From positions 1 to 64,000 of the forward strand of contig NIVC01000881.1 of assembly GCA_002269645.1 (NCBI GenBank): a DNA stretch of 64,000 bases, written 5' to 3'. Shown here piece after piece: positions 1 through 64,000 of this stretch. Position 1 is the stretch's first letter, and each line of letters opens with the position of its first letter. The stretch is from Macrostomum lignano (taxonomy: Eukaryota). Below the pieces are notes generated by a model. It was given only the letters and a program-made list of their open reading frames with translations. It ran no database searches and was not told the origin of the DNA. The translations under genes and the position numbers were made by a program.

Positions 1-2
1 AC

Positions 3-770
3 CTATCCGTCGTGTGCTCATAGAAGCTGACGATGAAGAAAGCCAATTCGCCGAGTTGGTCTCGAATAGGCGTGGCAACGCAGTCGCATTGGAATTCGCT
101 GCCTAGAGAAGCAACAAATAAGAGAGATAATATGGGGAGCAATTTGTGTGCCTCTGCAACTGATAGTTTCGTGGTGACTATGTAAGGGAATAAATACTAC
201 GAGGCTTTTTGACGGTTACAGGTAGATTGAGACATGAGGACCTGATGAACCTAGCGGGTACTGCAGGGACTCAGAGAAAACCGGCTGTTACAATTGGCGG
301 GTTCCGATAATAACACAGCAGGCACAGGACATGAGCTCAAAACTTTCCACCCTACCGTCTTTTCTGCGCAGCACAGAGTCCACCTGCGTCTCCTCGCCGT
401 TTCTGATTCCGCCGTTGTCGCGGCCAGCGCCGCGTCCATCGAGGCTGCAACTGCCGTCGCTTCCCTTGATGTCGCCGTGCTTGCCGAGCTCGGGCAAGCG
501 ACCGAAAGTCCAGTGAGTTGGCTGCGCGAGTAGCCGGTGAGACTGCGAAATGCGTCGCTACTGAAGATGATCGCCGAGCCGACAGTCGAGCATTCACTAC
601 ACAGAAGGCTCTGTCTGCGGAGGGGTCACACGATCGGTGTTACATGTGCACAATCAACAAGAATGATTAATTACAAATAGGATTATACACTCACTCTCCG
701 CCTCCAATCTCTTTATTAGGTTATCAATAAAGACATTCTGAGGTGCTACGTGGCCTCGACGTACAGGCAT
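3..770 (-). CDS. KCNH2-like (erg): ERG-type (EAG family, KCNH2/6/7-like) voltage-gated K+ channel, 5' part only (PAS-cap + PAS/PAC); coding exons 770-695, 614-356, 102-3; gene continues beyond the left edge
   Basis: Exon 1 translates MPVRRGHVAPQNVFIDNLIKRLEAE, whose first 12 residues match the hERG N-terminus. Exon 2 gives NRAFCVVNARL..AIIFSSDAFRSLTGYSRSQL..RRKDG and exon 3 gives SEFQCDCVATPIRDQLGELAFFIVSF (PAC motif). Both introns are phase 1 GT-AG at the positions known from KCNH2 (after the 76-nt first exon and within KD/G). Exon 2 needs two +1 frame corrections. The exon 3 donor lies at the window edge and is uncertain. Confidence 0.9.
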
Positions 771-3100
771 TACGGATATCCGGGTTGGACGGGGCTAAAC
801 TGGGAAAGTGTATTTTTGGCGCAGTAGTGCTGCGCTGAAATTTCCAGTTTTTATCCAATCCAAATTTATGCAGAGTGGGCTGGCGTTGCCAATAAGCTGT
901 GATGATGCTGGCCACTATGAAACTATCTGGGGAACTGTTTGTCTCTGTCTGTTCTTGCCGCGCCAGAGACGATAGAGGGATCCACAGGGTCCTCTACACA
1001 GGGACACGGAAGCGGGCCTGCATTTCTAATTTCTGGGTGATTTGAAACCAAGTTATGCTACAACGAACCATGACACCAAACAAGGTAAACAATGGATGTC
1101 TTCACTACCATTGTCCTCACTAACAATCAATTCAACTTCAACTGTCAAAGTGTCAAATTCCTAAGAATTGACCTTTTCACACGTCAAAATGAACCTGTCA
1201 TGTTTTTGCAAAAGTTGCCCATTTTACAAGCGCTATGAGAACCCGAAAACCTTCTGTCAAGTCTTTGTTATCTCATTATCGAGAGCAGAATTATCGGCCG
1301 CTACTGATTAATGGATTCCGTTGAGTTCTTGAATTAAAGGCCCTCCGTATTCCGAAGGGCTAAAAACACAAAATCCATAGCATAATATCTTAAAATAATA
1401 AAAAAATTCAGTTTCTATGATCCGAAAATTATGAAATTTTCGGTTTTAAGACTTGACACCATACCAATAGTCCGTACATACGCAAATCAATCATGTTTAT
1501 CAATTTATCTAGTCGGAAACTTAGATCGAAATTTGAGGCCCAGAGGTAGCTGAGGGTGTCGTGGACTTGTTGGCCTCAACAGGCGGAAGTGGACTCGCAT
1601 GCATCCGAATGTCGCTTAATTGCCGTATACTTTTCAGGCTTGCAGTTCAAAATTACTTAAATTCGGCCTACTATCGCCGACATAATTGTCAGTAAAGCAA
1701 GTTTTTAAAATTGTAAAGAAAGTTAACAAAGACGGTAACCTGGAGTACTTATCATAGAAGAATCACAGGAAACAAGTACACTGACCTACAAGTGTACTAG
1801 CAAATTAATTTTGTGTTGCCTTTAATTATTGCAACACTTCTAATTGCAGTAATTAACAGTAGAACTACCAACTACCAACAGTAGGCCTCCAACCAAGCGG
1901 AGCTTCTGGACCTTCAACAGGTGGCACCATGCGAATTTCTCTAGTTTCCCTGATCAAGCCTCAACTGCCGGACATCCTCAGCTAGTTTCTCAATTCCGTC
2001 ATCAGCCCAACGCCGTCGGGAATCCCTCCTGGGCAGTTCGAAGTGAGGAAAATGGCTTGGTGTTCCTATTGTTAAAAGATCAAATTTGCTATTGGTTCTA
2101 TTTTTCAGTTTTGCTTGGGGCACGGCCCACCAGGGGCCTGGGCCTAAGCCTAGTAGCTTAAATCTGTCATCTGAGACTTGGATTCGAAATATTAAGACCA
2201 AGTAGCTAGTACGACCAATGTTGTGTCTACGAGAATTTTTCATCCTTGGCTATTGATTTAAATTCTCGCTGTAAATTAACCTTCCATTAACCAATGCCTC
2301 ACCAAAATGCACTCGCGACCTGACCAGATCCATTTCTCCCTCCTCTCTCTATACGGCTCGTATTCTGCTGATCGTGTGGTTTTGTATTCGTGCGTTTGAT
2401 CAAATTTGGCCCACAGAAGTGAATAAAAGGCCAACAGAAGAAAGCCAGAGTAAGAAAAAGGTGGTTTCGATCAGTATTAATTTCAGCTCTCGAATGCATC
2501 GTAGTTGCCGTTGTATTATCCGTCGATCTAATATAAAAGTACATATATGTCGACGCCGTCACGGCTGCCATCCTGATTGCAAGTTGCCTCATAGAAAAAC
2601 AGTGATTGCTGCATGCTCTAGTCCGCTCTTTGTATTCGACCATGGAAAGATTGACCGTGTTGTACATCTATAGGGAGCTTTTGCTCATTTAAATGCTTGT
2701 GGGTTTCACTTTCTACCTGTATAACGTTCGTTGGTCAACGAAAAAAATCAATTCGTAAGGACTATCGATTGATTAAAATCCTGTTATGTGTTCGTCTTTT
2801 ATTCAGGAATGCTTGCCGCCATCTCTATTAACAGAAAATAGAAACATAAAATTTCTTTCAGCTAAGTGCTGCTTGATTGATTGAATCCTCAAATGCCTAA
2901 GAATAGTATTTCTGCTGATTCATCTAGGGGATTCAGGCCATGTTAATATAGAGGTAAATGGTTGAACTAAACGCTGTAAATAACTAGTGCCGAGAGTCCT
3001 CACTTCCTGGATCAAATGGTGACCTTCCCAGTCACAAACCATTTTGTCTTTCAGTTCTTCGTCGGCTTCTTCTCGGCGGTTTCAATGTACGTTTGGTGGA

Positions 3101-3325
3101 TCACTTTCTGGTGGCTCGTCTGCGCTTCTTGCCGGCCCCTGTAGAGGCGGAGCGCTTCGGCTTGCGGGTCCCCCTGGAGGCGGACCGCATCCTACTGGCC
3201 CCCTTAGAGGCGGAGCGTTTCCGCTTGGCTGGACGGGCTCGCTTGCGCGGAGTTGAAGCCGTCTGTCTCTCCGGCTTGTTATAAGTGGTGGCGACAGGTG
3301 ACGGTTGTTGCGAGTGCGACCTCAT
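3101..3325 (-). CDS. Candidate small, highly basic protein (74 aa; protamine-like / H1-tail-like), single exon
   Basis: ORF has 26/74 Lys+Arg, one acidic residue, no Cys/Trp/Phe and three RSAS motifs encoded by an internal degenerate repeat. A possible AATAAA lies on the minus strand at 2798-2803. Only the composition supports the call; no domain was recognised. Confidence 0.4.
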   Translation of the reverse strand: MRSHSQQPSPVATTYNKPERQTASTPRKRARPAKRKRSASKGASRMRSASRGTRKPKRSASTGAGKKRRRATRK

Positions 3326-4142
3326 CCTGGGGGTGTTTTACGAACTGCGTCTTAAGACTGACTCCTAAGTTCCAACTTAGGCTCGAACTTAAGACTGAGC
3401 CGTAAATGCGTTTTACAAACACTTAGGAGTCACTTCTAACCTCGATCTTAGCTAAGGTCGAGCTTTGGTTCTGGACGAGAAAGTTTAAGATAGGGTTGAC
3501 CATAGACTAATTCTGCGCGGCGTCAAACTTTAGCCGTTTTATATATGCCTTATTTTAGCCAGCAGAGACACGGTCACAGCTTATAGTACTTCTTGTTCAT
3601 TGAGTTTATTTTGCATTGCAAATCAGATTCGAATGGCTGATAAAAGAAGACCTAATTTTAGTCAGAAAGAGATTGAGATCCTGCTGGAGATGGCAAGAGA
3701 GAAGCCGATGCTGAGATGGCATCGCAGTTTACAATATAATTTCATGATATATTGAAAGAACTATCTATCATTAACACTAACCTGTCCCGAAAAACCCGAG
3801 GAATCCTTTGCCTCTCGGTCGCACGACGAGCAATTAAAACGGCAAACATTTTATTCCAAAAGATCGGCTCTTGCTGTTCAGATAGCGACTTAAAACTTAG
3901 GAAAACGATCTAGATGTGTTCTAAAGTTAAGATCGACCATGACAGTTTTGGTCATAGACAGTCTCTCTTGTCCTCTTGATAAAACGCACCAGTCGTAAGT
4001 TCGATCTTATCAATTTCCTTAGGTCAGACCTAAGTTGGATCCCAGCTAAGATCGACTTTTATCTTCATAGAACACGTCGATCCTAAACTCAATCCTAAGT
4101 TTGATCTTAAGATTGAACTTTGGTTCGTAAAACACCCCCAGG
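3326..4142. mobile_element. Non-autonomous PIF/Harbinger-type DNA transposon (~0.8 kb deletion derivative)
   Basis: Perfect 20-bp terminal inverted repeat CCTGGGGGTGTTTTACGAAC (3326-3345 / 4123-4142), with repeated subterminal CTTAAG/CTTAGG motifs. A truncated ORF at 3633-3755 (+), MADKRRPNFSQKEIEILLEMAREK, resembles the N-terminus of the Myb/SANT-like DNA-binding protein of Harbinger elements. The TSD is not cleanly resolved (CTG left, CAG right). Confidence 0.8.
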
Positions 4143-5321
4143 GCGATAGCTAGCTTCAGCTGTTCAATTCGGTTTGATAATATTTTTACTCTCGAAAGTT
4201 TTGAGCGTGCTATTAAGGGCTTTAAAATCGTTTTTTGACCTGTTTTGAACTGCGTAAAATAGTCTATGGTGAAATATTTTCGTCTTACAAAACTCTGAAT
4301 ATTTAACTTAGTACGTCTTTTTAATTAGTCTTAGAATTAACAATCGCATATGGGCTTCTCCAGCTAGCACCACCCAGTTGCGTATCATTTTTACTTGCTA
4401 TTTTGCTCAGAATGTTTGCTGTTTATTATTTTCTGCAAAAATCATTCAGCAGTCGCTCAACCCACAGAAACAGATTCGTTCTTATAATTGCATGCATCGC
4501 ATATAGGTTTCTTCACAAAAATTGTAGTTTTCCAGTGTCATTAGCTTTGAAAGTAACTGTCAATGCATTTTTGCTGGTTTTTATAAGTTGCATTAAGGTC
4601 ATTAGTTAACTTATCACTTTATTTTCACTTTGGTAGTTACGGTTGGTGGTTTTAATTCTCACGTTGCTGCAGATGTCGATCGGATCTATTAGTTTAGAAT
4701 ACGAGTATTCGCCATTTTTAGAGAACTTGTTTCTACAGAATGAAAGAAAAAATAGGACATATTGATTTTTTAAAGATACTATGCAATCATTTTAAATCTA
4801 AGACTGTTGTAAATTTTATTATTCAAGTAGTAAATCGTTGTTTTATTGGGTGGTTTAGCATCGATCTCCGTTACGGCGGGATTTTAAAGTACTAAATAGG
4901 AATTGGGTTTTAAAATTTTTCTGGCACTAGCTTCCTGGCAGACTTGGCAGCAGTTTCGTTCTACTACGACTCTTGCACCTTGCACGCAGTCCTACAACCC
5001 ACCCCCCTTCCCTCCTGTCTCTCACAGGCGATGAAGTCGAAATATATTGATTAGCTATTTTAACGCACAAAAATGGATAAAATATATTGAATGATCCATC
5101 TTAGATTCCTGACAATGTTAAATCTATTTATCAAATACTTTCAGACTTTAGTAATTAGTTTTATTTAAGAAAGTTATAATACACAACCAATAATATGGAA
5201 TATAGACTTGAATGTGTGCCATACTATTAGTCATTCTCCTTGCTAGCACAGTGATATATTGAATATATTTCTTTGATTTATTTAGGTCATCAACTCTCAA
5301 ACTTGTGTAACTAAAATAAAA

Positions 5322-8300
5322 ATGAACAAGTGTTTATTAATTTGCATTAAAATTTCAAGAGCGATACCACTTGTCTTTATTTCCCTTATATTATCTTGGT
5401 CATACTATGCCTATGTAGTTGCAATGTGCATATGTAAGTTTCAATTTTGTAGCTTTATTTTTTAATAAATTGTTTTTTGTTTATAGAATAAATTTTATTA
5501 AATATAATTTCCAATTATAACTTTAGATGCTATTCCGAGTACAAGTGTTGGTGAAAAAGGTAATTTTGTATAATTTTGATCTTATCTATATGTAATATTA
5601 GTTGACAATGATGATTAACTTATTTCTTTTAATATTTTATTTTAGATCAAATTATATATCCCTTTAAAAGATAGATATTTTTGTAGACCTTGGATATAAT
5701 GAATTTATTAAAATGAACTAGCTAAGTTGCTAAATGCTTAGTATACTTAACTTTATTTTAACTATTTTTTTAAATTGAATTAGAAATTTAGAAGATATAA
5801 TTTGTTATATTTGCAATCTAATCTAATAAACCCATACCTTTTTAGTGGTATTGATTGTTTTCTATCATATATTTTTTGGAATGTTTGTCTGGGCCTACAT
5901 TCAGACAATATTGACAAAGCCTTTGCTTGTCCCATCTGAGGTAAGTTTTTGTTTGTTATGTCCTAATATATTGCTTCAATATTTTTATGTTTAATTAGTA
6001 AAAAAATACTAATTGCCTATCCTTTGACCAGTTCAAGCTAAGTCAGACAGACCTAGCCAACATTCAAATAGTTGAAGGCAATGAATCTGAGTCCAGTTCA
6101 AGATGGCAGGATTACCTGCTGGGTGTTATTGCTGAGCGTCATCTTCCTATGTACACTCGCGGCTCTTTTGGCAGCAATGGCGGGAACAGCGGCAGCACCA
6201 GCCAAGGCAGATTCATCCGGCTTTGTGACTCCTGCCAGCTCATTAAACCCGATCGGGCACATCACTGCTCCACCTGCGGAGTGTAAGATTCCCGTGAATC
6301 TAGATCCCAATCCCAACTCTAGATCCCCATCCCAACTCTAGATCCCCATCCTAACTCTAGATCCCCATCCCAACTCTAGATCCCCATCCTAACTCTAGAT
6401 CCCCATCCCAACTCTAGATCCCCATCCCAACTCTAGATCCCCATCCCAACTCTAGATCCCCATCCCAACTCTAGATCCCCATCCCAACTCTAGATCCCCA
6501 TTACAACTCTAGATCCCGATCCCAACTCTAGATCCCCATCCCAACTCTAGATCCCCATCCCAACTCTAGATCCCCATTACAACTCTAGATCCCCATCCCA
6601 ACTCTAGATCCCCATTACAACTCTAGATCCCAATCCCAACTCTAGATCCCCATTACAACTCTAGATCCCCATTACAACTCTAGATCCCCATTACAACTCT
6701 AGATCCCATTACAACTCTAGATCCCCATTACAACTCTAGATCCCCATTACAACTCTAGATCCCCATTACAACTCTAGATCCCCATTATATCTCTAGATCC
6801 CATTACAACTCTAGATCCCCATCCCAACTCTAGATCCCGATCTCAACCCAGATCCCAATCTCGAAGTCCCAATGTCATCTTTAGATCTCGGTTGTCATTA
6901 CACGAGAGAACATTTGCGCACTCAATGCAGCTGTCTACTAAAAATGGACCACCACTGTCCCTGGGTGAACAACTGCGTTGGCTTGCATAACTACAAATAC
7001 TTTCTGCTATTCCTAGTCTACGGAGCTCTGTACTGCTTCTACGTTGGCGGCTCGTCTGCTAAGTACTTCGTGGCATTTTGGACTGTGAGTTCTGGTTTAA
7101 AATAGACCGGTTGTATCTCAGTAAGAATATTATCTAACCTAGTATCTCACAGCAATCTCACCCAGTATCTCATTCTCACTCAGTATCTCAGCAATCTCAC
7201 CCAGTCTCTCAGAAATCTTACCCAGTATCTCAGCAATCTCACCCAGTAATCTCAGCAATCTCACCCAGGATCTCAGCAATCTCACCCAGTATCTCAGCAA
7301 TCTCACCCAGTCTCTCAGCAATCTCATCTAGTAATCTCAGCAATCTCACCCAGGATCTCAGCAATCTCACCCAGTATCTCAGCAATCTCACCCAGTCTCT
7401 CAGCAATCTCATCCAGGATCTCAGCAATCTCACCCAGGATCTCAGCAATCACACCCAGGATCTCAGAAATCTCACCCAGGATCTCAGCAATCTCACCCAG
7501 TATCTCAGAAATCTCACCCAGTCTCTCAGCAATCTCATCCAGGATCTCAGCAATCTCACCCAGGATCTCAGCAATCACACCCAGGATCTCAGAAATCTCA
7601 CCCAGGATCTCAGAAATCTCACCCAGTCTCTCAGCAATCTCACCCAGTCTCTCAGAAATCTCACCCAGGATCTCAGCAATCTCACCCAGTATCTCAGCAA
7701 TCTCACCCAGTATCTCAGCAATCTCACCCAGTATCTCAGCAATCTCACCCAGTCTCTCAGCAATCTCACCCAGTCTTTCAGAAATCTCACCCAGGATCTC
7801 AGCAATCTCACCCAGTATCTCAGAAATCTCACCCAGTCTCTCAGCAATCTCATCCAGGATCTCAGCAATCTCACCCAGTATCTCAGCAATCTCACCCAGT
7901 ATCTCAGCAATCTCACCCAGTCTCTCAGCAATCTCACCCAGTCTCTCAGAAATCTCACCCAGGATCTCAGCAATCTCACCCAGTATCTCAGCAATCTCAC
8001 CCAGTATCTCAGCAATCTCACCCAGTCTCTCAGCAATCTCACCCAGTCTCTCAGAAATCTCACCCAGGATCTCAGCAATCTCACCCAGTATCTCAGCAAT
8101 CTCACCCAGTATCTCAGCAATCTCACCCAGTCTCTCAGCAATCTCACCCAGTCTTTCAGAAATCTCACCCAGGATCTCAGCAATCTCACCCAGTATCTCA
8201 GAAATCTCACCCAGTCTCTCAGCAATCTCATCCAGGATCTCAGCAATCTCACCCAGTATCTCAGCAATCTCACCCAGTATCTCAGAAATCTCACCTAGGA

Positions 8301-10564
8301 TCTCAGCAATCTCACCCAGTCTCTTAGAAATCTCACCCAGTCTCTCAGAAATCTCACCTAGGATCTCAGCAATCTCACCCAGTATCTCACTGTCACCACC
8401 AGGCCGGTATAGCAGACGTGGAGGCCTACAGATTCCATGTCCTATTCGTATTCTTCGTGGCCTGGCTGTTCTCCCTGTCCCTGGTATTCCTGGCCGGCTA
8501 CCACGCATTCCTGACGCTGCGCAATCGGACCACGCTGGAAAGCTCGCGAGCTCCCATACTGGAGTCGGGACCGGACTACCGGGCCTTCGATCTGGGATTT
8601 AAGCGGAATTTCCGTCAAGTATTCGGCAATCGATGGCAGCTGTGGCCTCTGCCGGTCAAGTCCTGGTTGGTTGCGGTCTGCTTTTAGCTGAACTCGCTCT
8701 AACCCCTTTGAGAATAGTCCTCTAATCCCATTGAGAATAATCATCTAATCCCATTGAGAATAGTCATCTAATCCCTTTGAGAATAGTCCTCTAATCCCAT
8801 TGAGAATAATCATCTAATCCCATTGAGAATAGTCATCTAATCCCATTGAGAATAGTCATCTAATCCCTTTGAGAATAGTCCTCTAATCCCATTGAGAATA
8901 GTCATCTAATCCCATTGAGAATAGTCATCTAATCCCATTGAGAATAGTCATCTAATCCCATTGAGAATAATCATCTAATCCCATTGAGAATAGTCATCTA
9001 ATCCCTTTGAGAATAGTCCTCTAATCCCATTGAGAATAATCATCTAATCCCATTGAGAATAGTCATCTAATCCCATTGAGAATAGTCATCTAATCCCTTT
9101 GAGAATAGTCCTCTAATCCCATTGAGAATAGTCATCTAATCCCATTGAGAATAGTCATCTAATCCCATTGAGAATAGTCATCTAATCCCATTGAGAATAA
9201 TCATCTAATCCCATTGAGAATAGTCATCTAATCCCATTGAGAATAATCCTCTAATCCCATTGAGAATAATCCTCTAATCCTATTGAGAATAATCCTCTAA
9301 TCCTATTGAGAATAATCCTCTAATCCCATCGAGATTCATCCTGTAATCCCATCGAGATTCATCCTGTAATTCATAATCGAATCCTTTAGTCTTACATATT
9401 GGAATGGGATTAAATAATATTTTTCCCTAATTATCATAGATTAAACTGTAATTTGCAGGCTGGCTGACGGTGTGAACTGGGAGCAGCGCATCGGCTCTCC
9501 CTCCTGGGATCAGCGGCCCCCCAGTGCCGTCAGCGCTAAGTAAGCATCCTGCCGTCTCTATACTTCTTAAACTAAGTTATATGATGTACTAAAATGTACA
9601 TCATCTTGCTGACGCCATTCAACGGGATGGGATAATTCTTTGGGATAAAATATGTGATTTTCTACTATATCTACTACTCCTTCTACTTTAAGTAGGACGG
9701 CGGGCGCCACTTCTCGCAATCTTTTGTCAGAAAATAGAGATGTCCATTTAGTTATGATGTACTGCAGTTCGGCCTGATGACATCTACATCCGCCTGCCAG
9801 CCGTGCCTCCCAATGAATAGGGATTCTATAAAGTCCTGCCACACAATGCAGGCTATTTAATAATGTTTGGAATGATGGAGACTTCCTTCCGTAATACAGT
9901 CTGTGTGTTGAGGAGTTGATTAAATCTCATTTTGACTTGAGACTTTAATGTGAAGCTTTTAATTTCATTGTTATGATTCATATTGCTGTCCACGCGTTGC
10001 TGGGCTCATGCGTGTGTTTATCAGCTAGCCAGTCATTCAGTGCTGGGTTCATGCGTGTGTTTATCAGCTAGCCAATCATTCAGTGCTGGGTTCATGCGTG
10101 TGTTTATCAGCTAGCCAATCATTCAGTCTGGGTTCATGCGTGTGTTTATCAGCTAGCCAATCATTCAGTCTGGGTTCATGCTTGTGTTTATCAGCTAGCC
10201 AGTCATTCAGTGCTGGGTTCATGCTTGTGTTTATCAGCTAGCCAGTCATTCAGTGCTGGGTTCATGCGTGTGTTTATCAGCTAGCCAATCATTCAGTCTG
10301 GGTTCATGCGTGTGTTTATCAGCTAGCCAATCATTCAGTCTGGGTTCATGCTTGTGTTTATCAGCTAGCCAGTCATTCAGTGCTGGGTTCATGCTTGTGT
10401 TTATCAGCTAGCCAGTCATTCAGTGCTGGGTTCATGCGTGGGTTTATCAGCTACAAACAAACAATATTTTATCCGGACTTTCCAGCCCCATTCTTCTGCT
10501 TCCGGAAGAGAATTATCGGCCTCACGACGCAGACATCGAGGCCAACGGCAGAGCTCCCGTCTGA
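5322..10564 (+). CDS. ZDHHC2/15/20-like: DHHC palmitoyltransferase, ZDHHC2/15/20 clade, ~355 aa; exons 5322-5433, 5527-5559, 5846-5940, 6032-6282, 6931-7084, 8403-8665, 9459-9539, 10486-10564
   Basis: Spliced frame is continuous (1068 nt) with GT-AG junctions. It contains WSYYAY (TM1), the cysteine-rich domain [37 protein letters not shown], the TTxE motif (NRTTLE) and the PaCCT motif (NFRQVFG..W.LP). The last exon is less certain because an in-frame TAA at 9541-9543 overlaps the donor. AATAAA at 10719-10724. Confidence 0.93.
6296..6868. repeat. Intronic minisatellite, 19-bp unit (CCAACTCTAGATCCCCATC), ~29 copies
   Basis: Direct tandem array in ZDHHC intron 4; the unit drifts to a TTACAA variant in the 3' half. 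Confidence 0.95.
7135..8390. repeat. Intronic minisatellite, 21-bp unit (ATCTCAGCAATCTCACCCAGT), ~59 copies
   Basis: Fills ZDHHC intron 5 and creates spurious 7-aa-periodic antisense ORFs. Confidence 0.95.
8696..9365. repeat. Intronic minisatellite, 23-bp unit (CTAATCCCATTGAGAATAGTCAT), ~28 copies
   Basis: Tandem array in ZDHHC intron 6. Confidence 0.95.
10003..10452. repeat. Intronic minisatellite, 42-43-bp unit (TCAGCTAGCCAATCATTCAGTGCTGGGTTCATGCGTGTGTTTA), ~10 copies
   Basis: Tandem array in putative ZDHHC intron 7. Confidence 0.95.
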
Positions 10565-11426
10565 GGCAGCCGTTGTTTCTTTTTTCTGCTTTTTCCCAAT
10601 GCGGACTTTCTTTGACCAGGTGTTAATTTTGAAGCTTGCTATAGAAAATCTTTATTATTGAAATCTTTTTGTCGTCTGCCCAATTGTCTTCTTATCTGTG
10701 TCTGTTGTAATCCGACCAAATAAATTAATCTGCGATATTTACAATCTTTTTAAGCCTACTTTAAGTAGCCAAGATATACAAACAAAAATGCACAATCTAT
10801 TGATTAAACAATTAAGAAATAGATAAGCAATATTAATCTTGCGTGTATTTTTTAGAAAAAGAAAACCATACGAAATCATCACGCGTCGGGCTCAGACAAT
10901 CGTCTTATTTTTTCAAGCGTTCTGGACAGCCGCATAAATAAGTGCAAATCTTGCAAAGTGCGGGGTCGTTTACAGAACAGGTGCTCAAACACTTGATGCT
11001 CCTATCAGTAATGTTTTTGGGGGATTTTTAAAGGCATTGCGAGGTGTGACTCTGAGATTCACAGGATTCACCAACCTAAAAATCCATGAACCCTAATGTA
11101 CCTGTCAATTGGGTTGCCTCAAAGTTTTACCACTGACAATGTTAATTAGACAGGAATAGTCCAAATCTTTGAAATTTAGACCGAACAACATATCATATTC
11201 AACATATCTTGCACTATTTTGAAGCGTTGCAAGTACTACGGTCTCTCGCAATCACGCAGCGTACGAGGTTCAACTTGGGGGGTCAAGGACAACTAAAATT
11301 CAAAATAAAAGACTTTGATACAACCATATAAATTCCTGTGGTCTTTTAGAAGCACTTGTTTTAATAACAGCATACTCGAGCTACCGCAGGCAGACTGGGG
11401 TCACGGCTCCCTCCCAGTCGCGCACT

Positions 11427-13132
11427 CTACTTGATGCGGCTGCTCCGCCGACTGCCGCCTTTGTCGACGCTCAGTCTGGCGCCGGAGTTGGAGACTCGCC
11501 GGCTCGACAGCGAGCCGCCGTTGTTCGCCTTGTCAGCCGAGCCGCTTGAAGCCGCCTTGCCGCTGCCTCCGGCGGTGGTTGATAGCCGCTTGGCGCCTCG
11601 CTTGGGACCGCTGGAGTTCAGCCGCTCTGCGAAATGGTCTCTGAATATAGGATTCACCAACCTCAGACTCAGGATTCACCAACCTCAGACTCAGGATTCA
11701 CCAACCTCAGACTCAGGATTCACCAAGCTCAGACTCAGGATTCACCAACCTCAGACTCAGGATTCACCAACCTCAGACTCAGGATTCACCAACCTCAGAC
11801 TCAGGATTCACCAACCTCAGACTCAGGATTCACCAACCTCAGACTCAGGATTAATCAACCTCAGACTCAGGATTCACCAACCTTAGACTCAGAATTCACC
11901 AACCTCAAACTCAGGATTCACCAACCTCAGACTCAGGATTCACCAACCTCAGACTCAGGATTCACCAACCTTAGACTCAGAATTCACCAACCTCAGACTC
12001 AGGATTCACCAACCTCAGACTCAGGATTCACCAACCTCAGACACAGGATTAATCAACCTCAGACTCAGGATTCACCAACCTTAGACTCAGAATTCACCAA
12101 CCTCAAACTCAGGATTCACCAACCTCAAACTCAGGATTCACCAACCTCAGACTCAGGATTCACCAATCTCAGACTCAGGATTCACCAACCTCGAGCAATC
12201 CTGAGCAATAACAATTCACATCAGACTTTGTGAAACTCGGGGAAGTTTCACAAATCACCGATTCCCGGAAACTCACTGATAAAGCTGTCATCATCCTCGA
12301 GCTGATCCAGCAGCGGCATGTACAGACGCTCCTCAGCGCCTTCGCTGGATATCATCTCTACAATACAGTAAAATACAATGGGCAACAAGAAATCTCTTAA
12401 TTAAAATCTAAATTGTCACTCACTGATCTCCTTGACCAAGATGAGGCTCTCCCGGTCTCTGAACACGATCTCTGGATCTTCGTCTAGTCGTTTGCTGATC
12501 CGTTTAATATTTCCGTCCTCGTCTGAGAGATCCAGCACGTCTGCATTGAATAGGGGAAATTCAATTTCGGAATTGAAGGTTTCATCCGCTAGTTCCCAGA
12601 CAACTATAAACAGTCACAGCCTTGTACGAACGGAGATGTCTCCTGCCAATCACAGCCTCTCATATGTACATCATCATCAATCAATCTCATCAATCACATA
12701 GCGTCAGCTGTCTCACCGTCTTCGGAGCAGCCGCATCGTTCACGAATATTGGCTAAAAGTGCCTGTGCCAAGCATTTGGGGTTGAACAGCTGTTGCTTGT
12801 TGTCTGCAATATTTATTACGGTTGAAACATTTATTTAGGGCAGGGACAAGTCAAGCTTTCAATGTTCCACGTGTCTCTAAGGTTTTTGGGCGCCATTTTC
12901 GAGCGTTTAGGGTGCCAGTTTGAGTTTTGAGTGTTTTGAGGCGTCAGTTTTAAGTGTTAAAAGGCGCAAGTTTCGAGTGTTTAGAGTGCCAGTTTCGGGT
13001 GTTTAGAGTGCCAGTTTTTGTGTGCAGGGGTGTCAAATTAGAGCGTTTAGAGGCCTCATATTTGACTGCTATAATTCAGAAGTTGCAACAATGCCAATGA
13101 GCCTCACCTCCGTATTTCACCACAATGAACAT
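11427..13132 (-). CDS. CXorf65-like: CXorf65/C22orf15-like uncharacterised protein; exons 13132-13108, 12803-12717, 12603-12424, 12357-12277, last exon starting 11640
   Basis: Spliced N-terminus MFIVVKYGDNKQQLFNPKCLAQALLANIRERCG resembles the CXorf65 family (MFIxIKHGDNQQFLVNxNC..LL..IR). All introns are phase 1 GT-AG. The frame of the final exon is ambiguous: stop at 11618, or a basic Gly/Ser/Arg tail ending at 11427. Confidence 0.72.
11649..12192. repeat. Intronic minisatellite, 22-bp unit (GGATTCACCAACCTCAGACTCA), ~24 copies
   Basis: Fills the last intron of the CXorf65-like gene and abuts its acceptor. Confidence 0.95.
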
Positions 13133-14101
13133 CGCGCTTGATGGCAGTTGCTTCAGTAATTAAGTTGAATTAAATTTATTAGGCAAGAATTCGATTTTTG
13201 CACCTGGGATACAGCAGTTTAGTAAATGCTATTTGCAATTAAAAACTGTGAATGTATTGCTTTAGCCTCTGCTTGGTTGAGTACAGATCAGACAGCAGCT
13301 GCAGAAGCAGATTAGATAAAAACTCAATGCAAGGCGACTAAAAGCAGCGACTGAGAGACGAAATTAATAAAAGCAAAGGGGAGGCAGAATAACAGCTTCT
13401 GGTTGCGTGTTTGGGTGTGAGCCAGAGACTCAGGGGGTGGCCTGTCCGAAGTTTGGCAATTAAACAGGGCTGTTTGGACACTTTTAACAATGTATGCTGT
13501 GTGTGTTACATGCGCTGCCAACTGTTGCTCTAGCCTGCACCGGAGCCAAGTCTTCTCCACCTACGATTTTTAATATGCCACGCACTGCCAGGTACAACGC
13601 GCATAGGTGCTCATTCTCCCCACCCAATTCCTATCTCTCACGGCCATCACCTACCCTATCCTATCGCGCTTACAGACCCGGCTACAGCAGAGCGAGAGAG
13701 AGAGAGGTGGGAAGAGGAAGAGGAAGTCAGTCCTCAGGTTGCCATGACGACTGTGAGCCGCCGGTCCACCTCTTCTCTTCTCTACCTCTCCAAATGCCTT
13801 CCTGACTCCAGAATATGCCGGAGCCAATGCTGCCTTTTTTACATTCTCCTCCCGCTCATCATGCTGCAATGCTCACTCACTACCTGCTGTTCTACACTTT
13901 GCTGCCGGCTGAATTCACCGACTGCTGCCGCTCTGGGTTGCCTCCCAGCAGTGCAGCAGCCGCCGTTTCTGCGTACAAAGCATTTCTCTCTTTCCTTTGT
14001 CCCGCCTTTCCGATTAACCTAAAGTCGCTGCGTTTCCGCGGTAGCGGGCCAGGGCTACAGAATCTCTTTCTGGGAACTTTCTCGGCTCCTTGGATCAGCC
14101 C

Positions 14102-14346
<245 letters not shown>

Positions 14347-14506
14347 GGCTGTCTTTGAATTTTTTTAAATAGCTTTTTTTGCACTTTTCGTTGTTAATAC
14401 TCGTAAATAGTTAAAACCCTGACGAAGGCCGCCTAGCCTAGGCCGAAATATCGGTTCCAAGAAACCTAGTCGAACTGTGTGCGTGAATTTTTCCTTTGTT
14501 TTCATA

Positions 14507-15870
<1,364 letters not shown>

Positions 15871-16721
15871 AAGGATCTTTTATTTGATTGTGGCAGCTCC
15901 GACGCATTTCTGCACTTGCTGGCGGACAGCATGCACCTTTTAATTGAGTTTTATTTAGAAAAACAATCAGCAGAAGCTAAGTTTTTTGACATAAGCGCAC
16001 AAAAACATTCCCAGAAAATCTGCTTGCGCAGCAGAATTCTGATCTGGTGCAACAGCTGGGCCTGCGCGACTTCAGTCTGGGCTGATTAAATGATCGGTGC
16101 GGGGCAACCCAGCTGTCCTGCACCCGACTGCAGCCAAATAAACGAGCCATTCACCCACAGATTGCGGGCGGCTCGCGCAAGAACCTGCAGTGACGAAGGG
16201 CGGATCAGCGTGAGGGCGCTGAGCATTCCAGCGAGTGCTGACTTCAGCACAGTCAGCAATTAATCGTCTTTGCTCGATCCCCAAAGAATTGAATCGCGCC
16301 GTCTGTTGCCACCGCGGATTAGCCGGCCAGGGAGCTCAAAGTCCGCCCCGTGCTCAGTTGGAGGATCAAGGATAATCCTTGGTGGCACAGGTGCGCTTGC
16401 CAAAATTGGGGACAATATCCAGTGCTAGTTAAATTGAATTGACTAATCTGCATTGGCGACCAGAATTAAGTCCTTGGTCTTTAGCTGAGGGTATTTAAAC
16501 CAGCAAAACTCGCGCCTCAGAAATCAGCTTTAAGCTTTTCCCCCAAGAATCCCAGATTCCAAGCATTCAGTCTTGTCTCTCACTGCAGAGGCACCGCTTC
16601 TCTCTGCCTCTGTGTCCTCTGTGATAATCTCAAGCAAAACTTCTCCTTCTAGAAGGAAAGCAAAAACAGTGAACAGATACTGCAACAGAATCTACGGCAA
16701 GCCAATTGCAGACTGTTAGAG

Positions 16722-19700
16722 ATGATCTCTAACCAGCGTTTGACTCTGCCGTCAGCTTCTGCTGGCTTCGGTCTTCTGCTTCTGGCGCTGCTGGTGCTGC
16801 AGCAGCTCGGCTCCGCCAGCTCCACTGCCGCCGACGTTAAGCTCAAGGAGACTCCCATGTGAGTTGCCATGCTCAGGAGTGTGAGGATAGAAGACGAAGA
16901 TAGAACATGAAGATAGAACATGGCGATAGAACACGAAGGTAGAACATGAAGATAGAACGTGAAGAAAGAACGTGAAGAAGATAGAACGTGAAGAAAGAAC
17001 GTGAAGAAGATAGAACATGAAGATAGAACGCGAAGATAGAACATGGCGATAGAACACGAAGGTAGAACATGAAGATAGAACGTGAAGAAATAACGTGAAG
17101 AAGATAGAACGTGAAGATAGAACGTGAAGATAGAACGTGAAGATAGAACATGAAGATAGAACACGAAGATAGAACACGAAGATAGAACATGGCGATAGAA
17201 CATGAAGATAGAACACGAAGATAGAACACGAATATAGAACACGAAGATAGAAAACGAAGATAGAACACGAAGACAGAACATGAAGATAGATCATGAAGAT
17301 AGAATGCAAAGATAGAGTATCTCGGACCCGCACACCGGGACATCAGGTTGAAAATCAGAACGCGTGTCAAAGATTGACATGACAGCGAAGATCTGATCGC
17401 GCCTTCTTCCTCCCTCGCTTCCAGCACGGGCCGCTCTGGCTGGTGCATCGTCACTTTGCAGCGCCGCGAGGAGAAGAACTCGTCCTGCGGCAACATGGTG
17501 GAGATGACCATGGAGGGCCTGACCATCGACGAGTCCTCGGTGCCCATCCTGACCGACGCCGCGCTGGCCAACCGGACGATGCACGAGAAACGGCAGCTAT
17601 CGTTGCAGACCTACATTCGCGACTTCGCTTATAGCAAGGCCACGCCTAACTGCACGTTCTATAAGTGAGCGAAAATTTTTCTACTGGCTACTGGTAGTAG
17701 AGGAATTAGAGAGGACAGTTTAAACTTAAGCTCAAGTAGAGACAGGAGTTCAAATTTGCACTTTACGATTTGAACAACCAAAAAACTGGCTGAAATCTAC
17801 GGGTCAACATGCCAATGGTCCTTTAGTTCACAACCGTGTCTAACATGTTCACACCCTGTCTAACATGTTCACACCCTGTCTAACATGTTCACACCCTGTC
17901 TAACATGTTCACACCCTGTCTAACATGTTCACACCCTGTCTAACAGTTTACAGCCCTGTCTAACAGCTCACAACCCTGTCTAACATTTTCACACCCCTGT
18001 CTAACAGTTCACACCCCTATCTAACATGTTCACACTCCTGTCTAACAGTTCACAGCCCTGTCTAACAGTCCCAACTCCTTAATAGTTCATACCCCTGTCT
18101 AACAGCTCACACGCCTGTCCACAATCCTGTTCAACAGTGAACCACACTCTAGCCCAGCAAAGCCCTCTTCACACCCCTTCACACCACCACCCAGGCTGAC
18201 CAACATCGAGAAGACGCAGTGCTGCGTTGGCTACGATGGCAGCAACTGCCAGACGGTTGTCTGCTTCGTCGATCGCGGCGGCTGCCTAAACGGCGGCAAG
18301 TGCGTCAAGCCCAACGTTTGCCAGTGCGCCACCAACTACCTGGGCACAAACTGCGATGAGGACCTCAACGGTGAGTACTGTTAGAACTCTCATGGGCGGG
18401 AACATGCAAGCATGGCCAACTCGCAACTGGTGCAAACTTTGCTGTTGGATTAACAGTATCTCAACTCTGGACTTCCGAATGGCAAATGAAGCAATTTTGT
18501 CAATTTCGCCAGAACTTTGCTGGCTGGCTGGACTCCGGTAGCATTTCTGATAATTATGAAAATTTTGAGTGCATATCTCGGTATCAGTTTTATGTACACT
18601 TGCTTCATTTGCAATTCGGAAGTCCAGAAGGTGAGATATTGTGAACAAGGTACTAAAAATATCTACGAGATAGTACATTTTCAGCGAAACTCACGGATAC
18701 TATTATTACAACTAGATGGGCCCCTCAGCACATTTCCGGATAGGCTACTTTAAGTAGAAAGATAAATCTATAAGCATTTTAATGTCTTTTAGCACAAGAC
18801 TCGCTTATTTGGCCCTCTCCTCACCCGCTCTGGCCGCGTCTTTCCGCACAAAATCTCTACCCCATCGCCCCCCAATTTTTATTGCCTCCCTCGGCCTTCC
18901 CGCTCAAAGCTGCCTGCCTGCCATGTACATTATATTCGCTCGTTTATTGGCCCTCTCACCCCTTTACAGCCGCGTCTTTCCGCACAAAATCTCTACCCCA
19001 TCGCCCCCCAATTTTTATTGCCTCCCTCGGCCTTCCCGCTCAAAGCTGCCTGCCTGCCATGTACATTATATTCGCTCGTTTATTGGCCCTCTCACCCCTT
19101 TACAGCCGCGTCTTTCCGCACAAAATCTCTACCCATCGCCCCCAATTTTTATTGCCTCCCTCGGCCTTCCCGCTCAAAGCTGCCTGCCTGCCATGTACAT
19201 TATATTCGCTCGTTTATTGGCCCTCTCACCCCTTTACAGCCGCGTCTTTCCGCACAAAATCTCTACCCCCGGCCCGCCCCCCCCCCCTGATTTTTCTTGC
19301 CATCCTCGATGTCCAGCTTAAAGTTTCGCTTGTCATGCACATTCTTAGTTACGCTGGCTAATGTACATTACTGCTGCACCATTAGCCAGTTGTTTACGTT
19401 TGCAAGCTTGGCTTATAAATTTATCGAGTCATTTCAACAGTCTTTTCATTAAATAAATAGCTTCTGTATTCTTCTTTGCTACAAGTGAAACTTCATTATT
19501 AAGCATATGTACCTAAGTGGCTCATCTAGCTATTCTAGTACATGTATCTGCAGAGTATTCTCGTATTCTGTGAGCAATGGAAAGCCTGAACGATTTCAAA
19601 CTCACATTTACATGTGGTGCAAATGTTGTAATGATACTCTCAATTCAGTAGTACGTAAAGAGTAGCCGAGTAGCTAAAGTAACTAAAGTATGAAAATCAA

Positions 19701-19914
19701 GGGATTACGTGTAATAAAAACTGCTTGTTTCCCCAACTGCTTCCAGCCATCAAGAACAACCCGAACGAGCAGTATTGCTACTCAGACGACGCCTGTCTGA
19801 CCAAGAAGACCGGCTTCGGCTCGAGTCGGGTTGCGTTCGGGCGCTGCTGCTCCGACGGCACCGGCAGCTTTGGCTACCAGAAGGGCTGCATGAGCTGCAA
19901 GACCAGCACTGTTG
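16722..19914 (+). CDS. Exons 1-4 of giant gene: signal peptide, EMI-like domain, EGF-like domain, TB-like Cys module
   Basis: Signal peptide [33 protein letters not shown]; EMI-like WC...C...C...[10 protein letters not shown]; [27 protein letters not shown]; CYSDDAC...[19 protein letters not shown]. An acceptor at 16652 implies an upstream non-coding exon. Confidence 0.8.
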
Positions 19915-22900
19915 GTAAGATGTCTCATCGACTCTGTCCGACGACTCTGTCCCATCTGTTGACGACTCCGTCTCACCTGTTGACGAGTCTGTCTCACCAG
20001 TTAATGACTCTGTCTCACCTGTTAATGACTCTGTCTCACCTGTTGACGAGTCTGTCTCACCAGTTAATGACTCTGTCTCACCTGTTAATGACTCTGTCTC
20101 ACCTCCTGTTGACGGCTCTGTCTCACATGTTGACGGCTCTGTCTCACATGTTAATGACTCTGTCTCACCTCCTGTTGACGGCTCTGTCTCACATGTTGAC
20201 GAGTCTGTCTCACCAGTTAATGACTCTGTCTCACCTGTTGACGAGTCTGTCTCACCAGTTAATGACTCTGTCTCACCTGTTGACGAGTCTGTCTCACCAG
20301 TTAATGACTCTGTCTCACCTGTTAATGACTCTGTCTCACCTCCTGTTGACGGCTCTGTCTCACATGTTGACGGCTCTGTCTCACATGTTAATGACTCTGT
20401 CTCACCTCCTGTTGACGGCTCTGTCTCACATGTTGACGACTCTGTCTCACCTGTTGACGACTCTGTCTCACCTGTTGATGACTCTGTCTCACCTGTTGAT
20501 GACTCTGTCTCACCTGTTGATGACTCTGACTCACCTCCTGTTGACGGCTCTGTCTCACATGTTGATGACTCTGTCTCACCTGTTGATGACTCTGACTCAC
20601 CTCCTGTTGACGGCTCTGTCTCACCTGTTGACGACTCTGTCTCACCTGTTGATGACTCTGTCTCACCTGTTGATGACTCTGACTCACCTCCTGTTGACGG
20701 CTCTGTCTCACATGTTGATGACTCTGTCTCACCTCCTGTTGACGGCTCTGTCTCACCTGTTGATGACTCTGTCTCACCTCCTGTTGACGGCTCTGTCTCA
20801 CATGTTGATGACTCTGTCTCACCTCCTGTTGACGGCTCTGTCTCACCTGTTGACGACTCTGTCTCACCTGTTGATGACTCTGTCTCACCTCCTGTTGACG
20901 GCTCTGTCTCACATGTTGACGGCTCTGTCTCACATGTTGACGACTCTGTCTCACCTCCTGTTGACGGCTCTGTCTCACCTGTTGACGGCTCTGTCTCACA
21001 TGTTGACGACTCTGTCTCACCTGTTGACGGGGCTCTTACTTTCTGGCTTTCAGCTCTTTGAACACAGCAGTCGTTACCCCTATCTAACCAAGAATGTGTG
21101 CATTCAATCCACTTAGCAAGTTCTTCTTTTTAAATAATACGACCATAAATTCATCACCGCTCGACAGCCAGGAACAATACGGGAGTCGAGGTCGTGCCAT
21201 TCGACACCTGCGTGAGCTACGGCCCGAACTCCTATCGAACGTTCGACGGTCTCACCTTCGAGTATCAGGGCCGGTGCACCTACCTGCTGGCTGGCAGTAC
21301 GAACCCCACTATGAAGTGGTGGTGCACCATCACACTGCTCAACTGCGACAAGTTTGAGACCTGTAGGAAGGTAAAGCTTAGCTTGGAGACGATTTTGTAC
21401 ATTTTGGGTCACACTGGAGATAGACTGTGGGTCACTCAAATAAGATAAAGGGAAATTGATCAGATTCATAACTGCAAAATTGAATAACACAAGGCTATTA
21501 AACTCAAATCTCAATTGCAACACAATTTCAGCAAATAACGATGCGTTTCGACGACATCAACCAGTACGTGGCTCTAGGCTACAATGTCCAGGTCTTCAAG
21601 CTGTCCGGCACCACAGGAGCCACCACTCTCACTGCCAACGTCACCCTGGAGGAGAATTCGGAGCCGAACGAGTGGAACGGAGTGAAAGTCGAACGCAAAG
21701 GTGTCAATGTTTACCTGACCGTTCGCAGCATCGGCGTCAAGCTTAAGTGGGACAACGAGAACTCCGTCTTCGTCACGGTGGACCGCTCGCTTCACAAGAA
21801 CCGAGGCCTGAAGGGCCTCTGCGGCGACTACGATGGCGACGCGACTAACGACTTTGGCAGCGCGCCAAATCCTGCGGCATTCGGCAACCAGTGGAAATCG
21901 GAGTCGGTGAGTGACGAGCTCGGATGGATCTTGTGTGGTGACTGAGTCTGTGTACCTGCGTCCGTTTTCCGGTACACCCTGTGTGAATTGGCATGACTTG
22001 CACGGGTTCCGCAATCGCTAGAAATCAGCATGGCTCACCGGTCCTTTCCCATCTTGCGCAGTGCCAAGACATCGCCAATGTGCCAATCCACTGCGAGAGC
22101 CCCGAGGACCAGGCGGCCGCGGAGGGCGACTGCCGGCCAATCAACAACGTGTTCTTCCAGTGCCATAGCAAGATCAGCCCCACCCAGGTGGTCAAGAGGT
22201 GCGTGCAGGACATGTGCATCCTGAAGAAGAAAGGCGAGACCAGCGACTCAGCCAAGTCATCGGTGCTGTGCTCCCACCTGAGCGCCTACTCGTACCAGTG
22301 CTCGCTGGAGGGTATCTGCATCGACTGGCGCGGCAGCACCATGTGCCGTGAGTAGAACTGACAACTCACCTGGCAACGACTGACCCGTCGCAGCCAATAG
22401 GCCATTAGAGGCACTCGCGTGCTTGTAGATTTTATAATTCAAAACGGACCAGAGGGTTTTAGTATTTGAAAATTCGTTTTTTTCTAAAAAATTAAAATCC
22501 AATTCAAAACCGCGCCAAAATATGTGTTTTGAAGCAATTATTAAATTAATTAAAATAGCTATGGCAAGTGCTCATGAAACATCTTTTAAAACTCAGATAT
22601 TTAAAATGTTAATACTTTTGAACGTGAATTTTAGTGCTTGACAATTCTTCAACTAAATTTGATTGGCGCCAATTTGAATTTGATTTTAGTTAATGAAGAA
22701 AAACAAAGGAAGCCCAAAGTTCAACTCAATTTTTCGAACAAATCCAGAAGTACAGCAATTACCAGTATCTTTACTGCTTTATTTACACAGAACCTCATTC
22801 TAAGTTCTTAGGAACTACTAAATATTTAGAAGCTATAACTAAGACACTTCTGAGACGACTTCTTTAATTTACGCATCAAACCCGGAAAAATATCCGTTTT

Positions 22901-25900
22901 GCAGCTCAGAGCTGCCCGGCCCTGATGACCTGGAGCGAGTGCGCCAGCGCCTGCCCGACCACCTGCGCCAATTACGATCAGCTGAAATCTGCCACCTGCG
23001 AGAGCAGCATGGTGCCCAGGTGCAAATGCGGCTCCGGCTACGTCCATTACAAAAGTACATGCATCCGGCCGAACGAGTGCCCGTGCACTTATAACTCGGT
23101 AGAGTACATGCCAGGCAGCAACCTGGTGGTTGACTGCAGCACCTGGTAAGTGCGATGCTGCTTGCTCTCTGGCTCTAAGCTAGAACTTTTTATCTGTATT
23201 CTAGTAGGTGCTAGTCCCACCTTTAACAGGTATTAGCTCTAATCTAACCGGTATAAGCTCCAGTCTAAGCGGTATAAGCTCCAGTCTAACCGGTATAAGC
23301 TCCTGTCTAAGCGGTATAAGCTCCTGTCTAAGCGGTATAAGCTCCAGTCTAAACGGTATAAGCTCCAGTCTAACCGGTATAAGCTCCTGTCTAAGCGGTA
23401 TAAGCTCCTGTCTAAGCGGTATAAGCTCCAGTCTAACCGGTATAAGCTCCAGTCTAAGTGGTATAAGCTCCTGTCTAACCGGTATAAGCCCCAATCTAAC
23501 CGGTATAAGCTCCAGTCTAACCGGTATAAGCTCCAGTCTAACCGGTATAAGCTCCAGTCTAAGTGGTATAAGCCCCAATCTAACCGGTAAAAGCTCCTGT
23601 CTAACCGGTAAAAGCTCGCATTTACTCGCTATACAAGTTCAGCCCTGATCACTCATCCTTTCCCCTTTCAGCAACTGCGCCAATGGACGCTGGCAGTGCA
23701 CCTACAACCCGAACTGCCCGAAGATGTGCTCAATCACTGGTAGCCACATCGTCACCTTCGATGGCGCCAAGATGGACTTCAACCCGATGGGCTGCGCGTA
23801 CACCCTGCTGGAGCCGGTGTCTGGCGCCAATGACTCGCGCCTGCAAGTCCAGGTAACCATGGAGCCGAGCCCGGAGTACCTGCTGGCAGTCACCGCCGAC
23901 TCCCAGTTCGTCAATCTGCCCAAGATGATCACCGTCAAGTACCGCGGCGTCACCATCCAGCTGAAGTCGGTGACGCTGGCGGCCGGCACCCGACCATCCG
24001 TGATCATCGATGGAGTCGACTTCACGAATTCGCTGCCGTACGAGAATGTGCGCAGCCAGATCCTTGTGCGCCAGCTCACCTCCTTCTACGCCATGGTGAA
24101 GATCGGCAACCACCTCAGCGTGTACTTCGACGGCTACAGAACTGTCGAACTGAAGGGCGCCAAATTGCTGAGTCAGAAGGTGCGTTTTGGTTGATGTTCG
24201 CCTATCCAAAACTATTCTAAAATGTGTGTTAATCCGCGTCTCAAATGTGTGTGAATCCATTCTTGACATGTTTGTGAATCCATGTCTAACATGTGTGAAT
24301 CCATGTCTAACATGTGTGTGAATCCATGTCTAGCATGTGTGTGAATCCATGTCTAATATGTGTTTATCCATGTCTAACATGTGTGTGAATCCATGTTAAA
24401 TGTGTGTGAATCCATGTCTAACATGTGTTTATCCATGTCTAACATGTGTGAACCCATGTTTAATGTGTGTGAATCCATGTTAAATGTGTGTGAATCCATA
24501 TTTAATGTGTGTGAATCCATGTTTAAAGTGTGTGAATCCATATTTAATGTGTGTGAATCCATGTTTAATGTGTGTGAATCCATATTTAATGTGTGTGAAT
24601 CCATGTTTAAAGTGTGTGAATCCATGTTTAATGTGTGTGAATCCATGTTTAATGTGTGTGAATCCATATTTAATGTGTGTGAATCCATGTTTAATGTGTG
24701 TGAATCCATCTTTAATGTGTGTGAATCCATGTTAAATGTGTGTGAATCTTGTCCTAAGGTGCGAATTCAATTGCAATTCAGCTATGAACACTTGCCTAAA
24801 ATGTGTGAATCCACAGACAACAGCTGTGAATGTGTGCCTTATAGCCATTAATCCTGGCCTACAATTTTTGAATTGTCCTTCGCTATTTACGCTCGTATAA
24901 ATCCAGTCCTCACGCTAGCGAGTCAATTACCAACTTTCAGATCGAAGGCCTATGCGGAAACTTTGATAGCAAAACGGAGAACGACCTGCACACCAAGGGC
25001 TCCGATATGATTGCGCCCCCCGTGCAGGTGGCGCAGTCCTACGTGTCCGGCTCCTGCAGCAAGACCGCCGCGGAGCTGCCCAGCCCCGGCTCGACTTCTC
25101 AGTCTGTAAGTCAGAGTCCACTCCCTCTCCTGACTGATTCTGAGAGTCCACTCCCTCTCCTGACTGATTCTGAGAGTCCACCCCCTCTCCTGACTAATTT
25201 TGAGAGTCCGCCCCCTCTCCTGACTGAGTTTAAGTCAGTCAGTGGAGCACTGATCATGCCCGATGTCATAAATAAAACCTGTGCCCATGGAATATCACTT
25301 GCACAGTGAACGAGTCACAGTGAACGAGTCACAGTGAACGAGTCACAGTGAACGAGTCACAGTGAACGAGTCACAGTGAACGAGTCACAGTGAACGAGTC
25401 ACAGTGAACGAGTCACAGTGAACGAGTCACAGTGAACGAGTCACAGTGAACGAGTCACAGTGAACGAGTCACAGTGAACGAGTCACAGTGAACGAGTCAC
25501 AGTGAACGAGTCACAGTGAACGAGTCACAGTGAACGAGTCACAGTGAACGAGTCACAGTGAACGAGTCACAGTGAACGAGTCACAGTGAACGAGTCACAG
25601 TGAACGAGTCACAGTGAACGAGTCACAGTGAACGAGTCACAGTGAACGAGTCACAGTGAACGAGTCACAGTGAACGAGTCACAGTGAACGAGTCACAGTG
25701 AACGAGTCACAGTGAACGAGTCACAGTGAACGAGTCACAGTGAACGAGTCACAGTGAACGAGTCACAGTGAACGAGTCACAGTGAACGAGTCACAGTGAA
25801 CGAGTCACACTGAAGTGAACGTAGTTTTAATTTACACAAAAGTTTGCATGCAATGCCCAAAATAGTCAGACAGGTACATTCTGATTAAAATAATTATTTT

Positions 25901-28900
25901 GTGCTAACTAATGGTCATCTCTTCTCCACTTTCCCCATAATTGTAATTTCAGTCTCAGGTGAGCTGCACAATTTTACCTGCGCCATGCTTGCAGTATCTT
26001 GGCGTTTTAATTATAGAGCTTTTTAACGCTAACAAATTAGCAAGCAATGCCTGAACATGCGCCATTGCACCTCCCTCCGCTACTCAACACAGACACCGGA
26101 TATTGTAAATTTTCAACTAAAAACTAATAATTTGAATAGTTTAGTGGATTAGGCACACGGTACTGTGGCCGCGTTAGCAACTGCACGCAAAGCAATTATA
26201 GATTTCAATTTGCACCATGACCTTACCTGTTACACCACTGCACCCTTTGTTAGACCGCGCCAATTTGATAGCTATTAACCCGTTATAAAAATACTGTTTT
26301 CTATGAGTAATTAATTTTGTTACAACTCAAACAAAATCGAATATTTATTTTATTTGGATAACGAAATAGAACAAGCTAATTTTGAATAGTAAAACAAATC
26401 AAAATGATTATAAATAAGTAGTCAGATAGGAGTAACATTTTAATTTAAGATTCATTTTGTAAGCAAATACGATTGCAAGTTTACAAAAAATTTCTGAATG
26501 TAAGATATTTGCGAATTTCTGCAATCCTAAATTTTCTATGGTTTTACTAAATTCAGTTCAAATTCGCGCCAAATATGATTTGTTAAACGAACATATTAAT
26601 CATATAAAAACAAGTTAGAACAATTTCTGACTTTTAAACTTTTAACCTTTTAAGCAGCCTATGAGAACTTTAAATCTACTTTCCAAAACTCAAACCATGC
26701 AGCTTAGGGTGTTTAAAAGTGGCTTTGATTGAGTTTAGAGGTTGTTAAACGATGCCCCCAGTTGGCGCGAATTTGAATTGACTTTCATTTAACGCTGAAA
26801 ATGCAGTATATCGACAAAAATAATTCCGTTGAATTTTTGATATTGTAAAAACTTAATGGGAACAGAAACCTTGAAGGAAATCCAAATAGTCTTGTTGTGA
26901 TTCAATATTAGTTTGCTTCCTAAAGACGCAGATATAAGTTGCTATGTTTACTAATAATTAACACATGATAAGAGCTTTAAATATTAATAAAATGGGTTAA
27001 AACGACAAGTATGAATTCCGAAGTTTTGCGCATCAAATTGAATTCAGTTTTAGCGAGTGAAGTTAATAATATCAATAAATATTTTTTAATTCAAGCAGCA
27101 TAATTAAAGCAGAATATGACAAGCACCCCCAAGTCACCTGTTTGTGCAGCTGAATGAGCTGCGATATCGGCAATGCAATTTCCGGGATTAAATTTAATGG
27201 CCTGAAAGTCCTAATTCAGCGCCATACACAAACCTCACCCTTCACCCAGTTCGTTGCACCTGATCACCTGCGCAAACCGGGTCCTAGCTAAAATCTATTT
27301 TAGAGCATAAGAGATATTCCAGTGCAAAAATTCTATTGCATAAAACAATTAACATTCTCAGCTCAGCGGAGTGGACGATTGTACTCAAGTATTGCTCAAC
27401 AGCGACTCGTTCAAAGCCTGCCGCGACTCCAAGAAGGTGGACATACTGGGCTATTACTACAGATTCTGCCAGAAGGAGAAGGCATGCGGCGGCATTCCCA
27501 ACATCGGCGAGCTCTACTGCACCGCGGCAATGAGCGCCGCCCGCGCCTGCAAAACTGCCGGCTTCCAGATCGACTTCTCAACTGATAGCAGATTGTCCAA
27601 GTGCGGTGAGTCTCGTTTACTGATAGCTACCAATGTCAGCTGTGGGGTCGCATGAATACTGAAGACTGTGCTGTCTAGGATTAAAGAAGTACCGATCCTC
27701 AACAATCCCGTACCTGTTCTCAACAATCCCGTACCTGTTCTCAACAATCCCGTACCTGTTATCAACAATCCCGTACCTGTTCTCAACAAACCCGTACCTG
27801 TTCTTAACAATCCCGTACCTGTTCTCAACAATACCGTACCTGTTCTTAATAATCCCGTACCTGTTCTCAACAATACCGTACCTGTTCTTAATAATCCCGT
27901 ACCTGTTCTCAACAATCCCGTACCTGTTCTCAACAATCCCGTACCTGTTCTCAACAATCCCGTACCTGTTCTCAACAATCCCGTACCTGTTCTCAACAAT
28001 CCCGTACCTGTTCTCAACAATCCCGTACCTGTTCTCAACAATCCCGCACCGATCCTCAACAATCCCGTACCGATCCTCAACAATCCAGTGCCGATCCTCA
28101 ACAATCCCGCACCGATCCTCAACAATCCCGTACCGATCCTCAACAATCCCGTACCGATCCTCAACAATACAGTGCCGATCCTCAACAATCCAGTGCCGAT
28201 CCTCAACAATCCAGTGCCGATCCTCAACAATCCAGTGCCGATCCTCAACAATCCCGTACCGATCCTCAACAATCCCGTACCGATCCTCAACAATCCCGTA
28301 CCGATCCTCAACAATCCCGTACCGATCCTCAACAATACAGTACCGATCCTCAACAATCCAGTGCCGATCCTCAACAATCCAGTGCCGATCCTCAACAATC
28401 CCGTACCGATCCTCAACAATACAGTACCGATCCTCAACAATCCAGTGCCGATCCTCAACAATCCAGTGCCGATCCTCAACAATCCCGTACCGATCCTCAA
28501 CAATCCAGTGCCGATCCTCAACAATCCAGTGCCGATCCTCAACAATCCCGTACCGATCCTCAACAATACAGTACCGATCCTCAACAATCCAGTGCCGATC
28601 CTCAACAATCCAGTGCCGATCCTCAACAATCCAGTGCCGATCCTCAAACAATCGCGTACCGATCCTCAACAATCCAGTGCCGATCCTCAAACAATCGCGT
28701 ACCTGTCCTCAACAATTTTCAGCTCCATCCTGCATGTCTGGCGGCGGCTCGTTCACCATCTGTGCCCGGACCTGCCGATCCTCGTGCAGCGACTTGAGCA
28801 GCACCAGCATCTGCGAGCTGGGCTGTTTCCCTGGCTGCGACTGCCAGTACGACAATCAGTATCGGGACGCCTACGGCACTTGCGTTCGCCAGTCTGAGTG

Positions 28901-31900
28901 CACCTGTCTGGACAGGTACAACCGGAACGGCAAAATCTATCGATCTGGCGCCGTCATCAGCCGTCAGTGCACAAATTGCACCTGCACTAACGGTGATTTT
29001 GCTTGCGGCAACAGCTCCTGCGCCGATAAGGTGGTCTGCCCTAAGGACCAAGTGTACTTGGAAACCATGCCGGCCTGTCAGAAGTGCATCAACTATGACA
29101 AGTGCCAGTCGAACCAGTCGGAATCGGGCCGGTGCGGCTGTCCCGGGGATCTTGTGAAGAAGGCGGACGTAAGTAAACACTGTAGACTTGCGAGCAGCTT
29201 TCATTGAATTCAACCAGCAGTCCTATAATGTCATCTTATAGTTTAGTAGAAAGTTAAATAAATGTATGCATTTTAGGATAAGACTCGTTTTTTGGCCCTC
29301 CCATCACCCAGGCTCCGAGCCTCTGACCGTGTCTTTCCGCACAAAATGTCTACCCCCCCTGGTCCGCCGCCCAGTGTTTATTGCCTTCCTCGGCTGGCTA
29401 ATGTACATTACGGCTGGGCCAATAGCGAGAAACTTTAAGCGTGTTAGCCATTTTATAATATCGTAAATTCAATTCATTATTTACATCCAAGTTGAGGGGT
29501 GAATTGAAAGGAGGCTATTTATAGCACAGTGTACATTCAAGCCACGTACATTAAAGAAAAGGGGTGAACTTGATTCAGATTCAAAAGAGGTCTATTTTTA
29601 GCTCTAAGTACATTTAAATTGCTACAGCCGCGCACGCCTCAGCTGAGGGTACAAAGGGTAAGAAAATGAGGATAAAGTGGTTGCGTGAGAAGGAAAATGG
29701 ACAATTGCTTGACCGTAAGGACAGAAGCAGACAAGCATAGAGGGTATACTTCATTGATTGCTACGCACGGTATAATTGGGGTTTCAATCGATTTTCTCTC
29801 AATTTTCTCTTCGTCACCAATATCCAGGGCTCCTGCGTTGCAAAGCCGCACTGTCCATGCATCTATCTCGGCACCGAGTATCTGCCAGGGCACATCTTGA
29901 AAATCGGCTGCAAGACCTACAAATGCGTGTCTAGAACTTGGACTAAAATAGCGGAGGACGCCACTAAATGCGAAGGTGGGTGATGCAAAAATTCTGTGCT
30001 GCCATGTCAGACAGTCAGCCAATTTTTTTCAAAATAATAATTCACAAACAATTTGAGCACAATTTTTGTATCACTTGCAGCCGTCTGTGTGGCCTATGGT
30101 GATCCGCACTACAGCACATTCGACAGGAAGGCCTACTCGTTTCAGGGCAGCTGCCAGTACATCCTCATGAAGTCCGACGCCAACGCCGCTCTGGGCTTGC
30201 CGCCTATCGAGGTCTCGGCTCAGAATATTCCCTGCGGCTCCCAGCAGGTCACCTGCACCAAGTTTGTGCGGGTCAAGGTTGGCTCGGACACCTACGTGCT
30301 GGTGCGGGGCCGGGAGCCCGACCAGCTTCCCGTGGCTATGAACTACGGAATGCGCAGGTGAGGAAACGAAACGTGTTCTATCTGACAATTGCTGTAACAT
30401 CTGGTTCTATCTGACATATTGCTGTAACAGCTGGTTCTATCTACCAGATTGCTGTAACAGCTGGTTCTATCTACCAGATTGCTTTAATACTATTTATATT
30501 TGAAAGACTGATGCAAAAGCGTCACAGATATTTCTATCTAATCTAACGCACTGCCGTGACAAAACGTTCCATCTAAAAGTCTAGCTATCTAACCCAAAGC
30601 GCCTCCCGAACACCAAATCTACCAGGGAGAAATTCACGCTGTTCACTCAGCTGGTGTCGGACCAGCTGGGCCTGCGCATCCTGTGGGACAGATCAACCAG
30701 GGTGTACGTGTTCGTCAAGCCACACTTCAACAGCAAAGTCAGCGGACTGTGCGGCAACTTCGACGGGAACGCCGACAACGATTTCACCATAAAGAACTTG
30801 CCGATCAACAATCCCATCGAGTTCGCGTCCAACTTTCGCACCGGCGGCGACAGCTGCGCGTCGGAGGAGAGCTCCGCCTCCAAGTCGCCGCAGAGCTGGA
30901 TTGAGATGTGCACCGCCAACAGCCGGCGGCGGGACTACGCCGAGTCTGTCTGCGGCGCCATCAAGAGCAAGACTGGCGTGTTCAGCGCCTGCCAGCAAGT
31001 CTTAGAGCAGGACGTCATCGAGAACTTCTACGAGAACTGCATGTACGACGCCTGTGGCTGCGACACTGGCGGCGACTGCGAGTGCGTCTGCACTGTGCTG
31101 TCCGCCTTCGCCACCACCTGCGCTGAGAGCGGCGTCTCCGTGCAGTGGCGCTTCCAGGACCAGTGCCGTGAGCCGAATATACTACTGTCAGGGTCCGCTG
31201 AATTGGCAGTAGGGGGCGTCTAGCAGTGCTTGGAACTTATTGGGCGATTTATTTAAAGAAATAATTGTTCGCTTCAAAGTAACTTGGCAGGATTCGGCAT
31301 TTCTGTTTTTTTATCACTACATGGAACTTAAACACGTACTACTTTAAAAACTTGATGATCCAGCTAACTAAAAGCTACTTTCAGTTCAGTAGAAAGTTAT
31401 TAAATAGAAGTATTTTAATGTATTTTAGGTCAAGACTCGTTCATTGGTCCTCTTACCCTCGTCAAGCTTAATCCCACCGGCCGCGGCTTTCCGCACAAAA
31501 TCTCTTACCCCCACCCGCCGCCCAATTTTTATTGCCTTTCTCAGTGTTCCAGTCTGAAGCTGCCATGTACATATATATGCTCGTGTATTGGATCCGGCCG
31601 CGGCTTTCCGCACAAAATCTCTTGCCCCCACCCCGCCGCCCAATTTTTATTGCCTTTCTCAGTGTTCCAGTCTGAAGCTGCCATGTACATATATAGGCTC
31701 GTGTATTGGATCCGGCCGCGGCTTTCCGCACAAAATCTCTACCCCCGCCCCGCTGTCTGCCTAAAGCTGCCTGCCATGTACATTTCAGCGGCGCTGGCTA
31801 AATGTACATTACCAATAGCCACTTGTTTACGTCTGCAAGTCACACCAGCTGCCTTTGTTTTCCTAAAATAGCTTACACATTCTTGCTTGCTACTGAACTG

Positions 31901-34900
31901 AAAGTAGAGAAAGTGTTTAACAAGTAAATCTACCCAAAAAGCCCATCCAGTTATTATAGTATCTATGGCTTCCATGTTCACCAGCCCGATTCTACTGGCA
32001 ACACGCGAACCTGTACGAGCTACTCTTGAATTGCTATTGGACGAAACAGTTAGCACCTGACAGCTTCTCAGCCCATAGAGACCTGAAAAGTGTGTTGCCA
32101 GTGGAACAATGTCCTTGCGATTATAAAACTTCTGCGCATGCACATTATTTAATTAGTAATCTCTATACCTTTCTGGTTATCCTGAGAATATTTGAAGCCA
32201 CAAGTGAGAAATTGATAAAGTTAATCAGCATTTAGCGTTACATCCTCTTTCTACCAGGGGTAATTGATTTCAGTTATTACAGTTTTCATATTACTGTAAC
32301 CCTATTGCTGCAGCCATCATGTGCACTGGCGGTCGCGTCTACCAGCCCTGCATGCCACCCTGCGCCAAGACCTGCCACAATGTCGGCCTGGAGCCGGAGC
32401 CCCACTGCGTCAACAGCCAGTGCATCGAGGGCTGCGCCTGCCCCAACGGCTATGTTGAGCACGACAATGAGTGCATACCCAGTGACAACTGTCCCTGCTT
32501 CTACCAGGGCAAGGAGTACCCCAAAGGTTCTGTCATTCACAATACCACCAGCTGTTCAACCTGCAGCTGCACCAAAGGCGGTGTGATGAACTGCACTAGC
32601 GACAGCTCAGTGTGCCGGCCGACTAAGCCAACTTGCACTGAGAACCAATACGCGTGCAATGTGACCGGAATGTGCATCAGCTACAGCCAGTTCTGCGACG
32701 GCACTCTGGATTGTCTGTACGGAGACGACGAGAAGAACTGCAGTAAGTAGCATGCGATTGTGTATAGCTAGCTCATTGCGAGCTGGTCTTCAACCTGGCC
32801 TATGCAGTAACTCGGATCTGGGAGGCTGGCCCAGCAACTGAGGACCTGGTAGGCCGGCGGTGACCCAGAAACTGAGGATCTGGAAGGGTAGCGATGAGAG
32901 TCATGAGAGTCTGGGAGGGCGGCGGTGGCCTGACGTTGACTCCGGGAGGGTGACCCAGTAACTGAGAATCTGGAAGGCTGGCAGCCCAACCTAAGGATCT
33001 GATAGTGAGGCGGGGCGAAAAACAAGCCAGAGCACCCGAACTCAACCCGCAGACACAACCTGCTCGCCGTCGTACTTCCGCTGCATCACAACGCAGCAGT
33101 GCGTGGCCATGTCTCTCAAATGCGACGGCATTCCTCAGTGCACGGACGGTTCGGACGAGTTAAACTGCGGTGAGACCAGACGAACTGAAGAATCCCCCAT
33201 TTGCATATTGATTTTAAAGTTTTATTACAATAATGAACCGAGAATATATTTTACGCATACTTAGGACTCGAATGCTAAACCGCATCTCATTGCAGGTTGC
33301 AATCCAACTGAGATTCAATGCAACAAAACCGGCAAATGCCTGCCAAAGCAGAAACGATGCGACGGAGTCTACGACTGTGGACTGCCCGACACGACTGACG
33401 AAAACGACTGCAAGAGTGAGAAATATTTCATGGAAATTGTTTCAAATTTGAACAACTTTTATAAAAGTCGCTAATCGACTTCATTCATAAAACTGCTTAT
33501 TTTCCACCTGGCAGAGTGCGACGAAGTGTCTGAGTTCAAATGTGGGGCAGCAGACACCACAGAAACCAAGTGCATTCCACGAGTCAACCACTGCGATGGC
33601 CACGACGACTGTGGAGACGGCAGCGACGAAATTGGCTGCAGTAAGCTCAGAAAGTCAAAATCGCAAAAACTAGCGACTTTAATTTAAACTTGGAAACTAC
33701 TCAATCTTACATTTAGAATGCCTCTGCATGGAAAAGGACACTGTTATATGCGATCAGTGCAAGTGCATCAATGTGACACAACTCTGCGACGGAAATCGCG
33801 ATTGCGAAGTGAGTAAAAAATGTTAAATTTTGTTTTAGCTGAACCTGCTCAAATATTAATAAATAAAATTGAATTAATCAAATAAAAAAACTTCTCCGCC
33901 AAACGAAATGAAGGACGGAACCGATGAACAGTCCTGCACAACAACATCTACGACAACTACAACAACTACACCGACATCTACAACAACGTCAACATCAACA
34001 TCAACATCGACAACGACAACAACACCTACAACAACAACGACCTCGACGTCGACGACCACAACTCCACCGTCTACAACAACTACGACACCATCATCAACAA
34101 CGACAACCTCAAGCTCAACAACGACCACAGCACCAACGACGACAACCTCGACGTCGACCACCACGACATCGCCGTCGACGACTACTACGCCGCCTTCGAC
34201 AACCACGACTACAGAGAACATTCTTGCAAAGAGCACCTCCTTGCCGCAGCGTTGCATTGAGGAAGACGGCATGGCGAACAATGGTCCAATTGGGTTGAGC
34301 GACATCTCTGTGAGTGCTTCCACTCAAGGTGTTGGACTCATTGCGCAAAGCGAGTTGAACCTCCTTCGTCCGTCGACGAGTGGTCTTGATGTCAACCGCG
34401 CACCTTCAGTAACCCGCAAAGATGAAAGCATTTCCTTTGACTTCAATGTCAGTGGCGACGACGGCAGTCAGTCGATTATTGGAAAGCTCAGCATCATTTC
34501 AAGCACTCCAGGATTGATTACGTCAATCCAGCTGTATGAATCGTCTGGCGTTGCTGCAACCTTCACATTAGTAAAATCTGCCAACAGTGCTGAGGACGTG
34601 GCCACGTGTAGCAATAACTTTATCGAGTGTGCCTCAATCGGCGGCCTTGGTCTACAGACAAACAGAATCAGAATCAAGTTCAACTTCATCAATACGAACA
34701 ACCTTCCGGTCAATGTTCAGGTAAGCATGCTAGGATGTTACACAAGACTTTCGACCACAACATCAACGTCGACGTCGACGTCGACGTCTACGACAACATC
34801 CACATCAACCACAACTACGCCGCCGTCGACCACAACCACTACGCCAACATCGACGACGACAGCCTCAACGTCGACTACAACAACGCCGCCGTCGACCACA

Positions 34901-37900
34901 ACTACTAAGCCGACGTCTACCACTATCACATCGTCAACAACAACAACATCGCCAACTACAACGTCTTTTTCGACATCGACAACGACAACAACGACACCAA
35001 CAACGACTTCTGCAACGACAGTCACCACACCGTGCACCGGGGACAACGTTCGCTGTCTAAATGCCGCTGGTGTCAGCATTTGTGCCCACGTATGCGATGG
35101 CATCGTTGAGTGCAGGAACGGAGAAGATGAACCTCCGTCGTGCTTGTGTAAGCTGGCAAATCATATTGTGACAGCCTCTGTCTTGTAGTAGCGGGTATGC
35201 CTTGTATCTTCTTCGTAGCCTTAGATATTCTCTTTGTCGATGATCGTAGAAGCATACCAATAGCTAGCATCGAATATAGTGGAATTCGATATGCCCGTAC
35301 GTTGTCTTTAGTTTCTGCTCAATGCATCACACTGACGAATTTCAATCATATAGGCAATCTTAGGCTGTGTCTCGTACGAGCTTATTTCTTGGCATATAGA
35401 CGATTTACTCGTACTGAGTATGTAGACAAACCCTCCATTAAGTGACTTCATTTTTGCATTTGCTGTAAAAAGTTGAGAACTTATCCGAAAACTATTTAAA
35501 CAAATTTCAAACAGCTGTCAGTCAAAGCAGCCTTCTAAAAGTTTTCCCTCTGACCTAAATAGGTTATTCAAGCTTTAGTAAAAATAGAACAACAGAATTG
35601 CCTTTAACCTTTGCGCATTGCAGCCACAACAACAACGACTACGTCGACAACTACCGGCATCGTGCGAGTTTGCGAGCCAGATGAACAGGATGGAATGGCG
35701 ACGGACTCGGTGATCAGAGACGAGGACATCAAAGTGAATCCCAGTTCGTCAGCCAAGAAGCCGAAGTCTGACCTGCGGCCAGTCTCACCAGACTACTTTG
35801 TTCTTAACACAACGGGACTGAACGCGACATTAACAATCTCGCTGACACAAAACACTAAAATCAACTCTCAGTTGACTCGGCTTGAGCTAATATCGACGGA
35901 CTTTTTCATTCCAACTGCATTTATAGTCGTTGAATTTAAAAAAGCTGAGGATTCGGACTACACACAATTGGCTAATTTGACGAGCACTAGCAGAAACTGC
36001 TTCCCGGATCTGCTGCACTGCGCTTTGCCAGCCAATTCAAATCCGTTGACGGCGCAAGAAGTTCGGCTGACGTTTTCATTCGTGCAGGAAACAACCATGT
36101 CCTTAAAGCTCTCGGTCTTTGGTTGCTTTGAAAAACTAACAACAACTCTGCCGCCAACCACAATGTACACCACAACTGAACTTGTAAAGGCAAAGACGGA
36201 GACCACGCCTCCTCGTTGCGTAGAAAAAGATGGTATGGCAGATTCGAACATAATCACCACGGAAGAAATGTACATTAGAAGCGCATCTCTCGGAGTGAAT
36301 TCGTATGCCGACCGCAGTTTAGATGATCTGAGGTTCAGCAAAGCAGGAACTGGATTCCAAATCACAGGCAATACAAATACACCAACGACAGAGTCCATTC
36401 AGCTGGATTTCTTTGTTGCAGGTGACGACGGAAGTGCCTCGATAATAGGTGCACTGCAAATTGCCCAGGTTGGACCCAAGTCACTGATAAAAAAGGTGGA
36501 GCTCAGAGCCAATTACAACAATTCATCACCCGAAGATTTGATTGTAAGCGCCACTGAAACATCAGGCATAACAGCTTGCTTTAATGACATGATCCAATGC
36601 GCGAAAATACCTGGCCAAGGACTAACGGCTACAAAAATATCCATTACGATTTCCTTTGTTAATATAATGCCTCAGCACATAAAACTACAAATACTCGGGT
36701 GCTATCAAACTATCGAAACGTCGACAACAACCACGACGTCGACTACGACAACGCCGCCGTCGACCACAACTACTACACCAACGTCGACAACAACCACAAC
36801 GCCTTCAACAACAACTACAACACCAACATCGACGACGACAACTACAACACCGACTTCGACGACGACTACTACAACACCAACTTCGACGTCGACTACGACA
36901 ACGCCGCCGTCGACCACAACTACTACACCAACGTCGACAACAACCACAACGCCTTCTACGACCACGACACCGCCGTCGACGACAACTACGACACCATCAA
37001 CTACGACCACTACACCAACAACCACGACAACGTCGACGTCGACTAGTACTACAACGCCTTCCACTACTACAGTGCCGCGTGTTTGTATTGAAATTGATGG
37101 ACTTTCGAACCCATTCATCATCTCACCATCGAATATTCAAGTAATCGGTGGAACACAGTCTGGATACACGGCTTCTGATTTAGAAAAGTTGCGCCTGTCA
37201 TCACCAGTCCCATTTAATTTGAACCGGCCAACAGCCACATCTTTTAGTAATCCAAATGAGAACATTCTAATTGAAGTGAACCCTGCAGCTGAATCGACCA
37301 GCGGAGTAGAGATTGGACGAATTGAGCTGAGGTTTACAGCCCCCGAAGTAACAGCCATTCGAGTGTACAACAAGCCGACGCTTTCTCAACCAAATTGGGA
37401 CACTTACTATTTCTCTGGCAGCAATCTCACGAACTGCAAGTCAGACCTAATGGTGTGCCTTAGTACAGTCTCTATTGTGTCGAAAATGCTTCGATTCGAG
37501 GTCTTCTACACATCTGTAACTGACAAAAACAGCATCGACCTCCAAATTGGAATATATGGATGTTTCAAGCAAGGCTCCACAACTTCACCGTCGACAACGA
37601 CCACGCCCACATCGACGACTACCACTCCAACGTCAACAACCACAACAACGCCTTCAACAACTACCACCACTCCGTCGTCAACAACAACCACAACGGCTTC
37701 AACAACTACAACACCAACTTCGACGACCACAACCTCGACGTCGACTACGACAACGCCGCCGTCGACCACAACCACTACACCAACGTCGACAACAACCACA
37801 ACGCCTTCAACAACAACTACAACACCAACATCGACGACGACAACTACAACACCTCCTTCTACAACTACGACCTCAACATCGACAACCACAACGCCAACGT

Positions 37901-40900
37901 CGACTACAACTACGCCAACGTCGACTACGACTACGCCAACGTCGACAACTACAACGCCTACATCGACGACAACAACACCTACAACAACAACGACCTCGAC
38001 GTCGACGACCACAACTCCACCGTCTACAACAACTACGACACCATCATCAACAACGACAACCTCAAGCTCAACAACGACCACAGCACCAACGACGACAACC
38101 TCGACGTCGACCACCACGACATCGCCGTCGACGACTACTACGCCGCCTTCGACAACCACGACTACAGAGAACATTCTTGCAAAGAGCACCTCCTTGCCGC
38201 AGCGTTGCATTGAGGAAGACGGCATGGCGAACAATGGTCCAATTGGGTTGAGCGACATCTCTGTGAGTGCTTCCACTCAAGGTGTTGGACTCATTGCGCA
38301 AAGCGAGTTGAACCTCCTTCGTCCGTCGACGAGTGGTCTTGATGTCAACCGCGCACCTTCAGTAACCCGCAAAGATGAAAGCATTTCCTTTGACTTCAAT
38401 GTCAGTGGCGACGACGGCAGTCAGTCGATTATCGGAAAGCTCAGCATCATTTCAAGCACTCCAGGATTGATTACGTCAATCCAGCTGTATGAATCGTCTG
38501 GTGCTGCTGCAACCTTCACATTAGTAAAATCTGCCAACAGTGCTGAGGACGTGGCCACGTGTAGCAATAACTTTATCGAGTGTGCCTCAATCGGCGGCCT
38601 TGGTCTACAGACAAACAGAATCAGAATCAAGTTCAACTTCATCAATACGAACAACCTTCCGGTCAATGTTCAGGTAAGCATGCTAGGATGTTACACAAGA
38701 CTTTCGACCACAACATCGACGTCGACGTCGACGTCAACGTCTACGACAACATCCACATCAACCACAACTACGCCGCCGTCGACCACAACCACTACGCCAA
38801 CGTCGACAACAACCACAACGCCTTCAACAACAACTACAACACCAACATCGACGACGACAACTACAACACCTCCTTCGACGACGACAACTACAACACCGAC
38901 TTCGACGACGACTACTACAACACCGACTTCGACGACGACAACTACAACACCTACTTCGACGATGACAACTACAACGCCGACTTCGACGACGACTACTACT
39001 ACACCTACTTCGACGACCACAACCTCGACGTCGACTACGACAACGCCGCCGTCGACCACAACTACTACACCAACGTCGACAACAACCACAACGCCTTCTA
39101 CGACCACGACACCGCCGTCGACGACAACTACGACACCATTAACTACGACCACTACACCAACAACCACGACAACGTCGACGTCGACTAGTACTACAACGCC
39201 TTCCACTACTACAGTGCCGCGTGTTTGCATTGAAATTGATGGACTTTCGAACCCATTCATCATCTCACCATCGAATATTCAAGTAATCGGTGGAACACAG
39301 TCTGGATACACGGCTTCTGATTTAGAAAAGTTGCGCCTGTCATCACCAGTCCCATTTAATTTGAACCGGCCAACAGCCACATCTTTTAGTAATCCAAATG
39401 AGAACATTCTAATTGAAGTGAACCCTGCAGCTGAATCGACCAGCGGAGTAGAGATTGGACGAATTGAGCTGAGGTTTACAGCCCCCGAAGTAACAGCCGT
39501 TCGAGTGTACAACAAGCCGACGCTTTCTCAACCAAATTGGGACACTTACTATTTCTCTGGCAGCAATCTCACGAACTGCAAGTCAGACCTAATGGTGTGC
39601 CTTAGTACAGTCTCTATTGTGTCGAAAATGCTTCGATTCGAGGTCTTCTACACATCTGTAACTGACAAAAACAGCATCGACCTCCAAATTGGAATATATG
39701 GATGTTTCAAGCAAGGCTCCACAACTTCACCGTCGACAACGACCACGCCCACATCGACGACTACCACTCCAACGTCAACAACCACAACAACGCCTTCAAC
39801 AACTACCACCACTCCGTCGTCAACAACAACCACAACGGCTTCAACAACTACAACACCAACTTCGACGACCACAACCTCGACGTCGACTACGACAACGCCG
39901 CCGTCGACCACAACCACTACACCAACGTCGACAACAACCACAACGCCTTCAACAACAACTACAACACCAACATCGACGACGACAACTACAACACCTCCTT
40001 CTACAACTACGACCTCAACATCGACAACCACAACGCCAACGTCGACTACAACTACGCCAACGTCGACTACGACTACGCCAACGTCGACAACTACAACGCC
40101 TACATCGACGACAACAACACCTACAACAACAACGACCTCGACGTCGACGACCACAACTCCACCGTCTACAACAACTACGACACCATCATCAACAACGACA
40201 ACCTCAAGCTCAACAACGACCACAGCACCAACGACGACAACCTCGACGTCGACCACCACGACATCGCCGTCGACGACTACTACGCCGCCTTCGACAACCA
40301 CGACTACAGAGAACATTCTTGCAAAGAGCACCTCCTTGCCGCAGCGTTGCATTGAGGAAGACGGCATGGCGAACAATGGTCCAATTGGGTTGAGCGACAT
40401 CTCTGTGAGTGCTTCCACTCAAGGTGTTGGACTCATTGCGCAAAGCGAGTTGAACCTCCTTCGTCCGTCGACGAGTGGTCTTGATGTCAACCGCGAACCT
40501 TCAGTAACCCGCAAAGATGAAAGCATTTCCTTTGACTTCAATGTCAGTGGCGACGACGGCAGTCAGTCGATTATCGGAAAGCTCAGCATCATTTCAAGCA
40601 CTCCAGGATTGATTACGTCAATCCAGCTGTATGAATCGTCTGGTGCTGCTGCAACCTTCACATTAGTAAAATCTGCCAACAGTGCTGAGGACGTGGCCAC
40701 GTGTAGCAATAACTTTATCGAGTGTGCCTCAATCGGCGGCCTTGGTCTACAGACAAACAGAATCAGAATCAAGTTCAACTTCATCAATACGAACAACCTT
40801 CCGGTCAATGTTCAGGTAAGCATGCTAGGATGTTACACAAGACTTTCGACCACAACATCAACGTCGACGTCGACGTCAACGTCTACGACAACATCCACAT

Positions 40901-43900
40901 CAACCACAACTACGCCGCCGTCGACCACAACCACTACGCCAACGTCGACAACAACCACAACGCCTTCAACAACAACTACAACACCAACATCGACGACGAC
41001 AACTACAACACCTCCTTCGACGACGACAACTACAACACCGACTTCGACGACGACTACTACAACACCGACTTCGACGACGACAACTACAACACCTACTTCG
41101 ACGATGACAACTACAACGCCGACTTCGACGACGACTACTACTACACCTACTTCGACGACCACAACCTCGACGTCGACTACGACAACGCCGCCGTCGACCA
41201 CAACTACTACACCAACGTCGACAACAACCACAACGCCTTCTACGACCACGACACCGCCGTCGACGACAACTACGACACCATTAACTACGACCACTACACC
41301 AACAACCACGACAACGTCGACGTCGACTAGTACTACAACGCCTTCCACTACTACAGTGCCGCGTGTTTGCATTGAAATTGATGGACTTTCGAACCCATTC
41401 ATCATCTCACCATCGAATATTCAAGTAATCGGTGGAACACAGTCTGGATACACGGCTTCTGATTTAGAAAAGTTGCGCCTGTCATCACCAGTCCCATTTA
41501 ATTTGAACCGGCCAACAGCCACATCTTTTAGTAATCCAAATGAGAACATTCTAATTGAAGTGAACCCTGCAGCTGAATCGACCAGCGGAGTAGAGATTGG
41601 ACGAATTGAGCTGAGGTTTACAGCCCCCGAAGTAACAGCCGTTCGAGTGTACAACAAGCCGACGCTTTCTCAACCAAATTGGGACACTTACTATTTCTCT
41701 GGCAGCAATCTCACGAACTGCAAGTCAGACCTAATGGTGTGCCTTAGTACAGTCTCTATTGTGTCGAAAATGCTTCGATTCGAGGTCTTCTACACATCTG
41801 TAACTGACAAAAACAGCATCGACCTCCAAATTGGAATATATGGATGTTTCAAGCAAGGCTCCACAACTTCACCGTCGACAACGACCACGCCCACATCGAC
41901 GACTACCACTCCAACGTCAACAACCACAACAACGCCTTCAACAACTACCACCACTCCGTCGTCAACAACAACCACAACGGCTTCAACAACTACAACACCA
42001 ACTTCGACGACCACAACCTCGACGTCGACTACGACAACGCCGCCGTCGACCACAACCACTACACCAACGTCGACAACAACCACAACGCCTTCAACAACAA
42101 CTACAACACCAACATCGACGACGACAACTACAACACCTCCTTCTACAACTACGACCTCAACATCGACAACCACAACGCCAACGTCGACTACAACTACGCC
42201 AACGTCGACTACGACTACGCCAACGTCGACAACTACAACGCCTACATCGACGACAACAACACCTACAACAACAACGACCTCGACGTCGACGACCACAACT
42301 CCACCGTCTACAACAACTACGACACCATCATCAACAACGACAACCTCAAGCTCAACAACGACCACAGCACCAACGACGACAACCTCGACGTCGACCACCA
42401 CGACATCGCCGTCGACGACTACTACGCCGCCTTCGACAACCACGACTACAGAGAACATTCTTGCAAGAGCACCTCCTTGCCGCAGCGTTGCATTGAGGAA
42501 GACGGCATGGCGAACAATGGTCCAATTGGGTTGAGCGACATCTCTGTGAGTGCTTCCACTCAAGGTGTTGGACTCATTGCGCAAAGCGAGTTGAACCTCC
42601 TTCGTCCGTCGACGAGTGGTCTTGATGTCAACCGCGCACCTTCAGTAACCCGCAAAGATGAAAGCATTTCCTTTGACTTCAATGTCAGTGGCGACGACGG
42701 CAGTCAGTCGATTATCGGAAAGCTCAGCATCATTTCAAGCACTCCAGGATTGATTACGTCAATCCAGCTGTATGAATCGTCTGGTGCTGCTGCAACCTTC
42801 ACATTAGTAAAATCTGCCAACAGTGCTGAGGACGTGGCCACGTGTAGCAATAACTTTATCGAGTGTGCCTCAATCGGCGGACTTGGTCTACAGACAAACA
42901 GAATCAGAATCAAGTTCAACTTCATCAATACGAACAACCTTCCGGTCAATGTTCAGGTAAGCATGCTAGGATGTTACACAAGACTTTCGACCACAACATC
43001 GACGTCGACGTCGACGTCAACGTCTACGACAACATCCACATCAACCACAACTACGCCGCCGTCGACCACAACCACTACGCCAACGTCGACAACAACCACA
43101 ACGCCTTCAACAACAACTACAACACCAACATCGACGACGACAACTACAACACCTCCTTCGACGACGACAACTACAACACCGACTTCGACGACGACTACTA
43201 CAACACCGACTTCGACGACGACAACTACAACACCTACTTCGACGATGACAACTACAACGCCGACTTCGACGACGACTACTACTACACCTACTTCGACGAC
43301 GACTACTACAACACCAACTTCGACGTCGACTACGACAACGCCGCCGTCGACCACAACTACTACACCAACGTCGACAACAACCACAACGCCTTCTACGACC
43401 ACGACACCGCCGTCGACGACAACTACGACACCATTAACTACGACCACTACACCAACAACCACGACAACGTCGACGTCGACTAGTACTACAACGCCTTCCA
43501 CTACTACAGTGCCGCGTGTTTGTATTGAAATTGATGGACTTTCGAACCCATTCATCATCTCACCATCGAATATTCAAGTAATCGGTGGAACACAGTCTGG
43601 ATACACGGCTTCTGATTTAGAAAAGTTGCGCCTGTCATCACCAGTCCCATTTAATTTGAACCGGCCAACAGCCACATCTTTTAGTAATCCAAATGAGAAC
43701 ATTCTAATTGAAGTGAACCCTGCAGCTGAATCGACCAGCGGAGTAGAGATTGGACGAATTGAGCTGAGGTTTACAGCCCCCGAAGTAACAGCCGTTCGAG
43801 TGTACAACAAGCCGACGCTTTCTCAACCAAATTGGGACACTTACTATTTCTCTGGCAGCAATCTCACGAACTGCAAGTCAGACCTAATGGTGTGCCTTAG

Positions 43901-46900
43901 TACAGTCTCTATTGTGTCGAAAATGCTTCGATTCGAGGTCTTCTACACATCTGTAACTGACAAAAACAGCATCGACCTCCAAATTGGAATATATGGATGT
44001 TTCAAGCAAGGCTCCACAACTTCACCGTCGACAACGACCACGCCCACATCGACGACTACCACTCCAACGTCAACAACCACAACAACGCCTTCAACAACTA
44101 CCACCACTCCGTCGTCAACAACAACCACAACGGCTTCAACAACTACAACACCAACTTCGACGACCACAACCTCGACGTCGACTACGACAACGCCGCCGTC
44201 GACCACAACCACTACACCAACGTCGACAACAACCACAACGCCTTCAACAACAACTACAACACCAACATCGACGACGACAACTACAACACCTCCTTCTACA
44301 ACTACGACCTCAACATCGACAACCACAACGCCAACGTCGACTACAACTACGCCAACGTCGACTACGACTACGCCAACGTCGACAACTACAACGCCTACAT
44401 CGACGACGACAACTACAACACCTCCGTCTACAACTACGACCTCAACATCGACAACCACAACGCCAACGTCGACTACAACTACGCCAACGTCGACTACGAC
44501 TACGCCAACGTCGACAACTACAACGCCTACATCGACGACAACAACACCTACAACAACAACGACCTCGACGTCGACGACCACAACTCCACCGTCTACAACA
44601 ACTACGACACCATCATCAACAACGACAACCTCAAGCTCAACAACGACCACAGCACCAACGACGACAACCTCGACGTCGACCACCACGACATCGCCGTCGA
44701 CGACTACTACGCCGCCTTCGACAACCACGACTACAGAGAACATTCTTGCAAAGAGCACCTCCTTGCCGCAGCGTTGCATTGAGGAAGACGGCATGGCGAA
44801 CAATGGTCCAATTGGGTTGAGCGACATCTCTGTGAGTGCTTCCACTCAAGGTGTTGGACTCATTGCGCAAAGCGAGTTGAACCTCCTTCGTCCGTCGACG
44901 AGTGGTCTTGATGTCAACCGCGCACCTTCAGTAACCCGCAAAGATGAAAGCATTTCCTTTGACTTCAATGTCAGTGGCGACGACGGCAGTCAGTCGATTA
45001 TCGGAAAGCTCAGCATCATTTCAAGCACTCCAGGATTGATTACGTCAATCCAGCTGTATGAATCGTCTGGTGCTGCTGCAACCTTCACATTAGTAAAATC
45101 TGCCAACAGTGCTGAGGACGTGGCCACGTGTAGCAATAACTTTATCGAGTGTGCCTCAATCGGCGGCCTTGGTCTACAGACAAACAGAATCAGAATCAAG
45201 TTCAACTTCATCAATACGAACAACCTTCCGGTCAATGTTCAGGTAAGCATGCTAGGATGTTACACAAGACTTTCGACCACAACATCGACGTCGACGTCGA
45301 CGTCAACGTCTACGACAACATCCACATCAACCACAACTACGCCGCCGTCGACCACAACCACTACGCCAACGTCGACAACAACCACAACGCCTTCAACAAC
45401 AACTACAACACCAACATCGACGACGACAACTACAACACCTCCTTCGACGACGACAACTACAACACCGACTTCGACGACGACTACTACAACACCGACTTCG
45501 ACGACGACAACTACAACACCTACTTCGACGATGACAACTACAACGCCGACGTCGACTACGACAACGCCGCCGTCGACCACAACTACTACACCAACGTCGA
45601 CAACAACCACAACGCCTTCAACAACAACTACAACACCAACATCGACGACGACAGCTACAACACCTCCTTCTACAACTACGTCCTCAACATCGACAGCCAC
45701 AACGCCAACGTCGAATACAACTACCAGGCCAACGTCGACTACAACATTCTCACCAACGTCGAGTACAACTACGCCAACGACGACTAAAACTACGCCAACG
45801 ACGACTATAACAACATCGCCAACGTCAACATCCACCACAACTCCGTCGTCTACAACAACTGCAACACCATCATTAACGACCACGACAACAACACCAACAA
45901 CGACCACAACAACGGCTTCTACGACTACCACAACACCTACCTCTACTACTGCGACTCAAACATCTACGTCTACGAATACCACTACGACTCCAGCAACGAC
46001 GTTGACGGCATCAACTTCGACAACCACGCTGTTGTCAACCACAACTACTGCACCAACATCAACGGCTACGACTTCGTCGTCGACTACCACTACTCAACCA
46101 TCGACAACATCTACAAATACTCCTAGCAGCGTGTGTCTAGAAACAGATTTTATGTCCGACAATAATATTATATCTTTGACTGATATGTCTGTCAGCAACT
46201 ATTCCATTGGAGCTTCGATTCCACAATCGGATTTAAATTCGCTACGACCAAATGAAAGTGGGCTTGTTGTAAGTCAGTTGGCGTCAGATTCGCCTAAAAC
46301 AGAAACGATACAATTTAACTTTGATGTCTCTGAGGATGGGGGAATCCCATCAACGATAGGAAAGCTACAGACTATAGCGAATGTTCCTGTTTTAATCACA
46401 TCCATGCAGTTTCTTTCTAAAGCTGACTTCAGTGCCCCTCTTTCTTTGGTAAAAAAGACAACAACTTCTGCTGAGACGCTTACATGTCTTGAAGATTTGA
46501 TAGCATGTGCTTCTATCAGCGGTCGAGGACTAAACGCTGTTTCTATTTCCGTATTTTACGAGTTTACTAATTTACCTGACCTAAAATTGTCGATAAAACT
46601 AAATATTTTGGGTTGTTACACAACCAAGACCACGGAAAAAATCACAACGACAACAGTTACATCGACGTCAACCACCACTAAACCATTGTCAACGACAACT
46701 ACAACACCTACTTCGACGACCACAACCTCGACGTCGACTACGACAACGCCGCCGTCGACCACAACTACTACACCAACGTCGACAACAACCACAACGCCTT
46801 CAACAACAACTACAACACCAACATCGACGACGACAACTACAACACCTCCTTCGACGACGACAACTACAACACCGACTTCGACGACGACTACTACAGCACC

Positions 46901-49900
46901 TACTTCGACGACGACAACTACAACACCGACTTCGACGACGACAACTACAACACCTACTTCGACGATGACAACTACAACGCCGACTTCGACAACAACCACA
47001 ACCTCGACGTCGACTACGACAACGCCGCCGTCGACCACAACTACTACACCAACGTCGACAACAACCACAACGCCTTCAACAACAACTACAACACCAACAT
47101 CGATGACGACAACTACAACACCGACTTCGACGACGACTACTACAACACCAACTTCGACGTCGACTACGACAACGCCGCCGTCGACCACAACTACTACACC
47201 AACGTCGACAACAACCACAACGCCTTCTACGACCACGACACCGCCGTCGACGACAACTACGACACCATCAACTACGACCACTACACCAACAACCACGACA
47301 ACGTCGACGTCGACTAGTACTACAACGCCTTCCACTACTACAGTGCCGCGTGTTTGTATTGAAATTGATGGACTTTCGAACCCATTCATCATCTCACCAT
47401 CGAATATTCAAGTAATCGGTGGAACACAGTCTGGATACACGGCTTCTGATTTAGAAAAGTTGCGCCTGTCATCACCAGTCCCATTTAATTTGAACCGGCC
47501 AACAGCCACATCTTTTAGTAATCCAAATGAGAACATTCTAATTGAAGTGAACCCTGCAGCTGAATCGACCAGCGGAGTAGAGATTGGACGAATTGAGCTG
47601 AGGTTTACAGCCCCCGAAGTAACAGCCATTCGAGTGTACAACAAGCCGACGCTTTCTCAACCAAATTGGGACACTTACTATTTCTCTGGCAGCAATCTCA
47701 CGAACTGCAAGTCAGACCTAATGGTGTGCCTTAGTACAGTCTCTATTGTGTCGAAAATGCTTCGATTCGAGGTCTTCTACACATCTGTAACTGACAAAAA
47801 CAGCATCGACCTCCAAATTGGAATATATGGATGTTTCAAGCAAGGCTCCACAACTTCACCGTCGACAACGACCACGCCCACATCGACGACTACCACTCCA
47901 ACGTCAACAACCACAACAACGCCTTCAACAACTACCACCACTCCGTCGTCAACAACAACCACAACGGCTTCAACAACTACAACACCAACTTCGACGACCA
48001 CAACCTCGACGTCGACTACGACAACGCCGCCGTCGACCACAACCACTACACCAACGTCGACAACAACCACAACGCCTTCAACAACAACTACAACACCAAC
48101 ATCGACGACGACAACTACAACACCTCCTTCTACAACTACGACCTCAACATCGACAACCACAACGCCAACGTCGACTACAACTACGCCAACGTCGACTACG
48201 ACTACGCCAACGTCGACAACTACAACGCCTACATCGACGACGACAACTACAACACCTCCGTCTACAACTACGACCTCAACATCGACAACCACAACGCCAA
48301 CGTCGACTACAACTACGCCAACGTCGACTACGACTACGCCAACGTCGACAACTACAACGCCTACATCGACGACAACAACACCTACAACAACAACGACCTC
48401 GACGTCGACGACCACAACTCCACCGTCTACAACAACTACGACACCATCATCAACAACGACAACCTCAAGCTCAACAACGACCACAGCACCAACGACGACA
48501 ACCTCGACGTCGACCACCACGACATCGCCGTCGACGACTACTACGCCGCCTTCGACAACCACGACTACAGAGAACATTCTTGCAAAGAGCACCTCCTTGC
48601 CGCAGCGTTGCATTGAGGAAGACGGCATGGCGAACAATGGTCCAATTGGGTTGAGCGACATCTCTGTGAGTGCTTCCACTCAAGGTGTTGGACTCATTGC
48701 GCAAAGCGAGTTGAACCTCCTTCGTCCGTCGACGAGTGGTCTTGATGTCAACCGCGCACCTTCAGTAACCCGCAAAGATGAAAGCATTTCCTTTGACTTC
48801 AATGTCAGTGGCGACGACGGCAGTCAGTCGATTATCGGAAAGCTCAGCATCATTTCAAGCACTCCAGGATTGATTACGTCAATCCAGCTGTATGAATCGT
48901 CTGGTGCTGCTGCAACCTTCACATTAGTAAAATCTGCCAACAGTGCTGAGGACGTGGCCACGTGTAGCAATAACTTTATCGAGTGTGCCTCAATCGGCGG
49001 CCTTGGTCTACAGACAAACAGAATCAGAATCAAGTTCAACTTCATCAATACGAACAACCTTCCGGTCAATGTTCAGGTAAGCATGCTAGGATGTTACACA
49101 AGACTTTCGACCACAACATCAACGTCGACGTCGACGTCGACGTCTACGACAACATCCACATCAACCACAACTACGCCGCCGTCGACCACAACCACTACGC
49201 CAACGTCGACAACAACCACAACGCCTTCAACAACAACTACAACACCAACATCGACGACGACAACTACAACACCTCCTTCGACGACGACAACTACAACACC
49301 GACTTCGACGACGACTACTACAACACCGACTTCGACGACGACAACTACAACACCTACTTCGACGACGACTACTACAACACCTACTTCGACAACAACCACA
49401 ACCTCGACGTCGACTACGACAACGCCGCCGTCGACCACAACTACTACACCAACGTCGACAACAACCACAACGCCTTCAACAACAACTACAACACCAACAT
49501 CGACGACGACAACTACAACACCTACTTCGACGACGACAACTACAACACCTCCTTCGACGACGACAACTACAACACCGACTTCGACGACGACTACTACAAC
49601 ACCAACTTCGACTTCGACTACGACAACGCCGCCGTCGACCACAACTACTACACCAACGTCGACAACAACCACAACGCCTTCTACGACCACGACACCGCCG
49701 TCGACGACAACTACGACACCATCAACTACGACCACTACACCAACAACCACGACAACGTCGACGTCGACTAGTACTACAACGCCTTCCACTACTACAGTGC
49801 CGCGTGTTTGTATTGAAATTGATGGACTTTCGAACCCATTCATCATCTCACCATCGAATATTCAAGTAATCGGTGGAACACAGTCTGGATACACGGCTTC

Positions 49901-52900
49901 TGATTTAGAAAAGTTGCGCCTGTCATCACCAGTCCCATTTAATTTGAACCGGCCAACAGCCACATCTTTTAGTAATCCAAATGAGAACATTCTAATTGAA
50001 GTGAACCCTGCAGCTGAATCGACCAGCGGAGTAGAGATTGGACGAATTGAGCTGAGGTTTACAGCCCCGAAGTAACAGCCGTTCGAGTGTACAACAAGCC
50101 GACGCTTTCTCAACCAAATTGGGACACTTACTATTTCTCTGGCAGCAATCTCACGAACTGCAAGTCAGACCTAATGGTGTGCCTTAGTACAGTCTCTATT
50201 GTGTCGAAAATGCTTCGATTCGAGGTCTTCTACACATCTGTAACTGACAAAAACAGCATCGACCTCCAAATTGGAATATATGGATGTTTCAAGCAAGGCT
50301 CCACAACTTCACCGTCGACAACGACCACGCCCACATCGACGACTACCACTCCAACGTCAACAACCACAACAACGCCTTCAACAACTACCACCACTCCGTC
50401 GTCAACAACAACCACAACGGCTTCAACAACTACAACACCAACTTCGACGACCACAACCTCGACGTCGACTACGACAACGCCGCCGTCGACCACAACCACT
50501 ACACCAACGTCGACAACAACCACAACGCCTTCAACAACAACTACAACACCAACATCGACGACGACAACTACAACACCTCCTTCTACAACTACGACCTCAA
50601 CATCGACAACCACAACGCCAACGTCGACTACAACTACGCCAACGTCGACTACGACTACGCCAACGTCGACAACTACAACGCCTACATCGACGACGACAAC
50701 TACAACACCTCCGTCTACAACTACGACCTCAACATCGACAACCACAACGCCAACGTCGACTACAACTACGCCAACGTCGACTACGACTACGCCAACGTCG
50801 ACAACTACAACGCCTACATCGACGACAACAACACCTACAACAACAACGACCTCGACGTCGACGACCACAACTCCACCGTCTACAACAACTACGACACCAT
50901 CATCAACAACGACAACCTCAAGCTCAACAACGACCACAGCACCAACGACGACAACCTCGACGTCGACCACCACGACATCGCCGTCGACGACTACTACGCC
51001 GCCTTCGACAACCACGACTACAGAGAACATTCTTGCAAAGAGCACCTCCTTGCCGCAGCGTTGCATTGAGGAAGACGGCATGGCGAACAATGGTCCAATT
51101 GGGTTGAGCGACATCTCTGTGAGTGCTTCCACTCAAGGTGTTGGACTCATTGCGCAAAGCGAGTTGAACCTCCTTCGTCCGTCGACGAGTGGTCTTGATG
51201 TCAACCGCGCACCTTCAGTAACCCGCAAAGATGAAAGCATTTCCTTTGACTTCAATGTCAGTGGCGACGACGGCAGTCAGTCGATTATCGGAAAGCTCAG
51301 CATCATTTCAAGCACTCCAGGATTGATTACGTCAATCCAGCTGTATGAATCGTCTGGTGCTGCTGCAACCTTCACATTAGTAAAATCTGCCAACAGTGCT
51401 GAGGACGTGGCCACGTGTAGCAATAACTTTATCGAGTGTGCCTCAATCGGCGGCCTTGGTCTACAGACAAACAGAATCAGAATCAAGTTCAACTTCATCA
51501 ATACGAACAACCTTCCGGTCAATGTTCAGGTAAGCATGCTAGGATGTTACACAAGACTTTCGACCACAACATCAACGTCGACGTCGACGTCGACGTCTAC
51601 GACAACATCCACATCAACCACAACTACGCCGCCGTCGACCACAACTACTACGCCAACGTCGACAACAACCACAACGCCTTCAACAACAACTACAACACCA
51701 ACATCGACGACCACAACTACAACACCGACTTCGACGACGACAACTACAACACCGACTTCGACGACGACTACTACAACACCGACTTCGACGACGACAACTA
51801 CAACACCTACTTCGACGACGACTACTACAACACCTACTTCGACAACAACCACAACCTCGACGTCGACTACGACAACGCCGCCGTCGACCACAACTACTAC
51901 ACCAACGTCGACAACAACCACAACGCCTTCAACAACAACTACAACACCAACATCGACGACGACAACTACAACACCTACTTCGACGACGACAACTACAACA
52001 CCTCCGTCTACAACTACGACCTCAACATCGACAACCACAACGCCAACGTCGACTACAACTACGCCAACGTCGACTACGACTACGCCAACGTCGACAACTA
52101 CAACGCCTACATCGACGACAACAACACCTACAACAACAACGACCTCGACGTCGACGACCACAACTCCACCGTCTACAACAACTACGACACCATCATCAAC
52201 AACGACAACCTCAAGCTCAACAACGACCACAGCACCAACGACGACAACCTCGACGTCGACCACCACGACATCGCCGTCGACGACTACTACGCCGCCTTCG
52301 ACAACCACGACTACAGAGAACATTCTTGCAAAGAGCACCTCCTTGCCGCAGCGTTGCATTGAGGAAGACGGCATGGCGAACAATGGTCCAATTGGGTTGA
52401 GCGACATCTCTGTGAGTGCTTCCACTCAAGGTGTTGGACTCATTGCGCAAAGCGAGTTGAACCTCCTTCGTCCGTCGACGAGTGGTCTTGATGTCAACCG
52501 CGCACCTTCAGTAACCCGCAAAGATGAAAGCATTTCCTTTGACTTCAATGTCAGTGGCGACGACGGCAGTCAGTCGATTATCGGAAAGCTCAGCATCATT
52601 TCAAGCACTCCAGGATTGATTACGTCAATCCAGCTGTATGAATCGTCTGGTGCTGCTGCAACCTTCACATTAGTAAAATCTGCCAACAGTGCTGAGGACG
52701 TGGCCACGTGTAGCAATAACTTTATCGAGTGTGCCTCAATCGGCGGCCTTGGTCTACAGACAAACAGAATCAGAATCAAGTTCAACTTCATCAATACGAA
52801 CAACCTTCCGGTCAATGTTCAGGTAAGCATGCTAGGATGTTACACAAGACTTTCGACCACAACATCAACGTCGACGTCGACGTCGACGTCTACGACAACA

Positions 52901-55900
52901 TCCACATCAACCACAACTACGCCGCCGTCGACCACAACCACTACGCCAACGTCGACAACAACCACAACGCCTTCAACAACAACTACAACACCAACATCGA
53001 CGACCACAACTACAACACCGACTTCGACGACGACAACTACAACACCGACTTCGACGACGACAACTACAACACCGACTTCGACGACGACAACTACAACACC
53101 TACTTCGACGACGACTACTACAACACCTACTTCGACAACAACCACAACCTCGACGTCGACTACGACAACGCCGCCGTCGACCACAACTACTACACCAACG
53201 TCGACAACAACCACAACGCCTTCAACAACAACTACAACACCAACATCGACGACGACAACTACAACACCTACTTCGACGACGACTACTACAACACCTACTT
53301 CGACAACAACCACAACCTCGACGTCGACTACGACAACGCCGCCGTCGACCACAACTACTACACCAACGTCGACAACAACCACAACGCCTTCAACAACAAC
53401 TACAACACCAACATCGACGACGACAACTACAACACCTACTTCGACGACGACAACTACAACACCTCCTTCGACGACGACAACTACAACACCGACTTCGACG
53501 ACGACTACTACAACACCAACTTCGACGTCGACTACGACAACGCCGCCGTCGACCACAACTACTACACCAACGTCGACAACAACCACAACGCCTTCTACGA
53601 CCACGACACCGCCGTCGACGACAACTACGACACCATCAACTACGACCACTACACCAACAACCACGACAACGTCGACGTCGACTAGTACTACAACGCCTTC
53701 CACTACTACAGTGCCGCGTGTTTGTATTGAAATTGATGGACTTTCGAACCCATTCATCATCTCACCATCGAATATTCAAGTAATCGGTGGAACACAGTCT
53801 GGATACACGGCTTCTGATTTAGAAAAGTTGCGCCTGTCATCACCAGTCCCATTTAATTTGAACCGGCCAACAGCCACATCTTTTAGTAATCCAAATGAGA
53901 ACATTCTAATTGAAGTGAACCCTGCAGCTGAATCGACCAGCGGAGTAGAGATTGGACGAATTGAGCTGAGGTTTACAGCCCCCGAAGTAACAGCCGTTCG
54001 AGTGTACAACAAGCCGACGCTTTCTCAACCAAATTGGGACACTTACTATTTCTCTGGCAGCAATCTCACGAACTGCAAGTCAGACCTAATGGTGTGCCTT
54101 AGTACAGTCTCTATTGTGTCGAAAATGCTTCGATTCGAGGTCTTCTACACATCTGTAACTGACAAAAACAGCATCGACCTCCAAATTGGAATATATGGAT
54201 GTTTCAAGCAAGGCTCCACAACTTCACCGGCGACAACGACCACGCCCACATCGACGACTACCACTCCAACGTCAACAACCACAACAACGCCTTCAACAAC
54301 TACCACCACTCCGTCGTCAACAACAACCACAACGGCTTCAACAACTACAACACCAACTTCGACGACAGCTACTACAACACCAACTTCGACGACCACAACC
54401 TCGACGTCGACTACGACAACGCCGCCGTCGACCACAACCACTACACCAACGTCGACAACAACCACAACGCCTTCAACAACAACTACAACACCAACATCGA
54501 CGACGACAACTACAACACCTCCTTCTACAACTACGACCTCAACATCGACAACCACAACGCCAACGTCGACTACAACTACGCCAACGTCGACTACGACTAC
54601 GCCAACGTCGACAACTACAACACCTCCTTCTACAACTACGACCTCAACATCGACAACCACAACGCCAACGTCGACTACAACTACGCCAACGTCGACTACG
54701 ACTACGCCAACGTCGACAACTACAACGCCTACATCGACGACAACAACACCTACAACAACAACGACCTCGACGTCGACGACCACAACTCCACCGTCTACAA
54801 CAACTACGACACCATCATCAACAACGACAACCTCAAGCTCAACAACGACCACAGCACCAACGACGACAACCTCGACGTCGACCACCACGACATCGCCGTC
54901 GACGACTACTACGCCGCCTTCGACAACCACGACTACAGAGAACATTCTTGCAAAGAGCACCTCCTTGCCGCAGCGTTGCATTGAGGAAGACGGCATGGCG
55001 AACAATGGTCCAATTGGGTTGAGCGACATCTCTGTAAGTGCTTCCACTCAAGGTGTTGGACTCATTGCGCAAAGCGAGTTGAACCTCCTTCGTCCGTCGA
55101 CGAGTGGTCTTGATGTCAACCGCGCACCTTCAGTAACCCGCAAAGATGAAAGCATTTCCTTTGACTTCAATGTCAGTGGCGACGACGGCAGTCAGTCGAT
55201 TATCGGAAAGCTCAGCATCATTTCAAGCACTCCAGGATTGATTACGTCAATCCAGCTGTATGAATCGTCTGGTGCTGCTGCAACCTTCACATTAGTAAAA
55301 TCTGCCAACAGTGCTGAGGACGTGGCCACGTGTAGCAATAACTTTATCGAGTGTGCCTCAATCGGCGGCCTTGGTCTACAGACAAACAGAATCAGAATCA
55401 AGTTCAACTTCATCAATACGAACAACCTTCCGGTCAATGTTCAGGTAAGCATGCTAGGATGTTACACAAGACTTTCGACCACAACATCAACGTCGACGTC
55501 GACGTCGACGTCTACGACAACATCCACATCAACCACAACTACGCCGCCGTCGACCACAACCACTACGCCAACGTCGACAACAACCACAACTCCTTCAACA
55601 ACAACTACAACACCAACATCGACGACCACAACTACAACACCGACTTCGACGACGACAACTACAACACCGACTTCGACGACGACAACTACAACACCGACTT
55701 CGACGACGACAACTACAACACCTACTTCGACGACGACAACTACAACACCGACTTCGACGATGACAACTACAACACCGACTTCGACGACGACTACTACAAC
55801 GCCGACTTCGACAACGACTACTACAACACCAACTTCGACGACCACAACCTCGACGTCGCCTACGACAACGCCGCCGTCGACCACAACGACTACACCAACG

Positions 55901-58900
55901 TCGACAACAACCACAACGCCTTCAACAACAACTACAACACCGACATCGACATCGACAACGATAACTACAACACCTCCTTCGACGACGACAACTACAACAC
56001 CCACAACGTCGACCACAACCTCGACGTCGACTACAACAACGCCGCCGTCGACCACAACTACTACACCAACATCGACAACAACCACAGCGGCTTCGACATC
56101 TACAACTCCAAGTTCGACAACAACTACAAAACCAACTTCGACGACGACAACTACAACACCAACTTCGACGGCAACGACCACGACACCGCCGTCGACAACA
56201 ACCCCGTATACGACAACAAACACAACATCTGCAACGACTACTACGACACCAACAACATCAACCACAACTCCACCGTCGTCTACAACCACAACATCTACTT
56301 CGAAAACTACTCTGTCGTCTTCAATATCGACGTCAGTAACCACTTCTCCTGGGATTTCAGGCACACCTACATGTGTGATGATTGAGCCGAGTGAGTATTT
56401 GTTTTATATTATTATTTTGTTCCTGATGGTGCTGAACATACGAATTTTACTTATTTGAAAACCGTTTTTTAGCGACTCCTCCTCCATGTCTTGCTCGCGG
56501 TGACTGCGAGTGCATGGTGGCTATGAGCGAAGTCTCCAAGGAGTTGCAGTTGTCTGAGTCTTATCCAAGAGACGTTTGGGTTGAGTTGGACGGCACCTCA
56601 GGTTTGTCCTCTCCTTTAGAAAAGATTAATGAAGGTGACATGCTGGAGTCTGGTGTGGTTATTCGGATAGACTGCGGCCAGTGCAGCTGCAGCAATGGCG
56701 CTCTCCGGTGCAGTAAGACGAACTGCTCGAACGATTGTCAGTGGGGCCAGTGGAAGCCGTGGGGCTCCTGCTCATCGACCTGCGGCACCGGTGTTCGGTA
56801 CAGAAATCGCACCGTCGCTTCTCCTGCTCGGTTCGGCGGCGAGCCGTGTCAGCCTAAAGACTTCCAGGTAAGCTGTGTCCAAAATCCGTTCCTACAACGG
56901 AATGGAGCCGAGCTCCGTTAGCAATCGATAGTTTGTCTGACTAGCCAAATATAGGGGAGATTTCGCACCAGTCTCCCTGGCCACTTTACAGGCTGTTTAG
57001 ACATTCCCGTTATTAACTGCTAATCTCTGAAGACATATTCGAAGACAGTTTCATTCTATCTGAAGCCTTAGTCGACGTGAGATCCGTCTTATTCAGTACA
57101 GACCGGTGCTTTAGTTGAAGCCGCTAGCTTATTGTAGATAAAACAGTCGTGTGTTCTGAACTAATTCTTTGAATTGTTCAATTATTCAGGAATTTGAGCT
57201 GTGCAACACTCAGAGATGTCCGTGCGTGTGGAGTCAGTGGTCTGCCTGGTCCGACTGCTCTCAGACCTGCAACGGCGGAGTAAAGACCCGGACGAGGACG
57301 CCCCAGGGCGACTGCCTGCTAGAGGACGCAACCACCGAGACAGCCCTGTGCAACGTTCATCCGTGCGGCTCGACCACTACTTCGCCAAGCTGCTCCGAGG
57401 GCAAGGTGATGCGACAGTGCAGCACCACGTCCTGCCCTTACACCTGTGGTCATGTCACTAACGAGACCTGTTCAGACCAGCTGGCCTGCTCAACTGGCTG
57501 CTTCTGCGAGCAAGGCTTCGTGTTCGACGAGAAAGCCCGGGCCTGCGTGAAGCCGGACCAGTGCACCTGCGACCTGACCACCCTGAGCTGCGGCCTCTGC
57601 TCGCAGGGCCGCTGCGTCAACGGCGTTGCCACCTGCGTGCCAACAACAAACTGCGACTGCACCTGGGGACCCTGGTCAGACTGGGAGCCCTGCTCGAAGG
57701 CCTGCGACGGCGGCTCAAGGACTCGAACCCGGGCCCAGGCTACCAGCCGTCGCGGCACCGGTCGAGCCTGCGTTGGCCTCGCCTCTGAGTCAGAGCCATG
57801 CAATACGGGCCGCTGCCCAGGCTGCTTGGACCGCTTCGGCAACCGGGTGCCGCCTGGCGAAACCATGCCCTCCGAGAACCCCTGCGAGATCTGCTACTGC
57901 AGCTACTTCACCGGCAGGCCCGAGTGCATGCCGAAACGCCCAGACGACGCGTCGAATCCGGCGCCGCAGTGGTCTGATTGGTCGGAATTCTCAGCCTGCA
58001 GCGCGCCGTGCGGCACGGGCACCAAGCGCCGGAGCCGCGCCTGCGTCCGCCTGTGCGTCAACGACACGCGCAGCTGCGCTCCGGACGCCAGGGGCCGCAT
58101 GGACGCCGATCAGCAGTCCTGCAACCGGCAGGATTGCGCCCCACCAGTCGACTGTCAAGTCTCCGACTGGACTAACGGCACCTGCTATGCCAACTGTGAC
58201 GGCGTCAACCCCACCGCCACCGGCCAACAGCTGCGGCTCCGCCAGATCACCAGGCAGGCGGCCAACGGTGGCAAGGCCTGTCCGTCAACTTACGAAGTTG
58301 TTCCGTGCAGCAAGCAGTGCAAAGTGGACTGTCTGGTAGGCCAGTGGTCCGCCTGGAGCGAGCGAGTCAAGAACTGCGTCGGCACCGGCTGCAATCCCAG
58401 CTGCGGCGTTGGCGAGAGGGAGAGAACCCGGCCAGTGCTGCGGCCGGCGGCCAACGGAGGCCAGGCGTGTCGAGACCACGAGTTCGAGCCCGTGCTGATG
58501 CCCTGCAACGAGACCGTCTGCTCCGGCCCAGAGACTCTCATCAGCTGCGCCACCAAGTGCTGGCGAACTTGCTCGGATGTGCGCGCCAACAAGCAGTGCC
58601 AGGACGTCGGCTGCATGCAGGGCTGCGGCTGCGCTGGAGACAAGGTCAGGGAGGCCGACACCTGCGTGGCGGTGGCCGAGTGCAGCTGCGAGCATCCCGA
58701 GAACGCGAGCCGCCTGATGCCGCCGGGCTCGGTGGTGAACAAGGCCTGCAACAAGTGCACCTGCGTCAGCGGCCAGTTCGTCTGCGAGGAGAAGAGCTGC
58801 GCCCAGGACTGCGTCTGGTCGGCTTGGCAGAAAGTTGGCGGCTGCAACGTCACCTGCGGCTCCGGCAAGCAGACCTGGACCAGGTAAATTCGTAGAGACT

Positions 58901-59760
58901 GGCTCTGGATACGCCTCTGACCCTGTGACCAACAGCCAGTGGACACTGAACCCTGGACAGAGAGCCATTATTAGACACTGAACCCTGGACAGAGAGCCAT
59001 TAATAGACACTGAACCCTGGACAGAGAGCCATTAATAGACACTGAACCCTGGACAGACAGCCATTAATAGACACTGAACCCTGGACAGAGAGCCATTAAT
59101 AGACACTGAACCCTGGACAGAGAGCCATTATTAGACACTGAACCCTGGACAGAGAGCCATTATTAGACACTGAACTCTGGACAGAGAGCCATTATTAGAC
59201 ACTGAACTCTGGACAGAGAGCCATTATTAGACACTGAACTCTGGACCCGACCTCCCCTCAGATCCATCGCAACCCCAGCTGCCAACGGCGGTGCCGAGTG
59301 CGTCGGGCCGACCAGCCGCGTCACCGACTGCTTCGGCGACGAGGGTGCCTGCTGCAACCCCAATGACGCGTACGTGGACACCGGCCGATGCGAGACCACC
59401 TGCGCCCAGCTGCTGAACCCGGAGCTCGCGCAGCCGCAGTCTAACTGCCAGCCGGGTTGCCAGTGCAAGCCGGGCATGGCCAGGAACGCCAACGGCAGCT
59501 GCGTCAGCATCCAGGACTGCTTCGCCTGCCAGGTGAGCGGCGGGCGGCGGCGGTTGTGGGCTAACTAGCTAACTAGCTAACTAACTAACTAACTAACTGA
59601 CTAACTAACTAACTAACTAACTAGCTAACTGACTAACTGACTAACTAACTAACTAACAAGCTAACTAACTAACTAACTAACTGACTAACTAACTAACAAG
59701 CTAACTAACTAAATAACTAACCTAGCTAAATAGCTAAATAGCTAAATAGCTAACTAGATG

Positions 59761-59791
<31 letters not shown>

Positions 59792-59812
59792 GACTAACTA
59801 ACTAACTAACTG

Positions 59813-59843
<31 letters not shown>

Positions 59844-59888
59844 GACTAACTAACTAACTGACTAACTAACTAACTAACTAACTAACTG

Positions 59889-59923
<35 letters not shown>

Positions 59924-59952
59924 GACTAACTAACTAACTAACTAACTAACTG

Positions 59953-60007
<55 letters not shown>

Positions 60008-60100
60008 GACTAACTAACTAACTAACTGACTAACTAACTAACTAACTAACTAACTGACTAACTAACTAACTGACTAACTAACTAACTAACTAACTAACTG

Positions 60101-60135
<35 letters not shown>

Positions 60136-60164
60136 GACTAACTAACTAACTAACTAACTAACTG

Positions 60165-60215
<51 letters not shown>

Positions 60216-60252
60216 GACTAACTGACTAACTAACTAACTAACTAACTAACTG

Positions 60253-60303
<51 letters not shown>

Positions 60304-61418
60304 GACTAACAGGTGAACGGCGTCGCCTGGCCCAGCGGCCGTGTGGACGTGGACCGGGCCAACTGCAGCAAGCGGCTGTGCCTTCATGGCCAGCTGTCAA
60401 CACAGCCGCTCGAACTCTCCGAGGTGCCGCCCTGCACGCTGTCCGACGAGGTGCAGGCCGGCACCGCCGGATCCGAAGCGCAGCGGGTGATGGACAAGTC
60501 CGGCTGCTGCTACCGGGCCAGCCTGCGGGCCTGCGCCAGGGGCAGCACCCTGCTGAGGGAGGCCAAACGTCCGGACGGCCGCTTCTGCCGGTTCGCTACC
60601 CCAGTCAGCATCGACCGGTGCGTAGGCGCCTGTCCGGGTAGCAACTCTGTGCACGTCACTGAGCAGGTGAGTCCGAGCCTTGATGTGGGTAGCCTAATGG
60701 GCAGTGCCTAAGAGAGGCAGAGTCTCAGGCACTGAGGGAGAGGCAGATTCTCAGGCACTGAGGGAGAGGCAGATTCTCAGGCACTGAGGGAGAGGCAGAG
60801 TCTCAGGCACTGAGGGAGAGGCAGATTCTCAGGCACTGAGGGAGAGGCAGATTCTCAGGCACTGAGGGAGAGGCAGATTCTCAGGCACTGAGGGAGAGGC
60901 AGATTCTCAGGCACTGAGGGAGAGGCAGATTCTCAGGCACTGAGGGAGAGGCAGATTCTCAGGCACTGAGGGAGAGGCAGATTCTCAGGCACTGAGGGAG
61001 AGGCAGAGTCTCAGGCACTGAGGGAGAGGCAGATTCTCAGGCACTGAGGGAGAGGCAGATTCTCAGGCACTGAGGGAGAGGCAGATTCTCAGGCACTGAG
61101 GGAGAGGCAGATTCTCAGGCACTGAGGGAGAGGCAGATTCTCAGGCACTGAGGGAGAGGCAGATTCTCAGGCACTGAGGGAGAGGCAGATTCTCAGGCAC
61201 TGAGGGAGAGGCACCAGCAGGAATCCAGTGAAACGCACAGCTGCCCCACTGCACCACTGCAGGGCACGGTGAAGGTGATGGGCGAGTGCTCCTGCTGCAA
61301 CCCGACGGGCTACCGGGCCAAGCCGGCCATCACGGCGGCCTGCACGGACGGCGGCAGCATGCAGCTGACTCTGTACGCTATCGAGGGCTGCAAGTGCTCG
61401 GCCGGATTCAAGCCGTGA
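16722..61418 (+). CDS. SSPO-like: Giant secreted SCO-spondin-like / gel-forming mucin-like protein, ~9,970 aa, 27 coding exons
   Basis: Exons: 16722-16858, 17425-17664, 18195-18370, 19747-19914, 21168-21370, 21532-21906, 22062-22347, 22905-23145, 23672-24179, 24941-25105, 27362-27605, 28723-29168, 29828-29975, 30081-30357, 30626-31167, 32314-32742, 33053-33169, 33296-33415, 33515-33640, 33717-33808, 33914-35147, 35624-56390, 56473-56867, 57190-58883, 59262-59532, 60313-60666, 61263-61418. All junctions are GT-AG with matching phases. The total is 29,913 nt after restoring two single-base deletions in the large exon. Domain motifs read through the junctions. Confidence 0.88.
16887..17302. repeat. 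Intronic minisatellite, ~13-bp unit (GAAGATAGAACRY)
   Basis: Degenerate tandem array in intron 1 of the giant gene. Confidence 0.92.
17835..18135. repeat. Intronic minisatellite, 20-bp unit (CCCTGTCTAACATGTTCACA)
   Basis: Tandem array in intron 2, degenerating towards the acceptor. Confidence 0.92.
18775..19400 (+). mobile_element. Dispersed repeat family member 1, with internal 136-bp tandem unit (~3.5 copies) and 3' hairpin
   Basis: Shares TTTTAG..AAGACTCG..TTGGCCCTC, TTTCCGCACAAAAT, TTTATTGCC and GCTGGCTAATGTACATTA blocks with 29270-29430 and 31415-31840. Perfect 10-bp stem CTGGCTAATG/CATTAGCCAG at 19354-19389. Confidence 0.7.
19935..21030. repeat. Intronic minisatellite, 21/24-bp unit (GTTGACGACTCTGTCTCACCT), ~50 copies
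   Basis: Fills intron 4 and produces the spurious LSHLLMT ORF extension. Confidence 0.95.
21168..32600 (+). CDS. Exons 5-16 of giant gene: three VWD-C8-TIL-VWC assemblies (VWF D1-D2-D3-like)
   Basis: VWD starts [27 protein letters not shown] and [13 protein letters not shown]; GLCGDYDG / GLCGNFD / GLCGNFDG motifs; C8 domains ([15 protein letters not shown]; [17 protein letters not shown]); TIL domains (C...EC.SACPTTC). Confidence 0.92.
23222..23620. repeat. Intronic minisatellite, 21-bp unit (AACCGGTATAAGCTCCAGTCT), ~18 copies
   Basis: Tandem array in intron 8. Confidence 0.95.
24225..24750. repeat. Intronic minisatellite, 21-bp unit (GTGTGAATCCATGTTTAATGT), ~24 copies
   Basis: Tandem array in intron 9 with degenerate flanking copies. 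Confidence 0.95.
25107..25235. repeat. Short 30-bp tandem repeat (GAGTCCACTCCCTCTCCTGACTGATTCTGA), ~4 copies
   Basis: Immediately after the exon 10 donor. Confidence 0.85.
25303..25812. repeat. Perfect 14-bp minisatellite (TCACAGTGAACGAG), ~36 copies
   Basis: Homogeneous array in intron 10. Confidence 0.97.
27688..28715. repeat. Intronic minisatellite, 21-bp unit (CTCAACAATCCCGTACCGATC / ...CCTGTT), ~48 copies
   Basis: Fills intron 11; two unit variants segregate 5' versus 3'. Confidence 0.95.
29270..29430 (+). mobile_element. Dispersed repeat family member 2 (single-unit copy)
   Basis: Same conserved blocks as 18775-19400, in intron 12. Confidence 0.65.
30375..30490. repeat. 30-bp tandem repeat (GGTTCTATCTACCAGATTGCTGTAACAGCT), ~3.5 copies
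   Basis: Intron 14. Confidence 0.85.
31415..31840 (+). mobile_element. Dispersed repeat family member 3, with internal ~120-bp tandem duplication
   Basis: Same conserved blocks as 18775-19400, in intron 15. Confidence 0.65.
32620..33940 (+). CDS. Five LDL-receptor class A repeats of giant gene (end of exon 16 to start of exon 21)
   Basis: Motifs [61 protein letters not shown] and [16 protein letters not shown], on small mostly phase-1 exons. Confidence 0.92.
32810..33005. repeat. Degenerate ~30-35-bp tandem repeat (ACTGAGGATCTGGAAGG core)
   Basis: Recurrent core motif in intron 16; units are poorly conserved. Confidence 0.5.
33914..35147 (+). CDS. Exon 21: PTS - discoidin-like domain (type A) - PTS - sixth LDLa repeat
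   Basis: ORF 33908-35188: Thr-rich tract, domain CIEEDGM...MLGC (34253-34738), second Thr-rich tract, then [37 protein letters not shown]. Donor at 35148. Confidence 0.88.
35624..56390 (+). CDS. Exon 22: 20.8-kb mucin exon (~6,920 aa) of Thr/Ser/Pro tracts alternating with 18 discoidin-like domains
   Basis: Covered by ORFs 35611-42534, 41844-50075 and 50087-56458, joined by two 1-nt deletions relative to sibling repeat copies (about 42465 and 50066). Acceptor TTGCAG at 35623, donor GTGAGT at 56391. Confidence 0.85.
56473..61418 (+). CDS. Exons 23-27: VWC, seven TSP1 repeats, three TIL domains and C-terminal cystine knot (CTCK)
   Basis: TSP1 motifs [49 protein letters not shown] and others; TIL C..TC..C..GC.C; [22 protein letters not shown]...ECSCCNP...C.DG...IEGCKC; stop TGA 61416-61418. 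Confidence 0.9.
58935..59246. repeat. Intronic minisatellite, 32-bp unit (AGACACTGAACCCTGGACAGAGAGCCATTATT), ~9.5 copies
   Basis: Fills intron 24. Confidence 0.95.
59563..60310. repeat. (ACTA)n microsatellite with ACTG variants, ~185 units
   Basis: Occupies essentially all of intron 25 and runs directly into the acceptor (…ACTAACAG). Confidence 0.97.
60712..61212. repeat. Intronic minisatellite, 26-bp unit (GAGGGAGAGGCAGATTCTCAGGCACT), ~19 copies
   Basis: Fills intron 26. Confidence 0.95.
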
Positions 61419-61959
61419 GTTCGAGTTTCGAGCGAGCAATGAAAAACTTCAATAATGAAAGAGACAATACAAACTGCTTATTAACCTGTGCGGATTTCTG
61501 GTGGCGGGAGCAAAGCTTACAAAGTATTGTAATTCTAAGGGATTGAAGAAACTATTTTTCATATATTCTATTACATTGGCAGGCAAATAGCAATGTGTCT
61601 GTTCCAACCGCTGTGATGCGCATACGATAAATATCTTGCGGATTGCCCCAATTTATTCCTAATATTATCCTTAAAATAGAGCCAGATGGATTCAGATTAC
61701 ACAGTTTTTTTGCGAAGAAGCTGTGATTAAATATAGCAACTCTATTCATTGCATTGCAAAGCTCCGCCCATTCTTACGGTGCTTTTCTGTGTTAAGCTTT
61801 CGTTACTTTGTCAAAAGAGAAAATTAAGGAAGGCGCGTGACTTGTTAGGGACACTGCAATGTCAGCAGGGGTTTCCACCCCGGTCTGAATCTACTTCCGT
61901 GTCCATCAGAGAGGGGTCTGAGATTGTGGGTGAGAGAGGGGTCAAAAAGGGTGAAGTCA

Positions 61960-62770
61960 GAGATGGGACGGCAGGGGGGAGGTCAGAAGGGATGAAATGG
62001 GAGGTCAGAGGGGGGTAGGTCAGAGAGAAGGTCAAATAGGGGAGGTCAGAGGGGAAAGGTCAGAGGGGAGGGGTCAGAGAGGAGAGGTCAGAGAGGATAG
62101 GTCAGAGAAGAGAGGTCAGAGAGGGGAGATCAGAAAGGGAAGGTCACAGGGGAGGTCACAGAGGAGAGGACAGAGAGGTCAGAGAGGAGAGGACAAAGAG
62201 AGGTCAGAGGAGAGGACAAAGAGAGGTCAGAGAGGGGAGGTCAGAGGGGAGAGGACAAAGAGAGGTCAGAGAGGGGAGGTAAGAGAGGAGAGGACAAAGA
62301 GAGGTCAGAGGGAGGTCAGAGGAGAAGACAAAGAGAGGTCAGAGAGGGGAGGTCAGAGGAGAGGACAGAGAGGTCAGAGAGGAGAGGTCAGAGAGGAGAG
62401 GGCAAAGAGAGGTCAGAGGAGAGGACAGAGAGGTCAGAGAGGGGAGGTCAGAGAGGAGAGGGCAAAGAGAGGTCAGAGAGGGGAGGTCAGAGGAGAGGAC
62501 AGAGAGGTCAGAGAGGGGAGGACAAAGAGAGGTCAGAGAGAGGTCAGAGGAGAGGACAAAGAGAGGTCAGAGAGGGGGGGTCAGAGGAGAGGACAGAGAG
62601 GTCAGAGAGGAGAGGACAAAGAGAGGTCAGAGAAGGGAGGTCAGAGAGGAGAGGACAAAGAGAGGTCAGAGAAGGGAGGTCAGAGAGGAGAGGACAAAGA
62701 GAGGTCAGAGAAGGGAGGTCAGAGAGGAGAGGACAAAGAGAGGTCAGAGGAGAGGACAGAGAGGTCAGAA
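61960..62770. repeat. Purine-rich degenerate satellite built on GAGGTCAGA / GAGGACAAAGA
   Basis: Strong strand-asymmetric G/A tract downstream of the giant gene's stop codon. Confidence 0.92.
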
Positions 62771-63455
62771 CTTAATGCAGTGTTTGTTGCAGCATGTTTG
62801 CATGTTCAAGTAAGCCGATATTTGCAATAAAAAACTGGCATGACAAAGACCAGCCCTGCGGGCAGTCTTGTGTCAGTAGCAGCAACTGTATGCTCATAAA
62901 TATCATGAATAATGTTGGCGTGCATCAGTGATAAAATATAAAGCGTTATATTTAGAGCCTGGACAGCAAGGACACAGGTACAAATAAACCACCAAAGCGG
63001 GGAAGGACCACCAAGATCTGAGATTTGAGAAAACCGCTTCTGAAATCTGAAAACTTGCGCAACTGAATGTGCGACACTATTGCAGTAGTATTCTAATAGT
63101 AATACAATATGATTTTAATTTGTTAATTATATAATTTACACGAATCAATAAAAGCGCTGAAAAGCAAAGGCAGTTTAAAATAGATGCATATTAATATTAG
63201 CATAGACTACGGAACCCTATTTTATCTTTGCACTCTTGCGCTCTGAAGCTACTTAAAGTAGGAATAATAGCATTTTATTTTATTTTAATCAAAAATATCA
63301 GACAGACTTGCCGACACCGCAGCGTAGAGAAGCGCGCGATACTCAATGGGATGATGGGATGTTAGAAAACTGTGGGAGACAGATGACACTTATTATAGTT
63401 CAGTATATGTATATGGATATGCAGGGCCCTGGCTTGCACTGTAAACGACATGTTA

Positions 63456-63862
63456 TTAACCGGTAACCCAGGTAAATACCCAATTAACCGGTAACCCAGG
63501 TAAATACCAAATTAACCGGTAACCCAGGTAAATACCCAATTAACCGGTAACCCAGGTAAATACCAAATTAACCGGTAACCCAGGTAAATACCCAATTAAC
63601 CGGTAACCCAGGTAAATACCCAATCAACCGGTAACTCAGGTAAATACCCAATTAACCGGTAACCCAGGTAAATACCCAATTAACCGGTAACCCAGGTAAA
63701 TACCCAATTAACCGGTAACCCAGGTAAATACCCAATCAACCAGTAACCCAGGTAAATACCCAATCAACTGGTAACCCAGGTAAATACCCAATCAACCGGT
63801 AACCCTGGTAAATACCCAATCAACCGGTAACCCTGGTAAATACCCAATCAACCGGTAACCCA
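63456..63862. repeat. Minisatellite, 28-bp unit (ATTAACCGGTAACCCAGGTAAATACCCA), ~14 copies
   Basis: Direct tandem array, intergenic. Confidence 0.95.
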
Positions 63863-64000
63863 AACAGACCCCAACAAAACACCCTGCAAGCTTAGGAATA
63901 TCAATACCGGGTAACCAAAGAAAAATAGCAAAAAAACCGGCAGACCCAGCAACCCCGAAGTCAAAGAAGGTCCCGAGTTCGAGTCCCCCAGGCGCGGCAG

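Follow-up and report, generated by a model that had tools for sequence, protein, structure and literature searches.

A Macrostomum lignano gene for a probable secreted mucin some 10,000 residues long, a paralogue of the glue protein Mlig-ap2

Gene Structure and Reading Frame

The window analyzed here, a 64,000-nucleotide stretch of Macrostomum lignano contig NIVC01000881.1, contains one genuine gene whose product, a secreted mucin some 10,000 residues long, has so far been neither assembled nor described as one unit. The overall explanation that accounts best for the data, and that we consider probable, is a one-gene locus encoding a secreted, probably polymer-forming mucin on a SCO-spondin-like scaffold. 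The protein is made and, according to published proteomics, is present in the material that the worms leave on glass.

The gene occupies positions 16722–61418 on the plus strand, as do all of its features given below, and consists of 27 exons separated by 26 introns, all of the GT-AG type and mostly with GTGAGT or GTAAGT as the donor. Twenty-three of the 26 junctions were solved against guide proteins and the remaining three, which are phase-compatible, were read from the sequence; in the spliced model all splice sites were intact and the exons frame-compatible throughout. The ATG at 16722 was followed, as had been proposed, by a hydrophobic signal peptide in translation. The coding sequence of about 29.9 kb, whose stop codon ends at 61418, yielded a product of 9,970 aa (about 1 MDa as unglycosylated polypeptide) after correction of two frameshifts, and in the unrepaired frame a stop was met at residue 4394. 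Of the 27 exons in a single frame claimed by the sequence-only reading, the exon number and the 26 GT-AG introns were thus recovered, while the frame proved to be broken at about 42466 and about 50068.

Both breaks are located in the giant exon at 35624–56390, which is open in three frames: frame 1 to 42531, frame 3 to 50072 and frame 2 to 56455. At the first one (42464–42467, within CTTGCAAAGAGC) the window has AA against AAA in eight paralogous copies, and at the second (50065–50069, within ACAGCCCCCGAAG) CCCC against CCCCC in six paralogous copies. Both are single-base homopolymer deletions inside units that are 99–100% identical; most likely they are homopolymer errors that remained in a tandem array of near-identical units. 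Because the frame breaks twice as assembled, the assembled copy may represent a truncated allele; if the frameshifts were real, it would be such an allele or a young pseudogene, and the peptides described below would come from other copies in the polyploid genome. At least two sequence variants do exist, since the footprint peptide ending in SIQLYK agreed with P0121, a public model of the same gene, and not with the window, and L001 was only 90–97% identical to the window. However, the losses fall in units that are the hardest to polish reliably, no additional stop or indel is present in the 4,900 codons beyond the frameshifts, and every splice site is intact, which makes a truncated copy unlikely and residual assembly errors the preferred reading.

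Several long open reading frames around and inside the gene were rejected as separate genes. Those upstream at 7324–8508 (minus strand), 11431–12233 and 13815–14372, the downstream one at 61997–62830 and the minus-strand frames at the gene’s 5′ end proved to be minisatellite translations, and their Pfam “hits” were low-complexity artifacts, nearly all without a significant matched stretch. Long minus-strand or off-frame reading frames inside the array were by-products of ACN-rich codons.

Domain Architecture

The product starts with a signal peptide, an EMI-like module, an EGF module, the D1, D2 and D′D3 assemblies and five LDLa modules, continues in the order PTS-bead-PTS-LDLa followed by 18 PTS-bead pairs, and is completed by a VWC-like module, seven TSP1 repeats interleaved with three TIL modules and a cystine knot. 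Exon 1 (16722–16858) encodes the start codon and the signal peptide (aa 1–33, 16722–16820, from translation); its donor GTGAGT at 16859 joins 17425, the same junction being present in the transcript-derived orthologue P0122, and a tryptic footprint peptide follows the ITGR at the predicted junction of exons 1 and 2. Exons 2–4 (17425–17664, 18195–18370 and 19747–19914) are collinear with P0122 and encode the EMI-like module, the single EGF and a “TB-like” module with six cysteines; footprint peptides, including QLSLQTYIR, mapped to these exons. The terminal cysteine pattern of the first module resembles the C-terminus of an EMI domain, as judged from the motif. Pfam gave no match to EMI at E ≤ 5, the TB-like module was likewise without a match, and the EGF had weak matches only.

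Exons 5–16 (21168–32742) contain D1, D2, D′D3 and the start of LDLa1, as established by Pfam, collinearity with VWF and mucins, and the solved junctions. They are located at 21168–21370, 21532–21906, 22062–22347 and 22905–23145 (exons 5–8), 23672–24179, 24941–25105, 27362–27605 and 28723–29168 (exons 9–12), and 29828–29975, 30081–30357, 30626–31167 and 32314–32742 (exons 13–16), and comprise three VWD-C8-TIL-E assemblies plus a TIL′-E′. LDLa2 to LDLa5 were assigned by the Pfam family Ldl_recept_a to exons 17–20 (33053–33169, 33296–33415, 33515–33640 and 33717–33808) together with the opening 24 bases of exon 21 (33914–33937); inspection of the sequence demonstrated that splicing 33808 to 33914 restores the LDLa reading. 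The remainder of exon 21 (33938–35147) encodes PTS, bead 1 (34250–34747, detected with the bead HMM), a further PTS and LDLa6 (35033–35143, from Pfam), so that bead 1 sits between LDLa5 and LDLa6, and one footprint peptide was unique to this bead. Exon 22 (35624–56390; 20,767 nt) carries, according to the bead HMM and the open reading frames, 18 beads with T/S/P linkers. Exons 23–25 (56473–56867, 57190–58883 and 59262–59532) encode the VWC-like module and then, by Pfam, the TSP1 and TIL repeats, with junctions in agreement with P0001 and P0003, and exons 26 and 27 (60313–60666 and 61263–61418) a Cys-rich spacer, the weakly matched cystine knot and the stop codon.

Above the Pfam gathering scores were three VWD, two C8 and three TIL domains in the N-terminal part, five LDLa, the seven TSP1 and the three C-terminal TIL; the C8 of D2 had no Pfam match. 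The Pfam search thus recovered three VWD-C8-TIL assemblies followed by an LDLa cluster, with one further LDLa below the threshold (LDLa6, 19.8 bits). Gathering scores were also missed by the VWC, at E 1.6e-3, and by the cystine knot, at 3e-3 (DAN) and 7e-3 (Cys_knot). In the knot the cysteine motif CxGxC ... CSCC ... CKCS can be read. Profile comparison of the C-terminal 174 aa with PDB sequences gave no match at E ≤ 1, while a low-confidence model of the P0003 C-terminus (pLDDT 54) had Norrin and the VWF CTCK (4nt5) as the best Foldseek matches. The domain order proposed from the sequence therefore stood almost in full, with the EMI and TB-like modules lacking a Pfam match and LDLa6, VWC and cystine knot remaining below the gathering scores. 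Its claim that a fourth VWD is missing was upheld: Pfam found no VWD 3′ of the PTS and none downstream of 31220, and the central and C-terminal pieces matched neither VWD nor Mucin2_WxxW (CysD).

The Bead-and-Linker Array

The middle of the protein, about 7,300 residues, is made of 20 uncharged Thr-rich segments (82% Ser+Thr) punctuated by 19 beads, and has a pI of 4.9. The linkers amount to 4,191 aa (T 65%, S 17%, P 12%), are almost uncharged and range from 26 to 300 aa within exon 22. The bead HMM detected exactly 19 copies in a layout of one, LDLa and 18, a count that relies on the assembly of units 99–100% identical. The exon 22 beads are about 165 aa long with four cysteines and include seven of type A, eight of type B and three unique ones, with a variant bead at 46131–46625; copies of the same type are 99.2–100% identical in DNA, and C2 and C163, close to the bead termini, are invariant across five bead types. 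Tandem Repeats Finder, run with a high score threshold and a longest period of 500, found nothing in the array, and the super-repeat was measured from the bead coordinates and pairwise identity.

None of four bead queries covering the five divergent types matched a Pfam family at E ≤ 0.1, PF00754 included. A bead profile searched against 1.84 billion representative proteins returned P0121 as the single match, and a bead alignment found none in a word-indexed database of 5.8 billion sequences; all sequences returned by the latter had lengths of up to about 1,025 aa, and giants such as SSPO and Mlig-ap2 may thus not be retrievable from it in full length. By such searches the beads are sequence orphans. 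An AlphaFold2 model of the bead (pLDDT 87) had as best Foldseek matches the CASPR2 discoidin domain, CBM32, neuropilin b1 and FVIII C2 (E 2e-4 to 1e-3, TM about 0.5), and the top 50 matches were mostly discoidin, CBM32, neuropilin b1/b2, FV/FVIII C2 and APC10. The beads are accordingly predicted, at the level of the fold, to be beta-sandwiches of the discoidin/CBM32 (galactose-binding-domain-like) type. Their earlier description as discoidin-like is thus consistent with the modeled fold and does not extend to the sequence family.

Comparison with SCO-Spondin, Mucins and VWF

The Pfam domains and the D1-D2-D′D3 collinearity both agreed with the SCO-spondin-type toolkit recognized earlier in this sequence. 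In common with SCO-spondin, the protein has three D assemblies, an LDLa cluster beside which lies a domain predicted to have a discoidin-type fold, TSP1 repeats with TIL/SCOR modules interspersed and, weakly supported here, a cystine knot at the C-terminus. SCO-spondin, however, has a single F5/8C region where the present protein has 19 beads and PTS linkers totaling 4,191 aa, and is not known to carry a PTS array. Vertebrate SSPO has about 25 TSP1 repeats, far more than the seven of the present protein, which in addition has no EMI recognizable by Pfam and was found outside the animal. A flatworm SCO-spondin orthologue with an internal role in the nervous system, like that of Reissner’s fiber, would account for the shared toolkit and for the best UniRef50 match of the C-terminal transcript in its published annotation, a sea-urchin SCO-spondin fragment (e = 6e-47). 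We regard this as very improbable, given that the protein was recovered from material outside the animal, which argues against a role in a neural canal, that its mucin-type linker and low TSP1 number set it apart, and that the best human match of the N-terminal transcript is MUC5B.

The mucin reading is favored by the N-terminus, which is collinear with D1-D2-D′D3 of VWF, MUC5B, MUC5AC and MUC2 (E 1e-114 to 1e-128; 1e-114 to 1e-124 for the three mucins). These mucins also resemble the present protein in a central PTS region interrupted by small globular domains (CysD in their case) and in a C-terminal VWC and cystine knot, but differ from it in having CysD and D4 and in lacking LDLa and TSP1. 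The D′D3 part was collinear with VWF 773–1234. VWF C1099 and C1142 are the reference cysteines for intermolecular D3-D3 disulfides; the C1097/C1099/C1101 triplet is conserved in D3 as CECVC, while the VWF segment with C1142 is an insertion missing from the window protein. The CGLC motif was absent from all three VWD domains; this, the missing C1142 position and the weak matches of the cystine knot count against polymerization. Hemolectin/hemocytin, a match to which (Drosophila Hml) is included in the transcriptome annotation, has two further VWD units after F5/8C (“3 + 2”), in contrast to the present protein.

Lang et al. (2016, PMC4948705), whose main text names no flatworm, reported that gel-forming mucins of invertebrates, with three VWD-C8-TIL units plus PTS, are closest to SCO-spondin and that F5/8C domains typify the mucin-like proteins of lophotrochozoans. 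Limpet pedal adhesive mucus contains SCO-spondin-like proteins with VWD/LDLa and TSP1/CTCK, P-vulgata_3 and P-vulgata_6 (PMC7333891). A 19-fold array of sequence-orphan beads was not found in either of these two papers. The gene therefore joins a known class of SCO-spondin-like mucins and is not a new kind. For the proposed direction of change, a spondin scaffold converted into a mucin, no support was obtained; a mucin-like state may have come first.

Relation to Mlig-ap2 and to Other Macrostomids

The closest described relative is the M. lignano glue protein Mlig-ap2 (14,794 aa; GenBank MH586845/QAX24810; Wunderer et al., 2019, PMC6410801), of which the window gene is a paralogue, or sister, by sequence comparison. 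BLASTP against the Mlig-ap2 sequence, taken as OCR text from SI Fig. S12, gave collinear alignments of the N-terminal block (27% identity, 1,124 columns, E 7e-91) and of the C-terminal block (31% identity, 995 columns, E 1e-89). In Mlig-ap2 (PMC6410801), VWD/C8/TIL and LDLa modules are followed by 46 copies of a globular unit with a T-rich linker and then by TSP1/TIL and a cystine knot, and the two proteins, both present in footprints of the same species, share the order of parts, the array of Cys-bracketed globular units with T-rich linkers and a VWC-like module. A published protein with the same layout and collinear at both ends means that the architecture had in part been described already, and, together with the SCO-spondin-like mucins known since Lang et al. 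(2016, PMC4948705), it leaves the novelty of the design unsupported.

The two proteins also differ: Mlig-ap2 has two vWD according to its paper (PMC6410801), against three and an EMI-like/EGF head here, and its 46 repeats are basic (pI 10.8 and 9.9, 18–21% K+R), in contrast to 19 beads with uncharged mucin-type linkers (65% Thr) and a pI of 4.9. Comparison of the bead with the Mlig-ap2 repeats A and B and the pre-repeat domains was not significant (hmmsearch/hhalign E 0.008–0.3; probability 0.8%), while the position of the array and the cysteines at both unit ends suggest a shared origin of bead and repeat.

Identity with Mlig-ap1 or Mlig-ap2 was rejected, the epitope peptides being absent from the window (those of ap2 in all six frames), and so was orthology to Mlig-ap2 with its basic repeats of 255 and 221 aa: identity is just 27–31%, while P0122 is 68% identical to the window gene and 29% to ap2. 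The gene has separate orthologues in other macrostomids. Proteins similar to ap2 occur in other Macrostomum species as well, and Dataset S2 of Wunderer et al. (2019) includes a third member of the family. P0122 was collinear from the signal peptide to TIL2 with this 68% identity over 953 aa, and the C-termini of P0001, P0002 and P0004 were collinear with 83, 78 and 65% identity, respectively.

Transcripts and Footprint Proteomics

The fragmented automatic annotation expected for such a gene was indeed found: of the public models, P0003 (599 aa) covers the C-terminus and P0121 (1,680 aa), which has frame errors, the N-terminus; in the transcriptome the gene is split into three unconnected transcripts of 7,877, 2,215 and 3,531 nt, and one Mlig_3_7 contig terminates inside the bead array. 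No description of the gene was found in the searched literature on Macrostomum concerning SCO-spondin or mucin and gland or single-cell expression, nor any expression data or mention of RNA815_290.1 and RNA1310_22614 in the papers searched.

Thirty-six of the 37 checked footprint peptides from Dataset S2 of Wunderer et al. (2019) matched the spliced model exactly and covered exons 2 to 27, with two of them crossing exon junctions (23/24 and 26/27). Unique peptides came from exon 22 beads at aa 2254, 2311 and 5692–5726, some being placed downstream of the first frameshift. The footprint proteome scores were 66 for the N-terminal and 53 for the C-terminal group. The secreted mucus or adhesive role suggested for the protein is thereby strengthened, as the footprint proteome includes peptides from all three parts of the protein, namely N-terminal block, beads and C-terminal block. 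Since the footprint samples also hold tubulin, PDI and apolipophorin, presence in them does not prove secretion. None of the gene’s peptides occurred in the examined part of the PNA pull-down dataset, which counts against the expected O-glycosylation.

The fragmentary models and transcripts, none of which bridges the array, are what two or three adjacent genes (VWD/LDLa, PTS/bead and TSP1/CTCK) would also produce. This can hardly be credited: the array exon lacks a separate start context and is flanked on either side by phase-matched GT-AG introns, exon 22 bead peptides were grouped with N-terminal peptides on the same 7,877-nt transcript, and the C-terminal transcript encodes 1,176 aa against 962 residues after the array and should therefore extend into it. 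Moreover, the paralogue Mlig-ap2 behaved as one gene in RNAi with 5′, middle and 3′ probes (PMC6410801).

The footprint scores and the collinear paralogy with Mlig-ap2 would also fit a third component of the duo-gland adhesive, produced alongside Mlig-ap1 and Mlig-ap2 by the adhesive gland cells and not as general mucus. Against it, double RNAi of ap1 and ap2 removed all adhesive vesicles, all ten gland transcripts from the in situ screens mapped to ap1 or ap2, and mucus sticking to the test surfaces was noted by the authors themselves (PMC6410801, Fig. S16). The middle transcript RNA815_290.1 does not belong to these ten, and the basic residues seen in the ap2 repeats are missing from the linkers (pI 4.9 against 10.8 and 9.9). 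A specialized adhesive component is thus a rather unlikely alternative, and by analogy with related proteins the product is most likely a polymer-forming mucin deposited on the substrate.

Discussion

We infer that the product is the gel-forming mucin of the worm, a neutral-to-acidic sister of the basic adhesive Mlig-ap2. Its N-terminal third would represent the D1-D2-D′D3 module of the VWF, gel-forming mucin and SCO-spondin type, and its C-terminal tenth a VWC-TSP1/TIL block closed by a cystine knot. On the model of VWF and mucins, the knot may form tail-to-tail dimers and D3 may form head-to-head disulfide links, which together would give linear or branched polymers. The Thr-rich segments are expected to be densely O-glycosylated and extended, and the beads would serve as rigid spacers and may in addition be cross-linkers of a lectin-like or surface-binding kind, comparable to CysD in MUC2, MUC5AC and MUC5B.

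A more specific evolutionary scenario is offered tentatively, as one that may well prove wrong. Mlig-ap2 and the window gene would be duplicates of one SCO-spondin-like gel-forming mucin, the window gene keeping the ancestral job of a lectin-studded mucus polymer, in which discoidin-fold beads bind Gal/GalNAc glycans of neighboring chains or surfaces, and the ap2 array having turned basic for sticking to the substrate. If so, flatworm temporary adhesion would be traceable to ordinary mucus, and the ap2 repeat, hitherto called novel, would be a degenerate discoidin domain.

The model presented here is a complete and checkable one for one of the largest proteins of an animal used as a model in regeneration and bioadhesion research, for which public resources hold unconnected fragments. 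It adds a further case of a mucin domain in which globular beads recur, with a predicted discoidin fold here and CysD in vertebrate mucins, and draws attention to an abundant, uncharacterized component of the footprint proteome that is relevant to models of attachment, release and mucus trails. In its original publication Mlig-ap2 was described as lacking significant homology to any known protein (PMC6410801). The present comparison shows that the same genome encodes a mucin-type sister of this functionally proven glue, both being built on a SCO-spondin-like frame, which would tie flatworm adhesion to the evolution of gel-forming mucins.

Gene structure and frame breaks

The plus strand between 16,700 and 61,400 carried many short cysteine-rich open segments on either side of three very long open frames (35608–42531 in frame 1, 41808–50072 in frame 3 and 50051–56455 in frame 2), in which threonine-rich stretches alternated with globular units of about 165 aa and four cysteines each (beads). 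The largest C-terminal exon retrieved the M. lignano protein P0003 (BOX15_Mlig003285g1, 599 aa), 100% identical, and the transcript-derived P0001, P0002 and P0004 from other macrostomids (85, 81 and 72% identity over the exon), which cover the C-terminus; the N-terminal segments retrieved another macrostomid relative, P0122, with a complete N-terminus on a 3-kb assembled contig and 68% identity to the final model over 953 aa. An exhaustive profile search added P0121, a 1,680-aa model of the window gene with frame errors. Using GT/GC...AG borders, an open frame and the best guide-protein match as criteria, 23 junctions were solved, all of them GT-AG with mostly GTGAGT or GTAAGT donors. The remaining three were taken directly from the sequence: 33808/33914, where splicing restored an LDLa consensus, and the phase-1 junctions 35147/35624 and 56390/56473, with donors of the GTAAGC/GTGAGT type and pyrimidine-rich acceptors. 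The final plus-strand model extends from 16722 to 61418 with 27 exons and 26 introns, the same numbers and span as had been obtained in the sequence-only reading.

The single reading frame claimed in that reading is not present in the sequence as assembled: exon 22 (plus strand, 35624–56390, 20,767 nt) shifts frame twice, at ~42466 (CTTGCAAGAGC in the window vs CTTGCAAAGAGC in eight paralogous copies) and at ~50068 (ACAGCCCCGAAG vs ACAGCCCCCGAAG in six copies). One base added back per site resulted in a CDS of 29,913 nt and a protein of 9,970 aa (computed mass 1,035 kDa, pI 5.2); without this repair, translation stopped at residue 4394. The window copy may be a truncated allele. Consensus errors rather than decay are suggested, however, because in either case one base is missing from a homopolymer, both sites fall in units that are 99.2–100% identical, and ~4,900 codons follow downstream with no other defect.

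Domain architecture

Pfam matches above the gathering score included three VWD, two C8, three TIL and five LDLa domains in the 5' segments and seven TSP1 and three TIL domains in the 3' segments. A sixth LDLa, a VWC and the cystine knot (DAN 3e-3, Cys_knot 7e-3) scored below the threshold, while no Pfam match was obtained for the bead, EMI, the "TB-like" module or the C8 of D2, and no VWD was detected 3' of the array in this search. The domain order proposed from the sequence was accurate apart from several such sub-threshold calls and the two frame breaks.

The N-terminal 1,240 aa were collinear with D1-D2-D'D3 of VWF and the N-termini of MUC5B, MUC5AC and MUC2 (E 1e-114 to 1e-128), with a TIL'-E' pair preceding D3 and corresponding to VWF 773–1234. 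With the VWF numbering anchored on the CGLC motif at 159–162 in the printed alignment, the D3-specific triplet C1097/C1099/C1101 was kept as CECVC and the insertion bearing C1142 was missing; both C1099 and C1142 have roles in VWF multimerisation. All three VWD domains of the model had xGLC in place of CGLC.

PDB sequences yielded no match to a profile of the C-terminal 174 aa. The structure model of this region had a pLDDT of 54 overall, with blocks within residues 81–160 at 70–84, and its best Foldseek matches were Norrin, the VWF CTCK (4nt5) and sclerostin (E 1e-3 to 1e-2). Together with the weak Pfam matches and the cysteine pattern CxGxC...CSCC...CKCS, this makes a CTCK likely.

The bead array

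An HMM built on five divergent bead types (alignment A1) recognized exactly 19 beads, one before the sixth LDLa and 18 after it, belonging to type B (nine), type A (seven) and three unique types, with the A-B pair as the main super-repeat. The beads summed to 3,129 aa and the linkers to 4,191 aa (T 65%, S 17%, P 12%, with 1–4 charged residues apiece). AlphaFold2 on A1 produced a confident beta-sandwich (pLDDT 87, pTM 0.85), for which Foldseek ranked in the PDB the CASPR2 discoidin domain, CBM32 modules, neuropilin b1/b2 and the C2 domains of FVIII and FV, and below them further proteins with the galactose-binding-domain-like fold (E 2e-4 to 1e-2, TM-scores 0.4–0.58). These matches, with which the invariant cysteines near both bead ends in A1 are compatible, identify the modeled bead as discoidin-like at the fold level; the earlier use of this term is upheld to that extent, and Pfam gave it no support. 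Judged by sequence comparison, the bead is an orphan: its profile had a single match among 1.84 billion representative proteins, namely P0121, and there were zero matches in a word-indexed database.

Both strands of 37506–56364 also contained dozens of off-frame and minus-strand ORFs of 200–340 aa with the array periodicity and compositions rich in Q/R/H/L or N/D/Y/H. They were rejected as genes, being by-products of ACN-rich threonine codons.

Genomic surroundings and a related copy

No convincing neighboring gene was found upstream (1–16,700) or downstream (61,419–64,000), where only satellites and minisatellites were present. Roughly 10 kb upstream of the gene was occupied by a series of mutually unrelated satellites having 19-, 21-, 23-, 43- and 22-nt units, then (CTGT)64 and (TATC)342 (6299–6860, 7132–8389, 8698–9357, 9998–10453, 11649–12192, 14101–14354 and 14505–15870); long upstream ORFs with many Pfam matches were rejected as low-complexity artefacts. 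Ten or more of the 26 introns contained a minisatellite with 10–94 copies of 8–32 nt units, several exactly 21 nt (arrays at 16882–17304, 17825–18119, 19940–21029, 23224–23617, 24221–24748, 25302–25814, 27689–28716, 58942–59246, 59561–60310 and 60712–61213), some being open in frame and resembling coding sequence (e.g., 19919–21058 and 27663–28650). Three introns shared a dispersed element of ~120–136 nt (copies at 18833–19269, 29242–29463 and 31477–31753) with the core ...CCGCACAAAATCTCT.ACCCC...CCCAATTTTTATTGCC..., possibly a SINE- or MITE-like repeat, two of the three copies being short tandem arrays.

The Mlig_3_7 assembly has a related copy (90–97% identical) at the end of contig NIVC01002293.1 (L001), which breaks off within the array; the annotated 599-aa fragment lies 4.7 kb downstream of the break. 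This accounts for the fragmentary annotation, which had been predicted and is evident in the partial public models P0003 (599 aa) and P0121 (1,680 aa). The last exon and 3' flank occur twice in this contig, ~7.3 kb apart (L001 6167–10106 and 14135–17361 vs window 59906–63998), a local duplication absent from the window.

Presence in adhesive footprints

Wunderer et al. (2019, PMC6410801) analyzed adhesive footprints by mass spectrometry (Dataset S2), and three of the protein groups in this dataset were attributable to the window gene: a transcript annotated as MUC5B/hemolectin-like (7,877 nt, 2,625 aa, 16 peptides), the unannotated RNA815_290.1/RNA1310_22614 (2,215 nt, 738 aa) and a transcript with a sea-urchin SCO-spondin fragment as best UniRef50 match (3,531 nt, 1,176 aa, 13 peptides). 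Exact mapping to the model was achieved for 36 of the 37 peptides checked, the last one being a single residue off and agreeing with P0121. Two peptides spanned junctions, between exons 23/24 (12 residues) and 26/27 (20 residues), and those unique to a variant bead (aa 5692–5726), as well as every C-terminal peptide, lay downstream of the first frameshift. N-terminal and exon 22 bead peptides fell into one protein group, which places the VWD block and the array on one mRNA. The protein is present in the deposited material; since the samples contain cytosolic proteins too, the peptides demonstrate this presence and not secretion.

In bead 1 (34250–34747) the window encodes Glu and both P0121 and a published peptide have Lys, indicating that two or more copies or alleles of the gene are expressed, as expected in this polyploid genome. 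Dataset S2 also includes a further MUC5B/hemolectin-like transcript (8,908 nt, 2,969 aa) and a further SCO-spondin-like TSP1 transcript (3,489 nt, 1,163 aa) with peptides unlike those mapped to the window gene. Because its authors took the ap1 and ap2 transcripts out of the search database (PMC6410801), these two probably represent a third family member.

Relation to Mlig-ap2 and possible role

The adhesive protein Mlig-ap2, essential for attachment according to RNAi, has 14,794 aa with N-terminal vWD, TIL and LDLa domains, C-terminal TSP1 repeats and a center of 46 repeats (21 of 255 aa and 25 of 221 aa) (PMC6410801). Identity of the window gene with ap2 was rejected, since none of the ap2 antibody epitopes occurs in the window. 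BLASTP with the ap2 sequence taken from OCR text of SI Fig. S12 produced two collinear alignments: ap2 302–1307 with model 539–1609 (27% identity, E 7e-91) and the last 943 residues of ap2 with model 9025–9964 (31%, E 1e-89). The repeats of both proteins are bracketed by cysteines and followed by T-rich linkers; in contrast, those of ap2 are strongly basic (pI 10.8 and 9.9 vs 4.9 for the central region of the window gene product), and the bead had no significant similarity to them. P0122, P0001, P0002 and P0004 were much closer to the window gene than to ap2, so the two lineages split before those species did. The window gene is an uncharacterised paralogue of Mlig-ap2.

No description of this gene was found in the literature searched. 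According to Lang et al. (2016, PMC4948705), the gel-forming mucins of invertebrates cluster with SCO-spondins, mucin-like proteins of lophotrochozoans characteristically carry F5_F8 domains, and insect hemolectin has three VWD units followed by F5_F8 domains and two further VWD units. SCO-spondin-like proteins of the VWD/LDLa and TSP1/CTCK types are also present in the pedal mucus of a limpet, and one of them can be aligned with Mlig-ap2 (PMC7333891). The protein is not of a new kind and belongs within this published class of invertebrate mucins, and its initial description as a secreted SCO-spondin-type scaffold with a huge glycosylated bead array was right in substance. The protein is most likely a disulfide-linked, gel-forming mucin of external secretions; it may instead contribute directly to adhesion, with lower probability.

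Follow-up and report, generated by a model that had tools for sequence, protein, structure and literature searches.

The central region of a SCO-spondin-like mucin gene of Macrostomum lignano was found to contain 19 non-PTS islands, which are best interpreted, with a modest balance in favour, as a lineage-specific F5/8 type C (F5/8C, discoidin) jelly-roll domain that has diverged strongly and been amplified within the mucin. The window analysed, that is, the whole stretch of DNA, covers 64,000 nucleotides (contig NIVC01000881.1, positions 1 to 64,000), and all features described below lie on its + strand. F5/8C domains in invertebrate mucins are already known, and what is new is the strongly diverged, 19-fold amplified form.

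The gene is a gel-forming mucin of the SCO-spondin-like kind, a single multi-exon gene spanning approximately 16722–61415, as delimited by tblastn exons and by Pfam domains upstream and downstream of the islands. Exons from 16722 onward were 96–100% identical to the M. lignano gene models P0002 and P0001 (tblastn). The first coding exon (16722–16859), to which residues 1–46 of P0002 map, encodes an N-terminus that resembles a signal peptide by eye (34 aa). It is followed by VWD-C8-TIL exons with three VWD regions (21149–32744; Pfam VWD, C8 and TIL, exon map), separated by introns filled with minisatellite, and by about five LDL-receptor class A (LDLa) modules (32703–33940), recognised from translations and from Pfam Ldl_recept_a matches on P0001 and on 32316–32750. 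The last module of this cluster is split by an intron, its ...DGTDEQSC end falling at the start of the next exon. According to its translation, this exon or ORF (33908–35188) carries the LDLa end, PTS sequence, the first island, further PTS sequence and an LDLa-like module (CTGDNVRC..., 35033–35143), which matched Pfam Ldl_recept_a at E 3.7e-4 with 21.1 bits, below the Pfam gathering score of 24.1. The central PTS and island region (35611–56458) is probably one continuous exon of ~20.8 kb, of which the final ~60 nt probably run into the next intron.

Downstream, C-terminal exons (56436–59565) encode at least six thrombospondin type-1 (TSP1) repeats, TIL domains and a VWC-like module (Pfam), and a probable C-terminal cystine-knot exon was located at 61152–61415 on the basis of a weak Pfam DAN match (E 0.05) and of the Cys pattern by eye. 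The order of the protein is putative signal peptide, three VWD-C8-TIL units, LDLa modules, ~7,000 aa of PTS sequence and islands, TSP1/TIL/VWC repeats and probable cystine knot, and the gene product is a secreted polymer-forming glycoprotein.

Translation from each start coordinate confirmed the 19 islands and the five sequence types proposed in the initial annotation. Type A was present in nine copies (34253–34738, 38206–38691, 40348–40833, 42489–42974, 44775–45260, 48609–49094, 51062–51547, 52355–52840 and 54977–55462) and type B in seven (37084–37563, 39226–39705, 41368–41847, 43521–44000, 47355–47834, 49809–50287 and 53723–54202), as established by translation and copy comparison, while types C (35671–36126), D (36217–36702) and E (46134–46616) were each translated from a single copy. 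Measured from the first to the last Cys, the islands were 162 aa (A), 160 aa (B), 152 aa (C), 162 aa (D) and 161 aa (E) long. The PTS spacers between islands ranged from 127 to 294 aa, with a gap of just 30 aa between C and D. The first A copy lies in an exon separate from that of the other islands.

All islands began with C-x-E-x-D-G/F-M/L and ended with [LVI]-x-[LVI]-x-G-C-[YF], and an internal C-x6-C was present in every island of this gene. These features, the Cys start, the GC end and the internal pair, had been described in the initial annotation, and the C-x6-C strings quoted there were all found. End-to-end alignment of the five types yielded 10 invariant columns, all four Cys among them, which were mostly structural (Cys, Gly, Pro and hydrophobic residues); the pattern is well beyond chance. 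Compared with type A, E was 42% identical, D 36%, and B and C 23% each. The islands were acidic (pI 4.3–4.8), and Trp occurred in type B only. The usual F5/8C Trp residues were indeed missing, as noted earlier, and the terminal Cys pair was kept, being invariant in seven of seven family sequences.

The copies of each repeated type were nearly identical: A copies differed from one another at 0–4 of 486 nt and B copies at 0–2 of 480 nt, the first A copy (34253) being 3–4 nt different from the remaining A copies and carrying an SSGVAATF variant. The 19 copies represent just five independent sequences. Because of this near-identity, the array is very young, homogenised or partly a product of assembly. 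It is now split over three ORFs owing to two 1-nt deletions. One, judged against the sister repeat at 40323, affects an A-run (AAA to AA, 42463–42467) and shifts the frame; the A copy at 42489 begins 24 nt further downstream. The other, judged in the same way against the sister copy, affects a C-run at ~50065 (CCCCC to CCCC) and shifts the frame within the B copy that starts at 49809.

Long-read assembly of so nearly perfect a repeat could have made part of the copy number of 19 and of the island order, in which case the true number of units would be higher or lower. This is consistent with copies only 0–4 nt apart, with homopolymer deletions of the type made by long-read consensus errors and with the fragmentary, mis-spliced public gene models of the locus. 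However, the spacers show structured length variation (178/214 aa in the early part of the array and 238–294 aa further on), and the array is anchored by the unique types C, D and E. We regard a partial assembly origin as unlikely, though deserving some weight.

In sequence searches, the islands gave no match in Pfam at E<=10 and none among PDB sequences (phmmer); when 1.84 billion proteins were searched with a profile, the sole match was the same gene (a M. lignano VWD protein). The family had been expected to lie below Pfam detection, which proved correct, and no high-scoring match to a known family other than F5/8C emerged from the Pfam, PDB and profile searches. The proposed F5/8C identity itself was upheld in part: its fold component was favoured by the models described below, whereas membership by sequence was not established. 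The family HMM scored about 0–2 bits against factor VIII C2 and SCO-spondin F5/8C domains, and both PROSITE F5/8C signatures failed on all islands, while two positive controls matched.

Comparison of the family profile with an F5/8C alignment of three sequences only (hhalign) gave E 0.045–0.14 at a negligible reported probability. The score was 17.96, against 9.99 ± 2.01 for 300 column shuffles, one of which reached 17.96. The alignment was collinear over the full length and paired C-x2-DGM with C-x2-LGM, SAS with ASS, ESISFDF with EWLQVDF, RIRI with YLRI, and V-x-MLGC with MEVLGC. At the profile level, a marginal likeness of the islands to F5/8C is suggested.

The AlphaFold2 and Foldseek check proposed in the initial annotation was run for types A and B, and galactose-binding-domain-like (GBD-like) jelly rolls with best matches to F5/8C (PF00754) were predicted with good confidence; neither model showed an unrelated fold or disorder. 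Type A reached pLDDT 87.7 and pTM 0.85, and type B pLDDT 82.0 and pTM 0.82; the two models are not independent, because both use one shallow alignment of the five types. Lower-ranked models had pLDDT values of 63–76. Among PDB structures, the best match of type A was the CASPR2 discoidin domain (E 6.6e-4, TM 0.54–0.58), followed by CBM32, APC10, neuropilin b1b2 and factor V. Type B matched factor V (3e-5), a factor VIII C2 'discobody' (5e-5), CBM32 and neuropilin-2 (TM 0.57). PF00754 accounted for most of the best matches, and essentially all matches fell within the galactose-binding-domain-like superfamily, with RMSD values of 5–8 Å; TM values of 0.5–0.58 indicate a common fold class, not close similarity.

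A discoidin-type fold is, on these models, very likely. That the fold is an artefact of the shallow alignment, the islands being an unrelated, novel Cys-stapled beta domain, appears highly improbable: the alignment held five sequences only, three of the five models in the type A run stayed at pLDDT 63–72 and RMSD to the matches was 5–8 Å, but pTM reached 0.82–0.85, both models agreed in strand order and number, and hundreds of matches fell into one superfamily with no scatter over folds.

Descent of the islands from F5/8C is, we infer, probable. Metazoan F5/8C domains are marked by a pair of Cys at the N- and C-terminus, a feature that is not general in the GBD-like superfamily. A jelly roll of other descent, whether it branched off independently from another GBD-like family or arose by convergence in the same place of the protein, would fit the marginal sequence evidence and the Foldseek results, in which APC10/DOC and other GBD-like families scored nearly as well as discoidin (E-values for APC10/DOC1, CBM, IFT25, laminin/netrin LN and MAM-type domains differed from the discoidin ones by no more than one to two orders of magnitude). 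We nevertheless consider it rather improbable, as both models matched a metazoan discoidin domain best, the terminal Cys pair was kept, the collinear motif alignment was better than 299 of 300 shuffles and the islands occupy the position of the SCO-spondin F5/8C domain.

With regard to this position, the first A island follows three VWD-C8-TIL units and the LDLa cluster and precedes another LDLa module, as in SCO-spondin. LDLa modules likewise flank the confirmed F5/8C domain in P0010, a bird SCO-spondin fragment that was among the homologues of the N-terminal half of the gene (34% identity, E 4e-108). The islands further share with SCO-spondin F5/8C a length of ~150–160 aa, Cys in first and last position and the predicted jelly roll, and the proteins share TSP1/TIL repeats and a C-terminal knot. 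In contrast, the islands lack an HMM or PROSITE match, have lost conserved Trp and Arg positions, carry an extra C-x6-C pair and number 19 versus one; they are embedded in PTS mucin sequence, unlike P0010, which has only a short Pro/Thr-rich linker. Invertebrate mucins of the SCO-spondin-like kind have an F5/8C domain behind the LDLa cluster, and in this gene that domain may have been duplicated together with flanking PTS sequence, recent tandem amplification giving the 19 copies of five types.

According to Lang et al. 2016 (PMC4948705), lophotrochozoan and arthropod mucin-like proteins are characterised by F5_F8 domains that follow the third VWD-C8-TIL unit, and invertebrate mucin-like proteins group nearest to SCO-spondins; the main text of that paper makes no mention of flatworms. 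The M. lignano protein resembles the hemolectin/hemocytin-type and lophotrochozoan proteins in this placement. In those proteins, F5/8C domains, sometimes beside small PTS regions or CysD, are canonical, Pfam-detectable and few, and two more VWD units lie downstream, whereas the 19 islands escape Pfam and are followed by TSP1/TIL repeats.

A paralogue (locus L001) of 51% identity was identified in M. lignano. It contains one 150-aa island and at least eight tandem 219-aa units, each composed of a 153-aa island and a 66-aa PT linker, and its islands were matched by the HMM built from the window at 29.5 and 12 bits. They have two Cys each and no C-x6-C, which contradicts the earlier view of the extra loop as a family feature.

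Peptides of all five types occur in the mass-spectrometry data that Wunderer et al. 2019 (PMC6410801) obtained from footprints, including a 12-aa peptide in the first A copy, LSVFGCFEK in C, two in D (12 and 10 aa) and two in E (23 and 11 aa). The island protein is translated in vivo. Tubulin and yolk proteins are also present in this data set.

As for function, each island would form a compact acidic globule poor in O-glycosylation, its first and last Cys presumably joined by a disulfide at one pole of the barrel, on the model of metazoan discoidin domains. It may stand as a pendant knob on the bottle-brush backbone, with variable loops facing outward, and 19 such knobs could bind glycans, surfaces or other mucin chains multivalently and with low affinity, with a CysD-like cross-linking or adhesion role in the secreted mucus or trail of the worm. 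Like CysD (Mucin2_WxxW, PF13330) of MUC2/MUC5AC/MUC5B, the islands are small Cys-containing globules breaking up long PTS sequence, a likeness in working only. CysD is ~110 aa long with 10 Cys and a WxxW motif, whereas the islands have four Cys, or two in the paralogue, and essentially lack Trp; their predicted fold differs from that of CysD, and Pfam does not match them. A binding or cross-linking role is plausible, and is put forward tentatively.

It is also conceivable, though less likely than not, that the islands have the fold described and are passive, non-glycosylated, disulfide-stapled spacers without ligand binding or cross-linking, whose role would be to set PTS length, to help with folding, export from the ER or granule packing, or to restrict proteolysis. 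The ligand-contacting aromatics typical of F5/8C are lost (A, C, D and E lack Trp), the types are poorly conserved outside the mostly structural invariant columns, and there is no sign of diversifying binding specificities, because the copies are nearly identical. Against passive spacers, neither the five divergent types nor the paralogue family has decayed into PTS sequence, and all persist as intact folded domains; discoidin domains elsewhere are almost always binding modules. The presence of the protein in footprint material on glass is a weak argument in the same direction, given the tubulin and yolk proteins found with it.

The surface-binding adhesive protein that M. lignano produces, Mlig-ap2 (Wunderer et al. 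2019, PMC6410801), was found in the same footprint proteomes. Identity of the island gene with Mlig-ap2 was rejected, as neither the window nor L001 contains the Mlig-ap2 antibody epitopes; in the mass-spectrometry tables, Mlig-ap2 forms a separate entry, Mlig-AP2_3. Both proteins have N-terminal VWD/C8/TIL and LDLa domains, a huge central repeat array and C-terminal TIL and TSP1 domains. The repeats of Mlig-ap2 (21 x 255 aa and 25 x 221 aa) are basic, with a pI of about 10, whereas the islands are acidic.

The 19 islands listed in the initial annotation were all reproduced exactly by translation from each start, and all lie on the plus strand. Measured from Cys to Cys, nine islands belonged to type A (162 aa) and seven to type B (160 aa), with single islands of types C (152 aa), D (162 aa) and E (161 aa). 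The end motifs and C-x6-C strings described there were also recovered, as every island opens with C-x-E-x-D-G/F-M/L, closes with x-G-C-[YF] and holds its C-x6-C string. In an end-to-end alignment of the five types, ten columns were invariant, all four Cys among them, and identity to type A was 42% for E, 36% for D and 23% for both B and C. The A copies showed 0–4 differences per 486 nt and the B copies 0–2 per 480 nt; the 19 copies should not be counted as 19 separate observations, and their number is that found in one assembly.

The islands are acidic (pI 4.3–4.8), with four Cys and zero or one Trp each, and their S+T+P content was 21–27%, versus 61–70% in the PTS sequence of the central ORFs. 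The PTS stretches between islands measured 127–294 aa, with the exception of the gap between C and D (30 aa). Two single-nucleotide homopolymer deletions, both recognized against sister repeats, account for the division of the array into three ORFs. The first (AAA to AA, 42463–42467, at about 42465) lies just upstream of an A copy, and the second (CCCCC to CCCC, 50063–50067, at about 50065) interrupts the B copy that starts at 49809. Both look like long-read consensus errors, which could nevertheless be real, and the region that they split is probably a single exon of ~20.8 kb. Owing to its high ACN content, the PTS coding sequence (35611–56458) leaves its other frames and the complementary strand open over 200–340 codons. 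The result, across all frames on both strands, is dozens of artefactual ORFs that are rich either in N/D/Y/H or in R/Q/L.

A second array was found in the 51%-identical M. lignano paralogue P0003 (BOX15_Mlig009912g1; locus L001 on contig NIVC01001187.1 of GCA_002269645.1). It occupies a long ORF at 21889–28130 of that locus, past the annotated end of P0003 and downstream of its VWD/TIL/LDLa exons, and it continues up to an assembly gap (N run). One 150-aa island (CDERQGM...AIKGCF) is followed by at least eight near-identical tandem units of 219 aa, each consisting of a 153-aa island (CEEMDAMQ...LEVHGCF) and a 66-aa Pro/Thr-rich linker. With the HMM built from the window islands, matches to them reached 29.5 bits (full length) and 12 bits. 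The paralogue islands keep the terminal Cys pair as their two Cys and are devoid of C-x6-C; the extra loop proposed in the initial annotation is thus specific to the window gene, where every island carries the C-x6-C pair.

The expectation that the family would be invisible to Pfam was borne out, since hmmscan of all five types against Pfam-A at E ≤ 10 came back empty. Likewise, nothing was retrieved for the islands from PDB sequences by phmmer, or with type A from 5.8 billion proteins in a word-indexed search. When the five-type profile was run against 1.84 billion representative proteins, the sole match was P0001 (E 3e-81), a model of the same gene. With --max, the family HMM gave no signal against the factor VIII C2 domain and the F5/8C domain of bird SCO-spondin (about zero bits each), nor against the islands of Paralvinella palmiformis. 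Known F5/8C domains are described by PROSITE PS01285 (FA58C_1, G-W...Q-G) and PS01286 (FA58C_2, P-x8-10-[LM]-R-x-[GE]-x2-G-C). These patterns matched both controls (FVIII C2 and the bird SCO-spondin domain) and none of the seven family sequences, that is, the five window types and two paralogue islands. By these sequence criteria, membership in the F5/8C family (PF00754) cannot be claimed.

The first and last Cys were invariant at F5/8C-like positions in all seven family sequences; in metazoan F5/8C domains, these two residues are disulfide-bonded and tie the N- and C-termini together. Alignment of the seven-sequence family to a shallow F5/8C alignment of three sequences by hhalign, in local mode, gave a marginal E-value of 0.045 (score 17.96); a search for further SCO-spondin F5/8C domains had yielded five fragments only. 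Column shuffles of the same profile scored 9.99 ± 2.01, and one in 300 reached 17.96; for the five-sequence profile, before the two paralogue islands were added, its own score was reached by 10 of 300 shuffles. The local alignment was collinear from end to end, while global mode aligned two columns only. It paired the N-terminal C-x2-[DL]GM, the SAS/ASS strand, ESISFDF with EWLQVDF, RIRI with YLRI, and the C-terminal hydrophobic-x-GC.

The structural check suggested in the initial annotation, AlphaFold2 followed by Foldseek, was carried out for types A and B and pointed to a galactose-binding-domain-like fold, with discoidin domains as the top matches. Using the five-type alignment, pLDDT 87.7 and pTM 0.85 were obtained for type A, and 82.0 and 0.82 for type B; the two models are not independent because one shallow alignment is common to both. 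The predicted structures agree with the eight-stranded distorted jelly-roll of about 150–160 residues that defines the F5/8C fold. The best Foldseek matches were the CASPR2 discoidin domain, CBM32, APC10, neuropilin b1b2 and factor V for type A, and factor V, a factor VIII C2 'discobody', CBM32 and neuropilin-2 for type B. Essentially all matches belonged to the galactose-binding-domain-like superfamily, with PF00754 members in the majority among the top-scoring ones. The top matches had probability 1.00 and TM 0.5–0.58; such TM-scores indicate likeness at fold level and not close similarity.

The host gene was characterized from Pfam matches and translations. Three N-terminal VWD-C8-TIL units were found on the window exons (21.1–32.7 kb) and in the M. 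lignano gene models P0001 and P0002, followed at 32.7–33.9 kb by a cluster of about five LDLa modules (Ldl_recept_a and translations). Downstream of the array, at 56.4–59.6 kb, at least six TSP1 repeats (TSP1_spondin/TSP_1) occur with TIL and VWC-like modules, and a putative C-terminal cystine knot is suggested by a weak DAN-family match at 61152–61415 (E 0.05). An LDLa cluster with multiple TSP1/TIL repeats, the SCO-spondin hallmark according to Lang et al. 2016, is present, as are the long PTS regions that are a mucin hallmark (central ORFs, translations). This is the architecture of a secreted polymer-type glycoprotein. Homologues of the N-terminal half include two within M. lignano, 98% and 51% identical, a VWD/LDLa protein from the annelid Paralvinella, a 'SCO-spondin-like' protein from the crinoid Anneissia, a SCO-spondin fragment from a bird, and mucins of vertebrates. 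At 17426–18372 (plus strand), the N-terminus resembles the EMI domain at the start of SCO-spondin (...GWCIV...C...CC-x-G-Y-x-G-x-x-C, then EGF); Pfam did not report EMI there and gave weak EGF-type matches alone, on the last exon.

The first A copy (34253) has an exon of its own, where PTS flanks it on both sides, with LDLa ahead of this block and an LDLa-like module behind it. The F5/8C domain of the bird SCO-spondin fragment is preceded by an LDLa cluster and a Pro/Thr linker and followed by LDLa, and this correspondence provides independent positional evidence for the discoidin identity of the island. The assignment of a discoidin-type fold to the islands, as predicted by the models, is judged sound, and their most likely history is descent from F5/8C.

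In the annelid homologue P0008 (P. palmiformis), whose N-terminal half has VWD-C8-TIL and LDLa like the window gene, C...C non-PTS islands were observed between PTS stretches after the LDLa modules (residues ~1000–1572). They start with C-x-E and end with I-x-I/V-x-x-C. Three of them gave no relevant Pfam match and were not recognized by the flatworm family HMM either; as neither method links them to the family, they are treated as a by-eye lead.

Public gene models of the locus splice out or frame-shift the PTS and the islands, which is of practical importance to their users. P0001 (UniRef A0A1I8GJ02, 'VWFD domain-containing protein' of this free-living flatworm) and P0002 mapped to the window from 16722, with exons 96–100% identical and a signal-peptide-like N-terminus. 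P0001 is a fragmentary model of this locus or of a homeologous one. At 33808–36126 and in the PTS, it takes the PTS before the first A copy as an intron, lacks the last part of island A and translates PTS DNA out of frame (...NNHDNVDVD... tails), while P0002 ends after the third TIL domain. In literature on locus tag Mlig011629 and on Macrostomum mucins, no description of the protein was found.

Protein evidence was available from the supplementary mass spectrometry tables of Wunderer et al. 2019 (PMC6410801), which include adhesive footprints from glass (Dataset S2). Peptides of all five types were present in these tables: types A and B were represented, type C by LSVFGCFEK, and types D and E by two peptides each. 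Peptides of the VWD and LDLa parts of the protein and of the L001 repeats were likewise listed (PMC6410801). The window islands are therefore translated and the protein is expressed. Because tubulin and yolk proteins turn up in the same footprint samples, these peptides do not place the protein in the adhesive itself.

By analogy with discoidin domains, the first and last Cys of an island would be disulfide-bonded at one pole. Discoidin domains bind ligands via loops at the pole opposite the termini. From a bond so placed, each island would hang from the bottle-brush as a knob whose variable loops point outward, and the array may provide multivalent, weak binding or cross-linking, analogous to the CysD domains of MUC2 and MUC5. 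Alternatively, the islands may be passive spacers, a reading favored by the loss of the aromatic residues that usually contact the ligand. Homology to CysD itself was rejected. CysD (Mucin2_WxxW, PF13330) comprises about 110 aa with 10 conserved Cys and a WxxW motif; the islands have four Cys (two in the paralogue), zero or one Trp and no Pfam match.

The nearest known counterparts are the F5/8C domain of SCO-spondin and those found in mucin-like proteins of hemolectin type and of lophotrochozoans. According to Lang et al. 2016 (PMC4948705), the gel-forming mucin-like proteins of invertebrates group closest to SCO-spondins, and F5_F8_type_C behind the third VWD-C8-TIL unit is a characteristic of their lophotrochozoan and arthropod representatives. 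Compared with the known F5/8C mucins, four features are new: a divergence that leaves the family an orphan to all sequence methods, an added disulfide loop (putative C-x6-C bond), amplification into a PTS-interspersed array, and occurrence in a flatworm, in two genes with products in secreted material. The link between F5/8C and invertebrate SCO-spondin-like mucins would now reach Platyhelminthes, where the domain is amplified and degenerate to an extreme. In a giant secretory protein of a flatworm, about 3,000 residues left blank by every sequence database gain a predicted structural identity, and punctuation by small disulfide-closed globules would represent a second, non-CysD evolutionary way of interrupting mucin bottle-brushes.

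M. lignano is a model organism for reversible bioadhesion, and both the window protein and its paralogue were recovered in footprint material. The surface-binding M. lignano protein Mlig-ap2 (adhesion protein 2), three-quarters of which consists of 255- and 221-aa repeats (PMC6410801), has the same outer architecture as the window protein. Given this likeness and the footprint recovery, the island domain becomes a candidate binding or cross-linking unit of flatworm mucus and glue. The window gene is not Mlig-ap2: the Mlig-ap2 epitopes TSRKSTGRTTRQKK and VNRETPKEPKKALS were absent from the window in all six frames, the repeat sizes differ and the two have separate entries in the MS tables. The paralogue was rejected as Mlig-ap2 as well, as epitopes and peptides differ and the MS entries are separate, despite a 219-aa period close to 221. 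It is a long shot that the orphan, sub-threshold discoidin-like module is a general building block of macrostomid giant secreted glycoproteins, and perhaps of those of other lophotrochozoans; the points in its favor are the 219-aa tandem unit of the second M. lignano mucin and the C...C islands of P0008, and on this reading the 221- and 255-aa repeats of Mlig-ap2 could be the same module plus linker. If it held, a degenerate discoidin domain would serve flatworms as the unit that binds the substrate in temporary adhesion.

Many introns of the mucin gene contain minisatellites with units of 8–32 bp, most commonly 21 bp, in 10–94 copies (19940–21029, 23224–23617, 24221–24748, 25302–25814, 27689–28716, 58942–59246, 59561–60310 and 60712–61213), which yield many spurious long ORFs on both strands. 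The upstream neighbor is a DHHC palmitoyltransferase gene (6002–8684, plus strand; Pfam DHHC in three exons), with intron minisatellites of 19, 21 and 23 bp at 6299–6860, 7132–8389 and 8698–9357. Just upstream of the first exon of the mucin gene, a (CTGT)n microsatellite (14101–14354) and a 1.37-kb (TATC)n microsatellite (14505–15870) explain why the composition profile has a block of low GC and strong skew. Downstream of the gene, a GA-rich degenerate 14-bp tandem array (62001–62764), probably non-coding, translates as Glu/Arg/Gly-rich ORFs in three frames.
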